From contig CBDCJV010000002.1 of the NCBI GenBank assembly GCA_965217895.1, forward strand, positions 3,168,001-3,232,000: a DNA stretch of 64,000 nt, in the 5' to 3' direction. Position 1 is the first letter of the stretch; each line of letters starts with the position of its first letter. The position numbers and the translations under genes are program-made. This DNA is from Waterburya sp. GTDB taxonomy: Bacteria > Cyanobacteriota > Cyanobacteriia > Cyanobacteriales > Xenococcaceae. The notes below the pieces were generated by a model that was given only the letters and a program-made list of their open reading frames with translations, had not been told where the DNA came from and did no database searches. This document shows, one piece after another, positions 1 to 64,000 of this stretch.

Positions 1-235
1 TTTTCTAACATTACAAGATAACAACTCCATTCTATTGGTATTAACTATTATTGATACCAGGAAGTAATAAGTAATAATTATTAATGTTCAAGGTTCTGTA
101 GCGATCGCCAAACTTTATTACACTAGCAATATAATCTATCCTTAACTTAAAACTGAGGTATTTTTACTTGCTTGCAAAGTAAAAATTGCAAGTCTAACGT
201 CGCTTTGTTTTAAGCCTTAAGCCTTGTACCAATAT

Positions 236-865
236 TTATAACTTTATTCTGTAATAACCATGAAAAAAATTGCGATAATCTTGCTCATTAACTTTCCAAT
301 CTCCAGATTTGTCAATATCCCATTCTTTATTTTTTATAAAGTAAATAAACTTATCAATCAACTCTTCAAAGGAGTTAGCTAATAATCTTTTCTCATCTTC
401 ATCGCGACCAAATAGAATGACTTGTCCTTTAATGCCTCTAATATCAGGATCGAGATCAATGCCGACATGATTCCCTCCTCCGTCATGAACTAAAGGAATC
501 CATTTATTGTTAGCGTATAAATTTTTAATATGATCTGGTGGATATGAGGACATATCTGCTGCCAATTCTTGATTCATTTCTACTTGAATATCGCTCCATG
601 TTTGCCAGTTTCTAATAATTGATTCAATTGGCAAAAGCTCCCAGCCGAAAAACAATCCTGAAGACGCTTGATTATTGTTTTTACTAAAGGCTATTTCTCC
701 GTCATGTGCTTGATAAAAAGAGAGAACTGATTGGGGCAGTTGCAATTGGGTAAGCGACTCTAAATTATCTATTGCTGAACTGCTTGCTCCATCATTTAGT
801 TGAAAAAAACTCCATAAATTTTTATGTTTAAATATATTACTAATTTCTTGCCAATATTCTTGCAT
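236..865 (-). CDS. SMI1/KNR4 family protein
   Basis: GAS..I..LE...LP....FY..HDG, WIPL.HDGGGNH.GIDLDP...G..GQVI.FGRDED motifs. Confidence 0.85.
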   Translation of the reverse strand: MQEYWQEISNIFKHKNLWSFFQLNDGASSSAIDNLESLTQLQLPQSVLSFYQAHDGEIAFSKNNNQASSGLFFGWELLPIESIIRNWQTWSDIQVEMNQELAADMSSYPPDHIKNLYANNKWIPLVHDGGGNHVGIDLDPDIRGIKGQVILFGRDEDEKRLLANSFEELIDKFIYFIKNKEWDIDKSGDWKVNEQDYRNFFHGYYRIKL

Positions 866-876
866 GATTAAATTAT

Positions 877-1563
877 TTATACTTTATTTTTACGTTGATA
901 AATTAAGGGAATTACAGATAATAAAGCCAAGAAAGTAAGAGCGAGAAAAAGCGAAAGGCGATTGCCTCCAGACATAGCTTCTTCGCCACTGACTCCAATC
1001 CATGTATATGCCAAACAACCAGGTATCACGCCGATAAAAGTAGCGAAAGTATAGTCAAGCCAATTAATAGAAGTTAAGCCAAATAAATAATTGACTAAGT
1101 TGTAAGGAGAAATAGGAATTAAGCGAGTGATTAAAACAAAAGAAAAAGGTCGTTTTAAAACTGCTTTTTGATATTTCGTTAGTCTTTTGCTTTTTTTAAA
1201 CTTACGTTGAGCAAAATCTTGAAATAGATAGCGCGCAGTTAGAAAGGCAAATAAAGCTCCCAAGGTAGCACTAATAATTGAGATAAAAGTACCATACCAC
1301 AAGCCAAAAAGACAACCGCCAACAATAGTTAAAATTGTCCCAGGAACACCGATTATTGTTAACCCAGTATAAATAGCAATAAATATAATTTCTATATGCC
1401 CTTCATATTGGCTGATAAAGTTTTTAAATAAAGTCGGATTGAGAAAAGTTTGCAAGGGCGTAAAAACACAAAGCAGGAAAAATGCTAATAAAGCGATCGC
1501 AATTATTATTGTCTTTTTGGAAACTGCTATTTTTTTAAACCCAAGGCTAATCTTTTTGAGCAT
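877..1563 (-). CDS. TVP38/TMEM64 (DedA/VTT, SNARE-associated) membrane protein
   Basis: PG..L...GG.LFG...G, RL.P..P.N.VNY..GLT motifs; hydrophobic; directly downstream of arsS. Confidence 0.9.
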   Translation of the reverse strand: MLKKISLGFKKIAVSKKTIIIAIALLAFFLLCVFTPLQTFLNPTLFKNFISQYEGHIEIIFIAIYTGLTIIGVPGTILTIVGGCLFGLWYGTFISIISATLGALFAFLTARYLFQDFAQRKFKKSKRLTKYQKAVLKRPFSFVLITRLIPISPYNLVNYLFGLTSINWLDYTFATFIGVIPGCLAYTWIGVSGEEAMSGGNRLSLFLALTFLALLSVIPLIYQRKNKV

Positions 1564-1573
1564 TATTTAATGT

Positions 1574-2566
1574 TTAAACTAGAGAACCGCCACAACTTGA
1601 GCCTGTTCCTGCTGTACACCCATAGCAGTAGTTTGCTGTCTTTATTTCTTTGATTACGTCTAAGTTATTTAGTTCTAAAAGTTTAGCAGCGGTTAATTGT
1701 TCTCGATCGGGAGTAGTAGCTTTAACATTTTCCATTTGGTTAAAGTCGCAATCATAAACGTTACCAAGATAGTCAATCGATAGCTCATTACGACACATAA
1801 CATGGCTTAGAGTAGCAGCATTATAATTACTTTCTAAAAATTGCAGATAGTCATTATGAATTTCTCTTTTTTGTAAAAATTGTTTGGTTCTACCAATGGG
1901 TATATTGGTAATAGTAAATAGATTATTAAATTTGATTTTAAAATGTTTTGCTAGATAGTTTTTGTAGTCCTGTTTTAGATTATGTTGTTCAGGTGTAAGA
2001 GAAAAATTAGTGTTAGTAGGTAGAGGGGGATTGTAAACCAAATCGATAATTAAATTAGGATCTTTTCCATAACCTAATTGATTTAACTTTTGAATTGCAC
2101 GAATCGAATCATTATATACTCCTGCTCCTCTTTGTTTGTCCACATTTGATTCAAGATAGCAGGGAAGAGAAGCAGTAACGCGAAGTTGGTTTCGAGCAAA
2201 ATATTCGGGCAAATCTTCGTATCCAGGCTCAAAAAAGATAGTCAAATTAGAACGAACAATAACCTCTTTATTTTTAGCCTTAGCTGCCTCTACTAACGGA
2301 CGAAATCCATAGTTCATCTCTGGCGCACCACCAGTCAAATCAACTGTTTCAATCTGAGGAAAACGATTAATTAATTCGATTAGCTGTTCACATATTTCGG
2401 GGGATAATTCCTCTGTACGTTTAGGACTTGCTTCAACATGACAATGAGTACAGGCTAAGTTACATTTTCTACCAAGATTAATTTGTAAAACCGTTATTTT
2501 ATCTTTAGCCAGAGGTGATTCTATTTTTTTATAAAAGGGGGTAATAGAAGTTTTAGTTGTAGACAT
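1574..2566 (-). CDS. arsS: arsenosugar biosynthesis radical SAM protein
   Basis: LQINLG..CNLAC.HCHV (CxxxCxxC), DLTGGAPE, ASLPCY, YDCDFNQM, C-terminal CYGCTAG.GSSCGG. Confidence 0.9.
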   Translation of the reverse strand: MSTTKTSITPFYKKIESPLAKDKITVLQINLGRKCNLACTHCHVEASPKRTEELSPEICEQLIELINRFPQIETVDLTGGAPEMNYGFRPLVEAAKAKNKEVIVRSNLTIFFEPGYEDLPEYFARNQLRVTASLPCYLESNVDKQRGAGVYNDSIRAIQKLNQLGYGKDPNLIIDLVYNPPLPTNTNFSLTPEQHNLKQDYKNYLAKHFKIKFNNLFTITNIPIGRTKQFLQKREIHNDYLQFLESNYNAATLSHVMCRNELSIDYLGNVYDCDFNQMENVKATTPDREQLTAAKLLELNNLDVIKEIKTANYCYGCTAGTGSSCGGSLV

Positions 2567-2623
2567 TTTGATTACTATTTACTGTCGATCTATATTTCAC
2601 GAAGATGAGACTAACTACTAAAT

Positions 2624-3259
2624 TTATTTGGGTAATAAAAAATATGCAATACCACTCAAAATTGCTGCAATAGGTAAAGTTAATATCCATGAACTAAGAA
2701 CTTTGGAAAACATTCCTAAATTAGCAGTTTTAGAAACTACACCTACACACCAAGCCTTTTCTATTTTTAAAACGGTGCGAAAATAGTGTAATAAACTATA
2801 CAAAACAATCCCTAATATTATGGCAATTAAAGGACTAACCAAAAGAGGAATAAAAAATGATTTTCCTAAAGCTGTAAAATTCAATTGAGTACCGATCGCA
2901 GCTAGTCCAGCCCCCGTTAATGCCCCCGTGATTCCGTGAGTAGTAGAAATAGGAAACCCAGTCACAGTGGCGAGAATGACGGTTAAGGCTGCGCTTAAAG
3001 CCACTGCCAAATGAAATGACCCCGTATCGGCGATCGCATCAGGAACTAATCCTTTACCTGAGAAGTTTTCTAGTAGGGCATTAGCTAGAATTATCGAACA
3101 AATAGAACCAGCAAAAGTAGTCAAAGTTGCCCACCAAATAGCAACTTTATAGCTAGTTGTCTGACTGCCAAATAATGTTGCTACTCCCTTAAAATTATCG
3201 TTCGCCCCATTAGCATAAGCTAAAAAAACCGTCGCCAAAAAAATAGTAAAAGTCCACAT
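2624..3259 (-). CDS. PiT-family inorganic phosphate/anion transporter, internally deleted (possibly pseudogene)
   Basis: ANGANDNFKGVATL and PISTTH motifs; only 211 aa; second PHO4 repeat missing except the terminal SW..TLP helix. Confidence 0.75.
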   Translation of the reverse strand: MWTFTIFLATVFLAYANGANDNFKGVATLFGSQTTSYKVAIWWATLTTFAGSICSIILANALLENFSGKGLVPDAIADTGSFHLAVALSAALTVILATVTGFPISTTHGITGALTGAGLAAIGTQLNFTALGKSFFIPLLVSPLIAIILGIVLYSLLHYFRTVLKIEKAWCVGVVSKTANLGMFSKVLSSWILTLPIAAILSGIAYFLLPK

Positions 3260-3291
3260 AATTACTGATTATCTACTAGATGAAACTATTT

Positions 3292-3360
3292 GGTGGGCAA
3301 AAAATAGCAAAAAATAGTTTTGTATTTTACCTACTAATAAGTTTTTGTTGCCCACCCTAC
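3292..3360. repeat. REP-like palindromic element (GGTGGGCAA...TTGCCCACCCTAC)
   Basis: inverted ends; second family member at 34093-34154. Confidence 0.75.
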
Positions 3361-3406
3361 AATGTTTAATGCTTAAAATTATCGTTCGCCCCTAGCTGTT
3401 CACTGA

Positions 3407-4612
3407 TTAACAACACTCTCCTGGAGAACAACAATCATCATTGCTAATATCTGTTAGGTTATATTCTGAACCTTTAGTTTCTCTGGCATGACGAATTGCC
3501 TTAGTTTTGCAGTTAAAATCTTGCGCGTCTTCTAAAGGAATACTCTCACAAGGTGCAATACCGATAACATCATCTGTATAAGGACTACAGCAGCTAGTCA
3601 TAATCTTATAGGTCTTATCGCAGACAGCCATTCTTTCTCCACGACAGAAAACATGACCATCATCATCTACAACCTGTTTCCAAGGGCCTTTATAAACTAT
3701 TGACTGCTTTCTTTCTAGACAAATCCCTTCCTTGCCTTTGTATGCCCGAACAGTCATAGAACGAAATTCTACGCCATCGATAACCTGCCAGGGGCTTTCT
3801 TCACGCTTGAGGATTTCTACGCCATAGAAACCTGCATCTTCAAACATCTTGAGAAAGTTGTCTTCTCTAAATGCCCCTGCAATACAGCCACTCCAAAGTT
3901 CGGGATCGTTGAGGATCGTAGGAGTAGGATCTTCATCACATACAATATCCGAAATCACTGCCCGACCACCACACTTAAGAACACGAAAGATTTCGCTAAA
4001 TAGCTGTTTTTTGTCTTGGGGACGAACAAGATTTAAGACACAGTTGGAAATTACCACATCTACACTATTATCGGGAATAAGAGGCTCTTGTTGTCTGAGG
4101 CGATCGCATTCTGCTTCATATTCGGCAATCTTGGCTACTGAGGTAACAGGATTTGCTTGTAACCATATTTGTAACTTATCTAAAGGTAATTTTAAATCTT
4201 GAATTTTACCTTTGACAAATTCCGTGTTGTGATAGCCTAACTTATTTGCCATCTCGCCCTGATATTTCCGCGCCAGATCGAGCATCACCTCGTTAAAGTC
4301 TACGCCGATAATTTTGCCTTTTGCAGCAACTTTTTGCGCCAAAATATAGCAATTTTTACCTGCACCCGAACCTAAGTCAACTACAGTCTCTCCCTCATTG
4401 ACATAGCGAGTAGGATCGCCACAGCCATAATCCTTGGCAATAATTTCTTTGGGCAGTATTTCTGTATAGTTTCCCTCATACTCTGTGGGACAACATAAAC
4501 TAGGCTGCTGTTGTCTTGCACCCTCTTGATATCTTTCTAGTACGGTAGATTCAATATCATAATCTAGGGTGGTTGATGGAGTTGGCTGTTGGTCAGTTGC
4601 AATCTCAGTCAC
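3407..4612 (-). CDS. SAM-dependent methyltransferase, arsenite methyltransferase (ArsM)-like
   Basis: LCCP, YGCGDP, VVDLGSGAG, SNCVLNL, W.GCIAGA motifs, Cys-rich tail CCSPGECC; adjacent to arsS. Confidence 0.8.
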   Translation of the reverse strand: MTEIATDQQPTPSTTLDYDIESTVLERYQEGARQQQPSLCCPTEYEGNYTEILPKEIIAKDYGCGDPTRYVNEGETVVDLGSGAGKNCYILAQKVAAKGKIIGVDFNEVMLDLARKYQGEMANKLGYHNTEFVKGKIQDLKLPLDKLQIWLQANPVTSVAKIAEYEAECDRLRQQEPLIPDNSVDVVISNCVLNLVRPQDKKQLFSEIFRVLKCGGRAVISDIVCDEDPTPTILNDPELWSGCIAGAFREDNFLKMFEDAGFYGVEILKREESPWQVIDGVEFRSMTVRAYKGKEGICLERKQSIVYKGPWKQVVDDDGHVFCRGERMAVCDKTYKIMTSCCSPYTDDVIGIAPCESIPLEDAQDFNCKTKAIRHARETKGSEYNLTDISNDDCCSPGECC

Positions 4613-4852
4613 AGGTGGCTATCCTTTTACTTAACTTTGGCTATATACAGGTTAATCGTAGGGAGTATAGATTCAATCCTTCTTAGTAGATAAATTACTC
4701 CCTGATGATTTAATTTTTTATGTTCTGTTATTCTCTATTATTTAAGTTAACTGAGATTAAAACTTCCTGAGAATATACTTTGGTAAATCTAAAGCTTTTT
4801 CCGTAATTTTGCCATCTTTAATTGGAAATTCTCTATCAAAGGATGATTGATG

Positions 4853-5461
4853 CTAAATATATTTTTGCCATATAGCTAAATCTTCAGGGCGATCCACATC
4901 TGATAAAGTTTTAAGATAATAAGTGTTTAAATTTAATTGAGTGGCGATCGCTTTTGTCTGATTTAGTACTCGATCTGTTCCCCAATTTATATTTGCAAAC
5001 AGTTCGGGTCTAGTACGGTTTAAGCCAATTAAATAATATCCGCCATCGGTTGCCGAGCCTATTACTAAATCTAGATCCGACAATGAATTAAAAGCTGCTT
5101 CTAATATTGCTCGATCAATATCAGGACAGTCAGTACCAATAGTTACGACTCTTTTGCTTCCTAAACTGAAAGCTCGCTCAAACGCCGATCGCATTTTATC
5201 ACCCAAATCTCCTCTAACCTGGGGAATATATTCGAGATCTTTTCCTAACCATTCTGCTATTAGTTGTTTATTCCCTCCTGCAAAATGTACTTCTATGGTA
5301 ATGTCACGGTAAGACTTGAGATTTCTTGCAGTGTTGAGAGTATGTTCGCTCATCTGTCGCTGTAATTCTGCTGCACCTTCTGCATCCAAAGCTGGAATCA
5401 TACGAGTTTTTGTTTTTCCCGCTTCAGGATAGCGACTAAAAATAATTAAAGTTTCCCTCAT
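4853..5461 (-). CDS. TIGR04282/DUF2064 family putative arsenosugar biosynthesis glycosyltransferase
   Basis: P..G..KTR, GDLG..M, IGTDCP, DGGYYLIGL, L.DVD.PEDL motifs. Confidence 0.85.
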   Translation of the reverse strand: MRETLIIFSRYPEAGKTKTRMIPALDAEGAAELQRQMSEHTLNTARNLKSYRDITIEVHFAGGNKQLIAEWLGKDLEYIPQVRGDLGDKMRSAFERAFSLGSKRVVTIGTDCPDIDRAILEAAFNSLSDLDLVIGSATDGGYYLIGLNRTRPELFANINWGTDRVLNQTKAIATQLNLNTYYLKTLSDVDRPEDLAIWQKYI

Positions 5462-5570
5462 GAAATAAGCGGTAATAGGCAGTTGTATAAAAGTCAGTTA
5501 AGGGCGTACAGAAGTCAAAAGTCATACTAATAGGACTTACGCACTCGCCCCCTAAATCCCCCAAGTTTGA

Positions 5571-7012
5571 GGTAGGGCTGTTTCATTCTCTAAAAAAGAA
5601 ATGCGATCGCGAATAAATCTATTCACTACACCTATCAGTGACACAAAGAAAGTAATAATGGCAAATTATAGCTTAAATAACTGATTGCCTCAGTCATAGA
5701 ATCGAAACCATGAACTCTCAGTAGGTTAATAACCCAACTTTTAATCAAAGAGATGTTTGTGGATGCTTTGCCGTGAAGTTGAGGGCTGTTATCTTCTTTC
5801 GTTACGACATCCTTAAACGGCACTCAATACGGCGACGCAGGTTCGCCGTCCGTACCTCCCCAATGCCAACGATTCTCGATACCCCAATGTCGGCCAATAC
5901 CTTGGGGAATAAGCCAAGAAGTTGCTGTTCACAAGTAGCAGATAACAAGTAGCGCAGCCTGGAGGCTGCCGACGTTGCTCCGCAACGGCCAGACGCGAAG
6001 CGCGTCTGCAAGTTCAACCTCTGCCACAGCAAGCAAAGCTTGCAAAGTCGTCGAAGACGACGACATGGAGCGATAGCTCCTGTGTCAGACAAAGGGCTTG
6101 CCCGCATGTATTCAAGAGTTGAATTATTTTTTCACCTTTTCCTCATCAATGAAGAGGCTGCATATCCAACTTCGGAGTTTTTCTTAATTGCTATCTGCTA
6201 TTTGCACACGCTGGAGCGTGTCGCCATCGCGAAGCGATGTCGGCGTTCTCCAGAACGCGCTACTTGCTACTTAACTCCGAAGGAGTTGGGTAAAGAACTA
6301 ATATAATAAGTCGCCGAATCCGATTCGTAATCGTGATTACCTCTTGTTGGCGAACGGAAAATTTTGATGATACTATGAACTCCAACTCATTGAGAATCAA
6401 TGTTTGATGGAGGAGCCAATACTTCTACAGTTCGATGAGTTAGTCGATTTCTCGTCTTCTCGATCTGCTCAAAGCAACTAATCGCCTTTGTACTTGTTGC
6501 TTGAAATTCAACAGCGGAGTGGAATAAGCGCGGGAAACCCACGCATTTCCTCCGCTCAATTTGTCGATGTAATGTTTTTTGATTTCTTTTAACCACAATT
6601 AGGTAGTTATTACCACTGTCGATAATTGCTGAGACTGTTTTTTTTGACAATGTAGAGCATCCATCGTGAACACCACTCCTTTTAAATGCAGCAATTCTAA
6701 TAAGTCTTGCACGGCGACAATCTCACTTTGTTTCTTATTTTCCCTAACTTTTATGCCTAAAATTTCCCCGCCTTCATGAGTCAAAGCCGAAACCATCATG
6801 ACGAAGTTTTGCTGTTGTCCATAACAGTCGTTGACAGTATTTTTCAAACTTTTGCCATCAATTGCAATCCATTCACCTGCTTTTCGCTCATCAGGTATTT
6901 GTTTCAAATAGTCAATTAAGCTTTTATTCCAGTCTTTTAAAGTCATTGAGCGGTTAAATTAGGTTTTATATCAATTTACCGCACTTTAGCTCTAGAATGA
7001 AACAGCCCTACC
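5571..7012 (-). mobile_element. ISAs1-family insertion sequence, degenerate
   Basis: perfect 19-bp inverted repeat ggtagggctgtttcattct (5571-5589)/agaatgaaacagccctacc (6994-7012) enclosing transposase remnants. Confidence 0.9.
5635..6946 (-). pseudogene. ISAs1 transposase pseudogene
   Basis: IAIDGKSL, T.DALHCQK, Y...VK.NQ.TL, YYISSL, HWGIEN.WHW, KDV...ED motifs split by an internal deletion, a frameshift (~6640), a stop (6387) and three insertions. Confidence 0.9.
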
Positions 7013-7109
7013 CAAACTTGGGGGGCTAGGGGGGCAAAACTCGTTAAACTGCGTAAGTCTTAACTAGTTAAATACTAGACTGTTACCAGAGAGAATAATT
7101 AAATTAAAA

Positions 7110-7964
7110 GTGAACTTTTATCTTGGCTGTGCAGTTTGGTCATATAAAGATTGGGTAGGTAACTTGTATCCTCCTAAAAGCCAACCGCGAGATTTTTTAA
7201 AGCTATATAGCCAGCGTTTTACTACGGTAGAAGGAAATACGACTTTTTATGCTGTTCCTTCAGAAGCAACAGTAAAAAAATGGGTGGCACAAACTCCCGT
7301 TGGTTTTAAACTATGTCCTAAGCTAAATCGCCATATTACTCATCAAGGTTTGTTATCTCCTTATATATCTCATGCCTTGAGTTTTTTAGAGAGAATTTCT
7401 GGTTTAAACGATCGCTTGGGGACAACATTTATCCAGCTACCTCCTAGCTATAGTCCAGAAAATTTTGCTGATTTAAGCGAGTTTTTGACCGCCTGTAGCC
7501 AGTCTAATTTATCTTTGGCTTTGGAAGTGCGACACTTAGATTGGTTTAAACAGCAGTATAGCGATCGCCTTAATTCTTTGCTGGCAGAATTAAACATAGC
7601 CAGAACTCTACTTGACACTCGCCCTATCTACAATTGTCCAGACGATCCCCAAATTAATTCCCTCAGAAAGAAACCTGATGTTCCTCTTCAGCAGGTAGTT
7701 ACGGGAAACACTGCTTTTGTCCGTTTTATTAGCCATCCCGATTCGCAATACAATCAGGCTTATCTAAAACAGTGGGCAGCTAACTTAAATAACTGGTTAT
7801 GTCAAGGGAAAACAGTTTATTTTTTCGTTCATTGTCCCCAAGAAGTGCGATCGCCTGATACTGCTAAGTATTTTTACTCTTTATTAAAGGCTTATAACTT
7901 TGATATTCCTGCTTTGCCATGGAATAAGCTTGATCCCCATCCTACGCAATTAAGTTTGTTTTGA
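7110..7964 (+). CDS. DUF72 (YecE-like) protein
   Basis: GCAVWSY..W, VEGNTTFYA.P, QLPP, EVRH..W, YFFVHCP motifs. Confidence 0.9.
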   Translation: MNFYLGCAVWSYKDWVGNLYPPKSQPRDFLKLYSQRFTTVEGNTTFYAVPSEATVKKWVAQTPVGFKLCPKLNRHITHQGLLSPYISHALSFLERISGLNDRLGTTFIQLPPSYSPENFADLSEFLTACSQSNLSLALEVRHLDWFKQQYSDRLNSLLAELNIARTLLDTRPIYNCPDDPQINSLRKKPDVPLQQVVTGNTAFVRFISHPDSQYNQAYLKQWAANLNNWLCQGKTVYFFVHCPQEVRSPDTAKYFYSLLKAYNFDIPALPWNKLDPHPTQLSLF

Positions 7965-8091
7965 TTTTTTTAATTGTAAAAAATTGTAAATTTATAGCAG
8001 AATAGAGAAATATCAAGTTTTATTAAACGTATAATTGTTTTGAATAGAGAAGAAAGTTTACTTTGAATTACTTTGAGCTAGCTAATTCTCA

Positions 8092-8180
8092 ATTTACGAC
8101 TCGATCAAGATATTGCTTAACAGTTCTATAAAAACGATGTTAGGGGTGTTGTTTGGCTGACGACATCCCTAAATTTTTTT
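8092..8180 (+). ncRNA. putative small RNA, copy 1 (conserved core plus intrinsic terminator; 5' end unknown)
   Basis: duplicated at 8423-8510; 12-bp hairpin 8141-8171 followed by a T tract; TATAAT at 8030-8035 upstream; no ORF. Confidence 0.55.
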
Positions 8181-8422
8181 GATGACCTTGTAGAAAATCT
8201 TGAGGCAAAACTCAAAAGCAGACATTGTAAGAATCTACCTTTAGCAAAAGTTTAAAAAACTTAACATTAGCCCAACCTTCGTGGCAGTCAGCAATTCAAA
8301 CCCCTAAATATCTTTATGATTTTTCAGGAGAATGATAAAGTTTGGAGATCGGCGTAAAATAGAGAATATTATAGACTCATTAACAGCAAGAGTTCTAGGT
8401 GGCACTAGTAACTCTAATATTG

Positions 8423-8510
8423 ATTTACGACTCGACTCAAATATTGCTTAACGATTCTATATGGTTGGTATTAGGGGTGTTGTTTGGCTGACAACGCTCC
8501 TAATTTTTTT
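8423..8510 (+). ncRNA. putative small RNA, copy 2
   Basis: shares atttacgactcga, atattgcttaac and taggggtgttgtttggctgac with copy 1; hairpin 8471-8503 plus T7. Confidence 0.55.
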
Positions 8511-8657
8511 GTTTTACGAGCAATTTAAGTTCTTGTAACTAAAATATAGGTTAATTGTAAACTCAACTTCCTGTCTTCAGTAAATATACTAGTTTTTTCA
8601 ACTAATTTGGCTTGTTTATTTTAAAGTTTTGATGAACTTTTCCGTAATTTAGCTTAT

Positions 8658-9179
8658 TTACTTTATCTTAACTTCATTAAACTGAGCAGAAAGACCAGTA
8701 ATGCTGGTTTGTTCGTACTTTTCAAAAGGTTGATGAATCCAAGGATTATCAGGCAGATAGTCAACATAATAATCAGGTATTTTTATCGACGTACTTTTGT
8801 ACCAAATTACAGCAGTGCGAATGTCTACTATGCTTGCACCATATTTTGTAGTCAGCCAGTTCAAAGATTCGGCTAAACTAACCCCAGAGTCAACCAAATC
8901 ATCTACCAGCAAAATGCGATTACCTAAAGGTTGAATCGTCGCCAGATGTTCAGAAAACTTAATTTGACCGCGCTGTTGATTATTGTCTCCCCCATAAGAA
9001 GCAGTAGAGAGAATGGCTAATGGTTGGTCATATAGCCGACAAAGAATATCTCCCACTCTCAAACCACCTTTTGCCAAGCACACAATTTGATTAAACTGCC
9101 AATCTGACCGATATATCTTGACAGCCAGAGTTTCGATTTTATGATGATATTCTGACCATGTAATGTGTAAATCTGTCAT
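8658..9179 (-). CDS. purine phosphoribosyltransferase (Gpt/Hpt-like)
   Basis: LAKGG and PRPP-binding ILLVDDLVDSG.S motif, WI.QPFE. Confidence 0.9.
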   Translation of the reverse strand: MTDLHITWSEYHHKIETLAVKIYRSDWQFNQIVCLAKGGLRVGDILCRLYDQPLAILSTASYGGDNNQQRGQIKFSEHLATIQPLGNRILLVDDLVDSGVSLAESLNWLTTKYGASIVDIRTAVIWYKSTSIKIPDYYVDYLPDNPWIHQPFEKYEQTSITGLSAQFNEVKIK

Positions 9180-9200
9180 GAAAATAGGAATTTAAAGTAA

Positions 9201-10835
9201 TTGGACATCAGCGAAAAGTCAATAGATCGAGAAAAGCTTAACTTCACTACCAAGCTGGCATATGGTGCTGGGGATATGGGCCCAGCCATCACGGCTAATA
9301 TTTTAGTATTTTTTCTGTTATATTTCTTTACTAATGTGGCGGGACTACCTGCGGGTTTAGCGGGAAGCATTTTAGCTATTGGTAAGGTTGGAGATGCGAT
9401 TAACGATCCCATTGCGGGAATTTTGAGCGATCGCACTCGTACCAGATGGGGAAGGCGTATACCCTGGATGCTATTTGGCGCAATTCCCTTTGGAATTTTC
9501 TTTTTTCTTCAATGGATTGTACCTACATTTAGCGAAGATCCTAACGTCAATAATTGGGGACTGTTTGCCTATTATGTAGTCGTAGCAACGCTGTTTAATA
9601 TAGCCTATACGGCAGTGAATTTACCTTATACGGCACTAACTCCCGAACTAACCCAAGACTACGATGAACGAACCAGCTTAAATAGTTTTCGCTTTGCCTT
9701 TTCCATTGGTGGAAGTATTTTATCTTTAATTTTAGCGACGGTTATTTTTAAAGTTTATTCTGACGATCCCAAGCAACAATATTTAATTTTGGGAGGAGTT
9801 TCTAGTTTAATCTCAATAATTGCCTTATTTTGGTGTACCTTTAGGATTCAAGAACGAGGTGCAGCACCGCTTTTGCAACAGCAAGGAAAAAAAATATTCG
9901 GCTTTATTTTAACTGCGGTTGGGGCATTAGGAACAGCTTATGGTGCCAGCCAAATAGCTAGTAGTACGAGAGTTAGCGTTCTAGGCATTGCCAGTATTTT
10001 ATTTGGTTTACAGTTTATTGGTTTTGGTTTGACCTTGATTTTAGCTAAGACCGAATCTCATTTAAATAGTTCTGAAGCAGTTGAAGCGAGAAATTTGGCT
10101 AATAGTGTTCCCAGTGTTCCGATTCGAGAACAGTTAAAGGTGGCATTTGCCAATAAAGCATTTTTATATGTAATTGGCATCTACTTATGTTCTTGGTTGG
10201 GAGTGCAGCTAACCGCTTCAATTCTGATTTACTATGTCGTCAGTTGGATGGGAATGGATGAAGCTGCTTTTCCGACATTTGCGATCGCCGTACAGGGAAC
10301 AGCCTTAGTCATGCTGTTTTTCTGGAAGTTTGTCAGCGACAAGCTGGGTAAAAAAGCTGTTTATTATCTTGGGATGGTTGTTTGGATTGTTGCTCAAGCA
10401 GGCTTATTCTTGATTCAGCCTGGTCAAACCAGAGAACTCTATATCTTGGCTATCATGGCTGGTTTTGGTGTCTCTGTAGCCTATCTTATTCCTTGGTCAA
10501 TGATTCCCGATGTGGTGGATTTAGATGAACTAAATACGGAACAAAGAAGGGAAGGAGTTTTTTACAGTTTTATGGTACTGCTGCAAAAGCTTGGTTTAGC
10601 CTTAGCATTATTTTTAGTCGGACAAGCCTTAGAATTCTCTGGTTTTGTTGCCCGAATACCAGGAGAACCTATCCCAGTACAGCCAGATAGTGCATTACTA
10701 GCTATCCGTATTGCGATCGCGCCTTTGCCTACAGTATTTCTAATTATTGGTTTAGTTTTGACCTATTTCTATCCGATTACCAAAGAAGTCCACGCCGATA
10801 TTCGGATGCAGCTAAAAGCCAGAAAAAATAGTTAA
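9201..10835 (+). CDS. GPH (MelB-like) MFS sugar:cation symporter
   Basis: DA.NDP..G.LSDRT.TRWGRR.PW, PY.AL.PELT.DYDERT.L motifs; TTG start. Confidence 0.9.
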   Translation: MDISEKSIDREKLNFTTKLAYGAGDMGPAITANILVFFLLYFFTNVAGLPAGLAGSILAIGKVGDAINDPIAGILSDRTRTRWGRRIPWMLFGAIPFGIFFFLQWIVPTFSEDPNVNNWGLFAYYVVVATLFNIAYTAVNLPYTALTPELTQDYDERTSLNSFRFAFSIGGSILSLILATVIFKVYSDDPKQQYLILGGVSSLISIIALFWCTFRIQERGAAPLLQQQGKKIFGFILTAVGALGTAYGASQIASSTRVSVLGIASILFGLQFIGFGLTLILAKTESHLNSSEAVEARNLANSVPSVPIREQLKVAFANKAFLYVIGIYLCSWLGVQLTASILIYYVVSWMGMDEAAFPTFAIAVQGTALVMLFFWKFVSDKLGKKAVYYLGMVVWIVAQAGLFLIQPGQTRELYILAIMAGFGVSVAYLIPWSMIPDVVDLDELNTEQRREGVFYSFMVLLQKLGLALALFLVGQALEFSGFVARIPGEPIPVQPDSALLAIRIAIAPLPTVFLIIGLVLTYFYPITKEVHADIRMQLKARKNS

Positions 10836-11049
10836 AAACACAATTAGAAATATACACAACATATTGAAAAACCAAGCACCCAGTTATTAAGCCAAAACTA
10901 AACCTTAGATTAGGAAACAGAGATAGTTTTAGCATTGGCTGTTTGTGACGATTTTCTATAGCCAAAAAGAGCAGAAAACCCAAAACAGCACTAATGAGCA
11001 AGATAAGTACAATTTTTTGCTCGAAACCCTGCTGTTGTCCTAAAGACAT
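10836..11049 (-). pseudogene. fragment of a DHA2 (EmrB/QacA-type) MFS transporter
   Basis: LFLAIE.R..QPML.LSLF.N.RFS.G matches the central-loop signature of 14-TMS MFS exporters; rest of gene absent. Confidence 0.6.
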
Positions 11050-11085
11050 ACTGGCTGAATACTGTTATAGATTCGTTCTACTTAA

Positions 11086-11475
11086 TTAATGCCGATAATA
11101 TTCGCTGCTGCTAGGATCTTCTTCTCTAGATCTGTCATCTCTATAATATCTATCTTCTTCTCTACTAGGTCGATCTCGATCCCAATAAATATCATTTTCA
11201 TTTTCACGATCTCTTTCATATTCTATTTCTCTTCGACGCTGTTCGGCCTCTTGGTAATCTCTACTGCCTCTACCATCCCTATATTCAATTTCATCTTTTC
11301 CCAAATCTTCATCTGCTTCTTGCCTATACTTTGATTCGTTAGGTTCGCCTTTAGCTAAATAGCCTCTCTTATCTAAGACGATGTTTTGCTGAATAGGATT
11401 TAACTCAATTGAGTTTTTACCCTGACAAATATTGATCGACAAAGCCAATGAACCAGCACAAATTATTTCTAACAT
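11086..11475 (-). CDS. hypothetical protein with D/E/R-rich low-complexity C-terminus
   Basis: ATG ORF of 129 aa, possible short signal region. Confidence 0.6.
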   Translation of the reverse strand: MLEIICAGSLALSINICQGKNSIELNPIQQNIVLDKRGYLAKGEPNESKYRQEADEDLGKDEIEYRDGRGSRDYQEAEQRRREIEYERDRENENDIYWDRDRPSREEDRYYRDDRSREEDPSSSEYYRH

Positions 11476-11577
11476 AATATTTTTTTGTTTAAGATATTGA
11501 TATTATAGAAAACAGGCATTTCAATTAATGCCTGCATAATTTTGTCTTAGAAAAATAGCAATTAGATAGATCTTAAT

Positions 11578-12288
11578 CTAAACAATATTAATATCTTGAG
11601 AAGGAATAAAATCAACGTTTCCTTCGATAATGGCAAAAGTTTCGCCATCAAATGATACTTCTCCCGAACCTTGATTGTAGCTAAAGCGATCTATCTCATC
11701 AGTATCTATACCAAATCCTTCGGCAACTACTTCAATCTTGTCATCTTCTTGAAAGAAAAAGTCTTGGATAGTGTCAATTCCTGTACCTAAAATAGTGGCA
11801 AAGACAAAGGTATCCGATCCTATACCTCCATTAAGAAGATCGTCTCCTGCCTCTCCTTCTAAGATATCGTCGCCATCGCCACCGACCAAAATATCATTAC
11901 CCGAACTCCCTAATAAAGTATCATTATCAGCTTCCCCATAGAGTTCGTCGTCACCATCTCCACCATCTAAGGTATCATCTCCATTAAAGCCAAAGAGAAT
12001 ATCTCGATCTAATTCTCCAGAAAGTAAATCATCACCTTCTCCCCCTGAGAGGGTATCTAGACCATTGTAGCCAAGTAAGGTGTCGTCACCATCTTCTCCA
12101 GCTACATAATCATCACCTTCTCCGCCATTAATATTGTCATTACCATCAAAGCCAAGGAGAGTATCATTACCCAAGTAACCATCTATAGTATCGTCTCCCT
12201 CACGACCATCCATTAAATCATCTTCTGCACTTAAGGGAAAAATAACTCGGAAATCATCGCTCTGTGAAGTACCAACAAAATTAGCCAT
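11578..12288 (-). CDS. RTX/hemolysin-type calcium-binding repeat protein
   Basis: many GGxGxDxL nonapeptide repeats; GSDTFVF...DTIQDF...DKI C-terminal signature. Confidence 0.9.
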   Translation of the reverse strand: MANFVGTSQSDDFRVIFPLSAEDDLMDGREGDDTIDGYLGNDTLLGFDGNDNINGGEGDDYVAGEDGDDTLLGYNGLDTLSGGEGDDLLSGELDRDILFGFNGDDTLDGGDGDDELYGEADNDTLLGSSGNDILVGGDGDDILEGEAGDDLLNGGIGSDTFVFATILGTGIDTIQDFFFQEDDKIEVVAEGFGIDTDEIDRFSYNQGSGEVSFDGETFAIIEGNVDFIPSQDINIV

Positions 12289-12908
12289 ATTGATTATTTT
12301 CTCTCTTGCATTAAGGTAAAAACTTGACGCTGTAGTATTTATAAATTAATAAACACCTGCATAGTTAAAAAGTTAAAGAATTAAGATAAAAAAGTTGGTA
12401 AAGCCATTAGATATTATTTGGTTGACAAGTTTTCAACTTTTTGTATACCTTGAAAATTAGCTGTAGACGTAATGATTTATTAAATTGTTTCCGATCTAAA
12501 ATATTCTTTAGTTTATGGAATTAGTAATAGTAAAAAACAACTTTATTAATTTAAAAAATAAAAGTGATGCTTGCACCTAGTAGAGTGAGCGTAAATAAAG
12601 TAAGTATTAAGAGAAAAGCGATCGCGAAAAACAGCTTTTAAGCTAAACAGCGAAACCATTTTTTATCTATTTAACCTTAAAAGACTTAGAGCCTAGAGCT
12701 ACGAACAGTACTATTTTGAAGTCAGGGATTTCTTTTTTGGGCGAGGAGGTTTAACAATTCCTAAGACAACAGTTAGGACAGTTAAGCAGTTAGAACAGTT
12801 AAAGCAGTTGAAAAGCCTAATTTACCGTTGATTATCTTCAACTCCAAAAGGGCTTTGATAGCTGTTGTTTCGTTAATAATTAAATTTTGTCCGAACCATT
12901 ACTAAGAA

Positions 12909-14237
12909 TCAATTTGCAAAAATTAATTCTAATCGTTGCTGCGATCGCTTTAATGCTTCAGTGGGAGTTTGTTTGCCTAAAAGACTAGCTTCAATCGCCC
13001 GACCTAAATTCTCTGAAAGTCTAGTATATTGAGGGATAATCGGACGAGATTTTGCCCACTTCATTTGATCGAGAAAGACTTTTACTACAGGGTTTGACTC
13101 TACAAAATCTTGATATTCTTGGCTTTGTTGCGACCTGATATTTACGGGTAAATAGCCTGTTTGTAATGCCCAAGCAGTTTGAAACTCTTCGCTAAGGATA
13201 TATTCTAAGAATTTTAGGCTGGCTTGTTCTCTCTCTGGAACTGTTTTAAACACAAATAGATTTTCGCCACCAATTACCGCAGCAGGCTTTTTATCAACAG
13301 GGATAGGAAAAACATCATAATCTATATTGGCTAATTTTAACTCAGCCAATGTCCAAGGTCCTGTAACTTGCATTGCCACCTTACCAGCGATAAAGTCATC
13401 AATTTCGTAACCCCTTTCGGGTGGAGACAAGACAGCTACCCCAGATTGAACTAGATCCGATCCTAACTGTAAGGCTGCGATCGCGCCATCGTTAACTAAA
13501 TCTGGTTGACCATTTTTTAGCAAATCTCCTCCAGCACTGTAAATAAAAGGCAGCCAGGTAAATACATTCCATTCTCCTTTCCCCAAAGATAGATAAATAC
13601 CGTGTCGATCTAGGCGTTTGTCGTTATTAGTATCCTGGGTTAAAGCTTTAGCTGTTTGTTTTAATTCTGTCCAAGTTCGAGGAACTTTAGTAACTCCTGC
13701 TTGTTTAAATAAACTGGGGCGATAAAATACTGCGCCGTTGTTGGTAGCTAAAGGAACAGATAAAATATGTCCGTCTAGCTTCATCGAGTCAAACATGGCT
13801 GGATCTATTTCTGATTTTAGCGGTGAATTATCCAGCCAGTCTTCTAAAGGTAATAATGCACCCAACTGAGCAAGTTTACCCGTAATTTGGGGAACAAACC
13901 AGAGAATGTCAGGAGGTTGATTGCTAACGGTAGCAGCTAATATTTTTGGTAGTTGAGCATCAGGTTGACCGATATATAAAGCCTCGACCTCAATATCTGG
14001 GTTTTTTTGGTTAAACTGGGTAACTAATCCCTGAAAAATATCGCGATTTTCAGGAGGATTAATACCGTGCCAAAAAGTTATCTTAATATTTTCCTGCCTG
14101 TTTGTTTGCCCTCGGCTGCTACAACCACCAATTAATAACAAGCATAAAAGACCAAAAATAAATAAGACTATGATGCAAATTTGATAGTTGAATTTATAAT
14201 TACTTTTCGATAACTCTCGATTAAACACTATTAGCAT
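12909..14237 (-). CDS. sugar ABC transporter substrate-binding lipoprotein (start may be further downstream)
   Basis: lipobox IGGC, ITFWHG, F..GKVAM..TGPW, TGYLPV. Confidence 0.88.
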   Translation of the reverse strand: MLIVFNRELSKSNYKFNYQICIIVLFIFGLLCLLLIGGCSSRGQTNRQENIKITFWHGINPPENRDIFQGLVTQFNQKNPDIEVEALYIGQPDAQLPKILAATVSNQPPDILWFVPQITGKLAQLGALLPLEDWLDNSPLKSEIDPAMFDSMKLDGHILSVPLATNNGAVFYRPSLFKQAGVTKVPRTWTELKQTAKALTQDTNNDKRLDRHGIYLSLGKGEWNVFTWLPFIYSAGGDLLKNGQPDLVNDGAIAALQLGSDLVQSGVAVLSPPERGYEIDDFIAGKVAMQVTGPWTLAELKLANIDYDVFPIPVDKKPAAVIGGENLFVFKTVPEREQASLKFLEYILSEEFQTAWALQTGYLPVNIRSQQSQEYQDFVESNPVVKVFLDQMKWAKSRPIIPQYTRLSENLGRAIEASLLGKQTPTEALKRSQQRLELIFAN

Positions 14238-14240
14238 AGG

Positions 14241-14352
14241 TATAGCCGTACAAAATTAGATTAGGACACATAAGATATCTGCTCGAAAGTAGCAAGTAGC
14301 AAGTAGCAAGTAGCAAGTTTAAAATGTCCTAACGTTCGTACGTGATGCTATA
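14241..14352. mobile_element. MITE-like element with internal AAGTAGC heptamer repeats
   Basis: tatagc..ttaggaca / tgtcctaa..gctata inverted ends; related copy at 36563-36670. Confidence 0.6.
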
Positions 14353-14459
14353 TATTGAGCAAATTTTGGTAATTACAAATATTTTAGATACTTAGAAGTA
14401 TACAAGATAAGAATCTTTGTGTATTAGCCGACTATTAAACAGGATAATCTTAGAAAAAG

Positions 14460-15485
14460 ATGAAGCGTAAAGCCTTTCAACGTAAACTTTACCATATTTT
14501 AGAAAATGCTGACTACGGTAATTGGATTAGTAGATTAGACCAAATTTTCTTTTCTGTCTTAATCTTGCTAGATATTAGTGCTTTTATTTTAGAAACTTCA
14601 CAACCGATAAATCAAAATTATCATTGGCTGTTTAGAGACATTGGTATCTTTTCTACCGTAGTTTTTACCGTAGAATATGGATTGCGTTTATGGCTATGTA
14701 CTGTTGAACATCAATTTCATCATCCCGTATGGGGTAGGCTGCGCTATGCTTTTACACCAATGGCGATTATTGATTTTATCTCTACCTTTCCTTTTTACCT
14801 GTTGTTAGTGTTTCACAACTTAGCTGTGCTTAAAACCCTAAGACTGCTTAGATTGGCGCGGATTCTCAAAATTGGTAGACACTCAAAATCGGTTCGTTCT
14901 CTAGTTAGAGTGATTATCAGTAAGCAGGAAGAACTATTTATTACCCTCTCAATCATTGCTTTTTTGCTAATTATTGCTTCAAGCTTAATGTTTTTTGCCG
15001 AACACGATGCCCAACCAGAAGCCTTTTCCAGTATTCCTGCTGCTATGTGGTGGGGAGTTATCACTTTAACCACTGTTGGCTATGGCGATATTTATCCAGT
15101 TACCGTCACAGGTAAATTATTAGGCGCAAGTTTAGCCTGTTTTGGTATTGGCGTGTTTGTTCTTCCCGCAGGTATTGTTGCTTCTAGCTTTGCAGCCGAA
15201 GTTAGTAGGGATGAAATAAATCCTGCACGTATAGTCAAAGAAAATCTTGAACCAGAGTCCATAGATATCCAAGATAATAACTTTTTTGAGCAGCAATCCA
15301 GCTTAAATCAATCATTGCAGCAAATACAGGCAGATGCCAAATTATTGAAACATTGTTTGCAAACTGCGCAAACAGAGTTAGGAGATATAGAATCTAGTCA
15401 AGATGCGATCGCATCTTGGGCAATGTTTCTTTATGTTCAGGCAAAACAAGAATCTGACTTATTAAAAATAGCAAATAAAGAATAA
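14460..15485 (+). CDS. voltage-gated-type potassium channel (ion transporter)
   Basis: S4-like LRLLRLARILK, pore motif TTVGYGD. Confidence 0.92.
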   Translation: MKRKAFQRKLYHILENADYGNWISRLDQIFFSVLILLDISAFILETSQPINQNYHWLFRDIGIFSTVVFTVEYGLRLWLCTVEHQFHHPVWGRLRYAFTPMAIIDFISTFPFYLLLVFHNLAVLKTLRLLRLARILKIGRHSKSVRSLVRVIISKQEELFITLSIIAFLLIIASSLMFFAEHDAQPEAFSSIPAAMWWGVITLTTVGYGDIYPVTVTGKLLGASLACFGIGVFVLPAGIVASSFAAEVSRDEINPARIVKENLEPESIDIQDNNFFEQQSSLNQSLQQIQADAKLLKHCLQTAQTELGDIESSQDAIASWAMFLYVQAKQESDLLKIANKE

Positions 15486-15501
15486 GTAATGAGTACAAAA
15501 C

Positions 15502-16878
15502 TCAGGATTTAATTGCCTCAACTCTCATTTTTACACCACCATCAGGAGTAAAAGTAAAGCCACGACGAGCGGGTTTGATAGAGCGATTATCCAGCAGTTC
15601 TAATTTTACTTTAGACAAGATAGTTGCTAAAACTAACTTCATTTCATATAGGGCAAAGGCATAACCCAAGCAGCGACGATTTCCTCCACCAAAAGGTAAA
15701 TATTCATAGGGTGAAAATTGTCTTTCCATAAATCTTTCTGGTTTAAACTTTTTGGGTTCAGGATATATATCTTCCCGTTGATGAGTTAGATAAATACTGG
15801 GCAATAAAGATGTACCAGGTTCAAACTCATATCCCATTAATTCAAAAGGTTGTTTTAACTTTCTCCCAACAAACACAACCACAGGATTTAGTCTCAAAGT
15901 TTCTGATACTACTGCACTTAGATAGGGAAGTTTGGCAATCTCGGTAAACGAACCATTGTCAGCCAGAGAATCTAATTCTGCTTGGCATTTTTGACCAACT
16001 TCAGGTAGACGATGTAGCCAATAAAACGACCAAGCCAAAGAACTTGCAGTAGTTTCATGTCCTGCAAACAGCATGGTCATTAGCTCGTCTCGTATTTCCT
16101 CATCACTCATAGGTTGCCCATCTTCGTATCGTGCCTCGAGTAATAGGCTAAGAAGATCTTCTCCTAAAGCATCTGGATTCTGCCTACGGCGATCGCATTC
16201 TGCCTGTAAAATTTCCTCGATCTGACGCTTTTGTCGCAAAAACTTATTCCAGGGAGTTAAGCCACCTAAGTCTTTTTGTAACCAAGGAAAAAACAGAAAA
16301 AAAGAGTTTAAAGGTGAATTAAATATGTCTAGGTAATCTACTAGAATCTTACTCAGGCGATCGTATCTTTTCCCTGACTCTAAACCAAAAATTGTTCTTA
16401 AAATAATTCGCAGCGAGATTTCTTGGGTATAGTCACGAATACAGATAGTTTGATCAACTTGCCATTGAGATATAACTTCCTTGGTGGCATCGACCATAGT
16501 TTGACCATAGCTTTTCATTCTCTCTCCATGAAAAGGTGGCATCAATAGCTTACGCTGTCTTTGGTGTTGCACACCATCAAGTAATACTAAAGAACTATCT
16601 CCTAACAGAAGTCTAATTGGTGCATTAGATTGTTGGTCAACTTCAAACAGGTTGGGATCGGCAGTAAAAACTTTTTCTATTGCTTGAGGATCGCTAAAAA
16701 TAGCAGAAGGTGGAAATAGAGAAGACTTGGGCGCGTAAAAAATATCTCCATATTTGCGTTGAAACTTTTCTAAAGTTCCAAATTGGTCAAGTATTGCCTG
16801 AATGAGTATTAATGGTGGTGGAATTTTTGAACCTGGAGGCAGTTTGGGTTTGGTTGAGGATGTAGGCGCAGTAGTCAT
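15502..16878 (-). CDS. cytochrome P450 (CYP110-like)
   Basis: AGHETTA, ETLR, PERF, PFGGGNRRCLG heme motif. Confidence 0.95.
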   Translation of the reverse strand: MTTAPTSSTKPKLPPGSKIPPPLILIQAILDQFGTLEKFQRKYGDIFYAPKSSLFPPSAIFSDPQAIEKVFTADPNLFEVDQQSNAPIRLLLGDSSLVLLDGVQHQRQRKLLMPPFHGERMKSYGQTMVDATKEVISQWQVDQTICIRDYTQEISLRIILRTIFGLESGKRYDRLSKILVDYLDIFNSPLNSFFLFFPWLQKDLGGLTPWNKFLRQKRQIEEILQAECDRRRQNPDALGEDLLSLLLEARYEDGQPMSDEEIRDELMTMLFAGHETTASSLAWSFYWLHRLPEVGQKCQAELDSLADNGSFTEIAKLPYLSAVVSETLRLNPVVVFVGRKLKQPFELMGYEFEPGTSLLPSIYLTHQREDIYPEPKKFKPERFMERQFSPYEYLPFGGGNRRCLGYAFALYEMKLVLATILSKVKLELLDNRSIKPARRGFTFTPDGGVKMRVEAIKS

Positions 16879-16906
16879 AACTAGCGGTGATTATTGATTA
16901 CTAAGT

Positions 16907-17203
16907 TTAGGCTTTCTTGACTCTACGCTGAGCATCAGGACAAGGAGGAGAGGCAAGAGAGCCATCTAGCCAGCCAACAGCCTGATTGAGATGCTGTAAA
17001 GCTTCTTGGGGTTGCTCTTTTAGTAAAAACACCAGTGCAGAAGTTAGCTGTTGTTTTGCCTGGGCTTGTCGATTGCCTTTTAAGCGATGCCAATCTTGAT
17101 GGGCAATTAAACTGCGTTCGACTAAAGCCTGAGCTAGTTCTAAATCGGTTAAATCAGCAGAAACTTTGCTTTGATTCGTAGATAAAGGCGTTACTTTAAA
17201 CAT
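16907..17203 (-). CDS. conserved cyanobacterial small protein (DUF6439-like)
   Basis: ELAQAL.ER..I...DWHRLK.NR...A...WL......PPCP pattern. Confidence 0.7.
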   Translation of the reverse strand: MFKVTPLSTNQSKVSADLTDLELAQALVERSLIAHQDWHRLKGNRQAQAKQQLTSALVFLLKEQPQEALQHLNQAVGWLDGSLASPPCPDAQRRVKKA

Positions 17204-17253
17204 AGGTTAATATCGTGTCAATCTAACTATATTGCTTCACTTTAATTCTAACG

Positions 17254-17598
17254 ATGTCATCTCCCCAATCTGGCAATACGCAAGAAAACGAATTAGAAAA
17301 GATTTTAATTGAAGTTGAAACATCACTTCTACAGCTACAGAAGCGTCATGCTCAAGTTAAACAAGATTTGAAAGCGCGATCGCACCTTTTAGAGCGTCAA
17401 CAAGAACTCAAACAGCAGCAAAAAAATAAATCTATTCCTCAACCCTTAAAGACTGAACTACGCAGCCTTCAGCAAGAGCTAGATAGCCTAGAGCTAAACC
17501 TCGAAAGCGTTTTGCTACCCGATATCTTTTGGCAAGTAGTACGCTTTGTCTTTTTAGGAATTGCGATCGGCTGGTTTCTTCACATTTGGGCAACCTAA
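17254..17598 (+). CDS. coiled-coil protein with C-terminal TM helix
   Basis: heptad-rich ORF ending FWQVVRF..LGI.IGW.L. Confidence 0.75.
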   Translation: MSSPQSGNTQENELEKILIEVETSLLQLQKRHAQVKQDLKARSHLLERQQELKQQQKNKSIPQPLKTELRSLQQELDSLELNLESVLLPDIFWQVVRFVFLGIAIGWFLHIWAT

Positions 17599-17701
17599 AG
17601 ACAGTTAAGATAGTCATTCTGGTGGTGCAACGCGCTTTAAACCGCGTCTACATAGAAAACACCCGAACTCAGGTCAATTTAGGACAGCAAGGAACATTAG
17701 A

Positions 17702-18940
17702 CTAACTGCGCATTACCCGTTCAACAGTTTTAAGCTGTCGAATAAAAAGCATCGAACCAGCCAAACAAACTAAACCATTAAAAACAAAGGTATTAACTAC
17801 TCCAATCTGACTAGCCAGCCACCCAGAAAATAAATTGCCAAAGGGAACTACACCCATAAAAGCCATAGAAACTAGGCTCATTAATCTGCCTATTTTGTCA
17901 TCATCGACTATGGTTTGTATGACTGTATTGGTAGAAGCTAGCTGTAAAATGACGCTAAAGCCAATCAGCACCATAACTGGGAGAGAAAACAATAAAATAT
18001 TAGAGAAAGAGAAAATAATAAAGCCAGTTCCCAGTAGCATAGGCGCGATCGCGATCGCCTTTTCTAAACCATATATATGCGACCTAGAACTAAGATAAAC
18101 GCTGGCAATTAAAGCCCCCAGTGCCGAAGCACCCATCAGTAATCCTAAAGTCTGGGAATCGCCTTTAAGAATATCAGCAGCAAAAATGGGGATCAAAATT
18201 ACATAGGGTAAGCCGACAAAGCCTAGCAAGGATAGCAATAGCAGCATCGAACGAATTGCCGAATTGTTATAAGCATAGTCAAATCCTTCCCTCAGCTTTT
18301 GCATGGTGGAGGTAGTGCTAGAAGCAATCTTAGTTGCGGGAACTTTCATCACCAAAAAAGCAGCAATTACCGCTATATAACTAATGCCGTCAAGCAAAAA
18401 GCAAATGCCCGCACCGACGCTAGCCACTAAAAAACCAGCTACCGCCGGACCAATTAATCTGGCACTACTAATCAAAGATGAATTAAGGGCGATCGCATTT
18501 CCTAAATCTTCTGGCTGTTCGATAATTTCCTTAACAAAAGCCTGAAGTGTCGGCAAATACAGGGCGTTAACTATACCTTGGAAAACTGAAAGTGCGATAA
18601 TTTGCCAAACGTTGATTATGCCCGTCAAAGCCAATATTGCCAAGAGTAAAGACTGTACCATCGATAAAATCTGAGTGACAATTACAATTCGATGGCGCGA
18701 ACCGCGATCGGCAATTACCCCAGCTATGGGAGAAATAAATAAAGTAGGAATACGACTGGCAAACCCGACTACACCCAGTAGCCAAGCTGACTCGGTTAAT
18801 TGATAAACTAACCAACTAGTAGCCAGAATAGTACTCCAGTTACCAATCTGAGAAATCCCTTGACCAATAAAATAAAGACAATAATTTCGATAGCGAAAGG
18901 CACGTAAAATTGGCAGTTTTTTTTCAATTTTTAGCTTCAA
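17702..18940 (-). CDS. MFS exporter (EntS/MFS_3-like)
   Basis: RN..LYF.GQ.ISQ.G.W, G..ADR..R, LGNAIALNS...ARLIGPA.AG; about 12 hydrophobic segments. Confidence 0.88.
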   Translation of the reverse strand: MKLKIEKKLPILRAFRYRNYCLYFIGQGISQIGNWSTILATSWLVYQLTESAWLLGVVGFASRIPTLFISPIAGVIADRGSRHRIVIVTQILSMVQSLLLAILALTGIINVWQIIALSVFQGIVNALYLPTLQAFVKEIIEQPEDLGNAIALNSSLISSARLIGPAVAGFLVASVGAGICFLLDGISYIAVIAAFLVMKVPATKIASSTTSTMQKLREGFDYAYNNSAIRSMLLLLSLLGFVGLPYVILIPIFAADILKGDSQTLGLLMGASALGALIASVYLSSRSHIYGLEKAIAIAPMLLGTGFIIFSFSNILLFSLPVMVLIGFSVILQLASTNTVIQTIVDDDKIGRLMSLVSMAFMGVVPFGNLFSGWLASQIGVVNTFVFNGLVCLAGSMLFIRQLKTVERVMRS

Positions 18941-18991
18941 AAGTTTTATCCAGTTGGTTAATCAATTGCAGAAGCGGATTATGATAAACCT

Positions 18992-19891
18992 CTACAGCAT
19001 TAGAAATGTAATTAATTGCTGCCATTGGGTAAGATCGCCATTTTTATTAGCCAGAATTTGATTTAGATCGTCGAAATCTCGGTGAAGGCTGTCTTTCAAC
19101 TGACTAGCTTTCTGTTCATAAGCTCTAACCTGCTGAATATTTGACTCTCCCCGCAGTAGATATCGCCAGAAATAATCAAACAGATCTACTAATACTCGAA
19201 AAGGAAAAGGTGCATTGTCATAATCTAGACTAGCTAAATATGCTTCATATTCGCGATCCATCCCCCGAATGATTAAATACTCTAGATAGTTGAGTTTGAC
19301 AAAAGGGTTTTTAGGAAATTGCGCGAGTGCAGTCTGCATTATCTCTAAAGATTTCTCTGTTTGCCCGTGTTTGAGCAGAAATAGAGCATAGCGTTTAATC
19401 GCCCAGGTGTAAGCAGGATTGAGGTCTAAAACCCGTTCGTAACAACTTTGTGCTGCCTCTGTCCGTTCGTATTTTTCCAGAAAATAGGCGTAGTGAGAAA
19501 GAGTCCAAAGATCTTTATCGTATCCGTCATTCAATGCTTGTTCGTACCATTTGGCAGCACGCTCCATCTGGAAATTTCTTTCGAGAATATAGGCATAGTA
19601 ATTTGCTCCCAAACGATCTTCTTGTAGCTTAAAAGCTTTATCTAAATGCCATAGAGCCAGACTGTAATTATAAATTTTGCCGTGACACTGACCGATTCCA
19701 AAATGATAATCAGAAACTTCTTGCTGTCTGAGTAAATAGCGATACAGAGACATTGCCACATTGTAAACATCTTCTTCTCTGAGAAAATCTGCTACCTCAG
19801 TTACAGTTTCCAAAGGATACTGCTGATGATTATCCAAAATTTGCTGATATTCTTTCTCGCGGGCTAATTCCAGTAATTTATTGTTAGTCAT
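18992..19891 (-). CDS. tetratricopeptide repeat protein
   Basis: repeated YA..L...A...YE..L...P helical pattern. Confidence 0.8.
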   Translation of the reverse strand: MTNNKLLELAREKEYQQILDNHQQYPLETVTEVADFLREEDVYNVAMSLYRYLLRQQEVSDYHFGIGQCHGKIYNYSLALWHLDKAFKLQEDRLGANYYAYILERNFQMERAAKWYEQALNDGYDKDLWTLSHYAYFLEKYERTEAAQSCYERVLDLNPAYTWAIKRYALFLLKHGQTEKSLEIMQTALAQFPKNPFVKLNYLEYLIIRGMDREYEAYLASLDYDNAPFPFRVLVDLFDYFWRYLLRGESNIQQVRAYEQKASQLKDSLHRDFDDLNQILANKNGDLTQWQQLITFLML

Positions 19892-19893
19892 TG

Positions 19894-19938
19894 GTTATTA
19901 GTTATTAGTTATTAGTTATTGGTTGTTAGTTATTAGTT
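19894..19938. repeat. heptamer tandem repeat (TTATTAG)n
   Basis: about 6 imperfect copies; similar heptamer tracts near 21320, 43510, 62700 and 63620. Confidence 0.8.
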
Positions 19939-19939
19939 G

Positions 19940-21298
19940 TTATTTCTCCTGCTCCCTACTGCCTAGCCAAAAAGGATTAACTCCCCGTTCGGCTAATACT
20001 GTCCAGGCGGTTGCACCAACATGAAGGCTGCGAAAATAAAGCCAGGGATTACCATCAGGCTGAACAAAACCCGTGGTCAAGGTGGTTTTATTGGTAGTGG
20101 GCATTCCACCTGATGGCTCTTGTCCAGCTTCAAGCATTGCCAAGACAGCCTCAGCTTTTCGGGGTTGATTTGTTGCTTGATATGCCAATGCCATTTGTGC
20201 CGTACCTTCGTACCAAATACCGTCCCTGTCTTGGTTAAAATCAAAACCCCCTGCAACTTTGTGATGCTGTTCGGCATATTCAAGACATTGCCAATAGGGT
20301 TTAGAGGTTGTTTTTAAAGCCAAAGGTGTCCAGGCTTGGGCATCTAAAGGAATGACTTCTCGGTAAATAGTGGCTCCATCGTCTTCTGTTCCCGTCCAAA
20401 AGTTGCCCGCGTCGCTATTCCACATAGCAAAGACAAACTGTTGAGCATAATTGGCTCGTTCTTGCCAAGCGGGTTCTTTGGTAAGCAGATAAAGTCGTGT
20501 AAAAGCTGCATAGAGATCGAGGTTGTGTTCGGTAGACTTGTAGCTCAACTTTGTTTGTTGCCCTTCCCAACCTGTGTAGCCTCCTGTATAGCCCCCCGCA
20601 CCCCTTAAATCGCGACAGTTTTGTTCGATCCACTGCCCAAGGGCGATCGCCGATTCTAAATATTCTTCTCCTCCATAGCTTTGGTAATATCCTAGTAATG
20701 CCAGCATTGCCCAGGCAACGTTGCCCGTATGAGTACTAACGTTAAACTCGTTTTCTTGCCAGCTTTTAGTAGACTCGTCATATTTGCCAGGAAGTAAAAA
20801 AGAAGTTGAGTCAGGATCAAATTTGCCTCCCTTGTAAGCATTGCGAATTCGTCCATCATGAAAAAAGCGATCGCCTTTTTGGGCTGCGACTAGAGTATTG
20901 ACTATTTGTTTGGCTCGTTCTCGGTCATCCGAAGCGATAAAAGCCAAAGCAGCAACGGCATTGTCATAGGTAAAAGCTACCTTTTGGGAAATCGAATCGA
21001 ACTCAGGACTGTTATCAATTGCTGCATAGCTAACCATAAAACCAAAGTCTTTTTTGCTGCTATCTTTACTGCTATTCTTATCAGTTTGGGTTGTTGTCAA
21101 AGAGCGATCAAATACTTCTGCTAGATAGCTATAGCTGTTGTTTTTTACTGTGGAATCAACAGAAAAATTATCGAAACCTATTAAAACAGTAATTGTAATT
21201 AAAACCAGACAAGAAAATTGAATAAGCCAGTGCGATCGCTTATAAATAGATTTTTGGAAATTATTAGTTAATAAAAACATTATTAAGTACCCAAACAA
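19940..21298 (-). CDS. membrane-anchored/secreted glycosidase-like protein, probable (alpha/alpha)6 fold
   Basis: N-terminal TM helix; YDNA.A..A, GN.AW...AL, STEHN.D.YA.F, W.EGTAQ..LA, H..ATAW motifs; follows the GT2 gene. Confidence 0.6.
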   Translation of the reverse strand: MFGYLIMFLLTNNFQKSIYKRSHWLIQFSCLVLITITVLIGFDNFSVDSTVKNNSYSYLAEVFDRSLTTTQTDKNSSKDSSKKDFGFMVSYAAIDNSPEFDSISQKVAFTYDNAVAALAFIASDDRERAKQIVNTLVAAQKGDRFFHDGRIRNAYKGGKFDPDSTSFLLPGKYDESTKSWQENEFNVSTHTGNVAWAMLALLGYYQSYGGEEYLESAIALGQWIEQNCRDLRGAGGYTGGYTGWEGQQTKLSYKSTEHNLDLYAAFTRLYLLTKEPAWQERANYAQQFVFAMWNSDAGNFWTGTEDDGATIYREVIPLDAQAWTPLALKTTSKPYWQCLEYAEQHHKVAGGFDFNQDRDGIWYEGTAQMALAYQATNQPRKAEAVLAMLEAGQEPSGGMPTTNKTTLTTGFVQPDGNPWLYFRSLHVGATAWTVLAERGVNPFWLGSREQEK

Positions 21299-21415
21299 AA
21301 TAAATTACACATTTAATTTCCCCTTTTCCCTTTTCCCTTTTCCCTAAAACAGTATATGCGGACAAGTTCTTTAGCTAAAAAACTATGGGTTTCAAAGTAG
21401 ATGCGATTTATATAG

Positions 21416-23590
21416 CTAATTATTAAAATTTCTAGTTAAAGGATAAATACGAAAGATTGAACTAATCAAAGACCAGACAGATTTAACCTCACTGATTGAT
21501 TGTTTTTGCCATCGATTTGGTTGACCAAAAATAAAGCTAACTAATTTTCTTTGTTTACTCAGATCTAATTCAACAAAATCGATTTCTGCTAATAAGTTGC
21601 TTTGTCGATCTAAATTAACTTTGTCGATTGAAACAGGAGCATTAAATAAACCAATCTCAGGAATGTTTAAAGTAGCAATTCGCTCTACAGCATTTAAAGA
21701 AGTGAGATTGTTAATATTAAAAAAAGTTGTTGCGCCATGCTCAGATAAGCTTTTGGTAGTGCCGTCAAGTATTCTATCCTCGAACGTTAGTTGACAATTT
21801 AGCTGACAGGGAAAGCGAATTGCTAAAACTTTTTGGGGTACGTCGATCGCAATCAAGATTGCAATAAATAAAATGGCGGTGTTATAAATAGCCCAAAACA
21901 AACCAATACCAACTGAATCTAAATCTTGTTGCCATTGCCAGTTAAGAAACTGAGTGCCAATAGTTACTAAATAAAGCAGAAACAAGATTATTAAAGGGCT
22001 GGCAGCCTGCCAATTTAAGACGGCTTTTTTTGAGAATACTCCTTTAGGAGTGACTTTAAAACCTTTACCAAAAGGATTAATTAAAGTATTGATCACCATA
22101 AAAGCGATGGGAAAGGCAATAATTGCTCCATATACTTCCGCCCAAAAAAACGAACGTCTGCTACCATTTAGCCAAGCGAAAACTACGGCAAAAGTAAAGT
22201 AATAAGGCATAAAAAAGAACAGCAGTTCGCTAAAGCTAGCTTGAATAGGTGCAATTCCCCACCAAAAGTACCCTAGAGGTAAACACAGAAAAACGACATA
22301 GGCAGCAGATTGAAACCAGTAGAGAATGCCCAAGCCGTGAATAAAACGCTGTAACCAGTTCAAACCTGGCAAGATAAAAGGATTAGCTCGACAAAATAAA
22401 GTTTGAATCGTTCCCTGTCCCCAACGTAAACGCTGATCGATATAGCCACCAATATTTTCCGCTGCTAGTCCTGCTGAGAGAGATTCATTTAGATAAATAA
22501 CGCGATCGCCTATTGCCTGAATCTTGAGAGAGGTTACAAAGTCTTCAGTCAAAGTTTCGGTGGGAATACCGCCGATCTTGTCTAAAACTCGACGACGCAC
22601 CACGAAAGAAGAACCACAGCAGATAACTGAATTAGCTGCATCACGACCTGAGAGAATCGCCCCAAAAAAGATATCTTCGTCGTTGGTAATAACGCTTTGC
22701 AAGCCCAAATTATGTCGGATGGGGTCGCTATTGTAGTAGGCTTTGTTGGTTTGTACCAGAGCAATATCTGACTGTTGAAAAAAGCCAATGGTGCGGGTCA
22801 GAAAGTTGCGTGTAGGAATAAAGTCGCAGTCAAATACGGCTACTAATTCGCCCTGGATTTGTCCTAAAGCGTGGTTAATATTACCTGCTTTAGCGTGACG
22901 GTTATCGGGACGAGTAATATAATAACAGCCCAATTCTTGAGCCAAATCTCTCATTTCCCGTCGGCGCAGATCATCAAGGAGATAAATTCGTTTGTGGGCA
23001 TAGTCCATTCCCTGACAGCCAATAATTGTTCGGCGCAGCATAGCAGCAGGCTCGTTATAGGTAGGGACGAGAACATCTATCCAGGGAGTATATTCCCCTT
23101 GCAATACAGCTTGGGATCTAAAATCTGCCTCGATAGCGCGATCGCGTTCAAAAACAGCCAATAACAGCGAAGAAATACCCAAAATCCAGCCTAAAATCTC
23201 TAAAATTAACAGAAAAATACTGAGGGTGCCGTTGAGCAAGTTATCTAAATTGAGGGTGGCAAACAGTCGCCATAAAAAATAGCGTCCTAACAACAATAGC
23301 AAAATGCCCATTACTATCAATCGTAACCATTTTGGCGGATTTACTGGATATAGCTGAATAATGAGAAAAGTAACTGCAACCCCGACCAAACTAGGTAAAA
23401 TCAGAGAACTGGTTTCAGGTGCAACGCTGCCAAAAGTTAGCTGACTACCCTGCCAAAAACTAGACAATTCGGCAGTTGTTCCCCACCAATTTATTTTTGT
23501 CAACAGCAGAAACAAAATTCCTCCTGTCGCCGTAACTACTATTCCCTGTTCGATCAATGTCCACCAACTAGCTTTTAGTTTATTTGCCAC
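21416..23590 (-). CDS. cellulose-synthase-like processive GT2 (BcsA/XcsA-like) with degenerate PilZ domain
   Basis: PTYNEP, LLDD, HAKAGN, FDCD, TED, QRLRW, F.VTPKG motifs; multiple TM helices. Confidence 0.9.
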   Translation of the reverse strand: MANKLKASWWTLIEQGIVVTATGGILFLLLTKINWWGTTAELSSFWQGSQLTFGSVAPETSSLILPSLVGVAVTFLIIQLYPVNPPKWLRLIVMGILLLLLGRYFLWRLFATLNLDNLLNGTLSIFLLILEILGWILGISSLLLAVFERDRAIEADFRSQAVLQGEYTPWIDVLVPTYNEPAAMLRRTIIGCQGMDYAHKRIYLLDDLRRREMRDLAQELGCYYITRPDNRHAKAGNINHALGQIQGELVAVFDCDFIPTRNFLTRTIGFFQQSDIALVQTNKAYYNSDPIRHNLGLQSVITNDEDIFFGAILSGRDAANSVICCGSSFVVRRRVLDKIGGIPTETLTEDFVTSLKIQAIGDRVIYLNESLSAGLAAENIGGYIDQRLRWGQGTIQTLFCRANPFILPGLNWLQRFIHGLGILYWFQSAAYVVFLCLPLGYFWWGIAPIQASFSELLFFFMPYYFTFAVVFAWLNGSRRSFFWAEVYGAIIAFPIAFMVINTLINPFGKGFKVTPKGVFSKKAVLNWQAASPLIILFLLYLVTIGTQFLNWQWQQDLDSVGIGLFWAIYNTAILFIAILIAIDVPQKVLAIRFPCQLNCQLTFEDRILDGTTKSLSEHGATTFFNINNLTSLNAVERIATLNIPEIGLFNAPVSIDKVNLDRQSNLLAEIDFVELDLSKQRKLVSFIFGQPNRWQKQSISEVKSVWSLISSIFRIYPLTRNFNN

Positions 23591-24929
23591 CGAACAATCC
23601 CCCTCTTATGTCACGTTTAAAAACTACTTCCGCACTACGTCCTACATCACAGAACTGTGTCGAATTAGCCTCAAGCGGTCGATCTAGCTTTACTCTTACT
23701 GCTACCTGACGGCGGACGCTATCTGGTGGCGGTACGGCAATATCTCCTCCTGTTTGAATCCGTCCCGAACCTGCCCGAACCGACTCAACTTTTCCACTGA
23801 CCAAATCACCATTTTCTGCACCCAATAAACGCACCTTGACAGGTTTACCTGGATAAATTTTTCCTGCATCCTGCTCGGAGAAAAAGGCTTCTACCCAAAG
23901 GTTTTGACAGTTTAATACCTCCAAAATGGGAACACTCGCTTCAGCGTATTCGCCCGATTTCGATTCCACCGACCAAATAGGACCACTGGTGGGACTAGGA
24001 ATCTTGGCCTGTTGATTGAGTGACAACTGGCGATCTATTTCAACTAATTCGGCCTCAGTAGTTTGCTGGCGCACCCTTGCTTCAGCAAGCTGCTGCTGCA
24101 TATCATTGATGTCAGTACTAAGTTCTCGCTGACGAATCTCTGAATATCCCAAAGTACGAGAACCTTCTAACTGTAATCCTGCTTGGGCTGCTTTTGCCTT
24201 TTGTTTGGCTTGGTTTACTTGCAATCGCGCATTTTTTACTTCGTTTTGAGCGCGATTAAAATTCAACTGAGATCTTTCTAACTTATCTTGAGAAAACACC
24301 CCCTGTTTAGCTAAATTAGTGATGCGTTCTAGCTCTTTTTTAGCAGTATTGGCAGCAAATAAAGCTCGATCTAGCTGATTTTTAGCAATATCTATTTGTT
24401 GATCTTCATAGTTCACTCCCAAGTCTTGTTGAGTGTTAGCTTCCTGCTCTAATTTAGCGATCGCTTTACGGCGATCGCCAATTTGCGCTTCAACACCAAG
24501 TACAGTTTGTTTTGCCTGTTCGATCTGGGAAATAAGACTTTGCTTGGTTACTTCAAGTTCACTGCTTTGACGTAAATTTTTTACCGTACCAATGTTTTCC
24601 CCGACAGAAATAGACTGACCTGGCTGGAGATTTTTTAGCTGTAAATTACCAGCAAGAGGATTGCGAACTTTGACAATTTCGGCATTAATAAATGCCTGAC
24701 GACTACGCACATTTGAATAGTTCTGCTGTACCATAAGTCCAACTGCTGTGGCTACACCCAATGCCATCACTAAACGTAAAGCTCGAAATGCTTTTACCCG
24801 CACAGGAACTGATGCAGGTGGTAGAGGTTTGTATTGAACCAGAGGTAGTTTCTCTAATCTGGTTAGAGATGTTTTAGATTCTGGTTCGGGCAATTCGGGT
24901 AATTTATTGGCTGATTTACGATTGGACAA
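23580..24929 (-). CDS. HlyD-family membrane fusion/periplasmic adaptor protein
   Basis: N-terminal TM, split lipoyl halves (V.NP..G / I.SP..G) around a long coiled coil; overlaps the GT2 start. Confidence 0.88.
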   Translation of the reverse strand: MSNRKSANKLPELPEPESKTSLTRLEKLPLVQYKPLPPASVPVRVKAFRALRLVMALGVATAVGLMVQQNYSNVRSRQAFINAEIVKVRNPLAGNLQLKNLQPGQSISVGENIGTVKNLRQSSELEVTKQSLISQIEQAKQTVLGVEAQIGDRRKAIAKLEQEANTQQDLGVNYEDQQIDIAKNQLDRALFAANTAKKELERITNLAKQGVFSQDKLERSQLNFNRAQNEVKNARLQVNQAKQKAKAAQAGLQLEGSRTLGYSEIRQRELSTDINDMQQQLAEARVRQQTTEAELVEIDRQLSLNQQAKIPSPTSGPIWSVESKSGEYAEASVPILEVLNCQNLWVEAFFSEQDAGKIYPGKPVKVRLLGAENGDLVSGKVESVRAGSGRIQTGGDIAVPPPDSVRRQVAVRVKLDRPLEANSTQFCDVGRSAEVVFKRDIRGGLFGGK

Positions 24930-24974
24930 GCTTCTCTCCCCAATTACTTATTTAAAATATTCAAAAAAAACCTT

Positions 24975-25991
24975 TTAGGCGATCGCAACCCGATTGGAAG
25001 GTGTATCCTCTCCTGTAGCTGATTTAGCAAAACAATTGTGAGCATCAAAAAACTTTAGTTGTCGATAGAGCATTGATACTTGGGGCATCTGTATCCCTAC
25101 CTGCCAAGCCGTTCGTAAGGGATTACCAAAAATAGCCTCTACTTCAAGCGATCGCCCTTGATTAAAATCGATTTTCATGCTGGTTTCATAGTCTTTCATC
25201 GCTGCACTTTGTTTAATTCGTTTTTGAACGAACACTTCGGGAATATAGCGACCATAAGCCTTGGCTGCGGTAACTATTTCCGCCATTAACTGTTCGATAG
25301 AAGTGCGAACGTGAGCGTTATTAAACATTTCTTGATTGGTAGAATTCAAAACCACCGAAAGACCATTAACAGGGATATTGCAGATTAGCTTTTGCCAACG
25401 AGCCAAAAATAAGTCTTCATGTAGCTGAATCATCACATCAGCTAGAGCAAAGTCGGCTGCAATCTGACACATTCTGCTACTGACTCCCGCAGCACGATAG
25501 CCAGGAACATAATCTGCTAAGGTAATCAAACCATAGTCGAGATGACGAATATGTCCTGGTGCGATCTTATAGTTCAGAGTAAAACAAACGCCTCCCATCA
25601 CGCGATCGCTACCTATAATCTCAGCAATCTCCTCTTCCATACCCCAGCCATTTTGCAGCACCAGCACCACGCCGTTATTTTTAAGAACTTGAGGCAAGAT
25701 TTGGGGCAGTAAATGATTACTGGTAGTTTTGAGAGCAACAATAACTACATCACAAGGAGGCATCTGGCTAGCGTTGTTGTAAGCTCGAACAGAAGGTAAA
25801 GTAAAATCGCCGTCGGGAGATTCAATAATCAATCCGTGTTGGCAAACGTGGCTAAAATCGCGATTTAACAGAAAATGTACGTCAAAGCCCGCTCTTTGTA
25901 AACAAGCACCGTAGAAAGCACCGATCGCTCCAGTGCCAATAATGGCGTAGCTACGACGGTCATCGGTCGTTGAGCATTTATCATTTATCAT
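24975..25991 (-). CDS. 2-dehydropantoate 2-reductase (ApbA/PanE)-family oxidoreductase
   Basis: IIGTGAIG..YG, LQNG.G.EE, W.KL..N...N, TSM..D...GR.LE.EAI. Confidence 0.9.
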   Translation of the reverse strand: MINDKCSTTDDRRSYAIIGTGAIGAFYGACLQRAGFDVHFLLNRDFSHVCQHGLIIESPDGDFTLPSVRAYNNASQMPPCDVVIVALKTTSNHLLPQILPQVLKNNGVVLVLQNGWGMEEEIAEIIGSDRVMGGVCFTLNYKIAPGHIRHLDYGLITLADYVPGYRAAGVSSRMCQIAADFALADVMIQLHEDLFLARWQKLICNIPVNGLSVVLNSTNQEMFNNAHVRTSIEQLMAEIVTAAKAYGRYIPEVFVQKRIKQSAAMKDYETSMKIDFNQGRSLEVEAIFGNPLRTAWQVGIQMPQVSMLYRQLKFFDAHNCFAKSATGEDTPSNRVAIA

Positions 25992-26785
25992 TTGCCAGTA
26001 TTCCTACTTCCTACAGAAACGCCTAAGCAAAATTCTTTAATCTCTCGCGCTACTTTGGCTGGTTGTTCTACCTGTAAATAGTGACCCGCATCGGCAATGT
26101 TCACCAAATGGGCATTAGGCATTTGTTTGGCTAACAATTTTCCTTTGCGGGGAGAAATAATTACATCATCACCGCCAGTTAAAATCAAGGCGGGAATTCG
26201 TACAGAAGAGATCGCCTCACTTAAATCGATTTGACTAATACCCATAAAGTCATTCGCAGCTTTGCTCAAACGAGTATGTTTAAACTCATTTAAAACCAAA
26301 TTTTTGACCTCTTCTGGTACTTCAGGGGCAAAACTTTGCCCTAGGGTTGCCAAATCCCATTCTCCACTGATAGCCGATGCCCAAAAGTCGGGATGAAGCT
26401 GAATCTTGGCTGCTGTGGTCATCAAAATTAGTCGTGTGACTCGTTGAGGATAAGACAAGGCAAACTGTAGCCCGATCAAACCGCCCAATGATTGACCAAC
26501 GTAGCAAATTGGCTGTTCGATATTTAGTGCCGTCAAGAAAGCTGCTAAAAAATCGGCAACCTCTGTTAAAGAATTAGGAACTGTTCCAGATGTGTTCCCG
26601 TGTCCTGGCAAGTCTACCGCTATCGAACAAATACTACTATCCAATTGAGACATCATTGGCAACCAATGACGGCTACTGCCCCCCGCCCCGTGTACCAGCA
26701 ACATCAAGGATTCTGTATCAGGACTAGGTAATCCTTGAGGGGCTATATAATTGACGTTGTAATCTGCAACTTTTATTGATGGCAT
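25988..26785 (-). CDS. alpha/beta hydrolase
   Basis: HGAGG, DLPGHG, GQSLG nucleophile elbow, G..D, AGH. Confidence 0.9.
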   Translation of the reverse strand: MPSIKVADYNVNYIAPQGLPSPDTESLMLLVHGAGGSSRHWLPMMSQLDSSICSIAVDLPGHGNTSGTVPNSLTEVADFLAAFLTALNIEQPICYVGQSLGGLIGLQFALSYPQRVTRLILMTTAAKIQLHPDFWASAISGEWDLATLGQSFAPEVPEEVKNLVLNEFKHTRLSKAANDFMGISQIDLSEAISSVRIPALILTGGDDVIISPRKGKLLAKQMPNAHLVNIADAGHYLQVEQPAKVAREIKEFCLGVSVGSRNTGK

Positions 26786-26872
26786 AATTTTAAAAGGATG
26801 AGGAATAAGGAAAGAAGTGCAGCTATGGCAAGAAGGCTAAAAAACTAACCGCTACTCTTTACTTGCTACTTC

Positions 26873-28252
26873 CTACTCCCTACTCTCCCGTACGCGCGAA
26901 CGGCCGTTCGCCCGTACTTCTGACTTCTCTTCAGATTCCATCACAATACTAGACAGCATCGTGTTCATCTTATTGACTGATTCAATATATTCTTTTTCGG
27001 GAACAGATTCGCCGACGATTCCCGCCCCAGCATTAAGATACACGCTGTCACCATATTGATATGCCGAACGAATGGCGATCGCAATATCTGCCGTACCGTC
27101 GCTATCTACCCAGCCAATGCCACCTGCATAGAGTCCTCTGGGTCGATCTTCAAGGCGATCAATCCACTCCAAAGCCAGTTTTTTATTAATTCCTGAAACG
27201 GTAATCCCAGGAAATAGCACCTTCAAAGCATCCCACAGAGATTTGTCAGTTTTAAGCTGTCCGCCAACCCGCGAGGAAAGATGTTGAACGGTACGATATT
27301 TTTTAACTTCCATAAAGTCAAATACCTGTACGGTTTCTGGTTGACATACTTGCGTCACCTCTTTTTGAGCTAGCCAAACAGATAAAGCGTGTTCTTTAAC
27401 TTCTTTAGCATCGGTAAACAGTTCATCATGGAGCAAAGCATCTTTGGCGGGATCGGCTTCGCGATGTCTAGTTCCCGCTAAAGGATTAGTAATTACAAAT
27501 CCGCTAGCATTGACCTCCATCAAAATCTCAGGACTAAAACCAACCGAACGCACATCTCCTAACTTAAAACAGTAAGAACGAGCCGAGTTGTTGACCGCAG
27601 CACCCATGTTATAAGTACCCAGTACGTCTAAGTTGCCTTTGACTTCTACTGAACGAGAGATAATTGCCTTGTGTAATTCGCCCCGTTGAATTGCCGAAAC
27701 TAGATCGCCGACTCTTGACTCATATTCTTGGTTGTCCCCTGGTTCTGCCTTTGGCGGGGTTACTTGATATTCTGGCTGTTGAACTTCAACAGATATTGCC
27801 TCTAATAGTTTCGAGGGAGAATTGATGCTACGAATATGTACTCCTTTATCTGTAATTCGTAGCTCAATTTCTGGCACAAAAAAATAAAGCATCGGCTGGG
27901 AGATCGCCTTTGAGTATGCCGAATAGAACCGAGCAATATCAAAACCGACATAGCCATAAGCCGTCCAATTTTCTACGGGTAGATGACTCAACACCGACTC
28001 TACCTGCTTGAGCGGATCGCTGACAGCTTCAGAATAAGTTTCACCTAAATAGTTACTGTAAATTGTGTCCGTTCCCACCGCCACATCAGCCAAGGGATTA
28101 GCAACAATACGCACCTCGTTTTCCTGCTCATACAGCATATAGTCAGTGAATATATCGGCTGCGATCGCATTCCTCAGCAGCATCTGAGGGTCAGTTTTAC
28201 CTGGAACAAAGACTTCGTGATAGGTCTGTAAATTATCGGCTAGTAAATACAT
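26873..28252 (-). CDS. salicylate synthase (Irp9/MbtI-like chorismate-utilising enzyme)
   Basis: GFSPE, TNPLAGTR, D.KEV.EH..SV, VQHL.S.V.G, LFP.IT.SGI.K, RGLY.G, AGAGI. Confidence 0.88.
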   Translation of the reverse strand: MYLLADNLQTYHEVFVPGKTDPQMLLRNAIAADIFTDYMLYEQENEVRIVANPLADVAVGTDTIYSNYLGETYSEAVSDPLKQVESVLSHLPVENWTAYGYVGFDIARFYSAYSKAISQPMLYFFVPEIELRITDKGVHIRSINSPSKLLEAISVEVQQPEYQVTPPKAEPGDNQEYESRVGDLVSAIQRGELHKAIISRSVEVKGNLDVLGTYNMGAAVNNSARSYCFKLGDVRSVGFSPEILMEVNASGFVITNPLAGTRHREADPAKDALLHDELFTDAKEVKEHALSVWLAQKEVTQVCQPETVQVFDFMEVKKYRTVQHLSSRVGGQLKTDKSLWDALKVLFPGITVSGINKKLALEWIDRLEDRPRGLYAGGIGWVDSDGTADIAIAIRSAYQYGDSVYLNAGAGIVGESVPEKEYIESVNKMNTMLSSIVMESEEKSEVRANGRSRVRESRE

Positions 28253-28290
28253 GATTAGTTGTTAGTTGTTGATTAAGGAAAAAAATAGTA

Positions 28291-28785
28291 TTAAACGGCA
28301 ACTGTTTGTGGTTTTGATTCTTCGGCAGTCCAAGCTTCAACTGCTTCTTTAATTGCCTGCATCTGAACTTTTGTATTGCGATTGAGAAATGACTCCATTT
28401 TTTCTACTGCCCATGCGCCTTCTGCTGGTGCAAATTTCTGCTCCCAGGTCATGACTGTACCGACGTTTTGCGGTAGCTCCTCATAAGTCCAGTAGATTTT
28501 CATCATCTCAAATGGAAAAGCCTGCTTGACTCGTTGCGCTTCGGCTTTTTTGCCAGGCTTATCGATGATGCGAGTCGAAACCCAAGTGCGAGAAGGATGA
28601 TCCTCTTCGGGAAAAGTAGTCAGTTGAAACGTTACTTTGTTGCCGTCTCTTTCTAAAACTTTGGCTTCTTCATACTCAGTAAATAGCTGAGGCCATAGTT
28701 CGATATTATTAGTCAAATCAAAAACGGTATCAAAGTCTTTGAGGATGACAATGGTATTGTGAGTGTATCCAGGTAATTCTGACAT
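28291..28785 (-). CDS. SRPBCC polyketide aromatase/cyclase (TcmN/WhiE-VI-like)
   Basis: WPQLFTEY....VL, W.S.R, PF..M.I.W.Y, M.W.Q.F, NT..QM motifs. Confidence 0.9.
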   Translation of the reverse strand: MSELPGYTHNTIVILKDFDTVFDLTNNIELWPQLFTEYEEAKVLERDGNKVTFQLTTFPEEDHPSRTWVSTRIIDKPGKKAEAQRVKQAFPFEMMKIYWTYEELPQNVGTVMTWEQKFAPAEGAWAVEKMESFLNRNTKVQMQAIKEAVEAWTAEESKPQTVAV

Positions 28786-28850
28786 TTATTTGTTGCTCCT
28801 ATTTAAATTTATTAATTGAAAAAAAACAGAGGTGTTGTAGAGCTACTTCC

Positions 28851-28878
28851 GTACGGGCGATTCGCGAATCGCCCGTAC
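28851..28878. repeat. 28-bp perfect palindrome, REP-like
   Basis: gtacgggcgattcgcgaatcgcccgtac; variants at 26890-26917 and 30427-30454. Confidence 0.85.
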
Positions 28879-28913
28879 TGTACTTATTACTTTTCTCTTT
28901 ATCCCTCATTGCT

Positions 28914-29699
28914 TTAGGGAACTATTCCTACCGCCCGAACCCAGCTAGCGTCTAGGTCTTTGATCTTTAAAGGAAAACAGGATACCTGAAAGCCCGTAGA
29001 GGGCAAACTATCTAAATTTGCTAGGCGTTCGATCTGGATGTATTCTCGTTCTCGTCCGTAAAAGTGTGCCGGCCAAAGGTTAGCGCGATCGCCTGTTTCC
29101 CAGAAGTCTTCGAGCATGGTTACAAAGGGGCGATCGAATCCATAGGTATCGATGCCGATCACTTTAATTCCCTGTTTTACCAGCCATTCGGTAGCCTCAC
29201 GGCTCATCCCAGGAGCGTCGCTAAAGTATTCCCGTTTGCCCCACAGCTTATCTGTTCCCGTCCAAAGTAAAACTATGTCTAAAGGTTTTAGTTCGTGTTG
29301 GGCTTGCTGGAGAGCGTTTTGAATATCCTCAACGGTGATAAATTCTCCCGCTTTTTTATGAGTTAAATCTAAACGAACTCCAGGACGATAAAACCAATCT
29401 AGAGGGAGAAGGTCTACGCTGCGAGCGGGTTGACCTTCACTCTCCACACCATAGTGAATTGGTGCATCAATATGAGTACCCATGTGGGTGGGTAAGGTTA
29501 CCGTATCGAGGGTAATAAAAGCGCGATCGGGAAAATCTTCTACCCCTAGGCGACGAGGATCGGATTTAGCTTGGTTACGAGCTTCTACCTTGCCGCAAAA
29601 CTCCTTTGCCCCTCGATAATGATCCAGTCGGTCTACCTTTATTTCTAAAGGTTCAGAAACCGAATTTTCGACTAAGACACTAAGATCGACTAGCTGCAC
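28914..29699 (-). CDS. metal-dependent cyclase family protein (kynurenine-formamidase-like polyketide cyclase)
   Basis: H.GTH.DAP.HYG, IG.D..GFD.PF, LWPAH..GR..EY.QIERLANL, FP.K....A.W.RA; probable GTG start at 29699 (VQLVDLS). Confidence 0.88.
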   Translation of the reverse strand: MQLVDLSVLVENSVSEPLEIKVDRLDHYRGAKEFCGKVEARNQAKSDPRRLGVEDFPDRAFITLDTVTLPTHMGTHIDAPIHYGVESEGQPARSVDLLPLDWFYRPGVRLDLTHKKAGEFITVEDIQNALQQAQHELKPLDIVLLWTGTDKLWGKREYFSDAPGMSREATEWLVKQGIKVIGIDTYGFDRPFVTMLEDFWETGDRANLWPAHFYGREREYIQIERLANLDSLPSTGFQVSCFPLKIKDLDASWVRAVGIVP

Positions 29700-30015
29700 T
29701 TTCAGTTTGCTCCTGTTTCTGCATATATGCCTCAATGTGGATCATTGCTTCATCGAGAGCCAAGTTAGTATCGGTAATGCCGACAATTGGTAGGGCTAGT
29801 AAGATAGCTGCAATGATTTCTTCTTTAGTCGCCCCTTCTTCCATCGCTCGTTCGACGTGGGTATTAATACCTCGTAGACCACGATGAGCAGCAAAAATGC
29901 CTAAGATGATTAATTCATTGGTTTTCATCCCCAAGGGAGAATATTCTCTGGCAGATTTAGCTAGATCGAAAAAGCTTTGAGCCACTTCGGGGGCTTCTTT
30001 CATCATGTTTTTCAT
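29680..30015 (-). CDS. carboxymuconolactone decarboxylase/AhpD-like protein (no CxxC)
   Basis: L..K..ELI, H..RA...GAT.EEI pattern. Confidence 0.8.
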   Translation of the reverse strand: MKNMMKEAPEVAQSFFDLAKSAREYSPLGMKTNELIILGIFAAHRGLRGINTHVERAMEEGATKEEIIAAILLALPIVGITDTNLALDEAMIHIEAYMQKQEQTESAASRS

Positions 30016-30417
30016 TTAATTTTCTCCTTGTTCTAAAATAATGTGTCCTTCTTTGGGTGATGGTGCTAAAGGGCCAGAGGCAAAAACCACCACAATTTCT
30101 TCCTCGCCAACGTTGTAAATAGAGTGAGCCTTTCCTTGGGGAGTCAGCACTGCCTGACCCGCCTGGAAATTCACGTCTCCCACACCTTCGACTACAATTT
30201 TTCCTTGACCTTGCAAGACATAAAAGCATTCTTCACTGTGGGGATGGGCATGGTTTAAAACTTTCCCGCCAACGGGGACGGTTGCTGTTCCCATGATCAT
30301 TTTGGTTGAGCCAACGCTGGTAGGAGAAATCAGAACATGAATCTGACCGCCTCGGTCTTCGATAGTAGCAACGTCTTCTGGACCCATTGCTAGCTTTTGG
30401 TTTTGAACTGTAGTCAT
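30016..30417 (-). CDS. cupin-fold polyketide cyclase (TcmJ/WhiE-II-like)
   Basis: RGG....L.SP.SVG, H.HP.SEE..YV..G, H...N.G, PLAP.P..GH motifs. Confidence 0.88.
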   Translation of the reverse strand: MTTVQNQKLAMGPEDVATIEDRGGQIHVLISPTSVGSTKMIMGTATVPVGGKVLNHAHPHSEECFYVLQGQGKIVVEGVGDVNFQAGQAVLTPQGKAHSIYNVGEEEIVVVFASGPLAPSPKEGHIILEQGEN

Positions 30418-30469
30418 AATTGATTGTTAGAGGCAAACGACCGTTCGCCCGTACATAAATAATTGGTAA

Positions 30470-32026
30470 TTAATTTTTCTGCACAAGCTGACGAGCTTTG
30501 AGCAAGGCTTGACGATGAATCTTTCCCGTTGAGGTGCGGGGTAGCTGGTCTAAAAAGTGAATTGCTTTTGGAGCTTTAAAGCTGGGTAAATTAGCACGAA
30601 CTAATTTACGCAAACTGTCTTTTAATCGCCCTGACTCTTCAAAACCAGATTTGAGACTGATATATGCCACTGCCTGAGTTAGATTCTGTCCGCCACCAGA
30701 TTCGGGAACAACAGCTGCATCTAAAACCGCTTCGTGTTGAAGTAAAATATCTTCAATTTCAAAGGGAGATACCCACTTACCACTGACTTTAAACAAATCA
30801 TCTTTGCGTCCCATGAAAAAGAAATAACCATCTTCATCGCAGATATATTTGTCTCCAGTCCGCATCGTATTACCATAGATAACCTCTCGCGTTTGCTGGT
30901 GGCGATTCCAGTATTGCAGCATCAGACTTGCTCCCCCGACCTGGAGATTGCCAATTTCGCCTTTAGATAGGTCAAAACCGCGATCGTCTACAATCCGCAC
31001 ATCATAACCAGGAACTGGCTTACCGCAGCTACCAGGACGACATTCTCCTACACGATTAGATAAAAAAATATGCAGAAATTCACTCGTGCCAATGCCTTCG
31101 CAGATCTCAAGATCAAAGCGATCGCGCCATTTATGCCAGATACTTTTAGGTAGCTGTTCGGCTGCTGAAAGACACAGCCTCAAGGAACTAGTATCTAAAG
31201 GCGCAATTTCTTGTACTGCCCAAATCCCTGAATAAATTGCAGGAATGGCAAATAAAACCGTCGGTCGATAGCGATTAATATCGGCAATGATATCAAAAAC
31301 ATTATTGGCATCAGTCAATACCGCAGCAGCCCCAACCGCCATCGGCATATATAAAGTGTTGCCCAAACCATAGGCAAAGGGCATTTTGGCTACTGAATAG
31401 ACAATATCGTCTTGATTCAAACCAATAGTTGCCCGTGCATACTCTTCGGCGCACATTGCCATGCTGCGATGCAGGTGAACCACACCTTTTGGTTTACCCG
31501 TACTGCCAGAAGTATAAAGCCAGAATGCTGGTTCGTCTGGGGAAGTACGGGCTGGATTGGGGACATGATTTATTTGACTAGATCTTTGGGTAAAAGAAGT
31601 TTCGCCATCGGTAATAATGGTTTGACGTAAAAACTCAGAGTTATTTAGAGATAGTTTACTTTGCCAGTCTTGATTAGTAATTAAAATCTTTGCCCGACAG
31701 TCTTGCACAATATATTGAATATCTTCAATCGTACAGGCGGTATTAATCGGCACTGGTACTGCCCCCATCCAGATTGCCCCCCAAAAAGCAAAGACAAATT
31801 CAGGACTATCGCTTAGCAAGATAGCAACACGATTTTCTCGTTCTAAGCCCAGTTCGGACAGTAGTGCTGCTGCTTGGCAAACTTCCTCATTAACTTTGCG
31901 ACAGCTATAGGCTAGATCTTGATAGTAGAAAGCAATTCGTTCGCCATCTTCTTGGACAAGACTAGACTTAAGAAAGTAAGCTGCAACATTAAAGATTTCA
32001 GGCAGTTGTTTATAGGGTAGATTCAT
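30470..32026 (-). CDS. benzoate-CoA ligase family aryl-acid adenylating enzyme (probable salicylate ligase)
   Basis: FWLYTSGSTG.PKG, K..FAYGLGN, GIGT.E.LHIFLSN, TGD, LP.T.TGKI. Confidence 0.9.
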   Translation of the reverse strand: MNLPYKQLPEIFNVAAYFLKSSLVQEDGERIAFYYQDLAYSCRKVNEEVCQAAALLSELGLERENRVAILLSDSPEFVFAFWGAIWMGAVPVPINTACTIEDIQYIVQDCRAKILITNQDWQSKLSLNNSEFLRQTIITDGETSFTQRSSQINHVPNPARTSPDEPAFWLYTSGSTGKPKGVVHLHRSMAMCAEEYARATIGLNQDDIVYSVAKMPFAYGLGNTLYMPMAVGAAAVLTDANNVFDIIADINRYRPTVLFAIPAIYSGIWAVQEIAPLDTSSLRLCLSAAEQLPKSIWHKWRDRFDLEICEGIGTSEFLHIFLSNRVGECRPGSCGKPVPGYDVRIVDDRGFDLSKGEIGNLQVGGASLMLQYWNRHQQTREVIYGNTMRTGDKYICDEDGYFFFMGRKDDLFKVSGKWVSPFEIEDILLQHEAVLDAAVVPESGGGQNLTQAVAYISLKSGFEESGRLKDSLRKLVRANLPSFKAPKAIHFLDQLPRTSTGKIHRQALLKARQLVQKN

Positions 32027-32047
32027 CGCTTATTCTTTTATAGATGT

Positions 32048-32416
32048 TCAGCTAGCCAGGACGTGAACTAATACATAATCATTACAGCTTGACCAGCTAG
32101 CAATCCAATTGGTGTAACCTAGTCTGGCTGCCTGCAATTTGGCTTTACCATAAAGCTTGATGCTTAACTGAAAGTCCGAGACGATCGCTTCTATTTCGTG
32201 CCAGTCAATACCTGCTAATCCAGTTCCTAAAGCTTTGCCGACTGCTTCTTTGGTAGCAAAGCAAACAGCGAAGCTTTGATAGGGTTGTTTAGCTGACTGA
32301 CAGCGATCGATTTCGTCTAAGGTAAATAGTAAATTTAAGGTTTCTCGATCATAGCGATCGATTAACTGTTTAATTCTTTCAACAGAAGCAATGTCAACGC
32401 CAATTCCCATACCCAT
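32048..32416 (-). CDS. acpS: holo-ACP synthase (AcpS-type PPTase); start uncertain (ATG 32416 or GTG 32479)
   Basis: GIGVDI....RI, FT..E, FA.KEA..KALGTG motifs. Confidence 0.88.
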   Translation of the reverse strand: MGMGIGVDIASVERIKQLIDRYDRETLNLLFTLDEIDRCQSAKQPYQSFAVCFATKEAVGKALGTGLAGIDWHEIEAIVSDFQLSIKLYGKAKLQAARLGYTNWIASWSSCNDYVLVHVLAS

Positions 32417-32492
32417 ATTTTTGGTGGAAGTTGTAGAAGTTTGACAACGAGTCGATAACTTAACTACTCGGCTGCTCACAAATTTGGGGGAA

Positions 32493-32798
32493 CTATTTCG
32501 GTTGAACAGGGTGCGCGGTTTGAGGCATGGCTGGCATTGTATTTTCAACATAATTACTGTCTGGAGAGTTAGACTGGTCAACGGCTTGAACGATTTTTTC
32601 ACTGATCTGTGCCAGAGTCATATCCTGACGGGACTCTAGCTTGATGTTGATTCCCAAACGTCGTTTGAGTCCTAAAGAAATATCAACGGTTTCGGTAGAA
32701 TCTAGCTGTAGGTCTTGACGAATCGAAGCTGTATCAGTAAGTTCTGCTTCTTCAAAACCTAAATCGATCAGAACATCTTTGAGTGCTGAATTTATCAT
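32493..32798 (-). CDS. acyl carrier protein
   Basis: acidic small protein with DL.LDS(TE) phosphopantetheine site, directly after the CLF. Confidence 0.88.
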   Translation of the reverse strand: MINSALKDVLIDLGFEEAELTDTASIRQDLQLDSTETVDISLGLKRRLGINIKLESRQDMTLAQISEKIVQAVDQSNSPDSNYVENTMPAMPQTAHPVQPK

Positions 32799-32844
32799 TG
32801 ATTGACTTTACAAATGGTATTAATATTGTTTTGGTTAGGATTGG

Positions 32845-34056
32845 TTACTTACTAATAACGAAAGAAGCGTTAACCCCTTCGCGAGCGCGAGAATTGACTA
32901 GAGTTCGGGCAACTGAACTCGATTGAGCTTGGGTAACAAAATTTAGCTGGCAATCGGCTTCGGCATTGACTGACTGCATAACGGGTAGTTTGCCAGTTTC
33001 CATCGCCATCAGGCTACAGGCGACTTCGGTAGTACAGCTAGCACCGTAAAGATGACCAAACAGCGATTTGGGTACGGTAACGGGAACATCTGGAGCGTCG
33101 GCAAAGACTCCTTGAATAGCCTCTGCCTCTAGGCGATCGCCTGTTTTGGTACCGCAACCCTCGGCAAACACGACATCAATATCTCGAGCAGCTAAATTGG
33201 CATCTTTTAAGGCTTTATTCATTGCCCGTTTAAATTGAATTCCTTCTGTAGGATTAGTATCAGTAGTCATACTACCCGAAGTTACTTCGCCATAAATTTT
33301 TGCTCCTCGTGCTAGGGCGTGTTCTTCTGACTCTAAAACTAAAACCGTACTGCCTTCCCCTAGAACAATGCCCGATCGCCCTTTGTCAAAAGGCTGATAG
33401 GCTGTACGAGGATCTGCTGCACCGCTAATTTCCCCTGTTTCGTAGTAGCAAACCATGCCAAAGCGGGTAATGGGAGCTTCCGAGCCTCCTGTAAGCACAA
33501 CATCGTTATGCCCCTGCTGGATCGACTTAACGCCAAAGTAAAGACCACTAGCACCGCTAGCGCGATCGCAAACAAAGCTTTTGCTGTAGCCTCGAATACC
33601 ATAGCGAATGGTGACGTAACCCTGGGCAGCAGTCGGAAACCAAGCTGTAGCCTGCCAGGGATTCACCATGGCTGCGCCATCGTTATATAGCTCTTTAAAA
33701 CCACGTTCGCAGATATCCCAACCCCCAGCGTTGTTGCCAAACCAAACCCCAACCCGATAGGAATCTTCTGTTTCTAGATCTAGATTGGCATCTGCCAAAG
33801 CTAGATCGCTAGCTGCTAGGGCATAATGGGTAAAGCGATCGGTTTTGACCACCAAACGACGAGGAATAAAATCATCGGGCTTAAAATCCTGAATTGTTCC
33901 CGCCACTTTGGTTGGGAAGTTAGTCGGATCGAAGCGATCTATTTCACCAATTGCCGACTTACCCTCGGTCATATTTTGCCAGAATTGTTCTTTGCCAATG
34001 CCCGATGGATTAACAATTCCAATTCCCGTAACAACTACCCGTTTTTTATCCGTCAT
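32845..34056 (-). CDS. type II PKS chain-length factor (KS-beta)
   Basis: KS fold, TDRFTHYAL, AWF, VPVTVPK motifs; catalytic Cys and first His absent (VCDRASG, FAEG). Confidence 0.9.
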   Translation of the reverse strand: MTDKKRVVVTGIGIVNPSGIGKEQFWQNMTEGKSAIGEIDRFDPTNFPTKVAGTIQDFKPDDFIPRRLVVKTDRFTHYALAASDLALADANLDLETEDSYRVGVWFGNNAGGWDICERGFKELYNDGAAMVNPWQATAWFPTAAQGYVTIRYGIRGYSKSFVCDRASGASGLYFGVKSIQQGHNDVVLTGGSEAPITRFGMVCYYETGEISGAADPRTAYQPFDKGRSGIVLGEGSTVLVLESEEHALARGAKIYGEVTSGSMTTDTNPTEGIQFKRAMNKALKDANLAARDIDVVFAEGCGTKTGDRLEAEAIQGVFADAPDVPVTVPKSLFGHLYGASCTTEVACSLMAMETGKLPVMQSVNAEADCQLNFVTQAQSSSVARTLVNSRAREGVNASFVISK

Positions 34057-34092
34057 CTTTGCACTAAATAATGTTGATTTTATTTTTCTGTC

Positions 34093-34154
34093 GGGTGGGC
34101 AAAATTCCTTTCATCTTGATCCAAAAACCTGAATTTTTGGCTTGCCCACCCTAC
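34093..34154. repeat. REP-like palindromic element between KS-alpha and KS-beta
   Basis: gggtgggcaa...ttgcccaccctac. Confidence 0.75.
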
Positions 34155-34166
34155 GATTGAAATGCA

Positions 34167-35444
34167 CTACGCTGCTAATTCTTCTGGCTTCACCTTTCGC
34201 AAAATTGCAGCCGAATGAATACCGCCAAAACCAGAGGCTGTTAACATAGCGGTGTTAACCTCCTGTTCTCTAGCAACGTTGGGAACATAATCCAAATCGC
34301 ACACAGGATCGGCAAATTCATAGTTAGCAGTAGGATGAATTGTTGAAAGCTCGATCGCTCCCAAGGTGGCAACTACGCCAACTAAACTGGCTGAAGAAAG
34401 AGAGTGTCCAATCATCGATTTAGTAGAACTAATCGGCACTCGGTACGCTTTGTCTCCCAACACTGTCTTATAGGCATTGGTTTCAAAAACGTCATTTTGC
34501 GGAGTAGAACTACCATGAGCGTTGATGTAGTCGAGTTCTTCTGGGGCAACTTTACCCGACTCCAAAACCTTCCTCACCACAGCAGCCATCGGAATACCGT
34601 GATCGGGTAAGTCAGTCATGTGGAAAGCATTGCTGACGCTAGAGTAGCTAACTACCTCTGCATATATATGCGCTCCCCTGGCTTGGGCATGTTCCAACTC
34701 TTCTAATATTAAAACCGCAGCAGCTTCGCCAATTACAAAGCCAGCTCGCTTGACATCAAAAGGACGAGAAGCTTTTTCGGGTTCGCAGTCGGCTACGGAC
34801 AGAGAGCCGATTACGTCTAAAGTAGCGTAGGTCAAGCTTGTTAAAGGTGCTTCGGTTGCTCCTGCCATCATGATGTTCATTTCGCCAGATTGAATTAGCT
34901 CAAAACTCAATCCCAGAGCATCTAAACCCGCAGTACAGCCAGTAGAAAGAGAGGTACAGTGACCCTGTAAATTATACTTGCGTGCCAGCAAAGCAGCAGA
35001 GTAATTAAACATACCTGCATTATAGAAATTTTCTCCCGTTTCCACGTAGCTAATTTCTTCCGTGCCTCTATTAGTACACTGCTCGTAAATCTTCTGAATA
35101 TAGGGAGTTCCACCAATTGCCGAAGAAAATATCGTTCCCAACATTTCTGAGTCTTCTTGGTTGAGATCGATACCTGAATCTTCCCAAGCCATTGTTCCCG
35201 CACATACGCCAAACTGAACCACTCGATCCTGTTCTAAAAGGTGTTCAAATTCAGTCCCCGAACAATGGTTCGACAGGTCGAAATCTAAAACTCGGCACAA
35301 AACATTACTTTTGATGCCCATCGCCTCCATTTCAGAATCGGCGGTCAGAAAGGACTCTCCCCTAATGGCGTTTTTCCAAAACTGTTCTTTGCCAATTCCT
35401 AGTGGAGCGATCGTTCCAATGCCTGTAATTACAACTCGTTTCAT
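34167..35444 (-). CDS. type II PKS ketosynthase alpha
   Basis: STGCTAGLDA (Cys), YINAHGSST.QND (His), KSMIGHSL (His), ASGFGG, NAFHMT motifs characteristic of aromatic PKS KS-alpha. Confidence 0.93.
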   Translation of the reverse strand: MKRVVITGIGTIAPLGIGKEQFWKNAIRGESFLTADSEMEAMGIKSNVLCRVLDFDLSNHCSGTEFEHLLEQDRVVQFGVCAGTMAWEDSGIDLNQEDSEMLGTIFSSAIGGTPYIQKIYEQCTNRGTEEISYVETGENFYNAGMFNYSAALLARKYNLQGHCTSLSTGCTAGLDALGLSFELIQSGEMNIMMAGATEAPLTSLTYATLDVIGSLSVADCEPEKASRPFDVKRAGFVIGEAAAVLILEELEHAQARGAHIYAEVVSYSSVSNAFHMTDLPDHGIPMAAVVRKVLESGKVAPEELDYINAHGSSTPQNDVFETNAYKTVLGDKAYRVPISSTKSMIGHSLSSASLVGVVATLGAIELSTIHPTANYEFADPVCDLDYVPNVAREQEVNTAMLTASGFGGIHSAAILRKVKPEELAA

Positions 35445-36051
35445 ATTTTTTGGCGATAAAAATAACTAGATTGAAGTTAAAAAGCAAATTTACTTAGGAT
35501 TGATTAAGCCATCTCAAGCAGCGAATTACAATGACGGAGACAGATTAGTTCAGCAGATAAAATTGAACAATTAGCCACCAACAAGGTTTGCACAAGACAT
35601 AAAGCATTCATTAGATAAATCTAGAAGTCTATTAGTTGAATGGTTGTAATAATTGGATACTTAAATCTAAATCTTGAATCTTCATTTCTTCTTGTAAGCT
35701 ACCGTTTGCTTTTGCCTACTAATTAAATTAGTCCGTTCTCCTGAGACCTGGGTAGAAATAAAGTACGAACTTTGTTGAATCTGTGTTTAATTTTTGTCTG
35801 TGTTGTTCTACTCTGTCTAAAAAACCTTTCGTCACTCAAAAAATATTTAAACTAAGATTATCTTTTTTGAATCAAATAAAACAAAAAACAAGCTTAAAAT
35901 AAGCATAAAAAAGCTATATTTTACTAGTTTTATCAACGATCGCTATGTTTTATGGTGCTAAATTAAAAATTAAAGATTAAGGCAAAAATTCAAGCTGAAA
36001 GTAATAGCTTTGATAATTGGTTTTCGACAGCTTATCCGATAGCTATTATCT

Positions 36052-36558
36052 TTGTTCAGTAATCTGCAACACTCGTTTACTATTATGAGAATATTATTTA
36101 AATCCAAAATAGAAATTAGAAAACATCATAAACGCTCGGCAGATATCGCTCAATCACCTAGACAAACTGCCACACTTCAAAGAAATAGAATAGTCAGACC
36201 AAAAGTTTCAGAAGCCAGTTTAGCCCTCAAAAAATTCTCTAAGCATTTGGCATCGACGGTAGTTACTTATCCAGTTCCAGGAAAAAACGCCGTCGAGCAA
36301 ATATCTTATGCAGAACCTCTTCAAGATAGTGACAAAGGTTTAGTTTGGATCAATTCAGCACAGTATTTTGAAAATGTACCGCCTAGTGTTTGGAACTTTT
36401 GCGTAGGTAATTATTGTATATGTCAAAAATGGCTCAAGCTGAGAGAAGGAACTACCTTAAATCGTCAAAATGTTCAAGACTATCAACGCTTAGTCATGTT
36501 GATTAGCGAAACGATTGACTTAATGAATAATGTTGATTCTCAGCTAATGCACGAGTAG
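36052..36558 (+). CDS. protein resembling the isolated C-terminal domain of type ISP restriction-modification enzymes (start uncertain, ATG at 36085 possible)
   Basis: WIN..QYFE.VP..VWNF.VG.Y..CQKWLK.R.G..L......YQ.....I.ETI.LM..D pattern. Confidence 0.65.
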   Translation: MFSNLQHSFTIMRILFKSKIEIRKHHKRSADIAQSPRQTATLQRNRIVRPKVSEASLALKKFSKHLASTVVTYPVPGKNAVEQISYAEPLQDSDKGLVWINSAQYFENVPPSVWNFCVGNYCICQKWLKLREGTTLNRQNVQDYQRLVMLISETIDLMNNVDSQLMHE

Positions 36559-36562
36559 ATAA

Positions 36563-36670
36563 TATCGCAGTACGCTAATTGGTTAGGACAACTCTAGTTA
36601 ATCGTTCGCAAGTAGCCAAGGGATACCCCCCGCAGGGAGTATCCTAAAAAATAGTACGTATTGCTGCGTA
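36563..36670. mobile_element. MITE-like element, same family as 14241-14352
   Basis: gcagtacg..ttaggaca / atcctaa..cgtattgc imperfect inverted ends. Confidence 0.5.
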
Positions 36671-36742
36671 AATCATATTAGCTATCAATTTTCTATTGCT
36701 TTTTTGTATTGAGTTAACACATTACATCCAAAAAATTTAACT

Positions 36743-37657
36743 ATGATTAAGACAGCGTGGGTGTTTCCAGGACAAGGCTCGCAAGAATCGGGTATGGGAA
36801 CGGATTTAGCTGGTATACCCTTGGCTAAAGCCAAATTTAAACAGGCTCAAGATATTTTAGATTGGGACGTAACTAAAATATGTCTCAATGAAAATTTAGA
36901 ACTATCTCAAACACTTTATACACAACCATGTCTTTACGTTGTCTCAGCTATTTTGACCGATCTAATGAAAGATGCAGAATTTGAACCTTCTATAGTTGCA
37001 GGTCATAGTTTAGGTGAATATGCTGCTCTTTATGCAGCAGAAGTTATTAGTTTTGAGGCTGGTTTACAATTAGTTAAGCTTAGAGCCGAATTAATGACTA
37101 ATACTCCTCCAGGGGTGATGACTGCTCTAATTGGATTCGATCGCGATCGCCTTGAAGAACAGATTGCCATAACTCCAGATGTAGTTATAGCCAATGATAA
37201 TCACAATAGTCAGATTGTAATTTCTGGTACGTCGGCAGGAGTTGAAGCATTATTAAAAAAAATCAAATATAGGCGCATTGTACCCCTTGACGTTAGCGGA
37301 GCTTTTCATTCACCGTTAATGGCAGATATATCCTTGGAGTTTAATCGAACTTTGCAAACTGTAGCTTTTCGACCAGCTAAAGTGCCTGTAATATCTAATG
37401 TCGAACCATCTCCATCTACCGAAGCATCAGTTTTAAAAAACCGTTTGATGCAGCAAATGACTGGTCGAGTACGCTGGCGAGAAATTGTCAATAGTCTAGC
37501 TCAAAATGATGTCAAAAAAATAATTGAAATAGGACCTGGTGATATTTTGACTAATACGATTTTTAAAATCCTCCCCAACATAGAATTAGAAAATGTCAGT
37601 AGCAATACAAAAATACCAACATCAAATCAGCAGGTTAAATTGCTAGAATCCATTTGA
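36743..37657 (+). CDS. fabD: malonyl-CoA:ACP transacylase
   Basis: FPGQGSQ, TQP, GHSLGE, VSGAFHS, EIGPG. Confidence 0.95.
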   Translation: MIKTAWVFPGQGSQESGMGTDLAGIPLAKAKFKQAQDILDWDVTKICLNENLELSQTLYTQPCLYVVSAILTDLMKDAEFEPSIVAGHSLGEYAALYAAEVISFEAGLQLVKLRAELMTNTPPGVMTALIGFDRDRLEEQIAITPDVVIANDNHNSQIVISGTSAGVEALLKKIKYRRIVPLDVSGAFHSPLMADISLEFNRTLQTVAFRPAKVPVISNVEPSPSTEASVLKNRLMQQMTGRVRWREIVNSLAQNDVKKIIEIGPGDILTNTIFKILPNIELENVSSNTKIPTSNQQVKLLESI

Positions 37658-37711
37658 AATTTAGTTTAACTGCATAACATCAGTAATTAAGGCATTCAAA
37701 ATTGCGATCGC

Positions 37712-38476
37712 CTAATGCTTAAATACCTGAGCAAAAGTTTTATCCCATCGTTGCTGGTTTTTGTGGGCATCGCGAATATAAGGCGACCAACGAATCAAAT
37801 TAATTAGCAGGTGGTTGAGTATAGAGGCAGGAAACTTCATCGGTCGAACTATATCTAAGAATAAAACTACTCTAACCTCATCCGATTGATTCCAAGCTTC
37901 ATGAAGATAGGAATCATCAAAAATAAGAGTTTTTCCTGCTTCCCAATGGCGTACCCGACCGCCAACTTTAATACCGCACTGTTCTTTGTTTTGAGGAACT
38001 TTAAGAGCTAAATGGCAGCGTAAAACTCCTTTATAAGGACCTCTATGCTCAGGAATATGTTTTCCTGGTAGTAAAATTGAAAAAAAGGCAGTTTTTAGCC
38101 CAGGAATTTGTTCAATGATACGAGTTGTTTGCGGACAATAGCCACAATTTTGTGCCATTTTCACTCCATATCCATATAGGAAAAAAGTTTTCCAAAGATT
38201 ATCTTGACTGATATGGCGACCTTGTTCGGTGGAAATATCTTGAAAACGGGGCAGGTTATCGGTGTATTGCAAAATTGCATCTAACTCTTGCCTAATCTCT
38301 TGCCAGTTGTTTTCTAATGTAGATACCCATTCAAATTGCTCAGGCTCAAAAAAAGGAGTCTTGTCTACCAAAGAATAACGAGTAATAAACTTTTCCAACT
38401 GCCAGAGCAGATTTTTACCAAGTTTATTGACAATTAACTCTTTAATTAGAGGTTGAGAAACTTCAGCCGTTTTCAT
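37712..38476 (-). CDS. aspartyl/asparaginyl beta-hydroxylase-family 2OG-Fe(II) dioxygenase (LpxO-like)
   Basis: CP.T, FS.L.PG.HI..HRG, HL.L, FDD...HE..N, RVVL..D. Confidence 0.88.
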   Translation of the reverse strand: MKTAEVSQPLIKELIVNKLGKNLLWQLEKFITRYSLVDKTPFFEPEQFEWVSTLENNWQEIRQELDAILQYTDNLPRFQDISTEQGRHISQDNLWKTFFLYGYGVKMAQNCGYCPQTTRIIEQIPGLKTAFFSILLPGKHIPEHRGPYKGVLRCHLALKVPQNKEQCGIKVGGRVRHWEAGKTLIFDDSYLHEAWNQSDEVRVVLFLDIVRPMKFPASILNHLLINLIRWSPYIRDAHKNQQRWDKTFAQVFKH

Positions 38477-38662
38477 AGCTAAAAACCTTGATTCACTCTC
38501 GATATTAAACTTACTATTTATAGTTTAATCTGCTTTTATACGGTTGTGTCGGCTACCCGACATCAGTTAGTATATTTGAACTATTCGTGGTTTACAATCA
38601 TCTAAATCAACTGCCTCCCTCGCGCGTTCCCTTGCGCCTGTCGGCGACGCGGGGTCGCTCGT

Positions 38663-39196
38663 CTAACTGCCATTAAATCCGATATCTGTTCCTGTCCCTG
38701 CATGAACTTGAGCTAGTTTTTCGTAATTACAAGCGTGTTCAATTAGTTCTGCTGCTTGAGTATCGCTAATGTCTTTAATTTTGCGGGCGGGGACACCGAC
38801 AAAAAGCGATCGCGATGGTATATTTTTAGTTACAACGCTTCCTGCGCCCACAATGCTTCCCGCACCCACTCTAACTCCATCGAGAATAATCGCTCCAATA
38901 CCAATCAAACAACCTGTTTCTATATAAGCCGAGTGAATTACCGCCCGATGACCAACGGTAACGTAATCTTCTAAGACAGTCGGCTTACCAGGATCGCCAT
39001 GTAAAACTGCTCCATCTTGAATATTTGTATACTCGCCGATGATAATTTGTTCCACATCGCCCCTAATCACTGCGCCATACCAAATGCTAGCTCCTTTAGC
39101 TAAAGATACATTGCCCATTACCGTAGCGTTGGAGGCAATAAAGGCTGCTGAAGATACATCGGGAGCAAACCAATAAGAGCTTTGAGGTGGAGTCAT
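38663..39196 (-). CDS. gamma carbonic anhydrase family protein
   Basis: RGD, NIQD..LH, VGH....H hexapeptide repeats. Confidence 0.92.
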
Positions 39197-39286
39197 GATC
39201 TAAAATAAACTATCTTACGATATCAAGATAATTCAGCTTAATCTTATTTAGCCATGCTATAAGGTATAAAACAGAATTTTTAATAT

Positions 39287-39793
39287 ATGGATTTAGTTTT
39301 ACAATACCCTGTTTTTGGTCCTGAGATTTCTTGTCCCTATTGTCGACAGATAATTCCTGCTCTCACCCTTACAGATACCTATCTCTGTAACCGTCATGGT
39401 GCTTTTGAAGCAGAGCCTAAAATAGAAGAACTGGTTCATTTGTCTTCGGGTAGATGTTGGCGAAGATGGGAAGATCAGTGGTATCGTCAATACACCCATC
39501 CTGACGGTATTCGCTTTGAAATTCACGAAGCTTTAGACGTGCTTTATACCGAGGGTTATCGAGCTACGAGAGTCATTATTGCTAATCGTTATCGAGACTT
39601 AGTTAGTACTTATTTAGGACGCGCTCATCCCTGGCGGGAAGATCCTGAGTTTAGATCGCCTAAGCTCTATGGATTACCTATTGGCTTTAGTCCCGAAGAG
39701 AATGCCGAACCTTGCTGGGAAATAATCAACTTTACTTTAGAAAAAGAACCAGGAGTTCCCCGTCATTATCCTTATCGTTTTCTGTTTGAGTAA
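39287..39793 (+). CDS. TIGR02652/DUF2396 cyanobacterial conserved protein
   Basis: YP.FGPEI.CP.CRQ.IPALTLTDTYLC.RHGAFEA. Confidence 0.85.
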   Translation: MDLVLQYPVFGPEISCPYCRQIIPALTLTDTYLCNRHGAFEAEPKIEELVHLSSGRCWRRWEDQWYRQYTHPDGIRFEIHEALDVLYTEGYRATRVIIANRYRDLVSTYLGRAHPWREDPEFRSPKLYGLPIGFSPEENAEPCWEIINFTLEKEPGVPRHYPYRFLFE

Positions 39794-39824
39794 ATTAAAC
39801 TAAATCATCTTTTGTTACTTTGCC

Positions 39825-40262
39825 ATGCTGCACCATGCCTCAATTCGTACAGCAAACATCCATAAGGCGATCGCTTTTTATGAACATTTAGGCTTCACCG
39901 TCCAAGAACGTTTTACCACTGGATATACCTTGGCTTGCTGGATGACTGGGTTAGGAGGCAGAATTGAACTGATCCAAATTCCTGAACCAAAACCTGCGCC
40001 TGATGCCTTTAATGATGAGCATTACGTTGGTTATTATCATTTATCTTTCGATCTGACTGGAGTGACTAAAGATCTATCTAGCTGGCTCAAAGATTTAGAA
40101 CAGAAAATGGCAATCTCCAGAGAAAATAACTCTGAACTATCGCTTCTCAAAATACTACTAAAACCAGAACAGCAGATGATCGGCGATCGCATCTACGAAG
40201 TTGCCTTTGTTGCTGACACTGATGGTTTACCTTTAGAGTTTATTCGTATTATAGACAAATAG
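39825..40262 (+). CDS. VOC/glyoxalase family protein
   Basis: HHASIRT, IELI, YHLSF, D.DG..LE. Confidence 0.88.
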   Translation: MLHHASIRTANIHKAIAFYEHLGFTVQERFTTGYTLACWMTGLGGRIELIQIPEPKPAPDAFNDEHYVGYYHLSFDLTGVTKDLSSWLKDLEQKMAISRENNSELSLLKILLKPEQQMIGDRIYEVAFVADTDGLPLEFIRIIDK

Positions 40263-40327
40263 CTTTAAGCTAAAGAATTATCGCTATTTCAAGGAAAGAG
40301 TACTTTATCAATCGGATTTAGTATCAA

Positions 40328-42862
40328 ATGAAACTCAGATGGATTAATTTGCTTGGTATTATACTTGTTATTTTTACGCTACAAGCTTGTCGGCAACAAA
40401 CAGTAGCTAGTAGAGAATCTGCCCCCGATCAACCAGGAGAAGATGAAAATCTTAACCAGGAATTATGGAATTTTGCTAAAAAAATTCCTTATCCAGGGAC
40501 TGTAACTCAACGAAATGCCGAAGTAGCAATGCGGCTACCCAACGGCTGGAAAATTACCCCAGCAGGAACTCAAGTAGAAGTAGGCAGACTTCCTTACGAA
40601 GCAGTTGCTTACGCAGGAAAATTAGTGGTGTTAAATACAGGGTGGTATGGGCAAGACCCGCAAACTGTGTCGATAGTAGACCCTAAAAATCACAAGGTAA
40701 TCAAGACTTTAGAGTATAAATCACTTTTTCCCAGTGCCAAGCCAGGATTAGACGGCGACCTATATATTAGTGGCGGTTTCGAGCAAAAGATTTATCGCCT
40801 TAATAAACAATTTGAGCCTGTGCGGGAATATTCGATAGAAGGTTACGCAGCAGGAATTACCCCGATAGATGCCCAGCATATAGCAGTAGCTTATATGGTC
40901 GCCGAAAAGGAAAATAAAGATTACGGCAAAGGCAAGCTGGCAATTCTCAACACTCAAACTGGCAAGGTGGAACGAGTTGTGACGGTGGGATATTTTCCTT
41001 ATGCGGTGCAATTTTGGCATCAAAAACTTTATCTGACTCTGTTGGGAGAAAACAAGCTTTTAGTATACGATCGCTCACTCAAGCCTCTACAAAATCTTAC
41101 CGTGGGACGTACTCCCCAAAATTTCTGCACTAGCGATCGCCAGCTATATGTCATCAACTCTACTTCAGATAATATCTCAGTTATTAATAGCAAAAATGCA
41201 GTAGTTAAGACTATTGATCTTCATCCTCATGGATTCAAGTTTGGTAGTTCTCCTACCTCCTGTGCGGTAAAAGCAAATCGTCTTTATGTCACCCAGGCAG
41301 AAATCAATGCCGTAACTGTAATCGATAAAAACAACCAGCAGTTAAAGGGGTTTATTCCTACTGGCTGGTATCCTACCAAAGTGCTGCTTGACCAAGGACA
41401 AATGATGGTACTGAGTGCCAAAGGTATCCATCAGCGTCGTCCTAACGCCAATGGACCACAACCGATCGCGGAAAAAGGTGGTAGTGACTACGTACTCAGT
41501 TTGCTCAAGGGTGCCGTCTCGATTATTCCCCAGTCAACAATTGCTAACCAACTTTCTAGCTGGACTCAAGAAGTTAGCGAGGGTTCGCCCCTTTATAGTG
41601 CTAAAGATGGCATGAAGTTGCCCATCCGCCATATTTTTTACATCGTTAAAGAAAACCGTACCTACGACCAGATTCTCGGTGATTTGGGACGAGGAAACGG
41701 AGACGCTTCGCTAACTTTGTTCGGACGGGATATTACGCCCAATAACCATAAGCTAGCTAAAGATTTTGTGACTTTGGACAATTTCTTTGTCAACGGTGAG
41801 ATCAGCGTTCTCGGTCACAGCTATACTACTAGCGGTTATGCTAGTCCTTTTCTCGAATGGCTGGGAAATATGAGTTACTCCGAGCGTTACAATGGTTATC
41901 CTTTCGGCACTGTACCAGCTACTTTTTCTCCAGCTTACCTGTGGAATGCACTCGAAGCAAAAAACGTAGATTATCGTATCTATGGCGAACCTTACTATCT
42001 TTTCACGCGGTCTTATCAATTGATTGTGGAAACCTTTGGTGCCAATAGTCAATTGGCTCAAGATTTTTATGCTCAGAGTATGAATTTATCTGCTAATGAA
42101 GATCGAGGCAAAGCAGTAAGTGAAGTTTTTAAACCATATTACGGTCAAGCAAACACTCCCTCTCAAGCACTGCGTTTGCTGGAAAATCCCCAGTTTACCA
42201 GTTCCCTCTCCTCCGCATTTACCAATAGCGATCGCCTTGCTCAAGCATTACAAAAAAATCCGACTTTCCGACGCAAGTTTGCCGATTTTCTGGCTCACTA
42301 TCCCTTTAACTACCATTATTATGATTTGCATTATTCCGACCTACAACGCTTTGAGGACTGGAAAACGGATTTTGCTCGACAACTCAAATCTGGCTCTGTA
42401 GCTCAATTAAACTACATTTGGCTACCCAACGACCATACGGCTGGTGAAAATAGCGAATATCCCAATCCTTACGAGCTAGTTGCTCAAAATGATGCAGCTT
42501 TGGGTAAGATTGTCGAAACCGTCTCTAAAAGTCCAATCTGGAAAGATAGCTTGATTTTGGTAGTTGAAGATGATGCTCAAGACGGGCCAGATCATGTGGA
42601 TGCTACCCGCACCGTGGCTTTAGCTGCTAGTCCTTATGTTAAACGAGGAAAGGTAGTCAGCGATCGCTACGACCAACTCAGTTTACTCCGCACCATAGAA
42701 CTAATTCTGGGACTCGACCCCATCAACATGAATGATGGTTTAGCAGCACCAATGTTTGGTATTTTTGATAACCAACCCAACAATAAAGCCTATGTCGCCC
42801 CAGCACCTTCAAACTATCTAATCGATGCCGATAAACAGCGATACGCCAAATTTAAAGACTAA
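40328..42862 (+). CDS. YncE beta-propeller + phosphoesterase/alkaline-phosphatase-like lipoprotein
   Basis: lipobox LQAC, YVTN-like repeats, IPTGWYP, KENRTYDQ..GD, LPNDHT, EDDAQDG.DHVD. Confidence 0.88.
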   Translation: MKLRWINLLGIILVIFTLQACRQQTVASRESAPDQPGEDENLNQELWNFAKKIPYPGTVTQRNAEVAMRLPNGWKITPAGTQVEVGRLPYEAVAYAGKLVVLNTGWYGQDPQTVSIVDPKNHKVIKTLEYKSLFPSAKPGLDGDLYISGGFEQKIYRLNKQFEPVREYSIEGYAAGITPIDAQHIAVAYMVAEKENKDYGKGKLAILNTQTGKVERVVTVGYFPYAVQFWHQKLYLTLLGENKLLVYDRSLKPLQNLTVGRTPQNFCTSDRQLYVINSTSDNISVINSKNAVVKTIDLHPHGFKFGSSPTSCAVKANRLYVTQAEINAVTVIDKNNQQLKGFIPTGWYPTKVLLDQGQMMVLSAKGIHQRRPNANGPQPIAEKGGSDYVLSLLKGAVSIIPQSTIANQLSSWTQEVSEGSPLYSAKDGMKLPIRHIFYIVKENRTYDQILGDLGRGNGDASLTLFGRDITPNNHKLAKDFVTLDNFFVNGEISVLGHSYTTSGYASPFLEWLGNMSYSERYNGYPFGTVPATFSPAYLWNALEAKNVDYRIYGEPYYLFTRSYQLIVETFGANSQLAQDFYAQSMNLSANEDRGKAVSEVFKPYYGQANTPSQALRLLENPQFTSSLSSAFTNSDRLAQALQKNPTFRRKFADFLAHYPFNYHYYDLHYSDLQRFEDWKTDFARQLKSGSVAQLNYIWLPNDHTAGENSEYPNPYELVAQNDAALGKIVETVSKSPIWKDSLILVVEDDAQDGPDHVDATRTVALAASPYVKRGKVVSDRYDQLSLLRTIELILGLDPINMNDGLAAPMFGIFDNQPNNKAYVAPAPSNYLIDADKQRYAKFKD

Positions 42863-43141
42863 TTGAATTATTAGCCCTAACAAAACTTTAGGCAACGGAG
42901 CGATCGCTTATACTCGTTGATTAGAATAATATGTCGATAAGATAACTTATGTGAATAAGGATTACTTTTTTTAATCAAACTGAGAAAACTTTAGATATTA
43001 TTAGAACTATAGTTATCAAACCAACAATAAAGCTACGGTTTGTATTTTTTACTTGATCCCTAAAAGGTTTGACTAATCAAATTAGTTCCCCATTTTGGTT
43101 TTATAACTACGTACAACTAAACTGATGTAAGGAATAAGATT

Positions 43142-43249
43142 ATGAAAGCTTCTTCAAATTTAGGACAATCGATTACCCTAGCTATACTTTTAGCTGCTAC
43201 TAGCATGAGCGTAATTCTTTTAATGTCATTTGCCAGCGGGCAATTCTAA
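43142..43249 (+). CDS. putative 35-aa single-TM small protein (not in ORF track)
   Basis: MKASSNLGQSITLAILLAATSMSVILLMSFASGQF; taagga upstream of the ATG; terminator downstream. Confidence 0.5.
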   Translation: MKASSNLGQSITLAILLAATSMSVILLMSFASGQF

Positions 43250-43340
43250 GCGTTTTATCGTCTAAATACTAGCCGATTTAATGCTTGGCAAATTATACCT
43301 TCGATACTTATAATGTTTTAATTAACATTTATAGGTCTGT

Positions 43341-43368
43341 AACGCCTGAATCAAATTCAGGCGTTTTT
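43341..43368 (+). terminator. intrinsic terminator
   Basis: aacgcctgaa/ttcaggcgtt stem followed by a T tract. Confidence 0.7.
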
Positions 43369-43396
43369 AATATATTTAGCTAAATTAAAAATCTTA

Positions 43397-43597
43397 CTGC
43401 GCTTTTCAGATGAGTAGACCATAACAGTCAAATTCAAAAAAGCGTCGATACCCCCCGTCAGCAGAAAGGACTTGTCCGCATCTAGACGCAAGGGAACGCT
43501 CGACAAAACAGCTAAGAGCTAAGAGCTAAGAGCTGATAGCTAATAGCTACGAACTAAATAATTGTAAACGTAGTCTGTTCAATTGAAAACGGCTATA
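43397..43597. mobile_element. MITE-like element containing a GC-rich small repeat and heptamer repeats
   Basis: gcttttcagatgagtagac / gtctgttcaattgaaaacggctata imperfect inverted ends; internal gcaagggaacgc related to 38624-38636; CTAAGAG repeats. Confidence 0.5.
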
Positions 43598-43602
43598 AGT
43601 AA

Positions 43603-44850
43603 CTATTCTGATTGAAGTATGGTTTTGGATACTAGGCGAGTTTTCTTGCGATCGCTTTGAGATAATTCCTTGCCAATTTGTAAACGGGTAGCATTAGTTT
43701 GCAGAACCGTTGCCCCTTCTTTATCTCCTAGTTGCAGGGCGGTTTTAGCAGCAGTTTGCAACATAGTAGCTGCGCCAGAGCGATTGCCATCCTGTAATTT
43801 ACCTTCGGCAATTTGAGTTTGACGATATTTTGCCAGGGTTAATATATGATTTTGAACCATTTGATTTGGCTGTGGCTGATAATGCCCCTGAGACTCTAGT
43901 TCAATCGCCACGATATCAGAATGTAAATTCTCCTGATTTGTTCCTGGATCGTCGTAACGTAACTGAACAGCCGCAATTTTATGTTTACCTGGAGGTAGCT
44001 GATTAACATAAAAGTTAATTAAGATAATTCGAGGTCGATTTACCATCAAATCTCCCAAACGAACGGTAAAATAATTTCCCTCCAGTTTAATCGGCAGCTC
44101 AATAGTTTCGGGTGCTACCTGAGCAACAGGTTTTAATTCTGCTAGTCGCGTTTTAGGCATTAACTCCACCGTGAGATTGCTATTAGTTAAACCTACAGAC
44201 TGAGCGCGGGTATAGAGTCGCTCAAATTCTGAAGCTGCCTGTTCTGGCTGTTCTATATAAGCCAAAACTCCCTGTGCCGAATCGGCAATTTGCTCTAAAA
44301 TATCTTGATTCCAGTGTTCTCCAAATCCCAAAGCATCAATTGTAATATTATATTCGGCTGCCAATTCAGCTAACCTGAGACAGCGAATATTATCACCATG
44401 TTCATTTTCACCATCAGTCAGCAAAAAGATACGAGATACATAGTGTTGATTGCTAGCTGCCACTTCTTTAATACCCAGGCGCAAGCCTTCATCAATCGAA
44501 GTACCGCCATCGGCAACTATCAGCCTAATTTTTTGTTTAATCGATTCAATGTCAGTAACTAGCTGGTTAGGAACAATTACTCTTGCCCGATGATCGAAAG
44601 TCACAATACTAATGCGATCTTCCGACTTCAGTTTTTCGACAATAGCTATGGCTGCACTTTTGACCATTTCTAAAGGTTCATTAGCCATTGAGCCACTACG
44701 ATCAAGCACTAAACAAAGATTGAGGGGTAATCTAGCTTGATTGGGGATCTCAGCTACGGCAGATATCACCAAGGAAAGCTGACGCTGACTGCTGTTTATT
44801 TGGGCATCAATATTATTATTACTTAGAGACGATTGTAAACCAACTTTCAT
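43603..44850 (-). CDS. vWA domain protein (YfbK-like)
   Basis: MIDAS DRSGSM, GGT, LLTDG. Confidence 0.9.
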   Translation of the reverse strand: MKVGLQSSLSNNNIDAQINSSQRQLSLVISAVAEIPNQARLPLNLCLVLDRSGSMANEPLEMVKSAAIAIVEKLKSEDRISIVTFDHRARVIVPNQLVTDIESIKQKIRLIVADGGTSIDEGLRLGIKEVAASNQHYVSRIFLLTDGENEHGDNIRCLRLAELAAEYNITIDALGFGEHWNQDILEQIADSAQGVLAYIEQPEQAASEFERLYTRAQSVGLTNSNLTVELMPKTRLAELKPVAQVAPETIELPIKLEGNYFTVRLGDLMVNRPRIILINFYVNQLPPGKHKIAAVQLRYDDPGTNQENLHSDIVAIELESQGHYQPQPNQMVQNHILTLAKYRQTQIAEGKLQDGNRSGAATMLQTAAKTALQLGDKEGATVLQTNATRLQIGKELSQSDRKKTRLVSKTILQSE

Positions 44851-45057
44851 AGTTGCAAAGAAAAAATTAAATTTATTACTCTATGATATTGGTTATGTAT
44901 CGTTTGGGTTGAAACTACGAATTCTAGCTACTAGTTTTTAATTTTATTACCCAAATTGGCAACGCCTTATTACTGAGATCCTGAAAGCAAAAAAGGAGCA
45001 TTTATGACCAATGCCCCAAGTTTAAAATATATTTGTTACTAACTGATGTAATCCTAA

Positions 45058-45849
45058 TTAATCAATGCTGATAGTTGTAGGAGAAGAACCACCACCACCA
45101 GACATACTAGAAGCTTTACGAAAATCTGCATACAGGCGATCGCGCCAAGCAAAAAATGGTTCAAAGGTGATATTATCAGCTAACCCTGGAATACCTTTAC
45201 CCTTTAGCGGATCGGGGATATCTAGATAAGAACCAGAGGGGAATTTTAGCATGATGCTTAATCCTGCTACTGCTAAGTCAGCTAATGTTGGCGTATCTCC
45301 CGTTAGGTAAGGCTGATTTTGCAAAATTAGACACAAAGCTTCTAAATCTTGCGTCAGGCTATTTTTGGCTTCTTTTACCGCCTCACCGCCAAAACCAATT
45401 CCACTACCCAAAACATCTAAAAGTTCTCCAGGAATTGCTCCAATCGCCGTTTTGAGCAAATCTGGTGTGTTAGAAGGTAATATCGAAGTGCGAAAATTTT
45501 GATTTTGGTTTAAAGCTCCAATAAAAGCTTTTCTGCCTTTCAAGCCTATGGACGCATCTGCCCACTCTTCGATCAGCAAACACTGTCCCTTGGCAAGAGA
45601 ATCACTAGGTATAATTGGGCGTTCGGGATATTTGCGTTCGAGATACAAAGCAATTTCGGTAGAATCGCTCACGTAAGTACTACCATCTTTTAACACAGGC
45701 ACTTGACGACTACCAGACTTCTGCATTAATTCTACCTGTCCGACTCCTGGTGTGACCTCAATTTTACGGTACTCTAACTGCTTATAATCGAGAATGAAGC
45801 GAACTTTCTCCGAGTATTGAGATAATTCAAATTGATATAGTTCTAGCAT
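45058..45849 (-). CDS. glutathione S-transferase family protein
   Basis: S.Y.EKVR, QVPVL.D, DSTEIA.YL, TLADLAV. Confidence 0.92.
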   Translation of the reverse strand: MLELYQFELSQYSEKVRFILDYKQLEYRKIEVTPGVGQVELMQKSGSRQVPVLKDGSTYVSDSTEIALYLERKYPERPIIPSDSLAKGQCLLIEEWADASIGLKGRKAFIGALNQNQNFRTSILPSNTPDLLKTAIGAIPGELLDVLGSGIGFGGEAVKEAKNSLTQDLEALCLILQNQPYLTGDTPTLADLAVAGLSIMLKFPSGSYLDIPDPLKGKGIPGLADNITFEPFFAWRDRLYADFRKASSMSGGGGSSPTTISID

Positions 45850-46173
45850 TAAAACTCCTTAATTATCTGGTTGACTTTAACGATTGTTAATGTAGCCTGT
45901 ATTAACAATTAAACACATCTTCCCTCAGTCTAGGTATATCAATTGCAATAGATAGATAGTAAATCCTTATAATTCTTTTTGTAAGTAGTTAGACAAAAAG
46001 ATTACGACTATAGGCAGCAAAGCCTTTTTATTACTATATTAATTAGCTCATCAACAAACTTATTAGTTAAAGGTTGATGTTTTAGTAATAAGCGATAGAA
46101 TAACGAACTGTATAAAGCATTGATCGCAACTTCAGCATCTATTTAAATAGCCAATCATTAAGAAATTATTCTC

Positions 46174-46551
46174 ATGGAATACATCGCATTAGCTGCCCGC
46201 ATCTGTCTCTGTCTAATTTTTTTTAAAGCGGGAATAAGTCACATTACTGGTTTTAGTGGTTTAGTAGAAACAATAAATAGTCAAGGATTGCCTTTAGCTA
46301 CCGTGTTGGCAGCGGGAACAGTGTTTTTTCAACTTTTAGGAGCAGTTTCGTTACTGTTGGGTTACAAGACTAAAATCGGCTCAATCTTGCTAATCATTTT
46401 TCTGATTCCTGCTTCTTTGCTATTTCACAATCCGATCGCCGATCCCAGTCAAATCAATGACTTTCTTAAAAATATCGGTTTGATTGGTGGACTATTGATG
46501 GTGATCTATGCGGGTGCGGGGGCATTAAGTATAGACGGAAAAAAGAAGTAA
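46174..46551 (+). CDS. DoxX family membrane protein
   Basis: AR.....IF..AG, FLKN....GGLL...GAG..S.D. Confidence 0.9.
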   Translation: MEYIALAARICLCLIFFKAGISHITGFSGLVETINSQGLPLATVLAAGTVFFQLLGAVSLLLGYKTKIGSILLIIFLIPASLLFHNPIADPSQINDFLKNIGLIGGLLMVIYAGAGALSIDGKKK

Positions 46552-47816
46552 TTACGATCTCTAAACTACCAAAAGTTGTCATTATCGGGGCAGGTTTTGC
46601 GGGTTTGAGAGCTGTCAAAAAATTATCCCACGCTGAAGCAGAAGTACTGTTAATCGATCGCCATAATTATCATACTTTTATTCCTCTTCTCTATCAGGTA
46701 GCTACAGGTTTTGTTGAACCCGAACTAATTGCTTACCCGCTACGCAGCGCATTACGAAATATTGACAATGCTAATTTCTTGATGGCACAAGTCCAGCAAA
46801 TTGATTTGGATGCCAAGACTATTATTACCGACGCTCAAACAATAGCCTATGACTATTTAGTTATTGCTACAGGAAGTCAGGCTAACTTTCTAGAGGTTGC
46901 TGGCGCACCGCAGCACACTTTTCCTTTGAGAACTTTGGAAAACGCTGTGACTTTACGCAACCATATTCTTAACTGTTTTGAACAGGCTCTAAAAAACAAT
47001 AATGATGCCTTTAGGCAACAACAATTAATGACCTTCGTAATTGTTGGCGGTGGTGCTACGGGAGTAGAAATGGCTGGTGCTTTACAAGAATTAATTCAAG
47101 ATTGCTTGGCTAAAGATTATCCTCAATTGGACTTACGCCAAGCAAAAGTAATCTTATTACAGTCGGGAGAAAGTTTACTCAGTACCTACCCCGAACGCTT
47201 GTCTAAGTATACTTTGAAACAGTTACGCGATCGCCATATCAAAGTACATTTTAATAGTCGAGTCAAGGCAGCTACCTCTACAGCAGTTGTCTTAGAAGAC
47301 GATACTAGTGTTGCCACTGCTACGATTATCTGGACAGCAGGATTATCAGCCAATTTTCCCGAACCTCAATCAGATGTGCCTATAGCCAATAAGAATAAGG
47401 TTGAGGTTTTAAACACTCTCCAGTTACCAAATCATCCTCATGTCTATGTTGCAGGTGATGCAGCCTATGTCGAACAAAATGGTAAACCTTTAATTGGAGT
47501 TGCTCCAGAAGCTTTACAGCTTGGTGGTGCGATCGCTAAAAACATCCAGCGACAGTTGAAAGGAAAAACCCCCAAAGATTTTAACTATTTTAATAAAGGT
47601 AGAGCAGCGATAATCGCTCGTAATGCAGGAGTAGCTTATTTGTTGGGTAAAATTCCCCTTAGTGGTTTTTTGGCTTGGCTATTGTGGTTGGGCATTCACG
47701 TTTACTACTTACCAGGATTATCTAACCGCTTTAAACTTCTAGGTGCTTGGTCAAAGGATTATATTTGGCGCGATCGCTCTATTAAACAAATATTTACCTT
47801 TTATCAACAAAAATAA
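46551..47816 (+). CDS. type II NADH dehydrogenase-like NAD(P)/FAD oxidoreductase; start extended to ATT at 46551
   Basis: in-frame VVIIGAGFAG upstream of the called TTG; F.PLLYQVA, GGG.TGVE.AG, GD motifs. Confidence 0.85.
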   Translation: MTISKLPKVVIIGAGFAGLRAVKKLSHAEAEVLLIDRHNYHTFIPLLYQVATGFVEPELIAYPLRSALRNIDNANFLMAQVQQIDLDAKTIITDAQTIAYDYLVIATGSQANFLEVAGAPQHTFPLRTLENAVTLRNHILNCFEQALKNNNDAFRQQQLMTFVIVGGGATGVEMAGALQELIQDCLAKDYPQLDLRQAKVILLQSGESLLSTYPERLSKYTLKQLRDRHIKVHFNSRVKAATSTAVVLEDDTSVATATIIWTAGLSANFPEPQSDVPIANKNKVEVLNTLQLPNHPHVYVAGDAAYVEQNGKPLIGVAPEALQLGGAIAKNIQRQLKGKTPKDFNYFNKGRAAIIARNAGVAYLLGKIPLSGFLAWLLWLGIHVYYLPGLSNRFKLLGAWSKDYIWRDRSIKQIFTFYQQK

Positions 47817-47840
47817 TTACCGTAAAGGCACGCCTCGTCT

Positions 47841-48452
47841 CTAAACCATTATTCCTTCCATCACTAAATCCACCAATTCATCAACAAATTCATCCGTCAA
47901 TGGTTGATGCTTGAGTAACAAACGATAAAAAAGCGGACTATACAAAGCATCGATCGCAACTTCTGGATCTATACCCTCTCTCAATTCTCCCCTATCAACT
48001 CCCCGTTGAAATATTCTTTTTGCATCTTCTCGTCTGGGAGTTAGCCAGTTTTCTAAATAAACTGCGATTAATTCGCGATCTGCTTGTCCACAACCGATTA
48101 CATTAGCTAAAACTTCTCCTCTGGGACTATTCATCAGTTTAACCAGTTTCTGCATCTGTTCTCTAAAATCCTCTACCACCGAACCGCTATCGGGAAAAGC
48201 TAATTCTGGATTTACTGCTTCTAAAAAAGCATCCATTACTAATGCTGCTTTAGTTTTCCAACGTCGATAGATAGTTGGTTTACCTACTTCTGCTTTTGCT
48301 GCAACACCTTCAATAGTCAAATCCATAAATCCGACTTCAATGAGCATTTCGTAAGCAGCTTTGAGGATTTTGGCTCTAGTTTCAGGCGATCGTGGTCGTC
48401 CACGTCCAGACTGGGTAACGGTTTTGGCTTCTTTGTTTTTAGAGGTTGACAT
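47841..48452 (-). CDS. TetR/AcrR family transcriptional regulator
   Basis: GRPR, T.EGVA..A.VGK.TIYRRW..K HTH. Confidence 0.95.
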   Translation of the reverse strand: MSTSKNKEAKTVTQSGRGRPRSPETRAKILKAAYEMLIEVGFMDLTIEGVAAKAEVGKPTIYRRWKTKAALVMDAFLEAVNPELAFPDSGSVVEDFREQMQKLVKLMNSPRGEVLANVIGCGQADRELIAVYLENWLTPRREDAKRIFQRGVDRGELREGIDPEVAIDALYSPLFYRLLLKHQPLTDEFVDELVDLVMEGIMV

Positions 48453-48477
48453 ATCTATTTGGTTTTCGCTATATTAA

Positions 48478-48591
48478 TTACGTGGCGTAACGTTAAATAA
48501 AGCTATTCAAATCACGTCAAATGTCTATCTATTATCAAACCAGATGAAATGAACTTTTCTTAGTCTAAAGTATTACGTACCGTATCGTTAA
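48478..48591. promoter_or_regulatory. two putative TetR operator sites
   Basis: ttacgtggcgtaacgttaa (48478-48496) and ttacgtaccgtatcgttaa (48573-48591), 16/19 identical, pseudo-palindromic, in the divergent promoter. Confidence 0.65.
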
Positions 48592-48617
48592 TAAACTTTT
48601 ATTGAGAGATTAAATAA

Positions 48618-49058
48618 ATGAACACAACTACACAACAAATTCAAGCAAAAACAGATAGATCTGAAATTCGCCAACTGACAGAACAATGGATAAACATCTG
48701 GAGTCCCAAAGACAAACCGTTTACAGGAAACGGTTTTGAGAACATCTTTGCTACAAGCAAAAACGAGATCTTAGTTTTCGACAATTTTGATAACGGTGTT
48801 GTGGTGCTACATAGCCTTCAACAATATCTCGATACTTGGATACCAGTAATGGAGAACTTTAGCTATTGGTCAATTCAGTTAGAAGATAATTTACAGATTT
48901 CTATTGATGGAGGTTTAGCAGTAACTACCTTTTCCTGGATAGGTGGAGGAAAAACCAAAGATGGACAAGAAGTAAAAGCTAGACAATACGGTACTCATAC
49001 CTGGAAACGTCTTAATGATGAATGGCGTTTAGTACACGAGCATTTAACCGTTGGCTAA
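48618..49058 (+). CDS. SnoaL/NTF2-like family protein
   Basis: C-terminal T..W.R....WRLVHEH. Confidence 0.85.
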   Translation: MNTTTQQIQAKTDRSEIRQLTEQWINIWSPKDKPFTGNGFENIFATSKNEILVFDNFDNGVVVLHSLQQYLDTWIPVMENFSYWSIQLEDNLQISIDGGLAVTTFSWIGGGKTKDGQEVKARQYGTHTWKRLNDEWRLVHEHLTVG

Positions 49059-49106
49059 ATCTTAGATAAAAACCAAATCAGATTTACCAAATTTTGGAGA
49101 AAACCA

Positions 49107-49568
49107 ATGTCAAATTCAAATACAGAAACCAAAACAGGATTCAATTCAATGCAAATCGACCACGTAATGATTAGTGTTCCCAATTATCAAGAAACTCTTG
49201 AGTGGTATCAAGATAAATTCAACGCCACGATTGAGAAAGAGTGGACGGTGGATGAATTACCCGATTTACAGTTAGCTTATCTCGATGTTTCTGGCTTTCG
49301 GATTGAGGTTGTAGGAACTACTCAAGCGCGATCGGGAATGCCAGATTTCAAAGACTTTGGCGAAGCATTACGAACAACTGGCATCGGACATTTTTGTTTT
49401 CGAGTAGATAGTGTTGATGATGCAATTTCCGAATTAAATCAAAGAGGCGTACCGACATTCGTAGAAGCTGCTGATTATCCCAACATTAACGTAAGAGTAG
49501 GCTTTGTCAAAGACAACAACGGTAATGTAATTGAGTTCTCAGGTTCCATGAACTCAGCAAAACAATAA
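49107..49568 (+). CDS. VOC/glyoxalase family protein
   Basis: DHV.I.V, GIGHFCF.VD, F.KD.NGN.IEF. Confidence 0.9.
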   Translation: MSNSNTETKTGFNSMQIDHVMISVPNYQETLEWYQDKFNATIEKEWTVDELPDLQLAYLDVSGFRIEVVGTTQARSGMPDFKDFGEALRTTGIGHFCFRVDSVDDAISELNQRGVPTFVEAADYPNINVRVGFVKDNNGNVIEFSGSMNSAKQ

Positions 49569-49603
49569 ATAAAAACAAAGCAATTTATCAGTAAAGAAGA
49601 AAC

Positions 49604-50491
49604 ATGACTAACAATACTATTTCTATTGAGCATACCTTCAAAATAGGCGGAGATTTGACAGTCAACCGCCTTGGTTACGGCGCGATGCGCCTTTCAGGTC
49701 AACCAGGAAACTTTGGCGCATATCCCGACTGGGAGGGTGGAGAACAACTTCTACGTCGTGCGGTTGAGTTGGGAGTAAACTTTATCGATACCGCAGAAGC
49801 TTATGGTGCAGGATTTAATGAACAAATCATTGCCTCTGCTTTGCATCCATATAATGACGATTTAGTAATTGCTACTAAAGGCGGAATCAACAAGTCAGCA
49901 CCAGACAGTATTAAAGCAGATGCCTCACCAGAATTTCTGCGGAGTGGCGTAGAAGGCAGTTTACAAAGGCTAAAACTAGAACAAATCGATTTATATCAAC
50001 TACATCGCCCCGATCCAAAAGTTCCCTTTGCTGAATCTATAGGAGCGTTAAAAGAACTTAGAGATGAAGGTAAAATTCGTCATCTTGGTTTATCTAACGT
50101 AACTATAGAACAGATTGAAGAGGCGCGTCAGATTGTGCCAATTGTGTCTGTGCAGAATAAATATAGTATTAGCGATCGCTCTTTTGAAAATGTCTTAGAT
50201 TATTGTACTAAAAATGATATAGCCTTTATCCCTCATGGTTCTTTGGGCGCACATCCGTTAAAACAAGGCGCACCATTAGCTAATGCAGAGGGAGTAATAG
50301 CAGATATTGCTAATAATAAAGATGTCAAACCCAATCAAATTGCTTTGGCATGGCTACTACACCGCGCACCCAACATCATTCTAATTCCAGGGACTACCAC
50401 CATTGCTCACCTAGAAGAAAACATGGCTGCTAGTCCAATTACTTTTACCTCAGAAGAAATAGCAATGTTGGATGAACTTAAAGCTGATTAG
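49604..50491 (+). CDS. aldo/keto reductase
   Basis: LGYGAM.L, IDTA..YG, IATKGG, SL.RL....IDLYQLH, GLSN, IPGT. Confidence 0.95.
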   Translation: MTNNTISIEHTFKIGGDLTVNRLGYGAMRLSGQPGNFGAYPDWEGGEQLLRRAVELGVNFIDTAEAYGAGFNEQIIASALHPYNDDLVIATKGGINKSAPDSIKADASPEFLRSGVEGSLQRLKLEQIDLYQLHRPDPKVPFAESIGALKELRDEGKIRHLGLSNVTIEQIEEARQIVPIVSVQNKYSISDRSFENVLDYCTKNDIAFIPHGSLGAHPLKQGAPLANAEGVIADIANNKDVKPNQIALAWLLHRAPNIILIPGTTTIAHLEENMAASPITFTSEEIAMLDELKAD

Positions 50492-50539
50492 GTTCTCTTT
50501 TGTAATTACCAATACTCTCAAAAAAAATCACAGATAAAC

Positions 50540-51361
50540 ATGAAATTTGCACCCCATATTGGCTTAAGTTCATTAGAAGACTTTATGTTTCCCGCGAGTG
50601 CTGGAAATAATCCGATAGATCAAATTAAGTTCATTGCCGAACGAGGATTTTCAGGAATTGAAGATAACTTTCTTAAATTGCGTCCTGTTGAAGTTCAAAA
50701 GAAAATTGGCAAAGAATTAGCCAAACATAATCTAGAAATGGGTTGTTTTGTTAATAATTTAATCTTTGATCGTCCTACCTTTGTTAGTAACTCAACCGAA
50801 GCTAAAGAAACATTACTGCAACAACTACGGGAAACAATCGAAGTAGCCAAACGAGTCAATGGAAAATATGCCACCGTTCTTTCTGGCGTTTTAGACCCAA
50901 GCCTAGAAAGAGATTATCAAACAGCAAATATGATTGAAAATCTTAAGTACTGTGCTGAACTAGCTGAATCTGCTGAAATAACTTTAGGCGTAGAGGCAAT
51001 TACAGGTAAATGGTGGCAGGGAACTTTCGTAACTACAATTCCTCATGCTTATTTAATTGTAAAAGCAGTTAACAGTCCTGCGGTAAAACTAGTTTTTGAT
51101 ACTTTTCAGGTTCAAATGGAAACTGGCAACATAATTGAAAATATTGATCGCGTCTGGGATGAGATTGCTCTTTTTCAAATTGCCGATGCACCCAAAAGAA
51201 CAGAACCCAATAGCGGAGAGATGAACTACACAGCTATCCTCAAACACATTAAATCAAAAGGATATGACGGACTAATCGAAATGGAACATTCCGTTTCACA
51301 ACCAGGGAAAGCTGGAGAAGAGAAAGTGCTAGAAATTTACGATAGTTTCAAGAAATTGTAG
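50540..51361 (+). CDS. hydroxypyruvate isomerase-like TIM-barrel protein
   Basis: V.SP.VKL.FD...Q...GN, QIAD.P.R.EP..GE.NY, GY.G...EH. Confidence 0.85.
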   Translation: MKFAPHIGLSSLEDFMFPASAGNNPIDQIKFIAERGFSGIEDNFLKLRPVEVQKKIGKELAKHNLEMGCFVNNLIFDRPTFVSNSTEAKETLLQQLRETIEVAKRVNGKYATVLSGVLDPSLERDYQTANMIENLKYCAELAESAEITLGVEAITGKWWQGTFVTTIPHAYLIVKAVNSPAVKLVFDTFQVQMETGNIIENIDRVWDEIALFQIADAPKRTEPNSGEMNYTAILKHIKSKGYDGLIEMEHSVSQPGKAGEEKVLEIYDSFKKL

Positions 51362-51371
51362 GTGAGACAAG

Positions 51372-51959
51372 ATGAACTACAATCAAAATAACTCACATTC
51401 TTACCAACCAGTTACGATTCTAATTACTCGTAGCCCTCATAAAAGTAATCAGAAAGAATTTGAACAGGCTTTATCTAAGACTATAGATGCTGCCTTAGAA
51501 TTTCCTGGTCATCTTGGCGTAACTGTACTTAAGCCACAAAGAGGTGAATCAAACGATTATCGAATTATAGTTAAGTTTGCCTCCGAAGCAGACTATCAAA
51601 GATGGTGTCGCTCGAATGAAGCTGCTCGTTGGTTTGAAATACTTAATCGTTTAGAAGAAAAACCACCAAATCTGGAAATCATGACAGGTTTGGAAACTTG
51701 GTTTGCTGTAAATAGTTCTACATCTAGACCAATGATTCCTCCTCCCCGCTATAAAATGGCGATCGTTACCTGGATAGCAATTTTTGTATTGATTGTAATT
51801 ATCAATTTGGTCATGGGTAGCTTTCTTGCCTCTTTGCCAATGTTGCTACGTAGTTTTTTGCTAACAGTCGTATTGGTAGGATTGATGACTTATGTTGTTA
51901 TGCCTCAAATGAATCGCTTGTTTAGCTGGTGGCTATATCCCCGAAGAAGTTTACCTTAA
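51372..51959 (+). CDS. antibiotic biosynthesis monooxygenase-domain membrane protein
   Basis: FPGHLG, TGLE.WF, PPRYKMA, LMTY..MP....F..WL. Confidence 0.85.
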   Translation: MNYNQNNSHSYQPVTILITRSPHKSNQKEFEQALSKTIDAALEFPGHLGVTVLKPQRGESNDYRIIVKFASEADYQRWCRSNEAARWFEILNRLEEKPPNLEIMTGLETWFAVNSSTSRPMIPPPRYKMAIVTWIAIFVLIVIINLVMGSFLASLPMLLRSFLLTVVLVGLMTYVVMPQMNRLFSWWLYPRRSLP

Positions 51960-52062
51960 TGTTTTTAATTATCAAAATAGATTGCGATCGCAAATTTAAA
52001 TACAAAACTAATCTTTGTAAAGATTTTGCGGTTAATTATCGGGAGAAATTAATTTACTAAAT

Positions 52063-52146
52063 ATGATGAAAGATCGAAAAATAGCCTTAGTTACAGGTGC
52101 AAATCGTGGGATTGGCTTGGCGATTAGCCCAATCTCAACGACTTAA
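52063..52146 (+). pseudogene. N-terminal remnant of an SDR oxidoreductase
   Basis: MMKDRKIALVTGANRGIGLAI followed by an early stop. Confidence 0.8.
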
Positions 52147-52189
52147 GATTTAGAATAGAAAATATGGTACTTTAATACTCACAAAAACC

Positions 52190-52759
52190 ATGATTCAAAT
52201 TAAGCCAAGGTTCAAAAGCTTTGAAGAATACCTAGCCTACGATGATGGCACAAATAAGCTATATGAACTGTTTAATGGAGAATTAATCGAAGTGCCGCCA
52301 GAATCGGGACAGAATGTGCAGATTGCTACCTTCTTGTTAATTCACTTTGCTGCACTTATTGGTTATCGCCGAGTTCGAGGACATGGATTGGAGTTGGAAG
52401 TAAATGGCGAACCCAGGAATCGCTATCCCGATCTGACAATCTTACGAGAAGAACATATCGAACAGTTGGCAAAACGCAATACAGTTCGTTTAACTATGTC
52501 TCCTCCTTTGCTAGTTGTAGAAGTAGTTAGTCCTGGTGAATTACAGCGCGATCGCGATTATGTTGCTAAACGAATACAGTATCAAGATTGCGGTATTCCT
52601 GAATATTGGATTATCGATCCTAATACTCAAACAATATTAATTTTGGAATTATCGGAAAATACTTATCAGCAAGTAGGTAGCTTTTCTGACAAATCACAAC
52701 TACTTTCACTACAGTTTTCAACACTCGATCTCACGCCAGCACAAATTTTTGAAAATTAA
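52190..52759 (+). CDS. Uma2 family endonuclease
   Basis: YEL..GEL...PPES, PD, LVVEVVSP, RDY..KR..Y...GIPEYWI.DP. Confidence 0.92.
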   Translation: MIQIKPRFKSFEEYLAYDDGTNKLYELFNGELIEVPPESGQNVQIATFLLIHFAALIGYRRVRGHGLELEVNGEPRNRYPDLTILREEHIEQLAKRNTVRLTMSPPLLVVEVVSPGELQRDRDYVAKRIQYQDCGIPEYWIIDPNTQTILILELSENTYQQVGSFSDKSQLLSLQFSTLDLTPAQIFEN

Positions 52760-52795
52760 CAGCCAATTTGTATTCAAACTTAAAACTAAGATTCA

Positions 52796-53496
52796 ATGAA
52801 CGGCAAACAAACTAAAATAGCATTAGTTACTGGAGCAAATCGCGGGATTGGATATGCGATCGCCCAAGGATTACTAAAAGCAGATTTCCAAGTAATTATT
52901 GGAGCGAGATCGCTCGAAAAAGGTCAAGCAGCAGCCGAAAAACTTAACTCACCTTCAGTTAGCGCGGTAGAAATTGATATTGCTGGCGATAATAATATTA
53001 ACAATGCTTTTAATGAGTTGAACGGCAAAATAGATCGCCTCGACGTATTGATTAATAATGCAGGTATCTATCCCGATAACGGCTTTAATATTCTGACTAT
53101 CGATCGCGATTTGTTAATTAAAACCCTCAATGTGAATACCTTTGGCGCGATTAAAACCACGCAAATATTTCTACCTTTACTAAAAAAAGCCGACAAAGCC
53201 AGGGTGATCAACTATTCCAGTGGTTACGGACAATTAGCAGGACTCTCTGCTGGTGTACCCAGTTACTGCTTATCTAAGCTAGCTGTTAATGGTGCAACGA
53301 TTATGTTAGCGGATGCTTTAGCGAGTAAAATACCGTTAACGCTGTCGATCCTGGTTGGGTAAGTTCGGATATGGGAGGAGAAAACGCACCAAGAACCACA
53401 GAACAAGGTGCAGATACGGCGATTTGGTTAGCTACTGTTGATGCGGTTAAAGATAGTGGAAAACTATGGCGCGATCGCTCTATTGTTTCTTATTAA
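52796..53496 (+). pseudogene. SDR (carbonyl-reductase-like) oxidoreductase with frameshift near 53330
   Basis: TGANRGIG, NNAG, Y..SK; VNAVDPGWV.SDMGG..APR...GADT..WLA continues in another frame to the stop at 53496. Confidence 0.85.
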
Positions 53497-53591
53497 CTCT
53501 CTTAAAGCGATTTGGCTTACGTCTAGCCTACGAATCGCCTCATAATCTAAAACATTTAAAATGTAGTAGTTAAATCTTAGTTAATAGAATA

Positions 53592-53819
53592 ATGAAAACT
53601 GAACGAGAAAGAGAAGAGTTAATTCAAAATATTAATTTCTTGTTACATCAAGCTTATGACAGTACCTTAGATGAAATTTATGCAGAATTAAAACGCATAG
53701 ATGATCTGGAGGATGAAGAAGATCTTATAGCAGTTGAAGAAGCTAGAGAAGATATCCGTCTCAACGGTACAGTAACCTGGGAAGAAGTCCAAAATGAAAT
53801 TAAAAAAGATGTTGCGTGA
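53592..53819 (+). CDS. putative antitoxin
   Basis: acidic 75 aa with LED.ED....A......WEEV; 4-bp overlap with the toxin gene. Confidence 0.75.
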   Translation: MKTEREREELIQNINFLLHQAYDSTLDEIYAELKRIDDLEDEEDLIAVEEAREDIRLNGTVTWEEVQNEIKKDVA

Positions 53820-54082
53820 GCTATCGAGTTGAATTCTCTAAGGGTGCAAAAAAACAGTTTAGAAAATTACCTTCAAACATACAAAAGCGCATACAAGCTA
53901 AGATTGATGAATTAGCTATAGAACCTCGTCCTAATCGGCTAAAAAAATTACAAGGTGCTGATAATTCATATCGCATTCGAGTAGTAGATTATCGGCTCGT
54001 TTACGAAATAAAAGATGATGTTTTGTTGGTAATTGTAATTAAAATAAAACATCGCAGCGAAGTTTATAAAGACAAAAACTAA
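53816..54082 (+). CDS. RelE/ParE family type II toxin
   Basis: Y.V.F...A.K...KL, PRP...KKL.G, YRIRV.DYR..YEI, HR.EVY. Confidence 0.92.
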   Translation: MSYRVEFSKGAKKQFRKLPSNIQKRIQAKIDELAIEPRPNRLKKLQGADNSYRIRVVDYRLVYEIKDDVLLVIVIKIKHRSEVYKDKN

Positions 54083-54183
54083 TACATCGTTTTGATCCTA
54101 AAGTACCTTCGTTAAAACAAGGCGCACCATTAGCTAATACTGAAGGTGCGATCGCAGGTCTTATTATGGAGAGAATCAATCTC

Positions 54184-54753
54184 TTAGCTTTTTTGTAGTA
54201 CTTCCTCGGCTGTCAAATCGATTTGTGCTAATAAGGGTGAGTCAAGGCGATCGCTACCTTGATAAACTTTTTCCTCATAAAAACCCTCAACCAATTCCAG
54301 GATTGTTACTTGTTGTTGAATCGGATCAACGATCCAATATTCGCCAATTCCTCTGGCTGCGTACTCACTTCTTTTATAGCGATAATCTCGCTTTTCTTGG
54401 TTAGGACTGACCACTTCTATAGCCAGTAGAGGTGGTGGCATATCCATCAACACAATCGATCTACTAGCACCTTCTAATACCGTCGCTAATTCCTCGGATA
54501 ACACAAGTAAATCTGGTAGACGCACAGAGACTCTCGATCCACTAACAGCTATCTCTGTTTTCATGGTCAATCTATAAAAAGGAATACCCTGTTGGCTAAA
54601 ATAAATTAACAAAAACATGGCAATTCGGCGATTGATTTCGCTCTCAGAAGGCATCCAGATTAATTCTCCATTCTCTAGCTCATATAAATTATCTGTGCCA
54701 TCATCATAAGCAAGAAACTCTTCTAGAGTCATTTTTTGAGTGGTAGTGGTCAT
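54184..54753 (-). CDS. Uma2 family endonuclease
   Basis: YELE.GEL, R.PD, IEVVSP, RDYRYKRSEYAARGI.EYWIVDP. Confidence 0.92.
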   Translation of the reverse strand: MTTTTQKMTLEEFLAYDDGTDNLYELENGELIWMPSESEINRRIAMFLLIYFSQQGIPFYRLTMKTEIAVSGSRVSVRLPDLLVLSEELATVLEGASRSIVLMDMPPPLLAIEVVSPNQEKRDYRYKRSEYAARGIGEYWIVDPIQQQVTILELVEGFYEEKVYQGSDRLDSPLLAQIDLTAEEVLQKS

Positions 54754-54850
54754 TTCTACACTTCCTGCAATTTATTGACGATCCTAGCATTTGGCTTGTC
54801 GATACAGGACGCAAGCTGAATATTTGTAGCTAAAAATGCCAACACTTTTT

Positions 54851-55237
54851 TTATTGTTGTTGTGTAATCAAAGCTGATGGTTCGCCTTGTAGTTTAGAAT
54901 GCTGGGCAAAACTGGGTTGATGAAATAGCAGCAATCCTAGAATGCTAGTACACAATCCAAGTAAAATTGTTCTTCCTATATTTACCCTAAATCTTTTCTG
55001 ATTTGGAGACAATTGCTGTTGAAAATTGTTTACTTTTTCAGCTTGCCTCTGGTTGAGAGACAGTCCGTTGCGAGCCAAAGCGTTGCGGGGGTTCCCCCCG
55101 TTATAGCTATTGGCGAGGGCGCGGAGGTTCACCCCGTTAAAGGAACTGTCGAGGGTGCGACTGATGGCTAAATCTTCATCGATGATTTGTTCAAATTCGT
55201 AGCGATCTAGAAAAGACATTTTGCTATCCTCCAGCAA
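54851..55237 (-). CDS. hypothetical protein with C-terminal hydrophobic segment, carrying an in-frame repeat insertion (ATG at 55219 is a plausible start)
   Basis: ORF with ggagga upstream of the ATG at 55219; divergent from the ATPase. Confidence 0.5.
   Translation of the reverse strand: MLEDSKMSFLDRYEFEQIIDEDLAISRTLDSSFNGVNLRALANSYNGGNPRNALARNGLSLNQRQAEKVNNFQQQLSPNQKRFRVNIGRTILLGLCTSILGLLLFHQPSFAQHSKLQGEPSALITQQQ
55069..55160. repeat. GC-rich small dispersed repeat with two subunits
   Basis: gcgggggttccccccgtta / gcggaggttcaccccgtta, flanked by direct tgcga 87 bp apart. Confidence 0.65.
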
Positions 55238-55940
55238 TTACACTCTTTAACTGTTAATATCGTCTGCGGTCGATATGACGTAGATGTGTCAGTTTTAAAG
55301 AAATTTTATGAAAGACTTAAATTAGTTCCTGCGGGGATTACCCCTTGGCTAATTGTTAATTATAGTTACAGTCTGTTGCACGACTAATTAATACATCGGT
55401 CGATTTAATTATAGCGATCGCCATATTAGCTTTGTCTAATCTATATCTGGTGTTGACTAAAACAAGTGACGCTATCACAGGGCGGAGTACCGCCCAAAGC
55501 CTCTGAAAGAGGCTTGCCACGCAAAGCGGGGCGTGTAGTTGACTAAAAATATTTTTTCTCAACTTGTCACCAATGCCGTTTGCAAACAAGAACTTCTTAA
55601 ACGCTAATAGCTAATAGCTTAGAACTTAAAGCTACGGACAGTGTTCTTTTATGTGTCATTACTTAAATCAGCAACGCCTATATTTAAAAACTAAAATATG
55701 TGTCACACAAGCTTAGTAATGCTGACACATAGGCGACACATAATATCTATATTTTGGAGAAAGATTCAATCAAGCATCGGCTTTAAGCTTTTTACCTGAT
55801 AAAATTGGCGATTCTTGTCAGATTTTTCTGAACATTTTGAAACTGAAAAGACAATTTTTTCACTATAAAATTAGCCATGATTTTGTTGTGAATGCGATCC
55901 GAATGTTACGCAAAGCAAGTCCTTAACACAAACTAATAAC

Positions 55941-58406
55941 ATGACTTCTACAACCCAATCAACAGAAATTCCCATTGAACAACTGTTTAAAGAACTTAAT
56001 AGTTCTGCTGATGGTTTAACGGCTACTGAAGCCATAGATCGTCTAGCTAAATATGGCTATAACGAACTAGCAGAAAAAAAAGTCAACCCTTTTCTAGTCT
56101 TTTTGACCTATTTTTGGGGTCCGATGCCCTGGATGATTGAAATAGCAATTATCTTATGTGCTTTGGTACAAGATTGGGTAGATTTTGGCATTATTACCTT
56201 GTTATTAATTGGTAATGGCGCGATCGGCTTTTTTGAAGAAAGGTCGGCTGAAGATGCGGTAGCTGCTCTCAAGGCTCAACTGGCAACTAATGCTGTGGTT
56301 AAGCGCGATCGCAATTGGGCGACTATTCCCGCCCGTGAATTAGTACCAGGAGATATTGTCCGCATCAAAATTGGTGATGTGTTACCTGCCGATTTGCGAT
56401 TGTTGCCCTGCGATCCCATTTTGGTAGACCAAGCTGCCTTGACTGGGGAATCGCTGCCTGTTACCCGTGAAGCTGGAGAAGAAGTTTATTCTGGCTCGAT
56501 TCTCAAGCGAGGACAAGCAGAAGCTTTAGTTAGTGCTACAGGAGTCAATACTTTTTTTGGTAGAACTGCCCAACTGGTGTCAGAAGCCGAAACTACTGAT
56601 AATATTCAGAGAGTTGTCCTAAAAATCTCTGACTATTTAATTTTTATCAACCTGTTTTTGGTCGCAGCAATTTTAGTAGTCAGAGTTCACGCAGGAGATC
56701 AGTTTTTTGTCGTACTAAAGTATTGTCTGGTTTTAACCGTTGCTTCTATTCCCCTAGCTACGCCAACGGTATTGGCAGTAACCATGGCACTTGGCGCACA
56801 ACTATTAGCTAAAAAAAATGCTGTAGTTACGCGCCTTGCAGCAATCAACGAACTAGCTGAAGTAAATATGCTCTGTTCGGATAAAACAGGTACTTTAACT
56901 CTCAATCAGTTGACTCTTGGTGAGCCATTTACTCTAGGACAAATAGATTCAGAAGAGCTACTTTTCATGGCAGCATTAGCAGCTAGCCGAGAAGAAAAAG
57001 ATCCAATCGATCAAACGATTGTTGATGGGTTAAAAAATCCCCAACAGCTAGAAACCTATAAATTAATTCGTTATCTTCCTTTCGATCCCGTAGGTAAACG
57101 CACAGAAGCAGAACTAAAAGCCCCAGATGGCAGAATTTTTAAAACAAGTAAAGGCGCGCCTCAAGTAATTTTAGATTTAGTACCCAACAAAGCGGAAATT
57201 GAAACCGCAGTCAATAAACAAATAGAGGAGATTGCCAAACGAGGTTACAGAGCATTGGGTGTTGCCCGCACCGATGACCAAGGACAGTGGCAGTTCTTGG
57301 GGGTAATGTCTTTATTCGATCCACCTCGTCCCGATTCCCAAATTACGATTCAAAATGCCCGCAAGCTAGGAGTTCCTGTGAAAATGGTGACTGGCGACCA
57401 GGTGATAATCGCTAAAGAAACCTGTCGGCAATTAGGTTTGGGTCAAAATATTCTTGATACCACCCTGTTTCGTAAAAGTTTATCTCCTATAGAAACAAGC
57501 CATCTCGATCAAGAAATTAGAGCAGCAGACGGCTTTGGTCAAGTTTTCCCAGAGGATAAATACTATATTGTTAAGTCACTACAAAAGCAGAATTATGTTG
57601 TGGCAATGACGGGAGATGGTGTAAACGATGCTCCCGCACTAAAGCAGGCAAACGCGGGAATTGCTGTTTCTGGTGCTACTGATGCTGCTCGTGCTGCTGC
57701 TGATATTGTACTTCTTACCCCTGGTTTGTCGGTGATTGTCGATGCCATTCAACTTAGCCGTCAGATTTTTCTACGGATGAACAGCTACTGTATTTATCGC
57801 GTAGTTGAAACCATCAGAATTTTGATCTTTACCACGCTGGCGATTTTTGTTTACGGTTCTTATCCGATTACAGTGGTCATGTTAGTTCTGTTGGCATTAA
57901 TCAATGATGGTTCAATGGTGACTATTGCTTATGATAATACCAGTACTCCTAAGCAACCCCAAAGATGGAATCTGCCTTTAATTCTTAGCCTTGCTACTGT
58001 AATTGGTTTGGTAGGAGTAGTAGAAACTTTTCTGCTTTATTTTTATACCGAAATATATTTAGGGTTGTCTCACGAAATGGTGCAAACCCTTATATATCTT
58101 CATCTAGCAGTGGGTGGCATGATGACTATTTATGTCACCCGCGTTCGTGGTGCATTTTGGTCAATTAAACCTGCTAGTCGAATGCTCTGGGCAACTGGTT
58201 TCTCCGTTCTAATTTCAACTATACTGGCCTGCTTTGGCATTTTAATGGCTCCAATTGGCTTGGCTTGGACAGCAGCTAGTTGGGGTTATGCCTTTGTCTG
58301 GTTCTTAATCTTCGACGCGGTAAAAATATTGCTATATCGCATTTTAGAAAATAGAAAAATTAAATATTTAAGTCGCAGATTTAATCGCAGATACTTATCA
58401 AAATAG
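55941..58406 (+). CDS. P-type ATPase, type IIIA (plasma-membrane H+-ATPase-like)
   Basis: FWGPMPWMIE.A, TGES, LCSDKTGTLT.N, KGAPQ, DPPR, TGDGVNDAP, M5 IYR, M6 IND. Confidence 0.92.
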   Translation: MTSTTQSTEIPIEQLFKELNSSADGLTATEAIDRLAKYGYNELAEKKVNPFLVFLTYFWGPMPWMIEIAIILCALVQDWVDFGIITLLLIGNGAIGFFEERSAEDAVAALKAQLATNAVVKRDRNWATIPARELVPGDIVRIKIGDVLPADLRLLPCDPILVDQAALTGESLPVTREAGEEVYSGSILKRGQAEALVSATGVNTFFGRTAQLVSEAETTDNIQRVVLKISDYLIFINLFLVAAILVVRVHAGDQFFVVLKYCLVLTVASIPLATPTVLAVTMALGAQLLAKKNAVVTRLAAINELAEVNMLCSDKTGTLTLNQLTLGEPFTLGQIDSEELLFMAALAASREEKDPIDQTIVDGLKNPQQLETYKLIRYLPFDPVGKRTEAELKAPDGRIFKTSKGAPQVILDLVPNKAEIETAVNKQIEEIAKRGYRALGVARTDDQGQWQFLGVMSLFDPPRPDSQITIQNARKLGVPVKMVTGDQVIIAKETCRQLGLGQNILDTTLFRKSLSPIETSHLDQEIRAADGFGQVFPEDKYYIVKSLQKQNYVVAMTGDGVNDAPALKQANAGIAVSGATDAARAAADIVLLTPGLSVIVDAIQLSRQIFLRMNSYCIYRVVETIRILIFTTLAIFVYGSYPITVVMLVLLALINDGSMVTIAYDNTSTPKQPQRWNLPLILSLATVIGLVGVVETFLLYFYTEIYLGLSHEMVQTLIYLHLAVGGMMTIYVTRVRGAFWSIKPASRMLWATGFSVLISTILACFGILMAPIGLAWTAASWGYAFVWFLIFDAVKILLYRILENRKIKYLSRRFNRRYLSK

Positions 58407-58709
58407 ATAAAATTTGGTTAACACAATCTTCTCGAGCAAAACATAATAATTATTAATAATTATTCCAAAAGCGATTGTATATTTTGAGGGTGATCGCCTG
58501 AACAAACTAATTTTCTTTGCCGTAAATCACAAGCTCGGCCATAAGCTGAAAAAATCTAACAATTAAATTAATATCTGCTCTAATCTTGTATCTCAATCGA
58601 TTTCGCCTACCAGCTCTCTGCCCCATGTAGTGCAATAAAAAAAGTTATCAGTTATTTTTGCGATACACTTCAAGCGACTGGATTATTTATTTAGCAAAGA
58701 GAAAACTGT

Positions 58710-58913
58710 ATGAGTACGGGTACTGTAAAGTTCTTCAATGACGAAAAAGGCTTTGGTTTTATACTTCAAGACGACGGAGGCAAAGATCTTTTTGTTCATG
58801 CCAGCGAAATTCAAGGCGATCGCGATACTACTCTGGCGGAGGGACAGAAAGTAGAATACGAAGTCGGACAAGGCAAAAAAGGACCTTGTGCGGTAAACGT
58901 TATTCCAAATTGA
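58710..58913 (+). CDS. cold-shock domain protein (CspA family)
   Basis: GTVKFFN.EKGFGFI (RNP1), DLFVH (RNP2), L.EGQKV.Y....G.KGP.A.NV. Confidence 0.95.
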
Positions 58914-58939
58914 TCTTAACTTTTGAATTTGATATTCCG

Positions 58940-58971
58940 AGCCTGTTTGATTGATTTCTATCAAACAGGCT
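58940..58971. terminator. hairpin downstream of csp
   Basis: agcctgtttgat/atcaaacaggct 12-bp stem. Confidence 0.6.
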
Positions 58972-59175
58972 TAATTGTTCTAAATTAAACGCTAGCTAGG
59001 CAGGATAAGCGCAAAAAACAAAAGAGCAAAATGTGCTAGTTGATTAAAAGACGTACATAATCGGCAGAATTATCATATTGGTATATTAATCAAAGACTTA
59101 CAAAATAAGACGTATGAGGATGCTAAAAACTACTCTTTTGTATATAGTAAATTCAGCCTGTTAAGCCTATTAGTT

Positions 59176-59658
59176 ATGATCCGATCCATACTTTGTCATC
59201 TTCTAGTCGGTTTACCTGGCAGTGGCAAATCAACTTTTGCTCAACAACTAAATCAACAAATTCCCAACTCGGTCATCATCTCTACTGATACTATCCGAAA
59301 GAGATTATATGGCGATGAACGAATTCAGGGAGACTGGAATCGTATTGAAGATACAGTTATTGAACAGGTTAGACTAGCCGTAACATATGAGCAAATTGCT
59401 ATTTATGATGCTACTAATGTTCGACTAGCTTGGAGAAATTCTTTTTTAGACAAAGTTAGCGATCTCAATTCCGAGTGGATCGCTTGGTGGCTTAAAACAC
59501 CAGTAAATATCTGTAAATACCGGAATAGAAGGCGATCTCGTCAAGTACCAAATGATATCATTAATGCTTACTATGATGATATTCAACAATTTCCACCGAC
59601 AGTAGAAGAAGGATTCATAGCGGTTAAAGAAATTACACCTAGAGGGTACGTGAGTTAG
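59176..59658 (+). CDS. AAA_33 family P-loop kinase
   Basis: GLPGSGKST, ISTD..R, YDATN, RN..R.R.VP. Confidence 0.88.
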   Translation: MIRSILCHLLVGLPGSGKSTFAQQLNQQIPNSVIISTDTIRKRLYGDERIQGDWNRIEDTVIEQVRLAVTYEQIAIYDATNVRLAWRNSFLDKVSDLNSEWIAWWLKTPVNICKYRNRRRSRQVPNDIINAYYDDIQQFPPTVEEGFIAVKEITPRGYVS

Positions 59659-60114
59659 TCTAGTCATGATGAAAAGCCAACGCTGATAGGCAATTACATC
59701 AAGATTTAAAAATAGATCGGCTTGATACTCAAGCTTTAACCACAAATTACCAAAAGTCTCTTGAGAGCGATGCCTTCGGCTAGCTTCGCGCGATCGCCGT
59801 CGGGAATTTTAAGTATGACAAAAACTAAACATCAATAAGAGTCAAGAGTCAATTGGCTTGATGCAGTCAGGAGTATCATTTTTAGGACTGTTAACCTCCT
59901 TGCTCACTGGATATAGTTCTAAATCTACTTCAGGCAAAGCATCAAGTAATTGTTTTCTGTCTAGCGAGACTTGCCCTTGCGCCCTTCGGCGACGCGGGCT
60001 TCCTCGCTCTAATTCACCAAGCATTGACCATCCCTGAATATGTGACTTAAGTTTAATTCAACAGTATGTTAGTGATTTTTCTCTTCATCTACAATGGTCG
60101 AATAAAAGGGGAAT

Positions 60115-61080
60115 GTGTTTAGTCGAGTCATGGAGATTAAATCTTGTCAGCTACCGCCCTTACTTAAGCCTGGAGATTTAGTTGTGGCGATCGCGCCTTC
60201 TGGTGCGCTAAAAACAACCGATGCTTTGACCAAAGGCATCGAAATCTGGCAACAGCGCGGTTATCGAGTAGAATTAGGCAGCAATTATCAATCTTATTAT
60301 GGTTATTTAGCAGGAAGCGATCGCCATCGCCGAGAAGATCTAAAAGCAGCTTGGCATAATCCTGAATGTAAAGCCATCTTGTGTATTAGAGGTGGCTATG
60401 GCGGAGCAAGATTATTAGAAGACTGGAGTTGGCAACAACAAGGCTCAAACTCATCTCTTATCCCAGATCCTAAGTGGCTTATCGGCTTTTCTGACGTTAC
60501 CAGCCTATTATGGAGTTTAGCAACGGTAGATATTTCTGGTCTTCATGCTCCAGTATTGACGAGTTTGGCAACCGAACCAGAATGGGCGATATCTAGGATG
60601 TTTAATTATCTAGAAACAGGTCAGCTTGATGCGTTGCAGGGCAAAGGATATAAAAAAGGCAAGGCTTTGGGCAGATTGCTGCCAGCAAATTTAACCGTAG
60701 CCACCCATCTACTTCAAACGCCTCTTCAGCCAGACTTTACTGGGGCTATTTTAGCCTTTGAAGATGTTACCGAGTATCCCTATCGTATTGATAGAATGTT
60801 AACCCAATGGCGCATGATGGGAGTGCTGAAGAAAATTGGTGGCATTGCTTTAGGTCGCTTTAGCCGTTGTGAACCTTATCCAGGGGCTACTAGCTGGACG
60901 GTTGAAGAAGTATTGCGCGATCGCCTGGGAGACTTAAATATTCCTTTGATTTATGATTTGCCTTTTGGACACGATGGGGTAAATGCAGCTTTGCCAGTAG
61001 GACAACCTGTGGAGTTAAACGGTGACACGGGTGTCTTAAGCTGGAAGCTAAACTCTGCCAAAAATTCCGACACCGAATAA
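60115..61080 (+). CDS. LD-carboxypeptidase (peptidase S66)
   Basis: RGGYG, GFSD.T, ED..E.PYR.DRML, FGH. Confidence 0.93.
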   Translation: MFSRVMEIKSCQLPPLLKPGDLVVAIAPSGALKTTDALTKGIEIWQQRGYRVELGSNYQSYYGYLAGSDRHRREDLKAAWHNPECKAILCIRGGYGGARLLEDWSWQQQGSNSSLIPDPKWLIGFSDVTSLLWSLATVDISGLHAPVLTSLATEPEWAISRMFNYLETGQLDALQGKGYKKGKALGRLLPANLTVATHLLQTPLQPDFTGAILAFEDVTEYPYRIDRMLTQWRMMGVLKKIGGIALGRFSRCEPYPGATSWTVEEVLRDRLGDLNIPLIYDLPFGHDGVNAALPVGQPVELNGDTGVLSWKLNSAKNSDTE

Positions 61081-61126
61081 AGAATAAACAAACTAATATA
61101 TAACAGAACTCAAAGGAGAATTTATC

Positions 61127-61354
61127 TTGTCTCACACTATAGTCACAGAAACTTGCGAAGGAGTTGCTGATTGCGTTGATGCTTGTCCTGTTGCCTGTAT
61201 CCATGATGGTCCTGGCAAAAATAGCCAAGGAACAAACTGGTATTGGATCGATTTTGCCACCTGTATCGACTGTGGTATCTGTTTACAAGTCTGTCCCGTT
61301 GAGGGTGCAATACTGCCTGAAGAACGACCAGAACTCCAAAAAACACCGCAGTAG
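61127..61354 (+). CDS. bacterial-type Fe-S dicluster ferredoxin
   Basis: CEGVADCVDACP and CIDCGICLQVCP; aaggag RBS before the TTG start. Confidence 0.92.
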   Translation: MSHTIVTETCEGVADCVDACPVACIHDGPGKNSQGTNWYWIDFATCIDCGICLQVCPVEGAILPEERPELQKTPQ

Positions 61355-61629
61355 AGAATGAGGAAGCAAAAAATAGAATAATAGGGATGACTGTGATTTG
61401 CTGAGTGCATTAAAGCAATTTGCGCTGCTCTTAATTTGTAGCTTTTGGTATCAAAGGCTACTTAAATCAGGACAGATAGCAGATAATCTTATTTATATCT
61501 GTCCGCAAAGTTTTGGTGTATGGCAGGAATTTAGCTAGATAAAAAGCGCATACTTTTTATCTTTTGTTTCCTGAATCAACCACTACTGGGGATAGGTCAA
61601 CTTATACTCAGTAAAAGGCATAATTCCTA

Positions 61630-62622
61630 ATGGTAGCGATGGGTGTTTTTCCAGCTATCTACTCTACTCTTTCTCCTGAAGCTTTGATAGAGGAAGTGCT
61701 AGCTAGATATGAGTTAGGAGCGGTCGATCGGTGTTTATTTTGGAATCGTGGTTTAAGCGACATCTATCTAATAGACGCGAGAAATCAATCCTATATCCTC
61801 AAAATTTCTCACCATCATTGGCGTTCTCAGTCGGAAATTCAATTTGAGCTTGAGTTTCTTGATTTTCTCCACGAGCATAAAATTCCTGTTGCCAATCCTT
61901 TAAAGACTACAGATGACAAGCTCTTCGTCACTGTTCATGCCGTTGAAGGCGATCGCTATGCTGCTCTTTTTCCCTACGCTCCAGGAGAAGTGCCTCAAGG
62001 AGATCTAAATTTAGATCAGAGTAAAATTTTAGGTCAAACTTTAGGCAAAATACATCAAACATCTTTACACTTTCATAACTCAACCCCTCGTAAGCCTCTA
62101 GATATTGACTACTTGCTAGATGATTCACTAGCTGTAATAAGTCCTTATTTACGTCACAGAGTAAGCGATTTGCATTACTTAAATAAGGCGATATATGAAA
62201 TTAAGCAAAAGTTAACTTGTCTTGAACAAGTGCCACCTCTTTGGAGCGTTTGCTGGGGCGATCCTCATAGTGGCAACGTTCATTTTACTGCGGACAATCA
62301 GATAACTCTATTTGATTTCGATCAGTGTGGTTATGGGTGGCGAATTTTCGATCTGGCTAAATTTTTACAAGTTTCTCTAAATGCGGGCATCAATTGTCAG
62401 GTAAGAGATGCCTTTTTTCAAGGATACCAGTCAGTGCAAGAGCTTACTGAGGCAGAAATGCTGTCTTTGCAAGCTTTGACTCAAATGGCTCATATATGGA
62501 ACTGGGCAATCAGTATTAATGCTGCTGCAATTCACAATTGGTCTAAACTAGATGATTTTTATACGAATAAACGTCTGAATCAGCTAAAAAGATTAGGTAG
62601 TGGCGAATGGCAATTATTCTAA
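61630..62622 (+). CDS. APH-family phosphotransferase (homoserine kinase type II-like)
   Basis: CWGDPH.GN and FDFD motifs. Confidence 0.88.
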   Translation: MVAMGVFPAIYSTLSPEALIEEVLARYELGAVDRCLFWNRGLSDIYLIDARNQSYILKISHHHWRSQSEIQFELEFLDFLHEHKIPVANPLKTTDDKLFVTVHAVEGDRYAALFPYAPGEVPQGDLNLDQSKILGQTLGKIHQTSLHFHNSTPRKPLDIDYLLDDSLAVISPYLRHRVSDLHYLNKAIYEIKQKLTCLEQVPPLWSVCWGDPHSGNVHFTADNQITLFDFDQCGYGWRIFDLAKFLQVSLNAGINCQVRDAFFQGYQSVQELTEAEMLSLQALTQMAHIWNWAISINAAAIHNWSKLDDFYTNKRLNQLKRLGSGEWQLF

Positions 62623-63031
62623 GATAGTTAGTTGTCGATCTTTAGCTTTGGGGTTGCCCTGATAATTAATAGCTAAAGGATTGATTTATCAAAAAGCTTT
62701 TAGCTTTTAGCCTTTAGCTTTTAGTTTTGGTTTAACTGATAAAAGCGTTATTGAGTATAAGACTCCAACCTATACGGTTGTCTTCAATTAGGTAGAGTCC
62801 AAGACTCTATTTAATTGAGCTAAGAGCTAATAGCTGGGCGAAGCCCGTTTATTTTGTAATTTAGCAGAGCTGTTTGAATATAAAGTTTAGCTGTTTGCGG
62901 TTTAATTCAGCTAATCTAGTAAAATATTCTACTTAAAATACTTTTTAGATTAAAGTATTAACCAACCGTTACAGTAAATTTCTTCGTTTGGACGACGAAG
63001 AAATTTGTGAGCGAAAACTAACTCAAAACAA

Positions 63032-63628
63032 ATGAATCCACATTTTACAGAAGCTTCTTCTTTGGCAGCTATCGATCGCCAAGTTAACGGTAATAACCAA
63101 AATATTTCACCTGCCCAATATGAAATAATTCGTCAGGTTATTTACCATACTGCTGATTTTGAGTATATTTCCTTATTGAAGTTTTCTGAAGATGCACTAT
63201 CAAAAGGGGCAGCATCATTAAAAGTATCTACTCCAATTGTGGTGGATGTTCCAGAAATTCAGGTTAGTATCGTTCCTAAGCTCAAGAAAACTTTTTATAA
63301 TCCTGTTTATTGCTGTGCCACTACCAACAGCAAAATCGCTTCTGGATTAGAAACACTAGCAAAACAACATCCCAAGGGTATTTTTATCATCGGACAAAGT
63401 GAAATTGCTTTGACAACCTTAATAAATTTGATCGAGAGTAAAACAATTAATCCTAGTTTAGCGATCGCAACTGCACCGATATTTATTAAACCAGAGCGGA
63501 AAAAGTTCTCAGGTTCATCTTTTCCTCGTATTTATGTTGATAATTATAAAGGTGATGCTACAGTAGCTTCGGCAATTTTAAATAGCTTAGTCGATCTGAC
63601 TTGGCGGGCATACGGTCAAAATAAGTAA
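63032..63628 (+). CDS. precorrin-8X methylmutase (CobH/CbiC)-like protein, divergent
   Basis: S...ID, R.VIYHTADF, KG...A.AI.N.L. Confidence 0.75.
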   Translation: MNPHFTEASSLAAIDRQVNGNNQNISPAQYEIIRQVIYHTADFEYISLLKFSEDALSKGAASLKVSTPIVVDVPEIQVSIVPKLKKTFYNPVYCCATTNSKIASGLETLAKQHPKGIFIIGQSEIALTTLINLIESKTINPSLAIATAPIFIKPERKKFSGSSFPRIYVDNYKGDATVASAILNSLVDLTWRAYGQNK

Positions 63629-63661
63629 TAAGTAATAAGTAATAAGTAATGAGTATTTATT

Positions 63662-64000
63662 TTAGCGATCGCGACGTTTAATATTGCGGCTGCGGTTTCT
63701 TTTATCTACTCTTCTAGGGGTTACACCGCCTAACTGACGGCTAACCTCAGTAAAAACATCTCTTTGGATATAAGGATATTGTCCTACCCAAAGATTTTGT
63801 CTGGGAATATAGGCATCAGAAATCTTATTGATACGTCCTAAATCTGGCTGATTGGACAGCACTAATAACTCAACGGTTTCTCCAGGTTTTATGCTTTTAT
63901 AAATCCGCTGTAAAGGTGCTTGAACTGTGACTTCAAACCCTGTTTTATCTCCCAGGATCAGATTTATCCAGCGTTCGCGATTTTCAATAATTACTAGTTC
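63662..64000 (-). CDS. 3' part of a conserved cyanobacterial hypothetical protein (runs off the window)
   Basis: open frame from the window edge: ELVIIENRERWINL.LGD.TGF...SD.Y.P..NLWVG.YPY..RD.F. Confidence 0.7.
   Translation of the reverse strand, partial: ELVIIENRERWINLILGDKTGFEVTVQAPLQRIYKSIKPGETVELLVLSNQPDLGRINKISDAYIPRQNLWVGQYPYIQRDVFTEVSRQLGGVTPRRVDKRNRSRNIKRRDR

Follow-up and report, generated by a model that had tools for sequence, protein, structure and literature searches.

A gloPKS-type type II polyketide synthase cluster with an accessory glucan cassette in Waterburya sp., a candidate for gloeocapsin biosynthesis

The ORF list of the window (the whole 64,000-nucleotide stretch of Waterburya sp. 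DNA that was analysed) contains 17 consecutive genes on the minus strand, with intergenic distances of -110 to +128 bp (Table 1). All open reading frames, coordinates and the gene order given by a sequence-only reading were recovered, including the 45-bp spacing between panE and hlyD and the overlap of hlyD with the GT2 gene (11 bp), and the identical order is present in five other genomes. Contigs from two public runs, both of one sample that may be the source of the window DNA, bridge the span 24929-24975; a joint in the run contigs that skips 26917-28850 was distrusted, one of its sides having only 22 letters. The probable start codon of AcpS is the ATG at 32416 (giving 122 aa with a full ACPS domain), so that the 110-bp ACP/AcpS overlap would be an ORF-calling artefact. 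The second, divergent fabD (53% to another fabD of the genome) belongs to the polyketide synthase (PKS) cluster and is likely dedicated to it; relatives have a fabD at the equivalent site upstream of the KS. An MTHFR-like gene (PF02219 in relatives) sits before the KS in most other clusters. Judged by gene order, the TPR gene is part of the PKS cluster and not of the glucan cassette, and the MFS gene is retained in genus relatives without the cassette. A P450 elsewhere in the window (15502-16878) was rejected as a cluster gene: in relatives it is not a neighbour of the PKS, and another P450 gene belongs to the tailoring set.

Table 1. Genes and other features of the PKS cluster in the window.
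Feature	Position	Strand	Remarks
FabD malonyl-CoA:ACP transacylase, second copy	36743..37657	+	TIGR00128 above cut-off
Decayed 5' remnant of MTHFR-like gene	35524..35666	-	alignment score 99 vs maximum 34 in 200 shuffles
Ketosynthase KS-alpha	34167..35444	-	catalytic Cys in TGCTAG
Chain-length factor (CLF)	32845..34056	-	Arg at Cys position, FVCDRASG; 75% identical to WP_015191117
ACP	32493..32798	-	LQLDSTET with phosphopantetheine Ser; Q31 and T35 as in gloACP
AcpS-type phosphopantetheinyl transferase	32048..32416	-	PF01648
Aryl (salicylate) adenylating ligase	30470..32026	-	TIGR02262 benzoate-CoA ligase family, 503 bits vs cut-off 375
Cupin, possible cyclase	30016..30417	-	PF07883; weak match to tetracenomycin synthesis proteins, E 3e-4
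CMD/AhpD-like protein	29680..30015	-	PF02627
Metal-dependent cyclase	28914..29735	-	PF04199 (kynurenine-formamidase fold)
TcmN-type monodomain aromatase/cyclase	28291..28785	-	PDB matches: polyketide cyclases, TcmN, E 3e-30 to 1e-26
Salicylate synthase	26873..28252	-	TIGR03494, 351 bits vs cut-off 325
Alpha/beta hydrolase	25988..26785	-	GQSLG; likely chain release
PanE-family reductase, cluster-specific	24975..25991	-	above NF004887 cut-off
Accessory cassette: HlyD-like membrane fusion protein	23580..24929	-	PF13437
Accessory cassette: BcsA-like processive glucan synthase (GT2)	21416..23590	-	D,D,D,QRLRW intact; PilZ-type motifs degenerate
Accessory cassette: unclassified (alpha/alpha)6 six-hairpin barrel, N-terminal hydrophobic helix	19940..21298	-	
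TPR protein	18992..19891	-	directly after panE or hydrolase where cassette absent
MFS transporter, EntS-like	17702..18940	-	PF05977

The core is an aromatic type II PKS: it has a KS with the active-site Cys and a CLF without it (both motifs invariant across 19 loci), a discrete ACP (no Pfam match), a PPTase and a TcmN-type aromatase. It is of the salicyl-primed type, with salicylate synthase and aryl ligase both in the cluster and both above curated cut-offs. The aromatase was correctly recognised by the sequence-only reading and is the sole cyclase gene clearly of TcmN type; the gene taken there for a tcm-type cyclase is not TcmI-type, no TcmI-family Pfam match being found among the 17 proteins, and the gene called a reductase there belongs to the PanE/ApbA ketopantoate-reductase family and is no SDR polyketide ketoreductase. 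As the core has no SDR ketoreductase, the chain would be unreduced. That PanE is a housekeeping copy was rejected (47 of the 61 host-family genomes have no match, and 12 of the 14 host-family matches, at >=76% identity, are in carriers of the PKS locus). The whiE/tcm clusters share the TcmN-type aromatase, the cupin, the absence of an SDR ketoreductase and O-methyltransferases, but differ by the aryl starter and the PF04199 cyclase found here.

By sequence, the core is an orthologue of the salicyl-primed type II gloPKS of Gloeocapsa sp. PCC 7428 (CLF 299/400 identical to WP_015191117). Both systems have a cognate PPTase and a salicylate ligase in the cluster, and the two ACP residues in Table 1 are those of the gloACP mutations numbered Q31G/T35L (bioRxiv 10.1101/2023.08.02.551649). 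They differ in that the host genus has the extra fabD, the MFS gene and the glucan cassette, that the MTHFR-like gene was lost in the window clade and that the cluster is split in three places in this genome. In the parts of the gloPKS report available to us (bioRxiv 10.1101/2023.08.02.551649 / PMC11744666), the orthologous KS-CLF is functional in E. coli and in vitro, salicyl-primed C29 products are obtained in vitro, a malonyl-only reaction has a yellow-orange colour, and the in vivo product is left open with no link to a sheath pigment stated. The same parts describe the cluster as thermorubin-like, with the same C29 backbone from a salicylate starter and 11 malonyl units in the thermorubin cluster of Laceyella sacchari, for which that report is our only source. 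The genes of the cyanobacterial cluster include those for an anthrone-oxygenase-like ABM, a P450, a Rieske oxygenase and exporters of the tripartite kind.

These additional genes lie outside the window, so the pathway is larger than the window and the 17-gene cluster as drawn is incomplete. Elsewhere in this genome (G000), the ABM, three O-methyltransferases, the P450 and the Rieske oxygenase are found at C2:2525840-2538292 and a DevBCA-TolC exporter at C2:1098368-1105647, and core, tailoring and export genes are contiguous (~42 kb) in G453, G454, G447 and G429. The ABM, whose PDB matches include anthrone monooxygenase and ActVA-Orf6, is present in 11 of the 61 host-family genomes, all 11 among the 12 CLF carriers, and in the family of Phormidesmis ULC007 in the same 5/90 genomes as CLF (5/5 carriers). 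A halogenase-like gene has been added to the cluster of one carrier, and a ferric-reductase-like gene occurs in several clusters. The exporters that travel with the pathway are DevBCA-TolC or ABC-HlyD; since their type varies from lineage to lineage, homology does not settle where the product goes. The tailoring genes are accompanied by a DevB-type adaptor, which makes the HlyD of the window an unlikely polyketide exporter.

The GT2 of the window has the D,D,D,QXXRW signature and matches BcsA structures at E 1e-85. There is no Pfam match to PilZ, QKVLAIRF and SLSEHG standing where the c-di-GMP motifs RxxxR and DxSxxG are expected. The third protein of the trio (AlphaFold pLDDT 89) has the six-hairpin fold of sugar enzymes, with a best fold match at Z 32.3 (rmsd 2.8, 320 aligned, 12% identity), 9-18% identity to all listed structures and, in a family of 45 members, weak matches to GH127, GlcNAc 2-epimerase and GH76. 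The gene described as "glycosidase-like" thus encodes an unclassified barrel with no cellulase Pfam match; GH8 is absent from the top fold matches, which does not decide against that family. The likeness to XcsABC proposed earlier extends to the GT2 and the adjacent HlyD, whereas at these identities the barrel could be called an XcsC-type endoglucanase only tentatively. In the parts of the sources available to us, the XcsAB(C)-TolC cellulose system (PMC12430437) likewise has a BcsA-like GT2 beside an HlyD-like adaptor and no BcsB/BcsC, and the BgsBA-TolC mixed-linkage glucan system (PMC13438883) has the hlyD-then-GT2 order seen here; both differ from the trio of the window, which has degenerate PilZ-type motifs and a six-hairpin barrel as its third gene and lies inside a PKS operon.

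That an aromatic type II PKS and a glucan-synthase/HlyD trio share one gene run proved right, and the cassette was co-inherited with the PKS core (dS 1.05-1.31 compared with 0.80-1.41 for core genes; dN/dS 0.12-0.27, purifying selection). The expected linkage in other genomes was found only in part: an intact cassette is present in six of the 12 PKS carriers of the host family, it was not found in the other six (two of them uninformative), and the PKS loci inspected in two further families did not show it. It was cleanly lost with the PKS intact in G101 and G426, is part-deleted in G428 (where the PKS core is also lost) and has left an hlyD scar in G449 (score 57 vs a shuffle maximum of 28; 0/300 shuffles); a match of G101 to the G442 cassette (score 42) could not be located and was not counted as a scar. 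The cassette probably entered the host genus once, at the site that separates panE from the TPR gene, and a FastTree phylogeny indicates three or more losses; independent insertions into two clades are unlikely because of the same site, the matching dS and the scar in G449. The GT2 orthologue occurs in 7/61 host-family genomes, only at the PKS locus, which together with the joint damage in G428 hints that the cassette is more than a passenger.

Given its presence in only six of the 12 carriers, its partial deletion in G428, its loss in G449 and its absence from the loci seen in two further families, we find no support for an obligate pigment-plus-scaffold system. That the GT2 and HlyD make and export a glucan on which the polyketide is carried or anchored is in our view quite improbable. 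Purifying selection and co-inheritance of the cassette inside the cluster in six genomes, its not being found away from the PKS locus in 61 host-family genomes and the damage to both parts in G428 would fit such a system, as would a second family (Gloeocapsa/Gloeocapsopsis), in which panE is directly followed by a polysaccharide locus (wecG-wzc) in 5/7 carriers, the background share of each genome near such genes being 1.4-3.1%. This adjacency is probably one event, however, the clean losses in G101 and G426 left the PKS intact, the barrel gene is missing from the ULC007 genome and was not found in four other carriers, and the trio occurs without a PKS in other bacteria (alone in G095 and in 7/80 metagenome loci, with no PKS gene in any of 40 metagenome loci >=8 kb). 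The solvent extractability described for gloeocapsin also speaks against covalent attachment. The glucan module as scaffold or export route of the compound is hence unsupported, the cassette being dispensable and the pathway having its own exporter. A looser functional coupling, in which gloeocapsin and matrix are made together and the PKS was twice placed by polysaccharide machinery, seems unlikely, if somewhat less so.

At the other extreme, the cassette may be nothing but a passenger: three mobile glucan genes, functionally unconnected to the operon and possibly under a promoter of their own. We give this an appreciable though minority chance. The occurrence of the module alone in G095 and the metagenome loci, its repeated loss and the variable panE-hlyD gap (18 to 234 bp, with a conserved AT-rich motif retained) agree with this, but it was held under selection at one site across dS ~1.2, and no intact cassette was found in a host-family genome without the PKS. 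No consensus promoter or terminator and no stable hairpin (z +0.97) were found in the gap, and promoter and terminator scans were at chance (30 versus 38.5 expected, and 19 versus 19.4); as these scans are weak, they count only slightly against a separate promoter and are uninformative on co-transcription. We regard the HlyD-GT2-barrel trio as an accessory glucan cassette, optional to the PKS and likely co-expressed with it.

Two extracellular UV pigments of cyanobacteria have long been recognised, to which a report of 2026 added a third. Gloeocapsin is one of the original two; the literature, which continues to describe it as enigmatic, holds it to be parietin-like (an anthraquinone) or coumarin-like, and it has been proposed as a fossil biosignature. 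Lara 2022 is said to characterise it. As the sequence-only reading had it, no pathway was found in the literature examined, and no structure either, nor was a link between a type II PKS and gloeocapsin; the search was mostly at title level, and Lara 2022, McCord 2022 or the gloPKS supplement may state one. In whole-genome searches the PKS was found in three families only, with CLF in 12/61 host-family genomes and in 24 genomes in total over the three; CLF was present in 2/400 other genomes of the phylum and in 2/38 families of a 401-genome order sample, and CLF homologues from MAGs that bear the names Rhizonema and Allocoleopsis fall outside these lineages. Published work on the pigment reports three gloeocapsin-making lineages, and the three carrier families match them at family level, in a comparison that left out G. 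alpina, G. compacta and Solentia. Solentia we take to belong with the order of the host family.

Phormidesmis ULC007 is a reported gloeocapsin producer, and its genome (L013), of the same accession as the reported producer, carries the intact cluster, with the KS-to-TPR genes open and an ABM, two O-methyltransferases, a P450, a Rieske oxygenase and an HlyD-ABC exporter beside them. This intact PKS and the match between carrier families and gloeocapsin lineages make the cluster a testable candidate for gloeocapsin biosynthesis. As to the suggested correlation with coloured sheaths, ULC007, the only carrier with a matched pigment phenotype, agrees with it, while Gloeocapsopsis crepidinum LEGE 06123, which carries the PKS, is described with sheaths that are hyaline in culture. 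The idea of a pigment thus gains real support from the producer.

The thermorubin pathway is the closest characterised one, and its product is an antibiotic. The cluster could accordingly make a thermorubin-like antibiotic or allelochemical released to the medium, its presence in a gloeocapsin producer being coincidental, which we hold to be rather unlikely: the likened cluster with its identical C29 backbone, the several exporters (MFS pumps included), the carrier with hyaline sheaths and the halogenase-like gene in one carrier are in keeping with it, but the PKS is carried by only 4/89 family relatives of ULC007, which is about the chance of this strain having it, the carrier families coincide with the gloeocapsin lineages, and ULC007 has only this one KS/CLF pair and no chalcone-synthase-type (type III) PKS. 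Very improbable, in our view, is a salicylate-capped metal chelator instead of a sunscreen. The starter module (ACP-ligase-salicylate synthase) is common to many loci without KS-CLF, the MFS protein is EntS-like and ferric-reductase-like genes were seen, but inspection of the mapped clusters (no family search) revealed no NRPS gene or TonB-dependent receptor, O-methylation would block chelating phenols, and aromatase and ABM point to a fused quinone.

We marginally favour the reading that the window holds the core of a gloPKS-type cluster for an O-methylated polyaromatic quinone exported to the sheath, gloeocapsin or a related compound being its most plausible identity, with the trio as an accessory cassette. 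The more specific proposal, that the cluster makes gloeocapsin as a salicylate-primed, O-methylated, C29-derived quinone and an alternative to scytonemin, we put at slightly short of an even chance. Salicylate from the salicylate synthase would be loaded on the ACP by the ligase and extended by KS-CLF with ~11 malonyl units to a C29 chain; for the orthologue, both of these steps were demonstrated in vitro. The unreduced chain would be folded by aromatase, PF04199 cyclase and cupin and released by the hydrolase, the ABM would oxidise the anthrone to the quinone, the three O-methyltransferases, the P450 and the Rieske oxygenase would tailor it, and DevBCA-TolC would carry the product across both membranes. 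While the operon is expressed, the cassette may contribute a layer of beta-glucan, but the PKS is maintained in genomes that lack the cassette.

If this model holds, the cluster would resemble that of scytonemin in yielding an aromatic sunscreen that is synthesised intracellularly and laid down in the sheath, although no homology between the two was found. The scytonemin gene scyC was present in 1/17 PKS carriers tested (of 24 CLF carriers). Within the genus, it occurred in 1/11 carriers and 4/10 non-carriers (one-sided Fisher p ~0.13, calculated by hand, kin not being independent), the ten having been chosen for completeness from 27 genus non-carriers, with G428 included on purpose. Exclusion of scyC by the PKS is thus a weak trend.

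With the cassette come a six-hairpin enzyme family that is uncharacterised and a glucan synthase that may not need c-di-GMP. The candidate cluster makes the origin of gloeocapsin directly testable, since an axenic producer strain carries it and a formula series and a labelled precursor (salicylate) are predicted. If true, the proposal would give gloPKS a natural product, provide a marker gene for dating and surveying gloeocapsin and add a cyanobacterial route to aromatic quinones.

All 17 minus-strand genes described in the sequence-only reading, from the ketosynthase (KS, 35444) to the MFS gene (17702), are present as claimed, with intergenic distances of -110 to +128 bp. Judged by orthology, the salicyl-primed type II PKS genes (the core) are of a known kind, the minimal PKS of which is already published. 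The chain-length factor (CLF) shares 75% identity with its counterpart in Gloeocapsa sp. PCC 7428. At the sites mutated in gloACP, the ACP carries Q31 and T35. For the orthologue of that strain (gloPKS) it was demonstrated biochemically that the cognate ligase loads salicyl and that 11 malonyl units are added to give C29 products; the authors call the in vivo output unclear (PMC11744666).

Genes, gene blocks and other features of the PKS locus and its related loci (window positions unless a contig or locus is named)
Feature	Position	Strand	Basis or remark
KS, CLF, AcpS, cupin, CMD, SRPBCC aromatase, hydrolase, HlyD, TPR, MFS		minus	family scans
Aryl ligase		minus	benzoate-CoA-ligase family, above cut-off
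Salicylate synthase		minus	family scan, above cut-off
Cyclase		minus	PF04199
Reductase (panE)		minus	PanE family
GT2		minus	BcsA-like
Barrel protein	19940-21298	minus	weak family matches
ACP		minus	LQLDSTET motif
Palindrome	28851-28878		perfect, 28 bp, between cyclase and aromatase; z -3.4
MTHFR-like pseudogene piece	35524-35666	minus	decayed; just before KS
Short protein	36052-36558	plus	Type ISP C-terminal domain match; between KS and fabD; conserved across genus
Second fabD	36743-37657		divergent from PKS run; 53% to another fabD of same genome
OlsC/LpxO-like lipid hydroxylase	37712-38476	minus	below cut-off; adjoins fabD in window clade
Tailoring block, window genome	C2:2525840-2538292		P450, three OMTs, ABM, NACHT, Rieske, NxxGxxAF propeller; orthologues of ULC007 block
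Export block, window genome	C2:1098368-1105647		DevBCA-TolC
ULC007 flanking block			HTH-NACHT regulator, HlyD-ABC exporter, ABM, two O-methyltransferases, P450, Rieske oxygenase
Flavin halogenase-like gene (G426)	L201:5532-6782		within export/tailoring block
NxxGxxAF/DUF7453 propeller (window genome)	L204:14706-16292		with RTX repeats; accompanies cluster in three families

The CLF was found in 12 of the 61 genomes of the window's family, in 7/28 of the Gloeocapsopsis family and in 5/90 of the family of Phormidesmis nigrescens ULC007, as well as in two of 400 other genomes of the phylum and in two of 38 families in a 401-genome sample of the order. Among 80 loci fetched by salicylate synthase, 14 contained the KS-CLF core and three of these 14 also HlyD, GT2 and barrel genes. 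An ACP-(AcpS)-ligase-salicylate synthase block recurs without KS-CLF in many cyanobacterial loci (most of L009-L080), with ligase and synthase at ~55-68% identity and distant ligase/KS matches downstream; the downstream genes are likely NRPS/PKS-I, and the ACP-ligase-salicylate synthase block reads as a reusable salicyl-priming module.

Within the run, the aromatase resembles TcmN in a structure-database comparison. The position of the second fabD upstream of the core is conserved in the genus, and the MTHFR-like gene is intact ahead of KS in most other clusters and absent from all five genomes of the window clade. The palindrome is a dispersed repeat, with similar copies at at least five other sites in the genome, and could affect transcript stability. 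In run contigs (two runs of one sample) an apparent joint with a short side of only 22 letters skips 26917-28850, a stretch that takes in the aromatase as well as the greater part of the salicylate synthase gene.

The pathway, as read from gene orthology, reaches beyond the window. An HlyD match near the KS of ULC007 led to the flanking block of that strain, and in four relatives (G453, G454, G447 and G429) tailoring and export blocks both lie next to the core, on its MFS side (in G453, P450 to fabD spans about 42 kb). In the window genome, the cluster that is contiguous in four close relatives sits as three intact blocks at 1.10, 2.53 and 3.19 Mb of contig C2. The anthrone-oxygenase-like monooxygenase (ABM) occurs in 11 of the 61 family genomes, every one a CLF carrier, and the sole carrier lacking it (G438) is a 71%-complete genome; no ABM orthologue was found in G428, a relative with a damaged core. 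ABM and CLF occupy the same 5/90 genomes of the ULC007 family, ABM was present in all four carriers tested (out of seven) of the Gloeocapsopsis-type second family, and the Rieske gene was found in 7/61 family genomes, all carriers. ABM, O-methyltransferases (OMTs) and P450 recur in G568, G101, G442, G449 and G426. The solved relatives of ABM include anthrone monooxygenase and ActVA-Orf6, and the OMTs match several aromatic-polyketide methyltransferases, e.g., DnrK. The halogenase-like gene of G426 suggests a halogenated product variant, and the propeller possibly serves an extracellular step.

What the analysis establishes is gene content, motifs, orthology and co-occurrence. As a proposed route, the unreduced chain would be cyclised and released by hydrolysis, and the anthrone oxidised to a quinone; O-methylation (perhaps with methyl groups supplied through the MTHFR-like gene present in other clusters) and further oxidation would follow, and the product would be exported via a TolC-linked ABC system. 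For hypothetical structures of this kind the predicted mass series is C29H18O11 ([M+H]+ 543.092), 557.108, 571.124 and 585.139 with one to three methyls, and 499.102 after decarboxylation, in each case plus or minus O.

The HlyD-GT2-barrel cassette, nested between panE and the TPR gene in the window, is an accessory to the PKS. The proposed linkage of PKS, GT2 and HlyD across genomes holds for six family genomes in which core and cassette are both intact, but no cassette was found in the other six of the 12 carriers (G101, G426, G449, G450, G441 and G438; in the last two the locus stops at a contig edge). Barrel gene and GT2 orthologue each occur in 7/61 family genomes, the seventh being G428, where both the PKS core and the GT2/barrel stretch have suffered deletions; its locus (L095) also shows an MTHFR-KS deletion fusion, a transposase-like ORF and a truncated salicylate synthase. 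In G101, G426, G449 and G450, panE directly precedes TPR; G449 retains a remnant of the 5' end of hlyD as a scar, and its core carries frameshifts that may be sequencing errors. Since the core tree places the cassette in two clades, each with cassette-free sisters, and cassette dS between them (1.05-1.31) lies inside the core-gene range (0.80-1.41), one gain followed by at least three losses is the simplest reading. A search for the barrel gene, which matched the window's own genome as positive control, found it in none of the genomes of ULC007, LEGE 06123, ULC18, AN10, L016 and G568. The trio occurs without PKS in G095 and in 7/80 metagenome loci, and none of the 40 metagenome loci of at least 8 kb had a PKS gene. 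Absence from carriers with panE-TPR adjacency and occurrence elsewhere without PKS speak against the obligate pigment-plus-glucan system of the earlier reading, which we regard as improbable.

Three observations nevertheless speak for some tie between cassette and PKS: the cassette was never found off the PKS locus among the 61 family genomes, its genes are under purifying selection, and in 5/7 carriers of the second family panE is immediately followed by another kind of polysaccharide locus, probably a single event. In loci L008, L188, L190, L191 and L192 a wecG-wzc-wzy-type polysaccharide locus lies co-directionally after the PKS cluster, downstream of panE. A convergent wzc locus was seen behind MFS in G101, G428 and G442.

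By analogy, the cassette may work like the XcsAB and BgsBA modules. The likeness to XcsABC extends to HlyD and the catalytic motifs of GT2, but not to the PilZ-type motifs, which are degenerate. The third protein is a confidently predicted six-hairpin barrel with no close relative among solved structures. Its family, seen also in L107-L186, is large and unclassified (1141 matches, auto-named 'methylaspartate ammonia-lyase'), with short forms beside HlyD and GT2 and long forms fused to other domains.

Gloeocapsin has been reported from Gloeocapsa, Solentia and P. nigrescens ULC007, i.e., from three lineages (Chroococcidiopsidales, Chroococcales and Leptolyngbyales). The pigment has been taken to resemble parietin, or else to be a coumarin or a flavonoid (PMC10359912; PMC13213007). 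The ULC007 genome (accession MPPI, our locus L013; PMC5313606) carries the cluster. Its reading frames are open throughout. Of the seven KS-domain matches in that genome, a KS/CLF pair occurs in this cluster alone, and a search there for genes of the chalcone-synthase family was negative. At family level, the three carrier families correspond to the three gloeocapsin lineages, with Solentia placed in the order of the window's family. The scytonemin-cluster gene scyC was found in 1/17 carriers tested, 4/10 genus non-carriers (chosen for completeness, with G428 deliberately included) and 3/3 positive controls, a trend only; G428, which has lost the PKS core, carries scyC. We consider it a serious possibility, if somewhat short of probable, that the cluster makes gloeocapsin or a precursor of it. 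The genes are equally compatible with a thermorubin-like antibiotic, and the gloPKS report describes its cluster as similar to that of thermorubin (10.1101/2023.08.02.551649 / PMC11744666). Against gloeocapsin, a matched pigment phenotype is available for one carrier only, the carrier LEGE 06123 is described as hyaline in culture (PMC8295473), the carrier BRSZ simply as yellowish after UV (PMC12967839), and two MAG-named CLF homologues fall outside the three lineages. Solvents reportedly extract gloeocapsin (PMC11156808), which argues against its covalent attachment to a glucan.

Our literature searches turned up no account of the full cluster or of its nested glucan cassette, and no link to gloeocapsin, although pigment and thermorubin studies may anticipate part of this. 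The cluster gives a testable tie to the question of gloeocapsin biosynthesis.

Follow-up and report, generated by a model that had tools for sequence, protein, structure and literature searches.

Gene content and organisation of the locus

Every named gene was confirmed at its coordinates in the window, by which we mean the whole stretch of 64,000 nt of Waterburya sp. DNA that was analysed (Table 1). The operon encodes a ketosynthase pair together with enzymes for priming, loading and cyclisation, and has no ketoreductase. A first-pass annotation of this DNA had described a KS-alpha with a Cys-His-His triad, a chain-length factor (CLF) as well as an ACP (acyl carrier protein) with its own AcpS, and all four were recovered: the triad is in place, the CLF has an arginine instead of the catalytic cysteine, the ACP is encoded by a stand-alone gene and AcpS lies within the operon.

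Table 1. Genes at the PKS locus, with their positions in the window, strand and supporting evidence
Feature	Position	Strand	Evidence or remark
MFS transporter	17702..18940	-	homology to the supercluster that is contiguous in relatives stops at its 3' end
TPR protein	18992..19891	-	conserved alongside the cluster in three families
HlyD, cellulose-synthase-like GT2 and glycosidase-like cassette	19940..24929	-	between ApbA and TPR; absent from some relatives
Ketopantoate reductase ApbA/PanE, putative CoA supply	24975..25991	-	family match and co-occurrence with KS
Alpha/beta hydrolase, predicted chain-release enzyme	25988..26785	-	G-x-S-x-G motif; 52% identity to Laceyella hydrolase
Salicylate synthase, MbtI/Irp9 type	26873..28252	-	TIGR03494; 56% to Laceyella
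TcmN-type monodomain aromatase/cyclase (SRPBCC)	28291..28785	-	57% to Laceyella
Metal-dependent cyclase	28914..29699	-	PF04199; likely start 29699; 64% to Laceyella
Carboxymuconolactone-decarboxylase (CMD)-family protein	29680..30015	-	domain match; 55% to Laceyella
Cupin, possible TcmJ-type cyclase	30016..30417	-	weak TcmJ-like match; 50% to Laceyella
Benzoate-CoA-ligase-family enzyme, predicted salicylate ligase	30470..32026	-	TIGR02262; 52% to Laceyella ligase
AcpS-type phosphopantetheinyl transferase	32048..32416	-	domain match; 32416 is the probable start
ACP	32493..32798	-	S34 flanked by Q31 and T35
CLF	32845..34056	-	Arg165 at catalytic Cys position, Glu299 at first His
KS-alpha	34167..35444	-	C170, H310, H347; 64% identity to Laceyella KS
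Small protein with Type ISP C-terminal domain	36052..36558	+	kept in the cluster across three families
Second FabD, cluster-specific malonyl-CoA:ACP transacylase	36743..37657	+	co-occurrence with KS

The first-pass annotation covered positions 24975..37657. Four genes inside these limits were passed over in it: those of the CMD-family protein, the hydrolase of alpha/beta type, the ketopantoate reductase and the small protein with the Type ISP C-terminal domain. The TPR and MFS genes of the cluster fall to the left of these limits. An atlas search with the small Type ISP protein gave no usable match, and a promoter scan of positions 35400-36800 returned 4 sites against 5.0 expected. A P450 gene of the window (15502-16878) was rejected as a cluster member, since 14 stretches of DNA from relatives had no close match in its place (best 28%), and an AspH-family gene at 37712, found behind FabD in the closest relatives only, was left uncounted.

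The core and its relatives

The ketosynthases were placed in a tree built by a quick method without bootstrap, which took in 14 of 80 loci and from which one KS row (L020) was left out owing to a stop in the matched stretch. The KS groups with Streptomyces KS-alpha (SH-aLRT 99), the CLF falls among CLFs (support 100) and the cyanobacterial CLFs are sister to TheF/Priestia (support 100), the Laceyella sequences forming the sister clade for KS and CLF alike. The earlier assignment to the aromatic type II PKSs, and not to FabF or aryl-polyene enzymes, agrees with this placement; an aromatic type II PKS core is thus supported by homology, an aromatic product being known for the orthologue of Gloeocapsa sp. 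PCC 7428 only.

The CLF shares 75% identity with its PCC 7428 counterpart (P0122; 2/69 differences in the stretch compared) and 62% with TheF (P0133). The in vitro study of the PCC 7428 cluster that the first-pass annotation had mentioned does exist: according to its text, the type II PKS converts salicyl and 11 malonyl units into C29H20O10 and C29H22O11 (Li et al. 2025, PMC11744666), and salicyl loading was shown in vitro for the orthologous enzymes. As the CLF is so close to one with known C29 products, the core is of an already known type. The Q31, S34 and T35 of the window ACP have the very numbering reported for gloACP in the same text, and both systems have a cognate PPTase and a salicylate ligase; by contrast, the lineage of the window has no MTHFR-like gene and its supercluster is in three pieces. 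The text of PMC11744666 treats the minimal PKS, without natural product, tailoring, export or pigment role, although its supplement may show more.

Eleven core genes, from KS to hydrolase, stand in the order of the thermorubin cluster of Laceyella sacchari (reference locus with TheB, UYO72930.1, and TheF, UYO72934.1), with 35-64% identity. Besides this shared order and the sister clades, the two systems differ in their further genes: those of Laceyella code for two methyltransferases (LCM and class I), an ARD-type cupin and a ferritin-like protein, whereas the cyanobacteria have Methyltransf_2 enzymes, P450, Rieske, FabD, TPR and NACHT, and as exporters DevBCA-TolC or other ABC systems.

Priming, loading and cyclisation enzymes

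Both priming enzymes proposed by the first-pass annotation exceed their family cut-offs. The salicylate synthase reaches 351 bits against 325 for TIGR03494, with MbtI as best PDB match (E 3e-67), and the ligase 504 bits against 375 for TIGR02262; its PDB matches are benzoate-CoA ligases (351 bits), with anthranilate-CoA ligase close at 338 bits. This near tie counts against salicylate; the orthology to the thermorubin and PCC 7428 clusters supports it as the predicted primer. Pfam missed the ACP, which nevertheless shares 35% identity with its Laceyella counterpart.

FabD, which the first-pass annotation had described as nearby, is supported as a part of the cluster. It is 53% identical to another FabD copy at C2:3757644, and the cluster type occurs in 13/13 KS-bearing genomes of the genus versus 0/26 others; given this co-occurrence, a chance neighbour was rejected. 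The ketopantoate reductase was found in 12 of the 13 KS-bearing genomes versus 1 of the 26 others (that one at 48%).

As for the three cyclase folds originally proposed, the SRPBCC protein is indeed TcmN-like (E 3e-30 to 1e-26) and the metal-dependent cyclase stands, while the cupin matches a TcmJ-like entry only weakly (E 3e-4). In Streptomyces, the TcmN pathway gives tetracenomycin and the WhiE spore-pigment pathway an envelope-bound pigment. These pathways likewise have a monodomain aromatase, a cupin and no ketoreductase, but they use an acetate starter, belong to the actinobacterial KS/CLF clade and have no salicylate genes.

A supercluster split into three loci

Three O-methyltransferases, a P450 and a Rieske oxygenase are encoded at C2:2.526-2.538 Mb and a DevBCA-TolC export block at C2:1.098-1.106 Mb. 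In relatives these genes, and that of a NACHT protein, are adjacent to the PKS; here they lie 0.65 and 2.1 Mb off, so that the Waterburya genome has the supercluster in three loci, with the NACHT gene separated from the core. The cluster can therefore no longer be called self-contained, as the first-pass annotation had it. The MTHFR-like gene, which most relatives have upstream of KS, is missing from the lineage of the window. With assembly error considered as a cause of the split, two of its junctions were found spanned by contigs from runs X1 and X2, which are one sample and possibly the assembly's own source.

In four genomes (G422, G418, G419 and G472) the PKS forms one contiguous stretch with the blocks for tailoring and export, and in G450-G453 the distance between KS and the tailoring genes is 4-21 kb. 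Among 39 genomes of the genus, the block P450, which has no conserved threonine, occurs in 10 and the Rieske in 8, all within the 13 that bear KS. The P450 was not found in 3 of these 13 nor in G453, and the Rieske not in 5 of the 13 nor in G449 and G453; methyltransferase matches occur also in 2 KS-negative genomes. Since related genomes are not independent, such co-occurrence counts overstate the association. The tailoring, NACHT and export genes are all under purifying selection; 26/26 genes tested have a dN/dS of 0.02-0.36 against two relatives, an average that includes the time before the split. The distant methyltransferase, P450 and Rieske block very probably belongs to the pathway.

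Distribution among cyanobacteria

The cluster is rare, being present in 3 of 401 genomes of the phylum. When species-level genomes were searched, it was found in three cyanobacterial families: the CLF occurs in 2/38 families of the order of the window (14/401 genomes) and, besides, in 5/90 genomes of the order of Phormidesmis ULC007. Within the genus, 13 of 39 genomes have the KS. PCC 7428 and ULC18 are among the carriers of the cluster. CLF homologues at 70-73% labelled Allocoleopsis and Rhizonema lie outside the three families.

The long residence in cyanobacteria that the first-pass annotation had read from HIP1 sites is borne out by their number, 9 in 10,470 nt where 0.09 are expected; their density is 0.86/kb in the cluster versus 1.11/kb in the chromosome.

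A possible link with gloeocapsin

Gloeocapsin is a halochromic extracellular pigment of sheaths (Storme 2015 and Lara 2022, cited in PMC10359912, PMC13213007 and PMC12264120). In these sources it is described as probably anthraquinone-based, coumarin or flavonoid skeletons having also been proposed, and as confirmed in three lineages, with ULC007, Gloeocapsa and Solentia reported. It has been known since 1877, with a structure assigned only tentatively (PMC12264120), and ancient cyanobacteria are among the subjects for which it serves as a candidate biosignature (PMC13213007). The sections of the three papers drawn on here name no gene cluster for the pigment.

Phormidesmis ULC007 (locus L012, genome G451, accession MPPI01), a reported producer, carries the core and tailoring genes intact. 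It has a single KS-CLF pair among 7 KS matches and its genome gave no type III PKS match, so that the aromatic PKS of this cluster is the only one found in it. As the same rare genes are present in this strain, the cluster is a candidate source of gloeocapsin, with chances that we judge about even; the link was noticed after the fact and rests on one strain, and with the pigment structure tentative its match to the cluster product is that of a candidate. The cluster often lies beside exporter genes, and exopolysaccharide genes flank it in G472, G101 and the window, the background frequency of such neighbours being uncontrolled. The three carrier families echo the three gloeocapsin lineages, loosely, as order names differ between sources; beyond ULC007, the overlap with reported producers is at family level. 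The Allocoleopsis- and Rhizonema-labelled homologues count against this family match. We saw no report of PCC 7428 producing gloeocapsin.

Proposed pathway

On this basis the operon would encode a salicylate-primed aromatic type II PKS whose C29 four-ring polyphenol is methylated and oxidised by remote enzymes and exported to the sheath as a gloeocapsin-type sunscreen, a reading that we favour slightly. Chorismate would be converted to salicylate by the salicylate synthase, as its family assignment predicts. By analogy with the PCC 7428 orthologues, AcpS would activate the ACP, the ligase would supply salicylate and the second FabD malonyl units, of which KS-CLF would, with high probability, add 11. 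As in thermorubin biosynthesis, and with no ketoreductase in the operon, the TcmN-type aromatase, the metal-dependent cyclase and possibly the cupin may then fold a linear tetracene, and the hydrolase would release it. The three O-methyltransferases, the P450 and the Rieske would tailor the predicted product, and the MFS genes and DevBCA-TolC may export it. Since the ARD-type dioxygenase and ferritin-like enzyme of Laceyella have no counterpart, the fourth ring would remain a carbocycle and be oxidised to a hydroxy-quinone, a pH-sensitive chromophore of anthraquinone type. It is an evenly balanced proposition that the supercluster makes gloeocapsin itself; this second sunscreen of cyanobacterial sheaths would then be a C29 tetracene quinone, primed with salicyl and built on a thermorubin core, which the O-methyltransferases, P450 and Rieske finish and which is secreted into the polysaccharide sheath.

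Alternative interpretations

The product may instead be a new thermorubin-like compound that has no relation to gloeocapsin and leaves the cell as an allelochemical or an antibiotic against the ribosome; we consider this possible but rather unlikely. The core is orthologous to the thermorubin cluster, and both features by which thermorubin is described as contacting the ribosome, the tetracycle and the ortho-hydroxyphenyl group (PMC9841432), are predicted here; the exporters could give self-protection, and the patchy spread within the genus suits a defence compound. However, the ULC007 coincidence, for a cluster so rare in its order, and the exopolysaccharide neighbours would be left unexplained, and ULC007 would have no aromatic PKS for its anthraquinone-like pigment. 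One compound could also serve as pigment and antibiotic together.

The scattered blocks may no longer cooperate in Waterburya, so that the core gives an untailored polyphenol only or the cluster is silent. The break into three loci, the loss of the MTHFR-like gene and the detached NACHT gene favour this view, but all 26 genes tested are intact, with dN/dS well below 1, and we regard it as improbable.

Thermorubin bears three O-methyl groups, a number that the three O-methyltransferases of the distant block match, and the core and the C29 chain of the PCC 7428 orthologue are the same; these three enzymes and the P450 and Rieske might thus stand in for the non-homologous tailoring enzymes of Laceyella. 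Against this, the TheB-type dioxygenase, the ferritin-like protein and the LCM carboxyl methyltransferase had no match in the Waterburya genome, and these and the class I methyltransferase had none in 44 cyanobacterial loci. As the searches did not recover these tailoring genes of Laceyella, thermorubin is probably not what the cluster makes; the oxygenases are moreover absent from some carriers of the cluster, and no report of cyanobacterial thermorubin was found in the literature searched, which makes an identical product quite improbable.

Finally, there is next to no chance that the two ketosynthase genes encode FabF-like or aryl-polyene enzymes for a lipid, an identity that we rejected: FabF is their best NCBIfam match and some of their best PDB matches, but both are under the NCBIfam FabF cut-off (389 and 336 versus 494 bits), the tree sets them apart from FabF, FabB and both E. 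coli aryl-polyene KSs, a TcmN-type aromatase is present and the PCC 7428 orthologue yields aromatic products.

Significance

In the Waterburya genome, the genes for tailoring and export would escape a cluster-finding tool. With a cluster named in an axenic cultured producer, the origin of gloeocapsin becomes testable, its carbon skeleton is predicted and genes are at hand for dating the trait. Should the gloeocapsin link fail, a full cyanobacterial pathway would still be defined around a PKS that can be expressed in E. coli, and the prediction of a new compound related to an antibiotic that targets the ribosome would still hold.

PKS core and its relatives

The genes that the first-pass annotation had described as a self-contained salicylate-primed type II PKS were all confirmed, and its reading of an aromatic KS/CLF pair agrees with a quick Maximum Likelihood tree (42 rows), in which the window KS joins Streptomyces KS-alpha and the window CLF joins CLFs, both separate from FabF, FabB and two aryl-polyene KSs; the cyanobacterial sequences are sister to Laceyella plus a Priestia plasmid cluster. 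The KS has the catalytic residues C170/H310/H347 and, in the CLF, Arg165 occupies the Cys position of FabF. The chorismate enzyme belongs, as proposed, with the salicylate synthases: it exceeds their cut-off (351 vs 325 bits), reaches none of the anthranilate, isochorismate and ADC synthase cut-offs shown, and has MbtI and Irp9 as best structure matches. The ligase passes TIGR02262, and its substrate rests on orthology because the scores of the benzoate ligases are nearly matched by that of an anthranilate-CoA ligase. The operon holds 9 HIP1 sites in 10.47 kb (vs 0.09 expected), a density near that of the chromosome and far above that of the Laceyella locus (0.05/kb), and its G+C content is somewhat higher (44% vs 39%).

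Features and their coordinates (window positions unless a genome, contig, locus or plasmid is named)
Feature	Location	Strand	Content
PKS operon	24975-35444	minus	KS, CLF, ACP, AcpS, benzoate-CoA-ligase-family enzyme, cupin, CMD-family, PF04199 cyclase, SRPBCC, chorismate-binding enzyme, alpha/beta hydrolase, ApbA (in order)
ISP-like gene	36052-36558	plus	small Type-ISP-C-domain gene, upstream of operon
FabD		plus	upstream of operon
Cassette between ApbA and TPR	19940-24929		HlyD, cellulose-synthase-like GT2, glycosidase-like
Genes unrelated to PKS	1574-5461		Radical SAM/DUF3641, phosphate-transporter-family, methyltransferase, DUF2064
Export block			MFS, DevBCA, TolC-like
Tailoring block			DUF7453/RTX protein, O-methyltransferase, Rieske oxygenase, HTH-NACHT protein, two further O-methyltransferases, P450
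Supercluster DNA in G000	C2:3.186-3.208 Mb (window), 2.526-2.538 Mb, 1.098-1.106 Mb
Block P450	L111:7840-9183 = G000:C2:2525840-2527183
MTHFR-like gene of a relative	L004:9040-9951
Methyltransferase copy	G408:C29:20235-21263
Halogenase of G414	L107:12531-13781		flavin-dependent
Priestia megaterium cluster (L130)	plasmid NZ_CP026738.1, 28388-40441		thermorubin-like, with cupin, methyltransferase, ferritin-like genes

A KS search returned 80 loci. As far as each reaches, the operon's gene order is common to 16, namely 15 cyanobacterial loci and one of Laceyella sacchari DSM 43356 (contig ends cut two of the 16, and L010 matches in pieces only). The presence of records named TheB and TheF in its protein clusters identifies the Laceyella locus as the thermorubin cluster, and identity to the window's genes is 35-64% over its eleven core genes. 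In the remaining 64 loci (L017-L080), mostly from Omnitrophota and Planctomycetales, the KSs match at 44-52%, and a salicylate synthase match was found in none. They represent a different type II PKS, in many cases with a cyclase and an SRPBCC gene.

The core type is already known. Between the window CLF and its counterpart in Gloeocapsa sp. PCC 7428 identity is 75%, with two differences across the 69-residue stretch compared. According to the available excerpts of PMC11744666, which name no natural product, the PCC 7428 PKS is loaded with salicylate by its own ligase, then adds 11 malonyl units and yields C29H20O10 and C29H22O11. Salicyl-C29 chemistry is very probable for the PKS of the window.

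The Priestia cluster lacks a salicylate synthase and is preceded by a TrmH-family RNA methyltransferase gene, which could confer self-resistance. Other type II KS homologues (45-48%; H2-H16) are plasmid-borne, in Apilactobacillus kunkeei, Staphylococcus saccharolyticus and Lactobacillus gasseri.

Distant tailoring and export genes

The PKS core of the earlier interpretation stands and "self-contained" does not: in three relatives (G422, G418 and G419) the PKS runs unbroken via TPR and MFS genes into an export and a tailoring block, and the same DNA, 77-95% identical, is split over three places in G000, the genome holding the window. Both junctions tested were bridged by contigs from one sample. 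In G450-G453 the distance between KS and methyltransferases is 4-21 kb, with P450 and Rieske genes in three of the four, and G472 holds PKS, NACHT, TPR, DUF7453, DevBCA, the ISP-like gene, three methyltransferases and P450 within a single stretch of about 35 kb. The association of PKS and tailoring genes holds across families, and the tailoring set differs among carriers.

Within the genus, the KS is present in 13 of 39 genomes and cluster-type FabD in exactly these 13; the block P450 (10 genomes) and Rieske gene (8) are confined to them, ApbA occurs in 12 of the 13 and in one KS-negative genome (48%), and the methyltransferase query is less clean (12/13, and 2/26 of the others), all counts being descriptive because the genomes are kin. 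None of the 26 genes tested across the three blocks is disrupted, and their dN/dS values range from 0.02 to 0.36. We are confident, at a level slightly below that for the core chemistry, that the distant blocks belong to the pathway.

In G408, a KS-negative genome of the genus, one of the cluster methyltransferases survives as a copy (82%) bearing a stop codon, possibly a remnant of cluster loss. The halogenase in the export block of G414 suggests halogenated variants of the product. In most relatives the gene immediately upstream of the KS is MTHFR-like and may supply methyl groups to the methyltransferases; it is missing upstream of the window KS (35445-36051) and in the closest relatives.

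The ISP-like protein, 160-200 aa long, consists of a basic N-terminal part that varies and a Type ISP C-terminal domain; the superclusters of three families retain it, with its gene upstream of either FabD or a methyltransferase. A full-length type ISP enzyme matching it was not found in the genome of the window, and it is possibly a co-opted DNA-binding regulator.

The cassette between ApbA and TPR also occurs in five relatives (not in G101, G414 or G410), and Wzx, Wzy and WecG genes directly adjoin the cluster in G472 and G101, exopolysaccharide neighbours that may favour the gloeocapsin link considered below. The genes at 1574-5461 of the window, unrelated to the PKS, resemble an arsenosugar-type set.

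Expected product

The thermorubin pyrone arises by oxidative opening of the fourth ring, for which the missing Laceyella genes are the obvious candidates: TheB (an ARD-type cupin), the LCM methyltransferase and the ferritin-like gene are unmatched in the genome of the window and, together with a class I methyltransferase, in 44 cyanobacterial loci. The fourth ring is therefore likely to stay carbocyclic in the cyanobacterial product, leaving a tetracene that, given free phenols, would be oxidised to a hydroxy-quinone, and the salicyl-1,3-diketone arm could undergo flavone-like ring closure. In all 12 copies of the block P450 checked, the I-helix motif reads AGHENP or AGQDNP, with Asn-Pro at the Thr site; because Asn replaces this conserved Thr, its sequence suggests that the enzyme may not be an ordinary hydroxylase.

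Distribution and the gloeocapsin question

The cluster is rare. It occurs in 3 of 401 genomes in a draw of the phylum (the window's genome among them) and in 5 of 90 in the order of strain ULC007; within the window's order, 14 of 401 genomes carry it, all from just 2 of 38 families (7 of 28 genomes in the second). Named loci fall in three clades of the tree, labelled Pleurocapsaceae, Chroococcidiopsidaceae and Leptolyngbyaceae.

Locus L012 comes from Phormidesmis priestleyi ULC007 (accession MPPI01; PMC5313606). Excerpts of PMC10359912 report detection of the sheath pigment gloeocapsin in Gloeocapsa, Solentia paulocellulare and P. nigrescens ULC007 and regard it as probably an anthraquinone derivative, with coumarin or flavonoid alternatives. 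Those of PMC13213007 term it enigmatic, with Raman bands in common with anthraquinones, and a clustering there sets gloeocapsins apart from other compounds. Core and tailoring genes are intact in ULC007, whose seven ketosynthase matches comprise three modular, two FabF-like and one KS-CLF pair of the cluster type; no type III PKS match was found in this genome (the control matched in 5/14). Gloeocapsin is confirmed in Chroococcidiopsidales, Chroococcales and Leptolyngbyales (PMC10359912, in part) and Solentia is grouped with pleurocapsalean cyanobacteria (PMC10092097, in part), a comparison of lineages limited by order names that are not uniform between sources. Two CLF homologues labelled Allocoleopsis and Rhizonema count against the link, as does the variation of the tailoring set among carriers. 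From the genes of one strain, and with the connection noticed post hoc, we give even chances that gloeocapsin is the product of the PKS cluster. The available literature passages on gloeocapsin and polyketides name no gene cluster for it; Lara 2022 may be an earlier pointer to this PKS.
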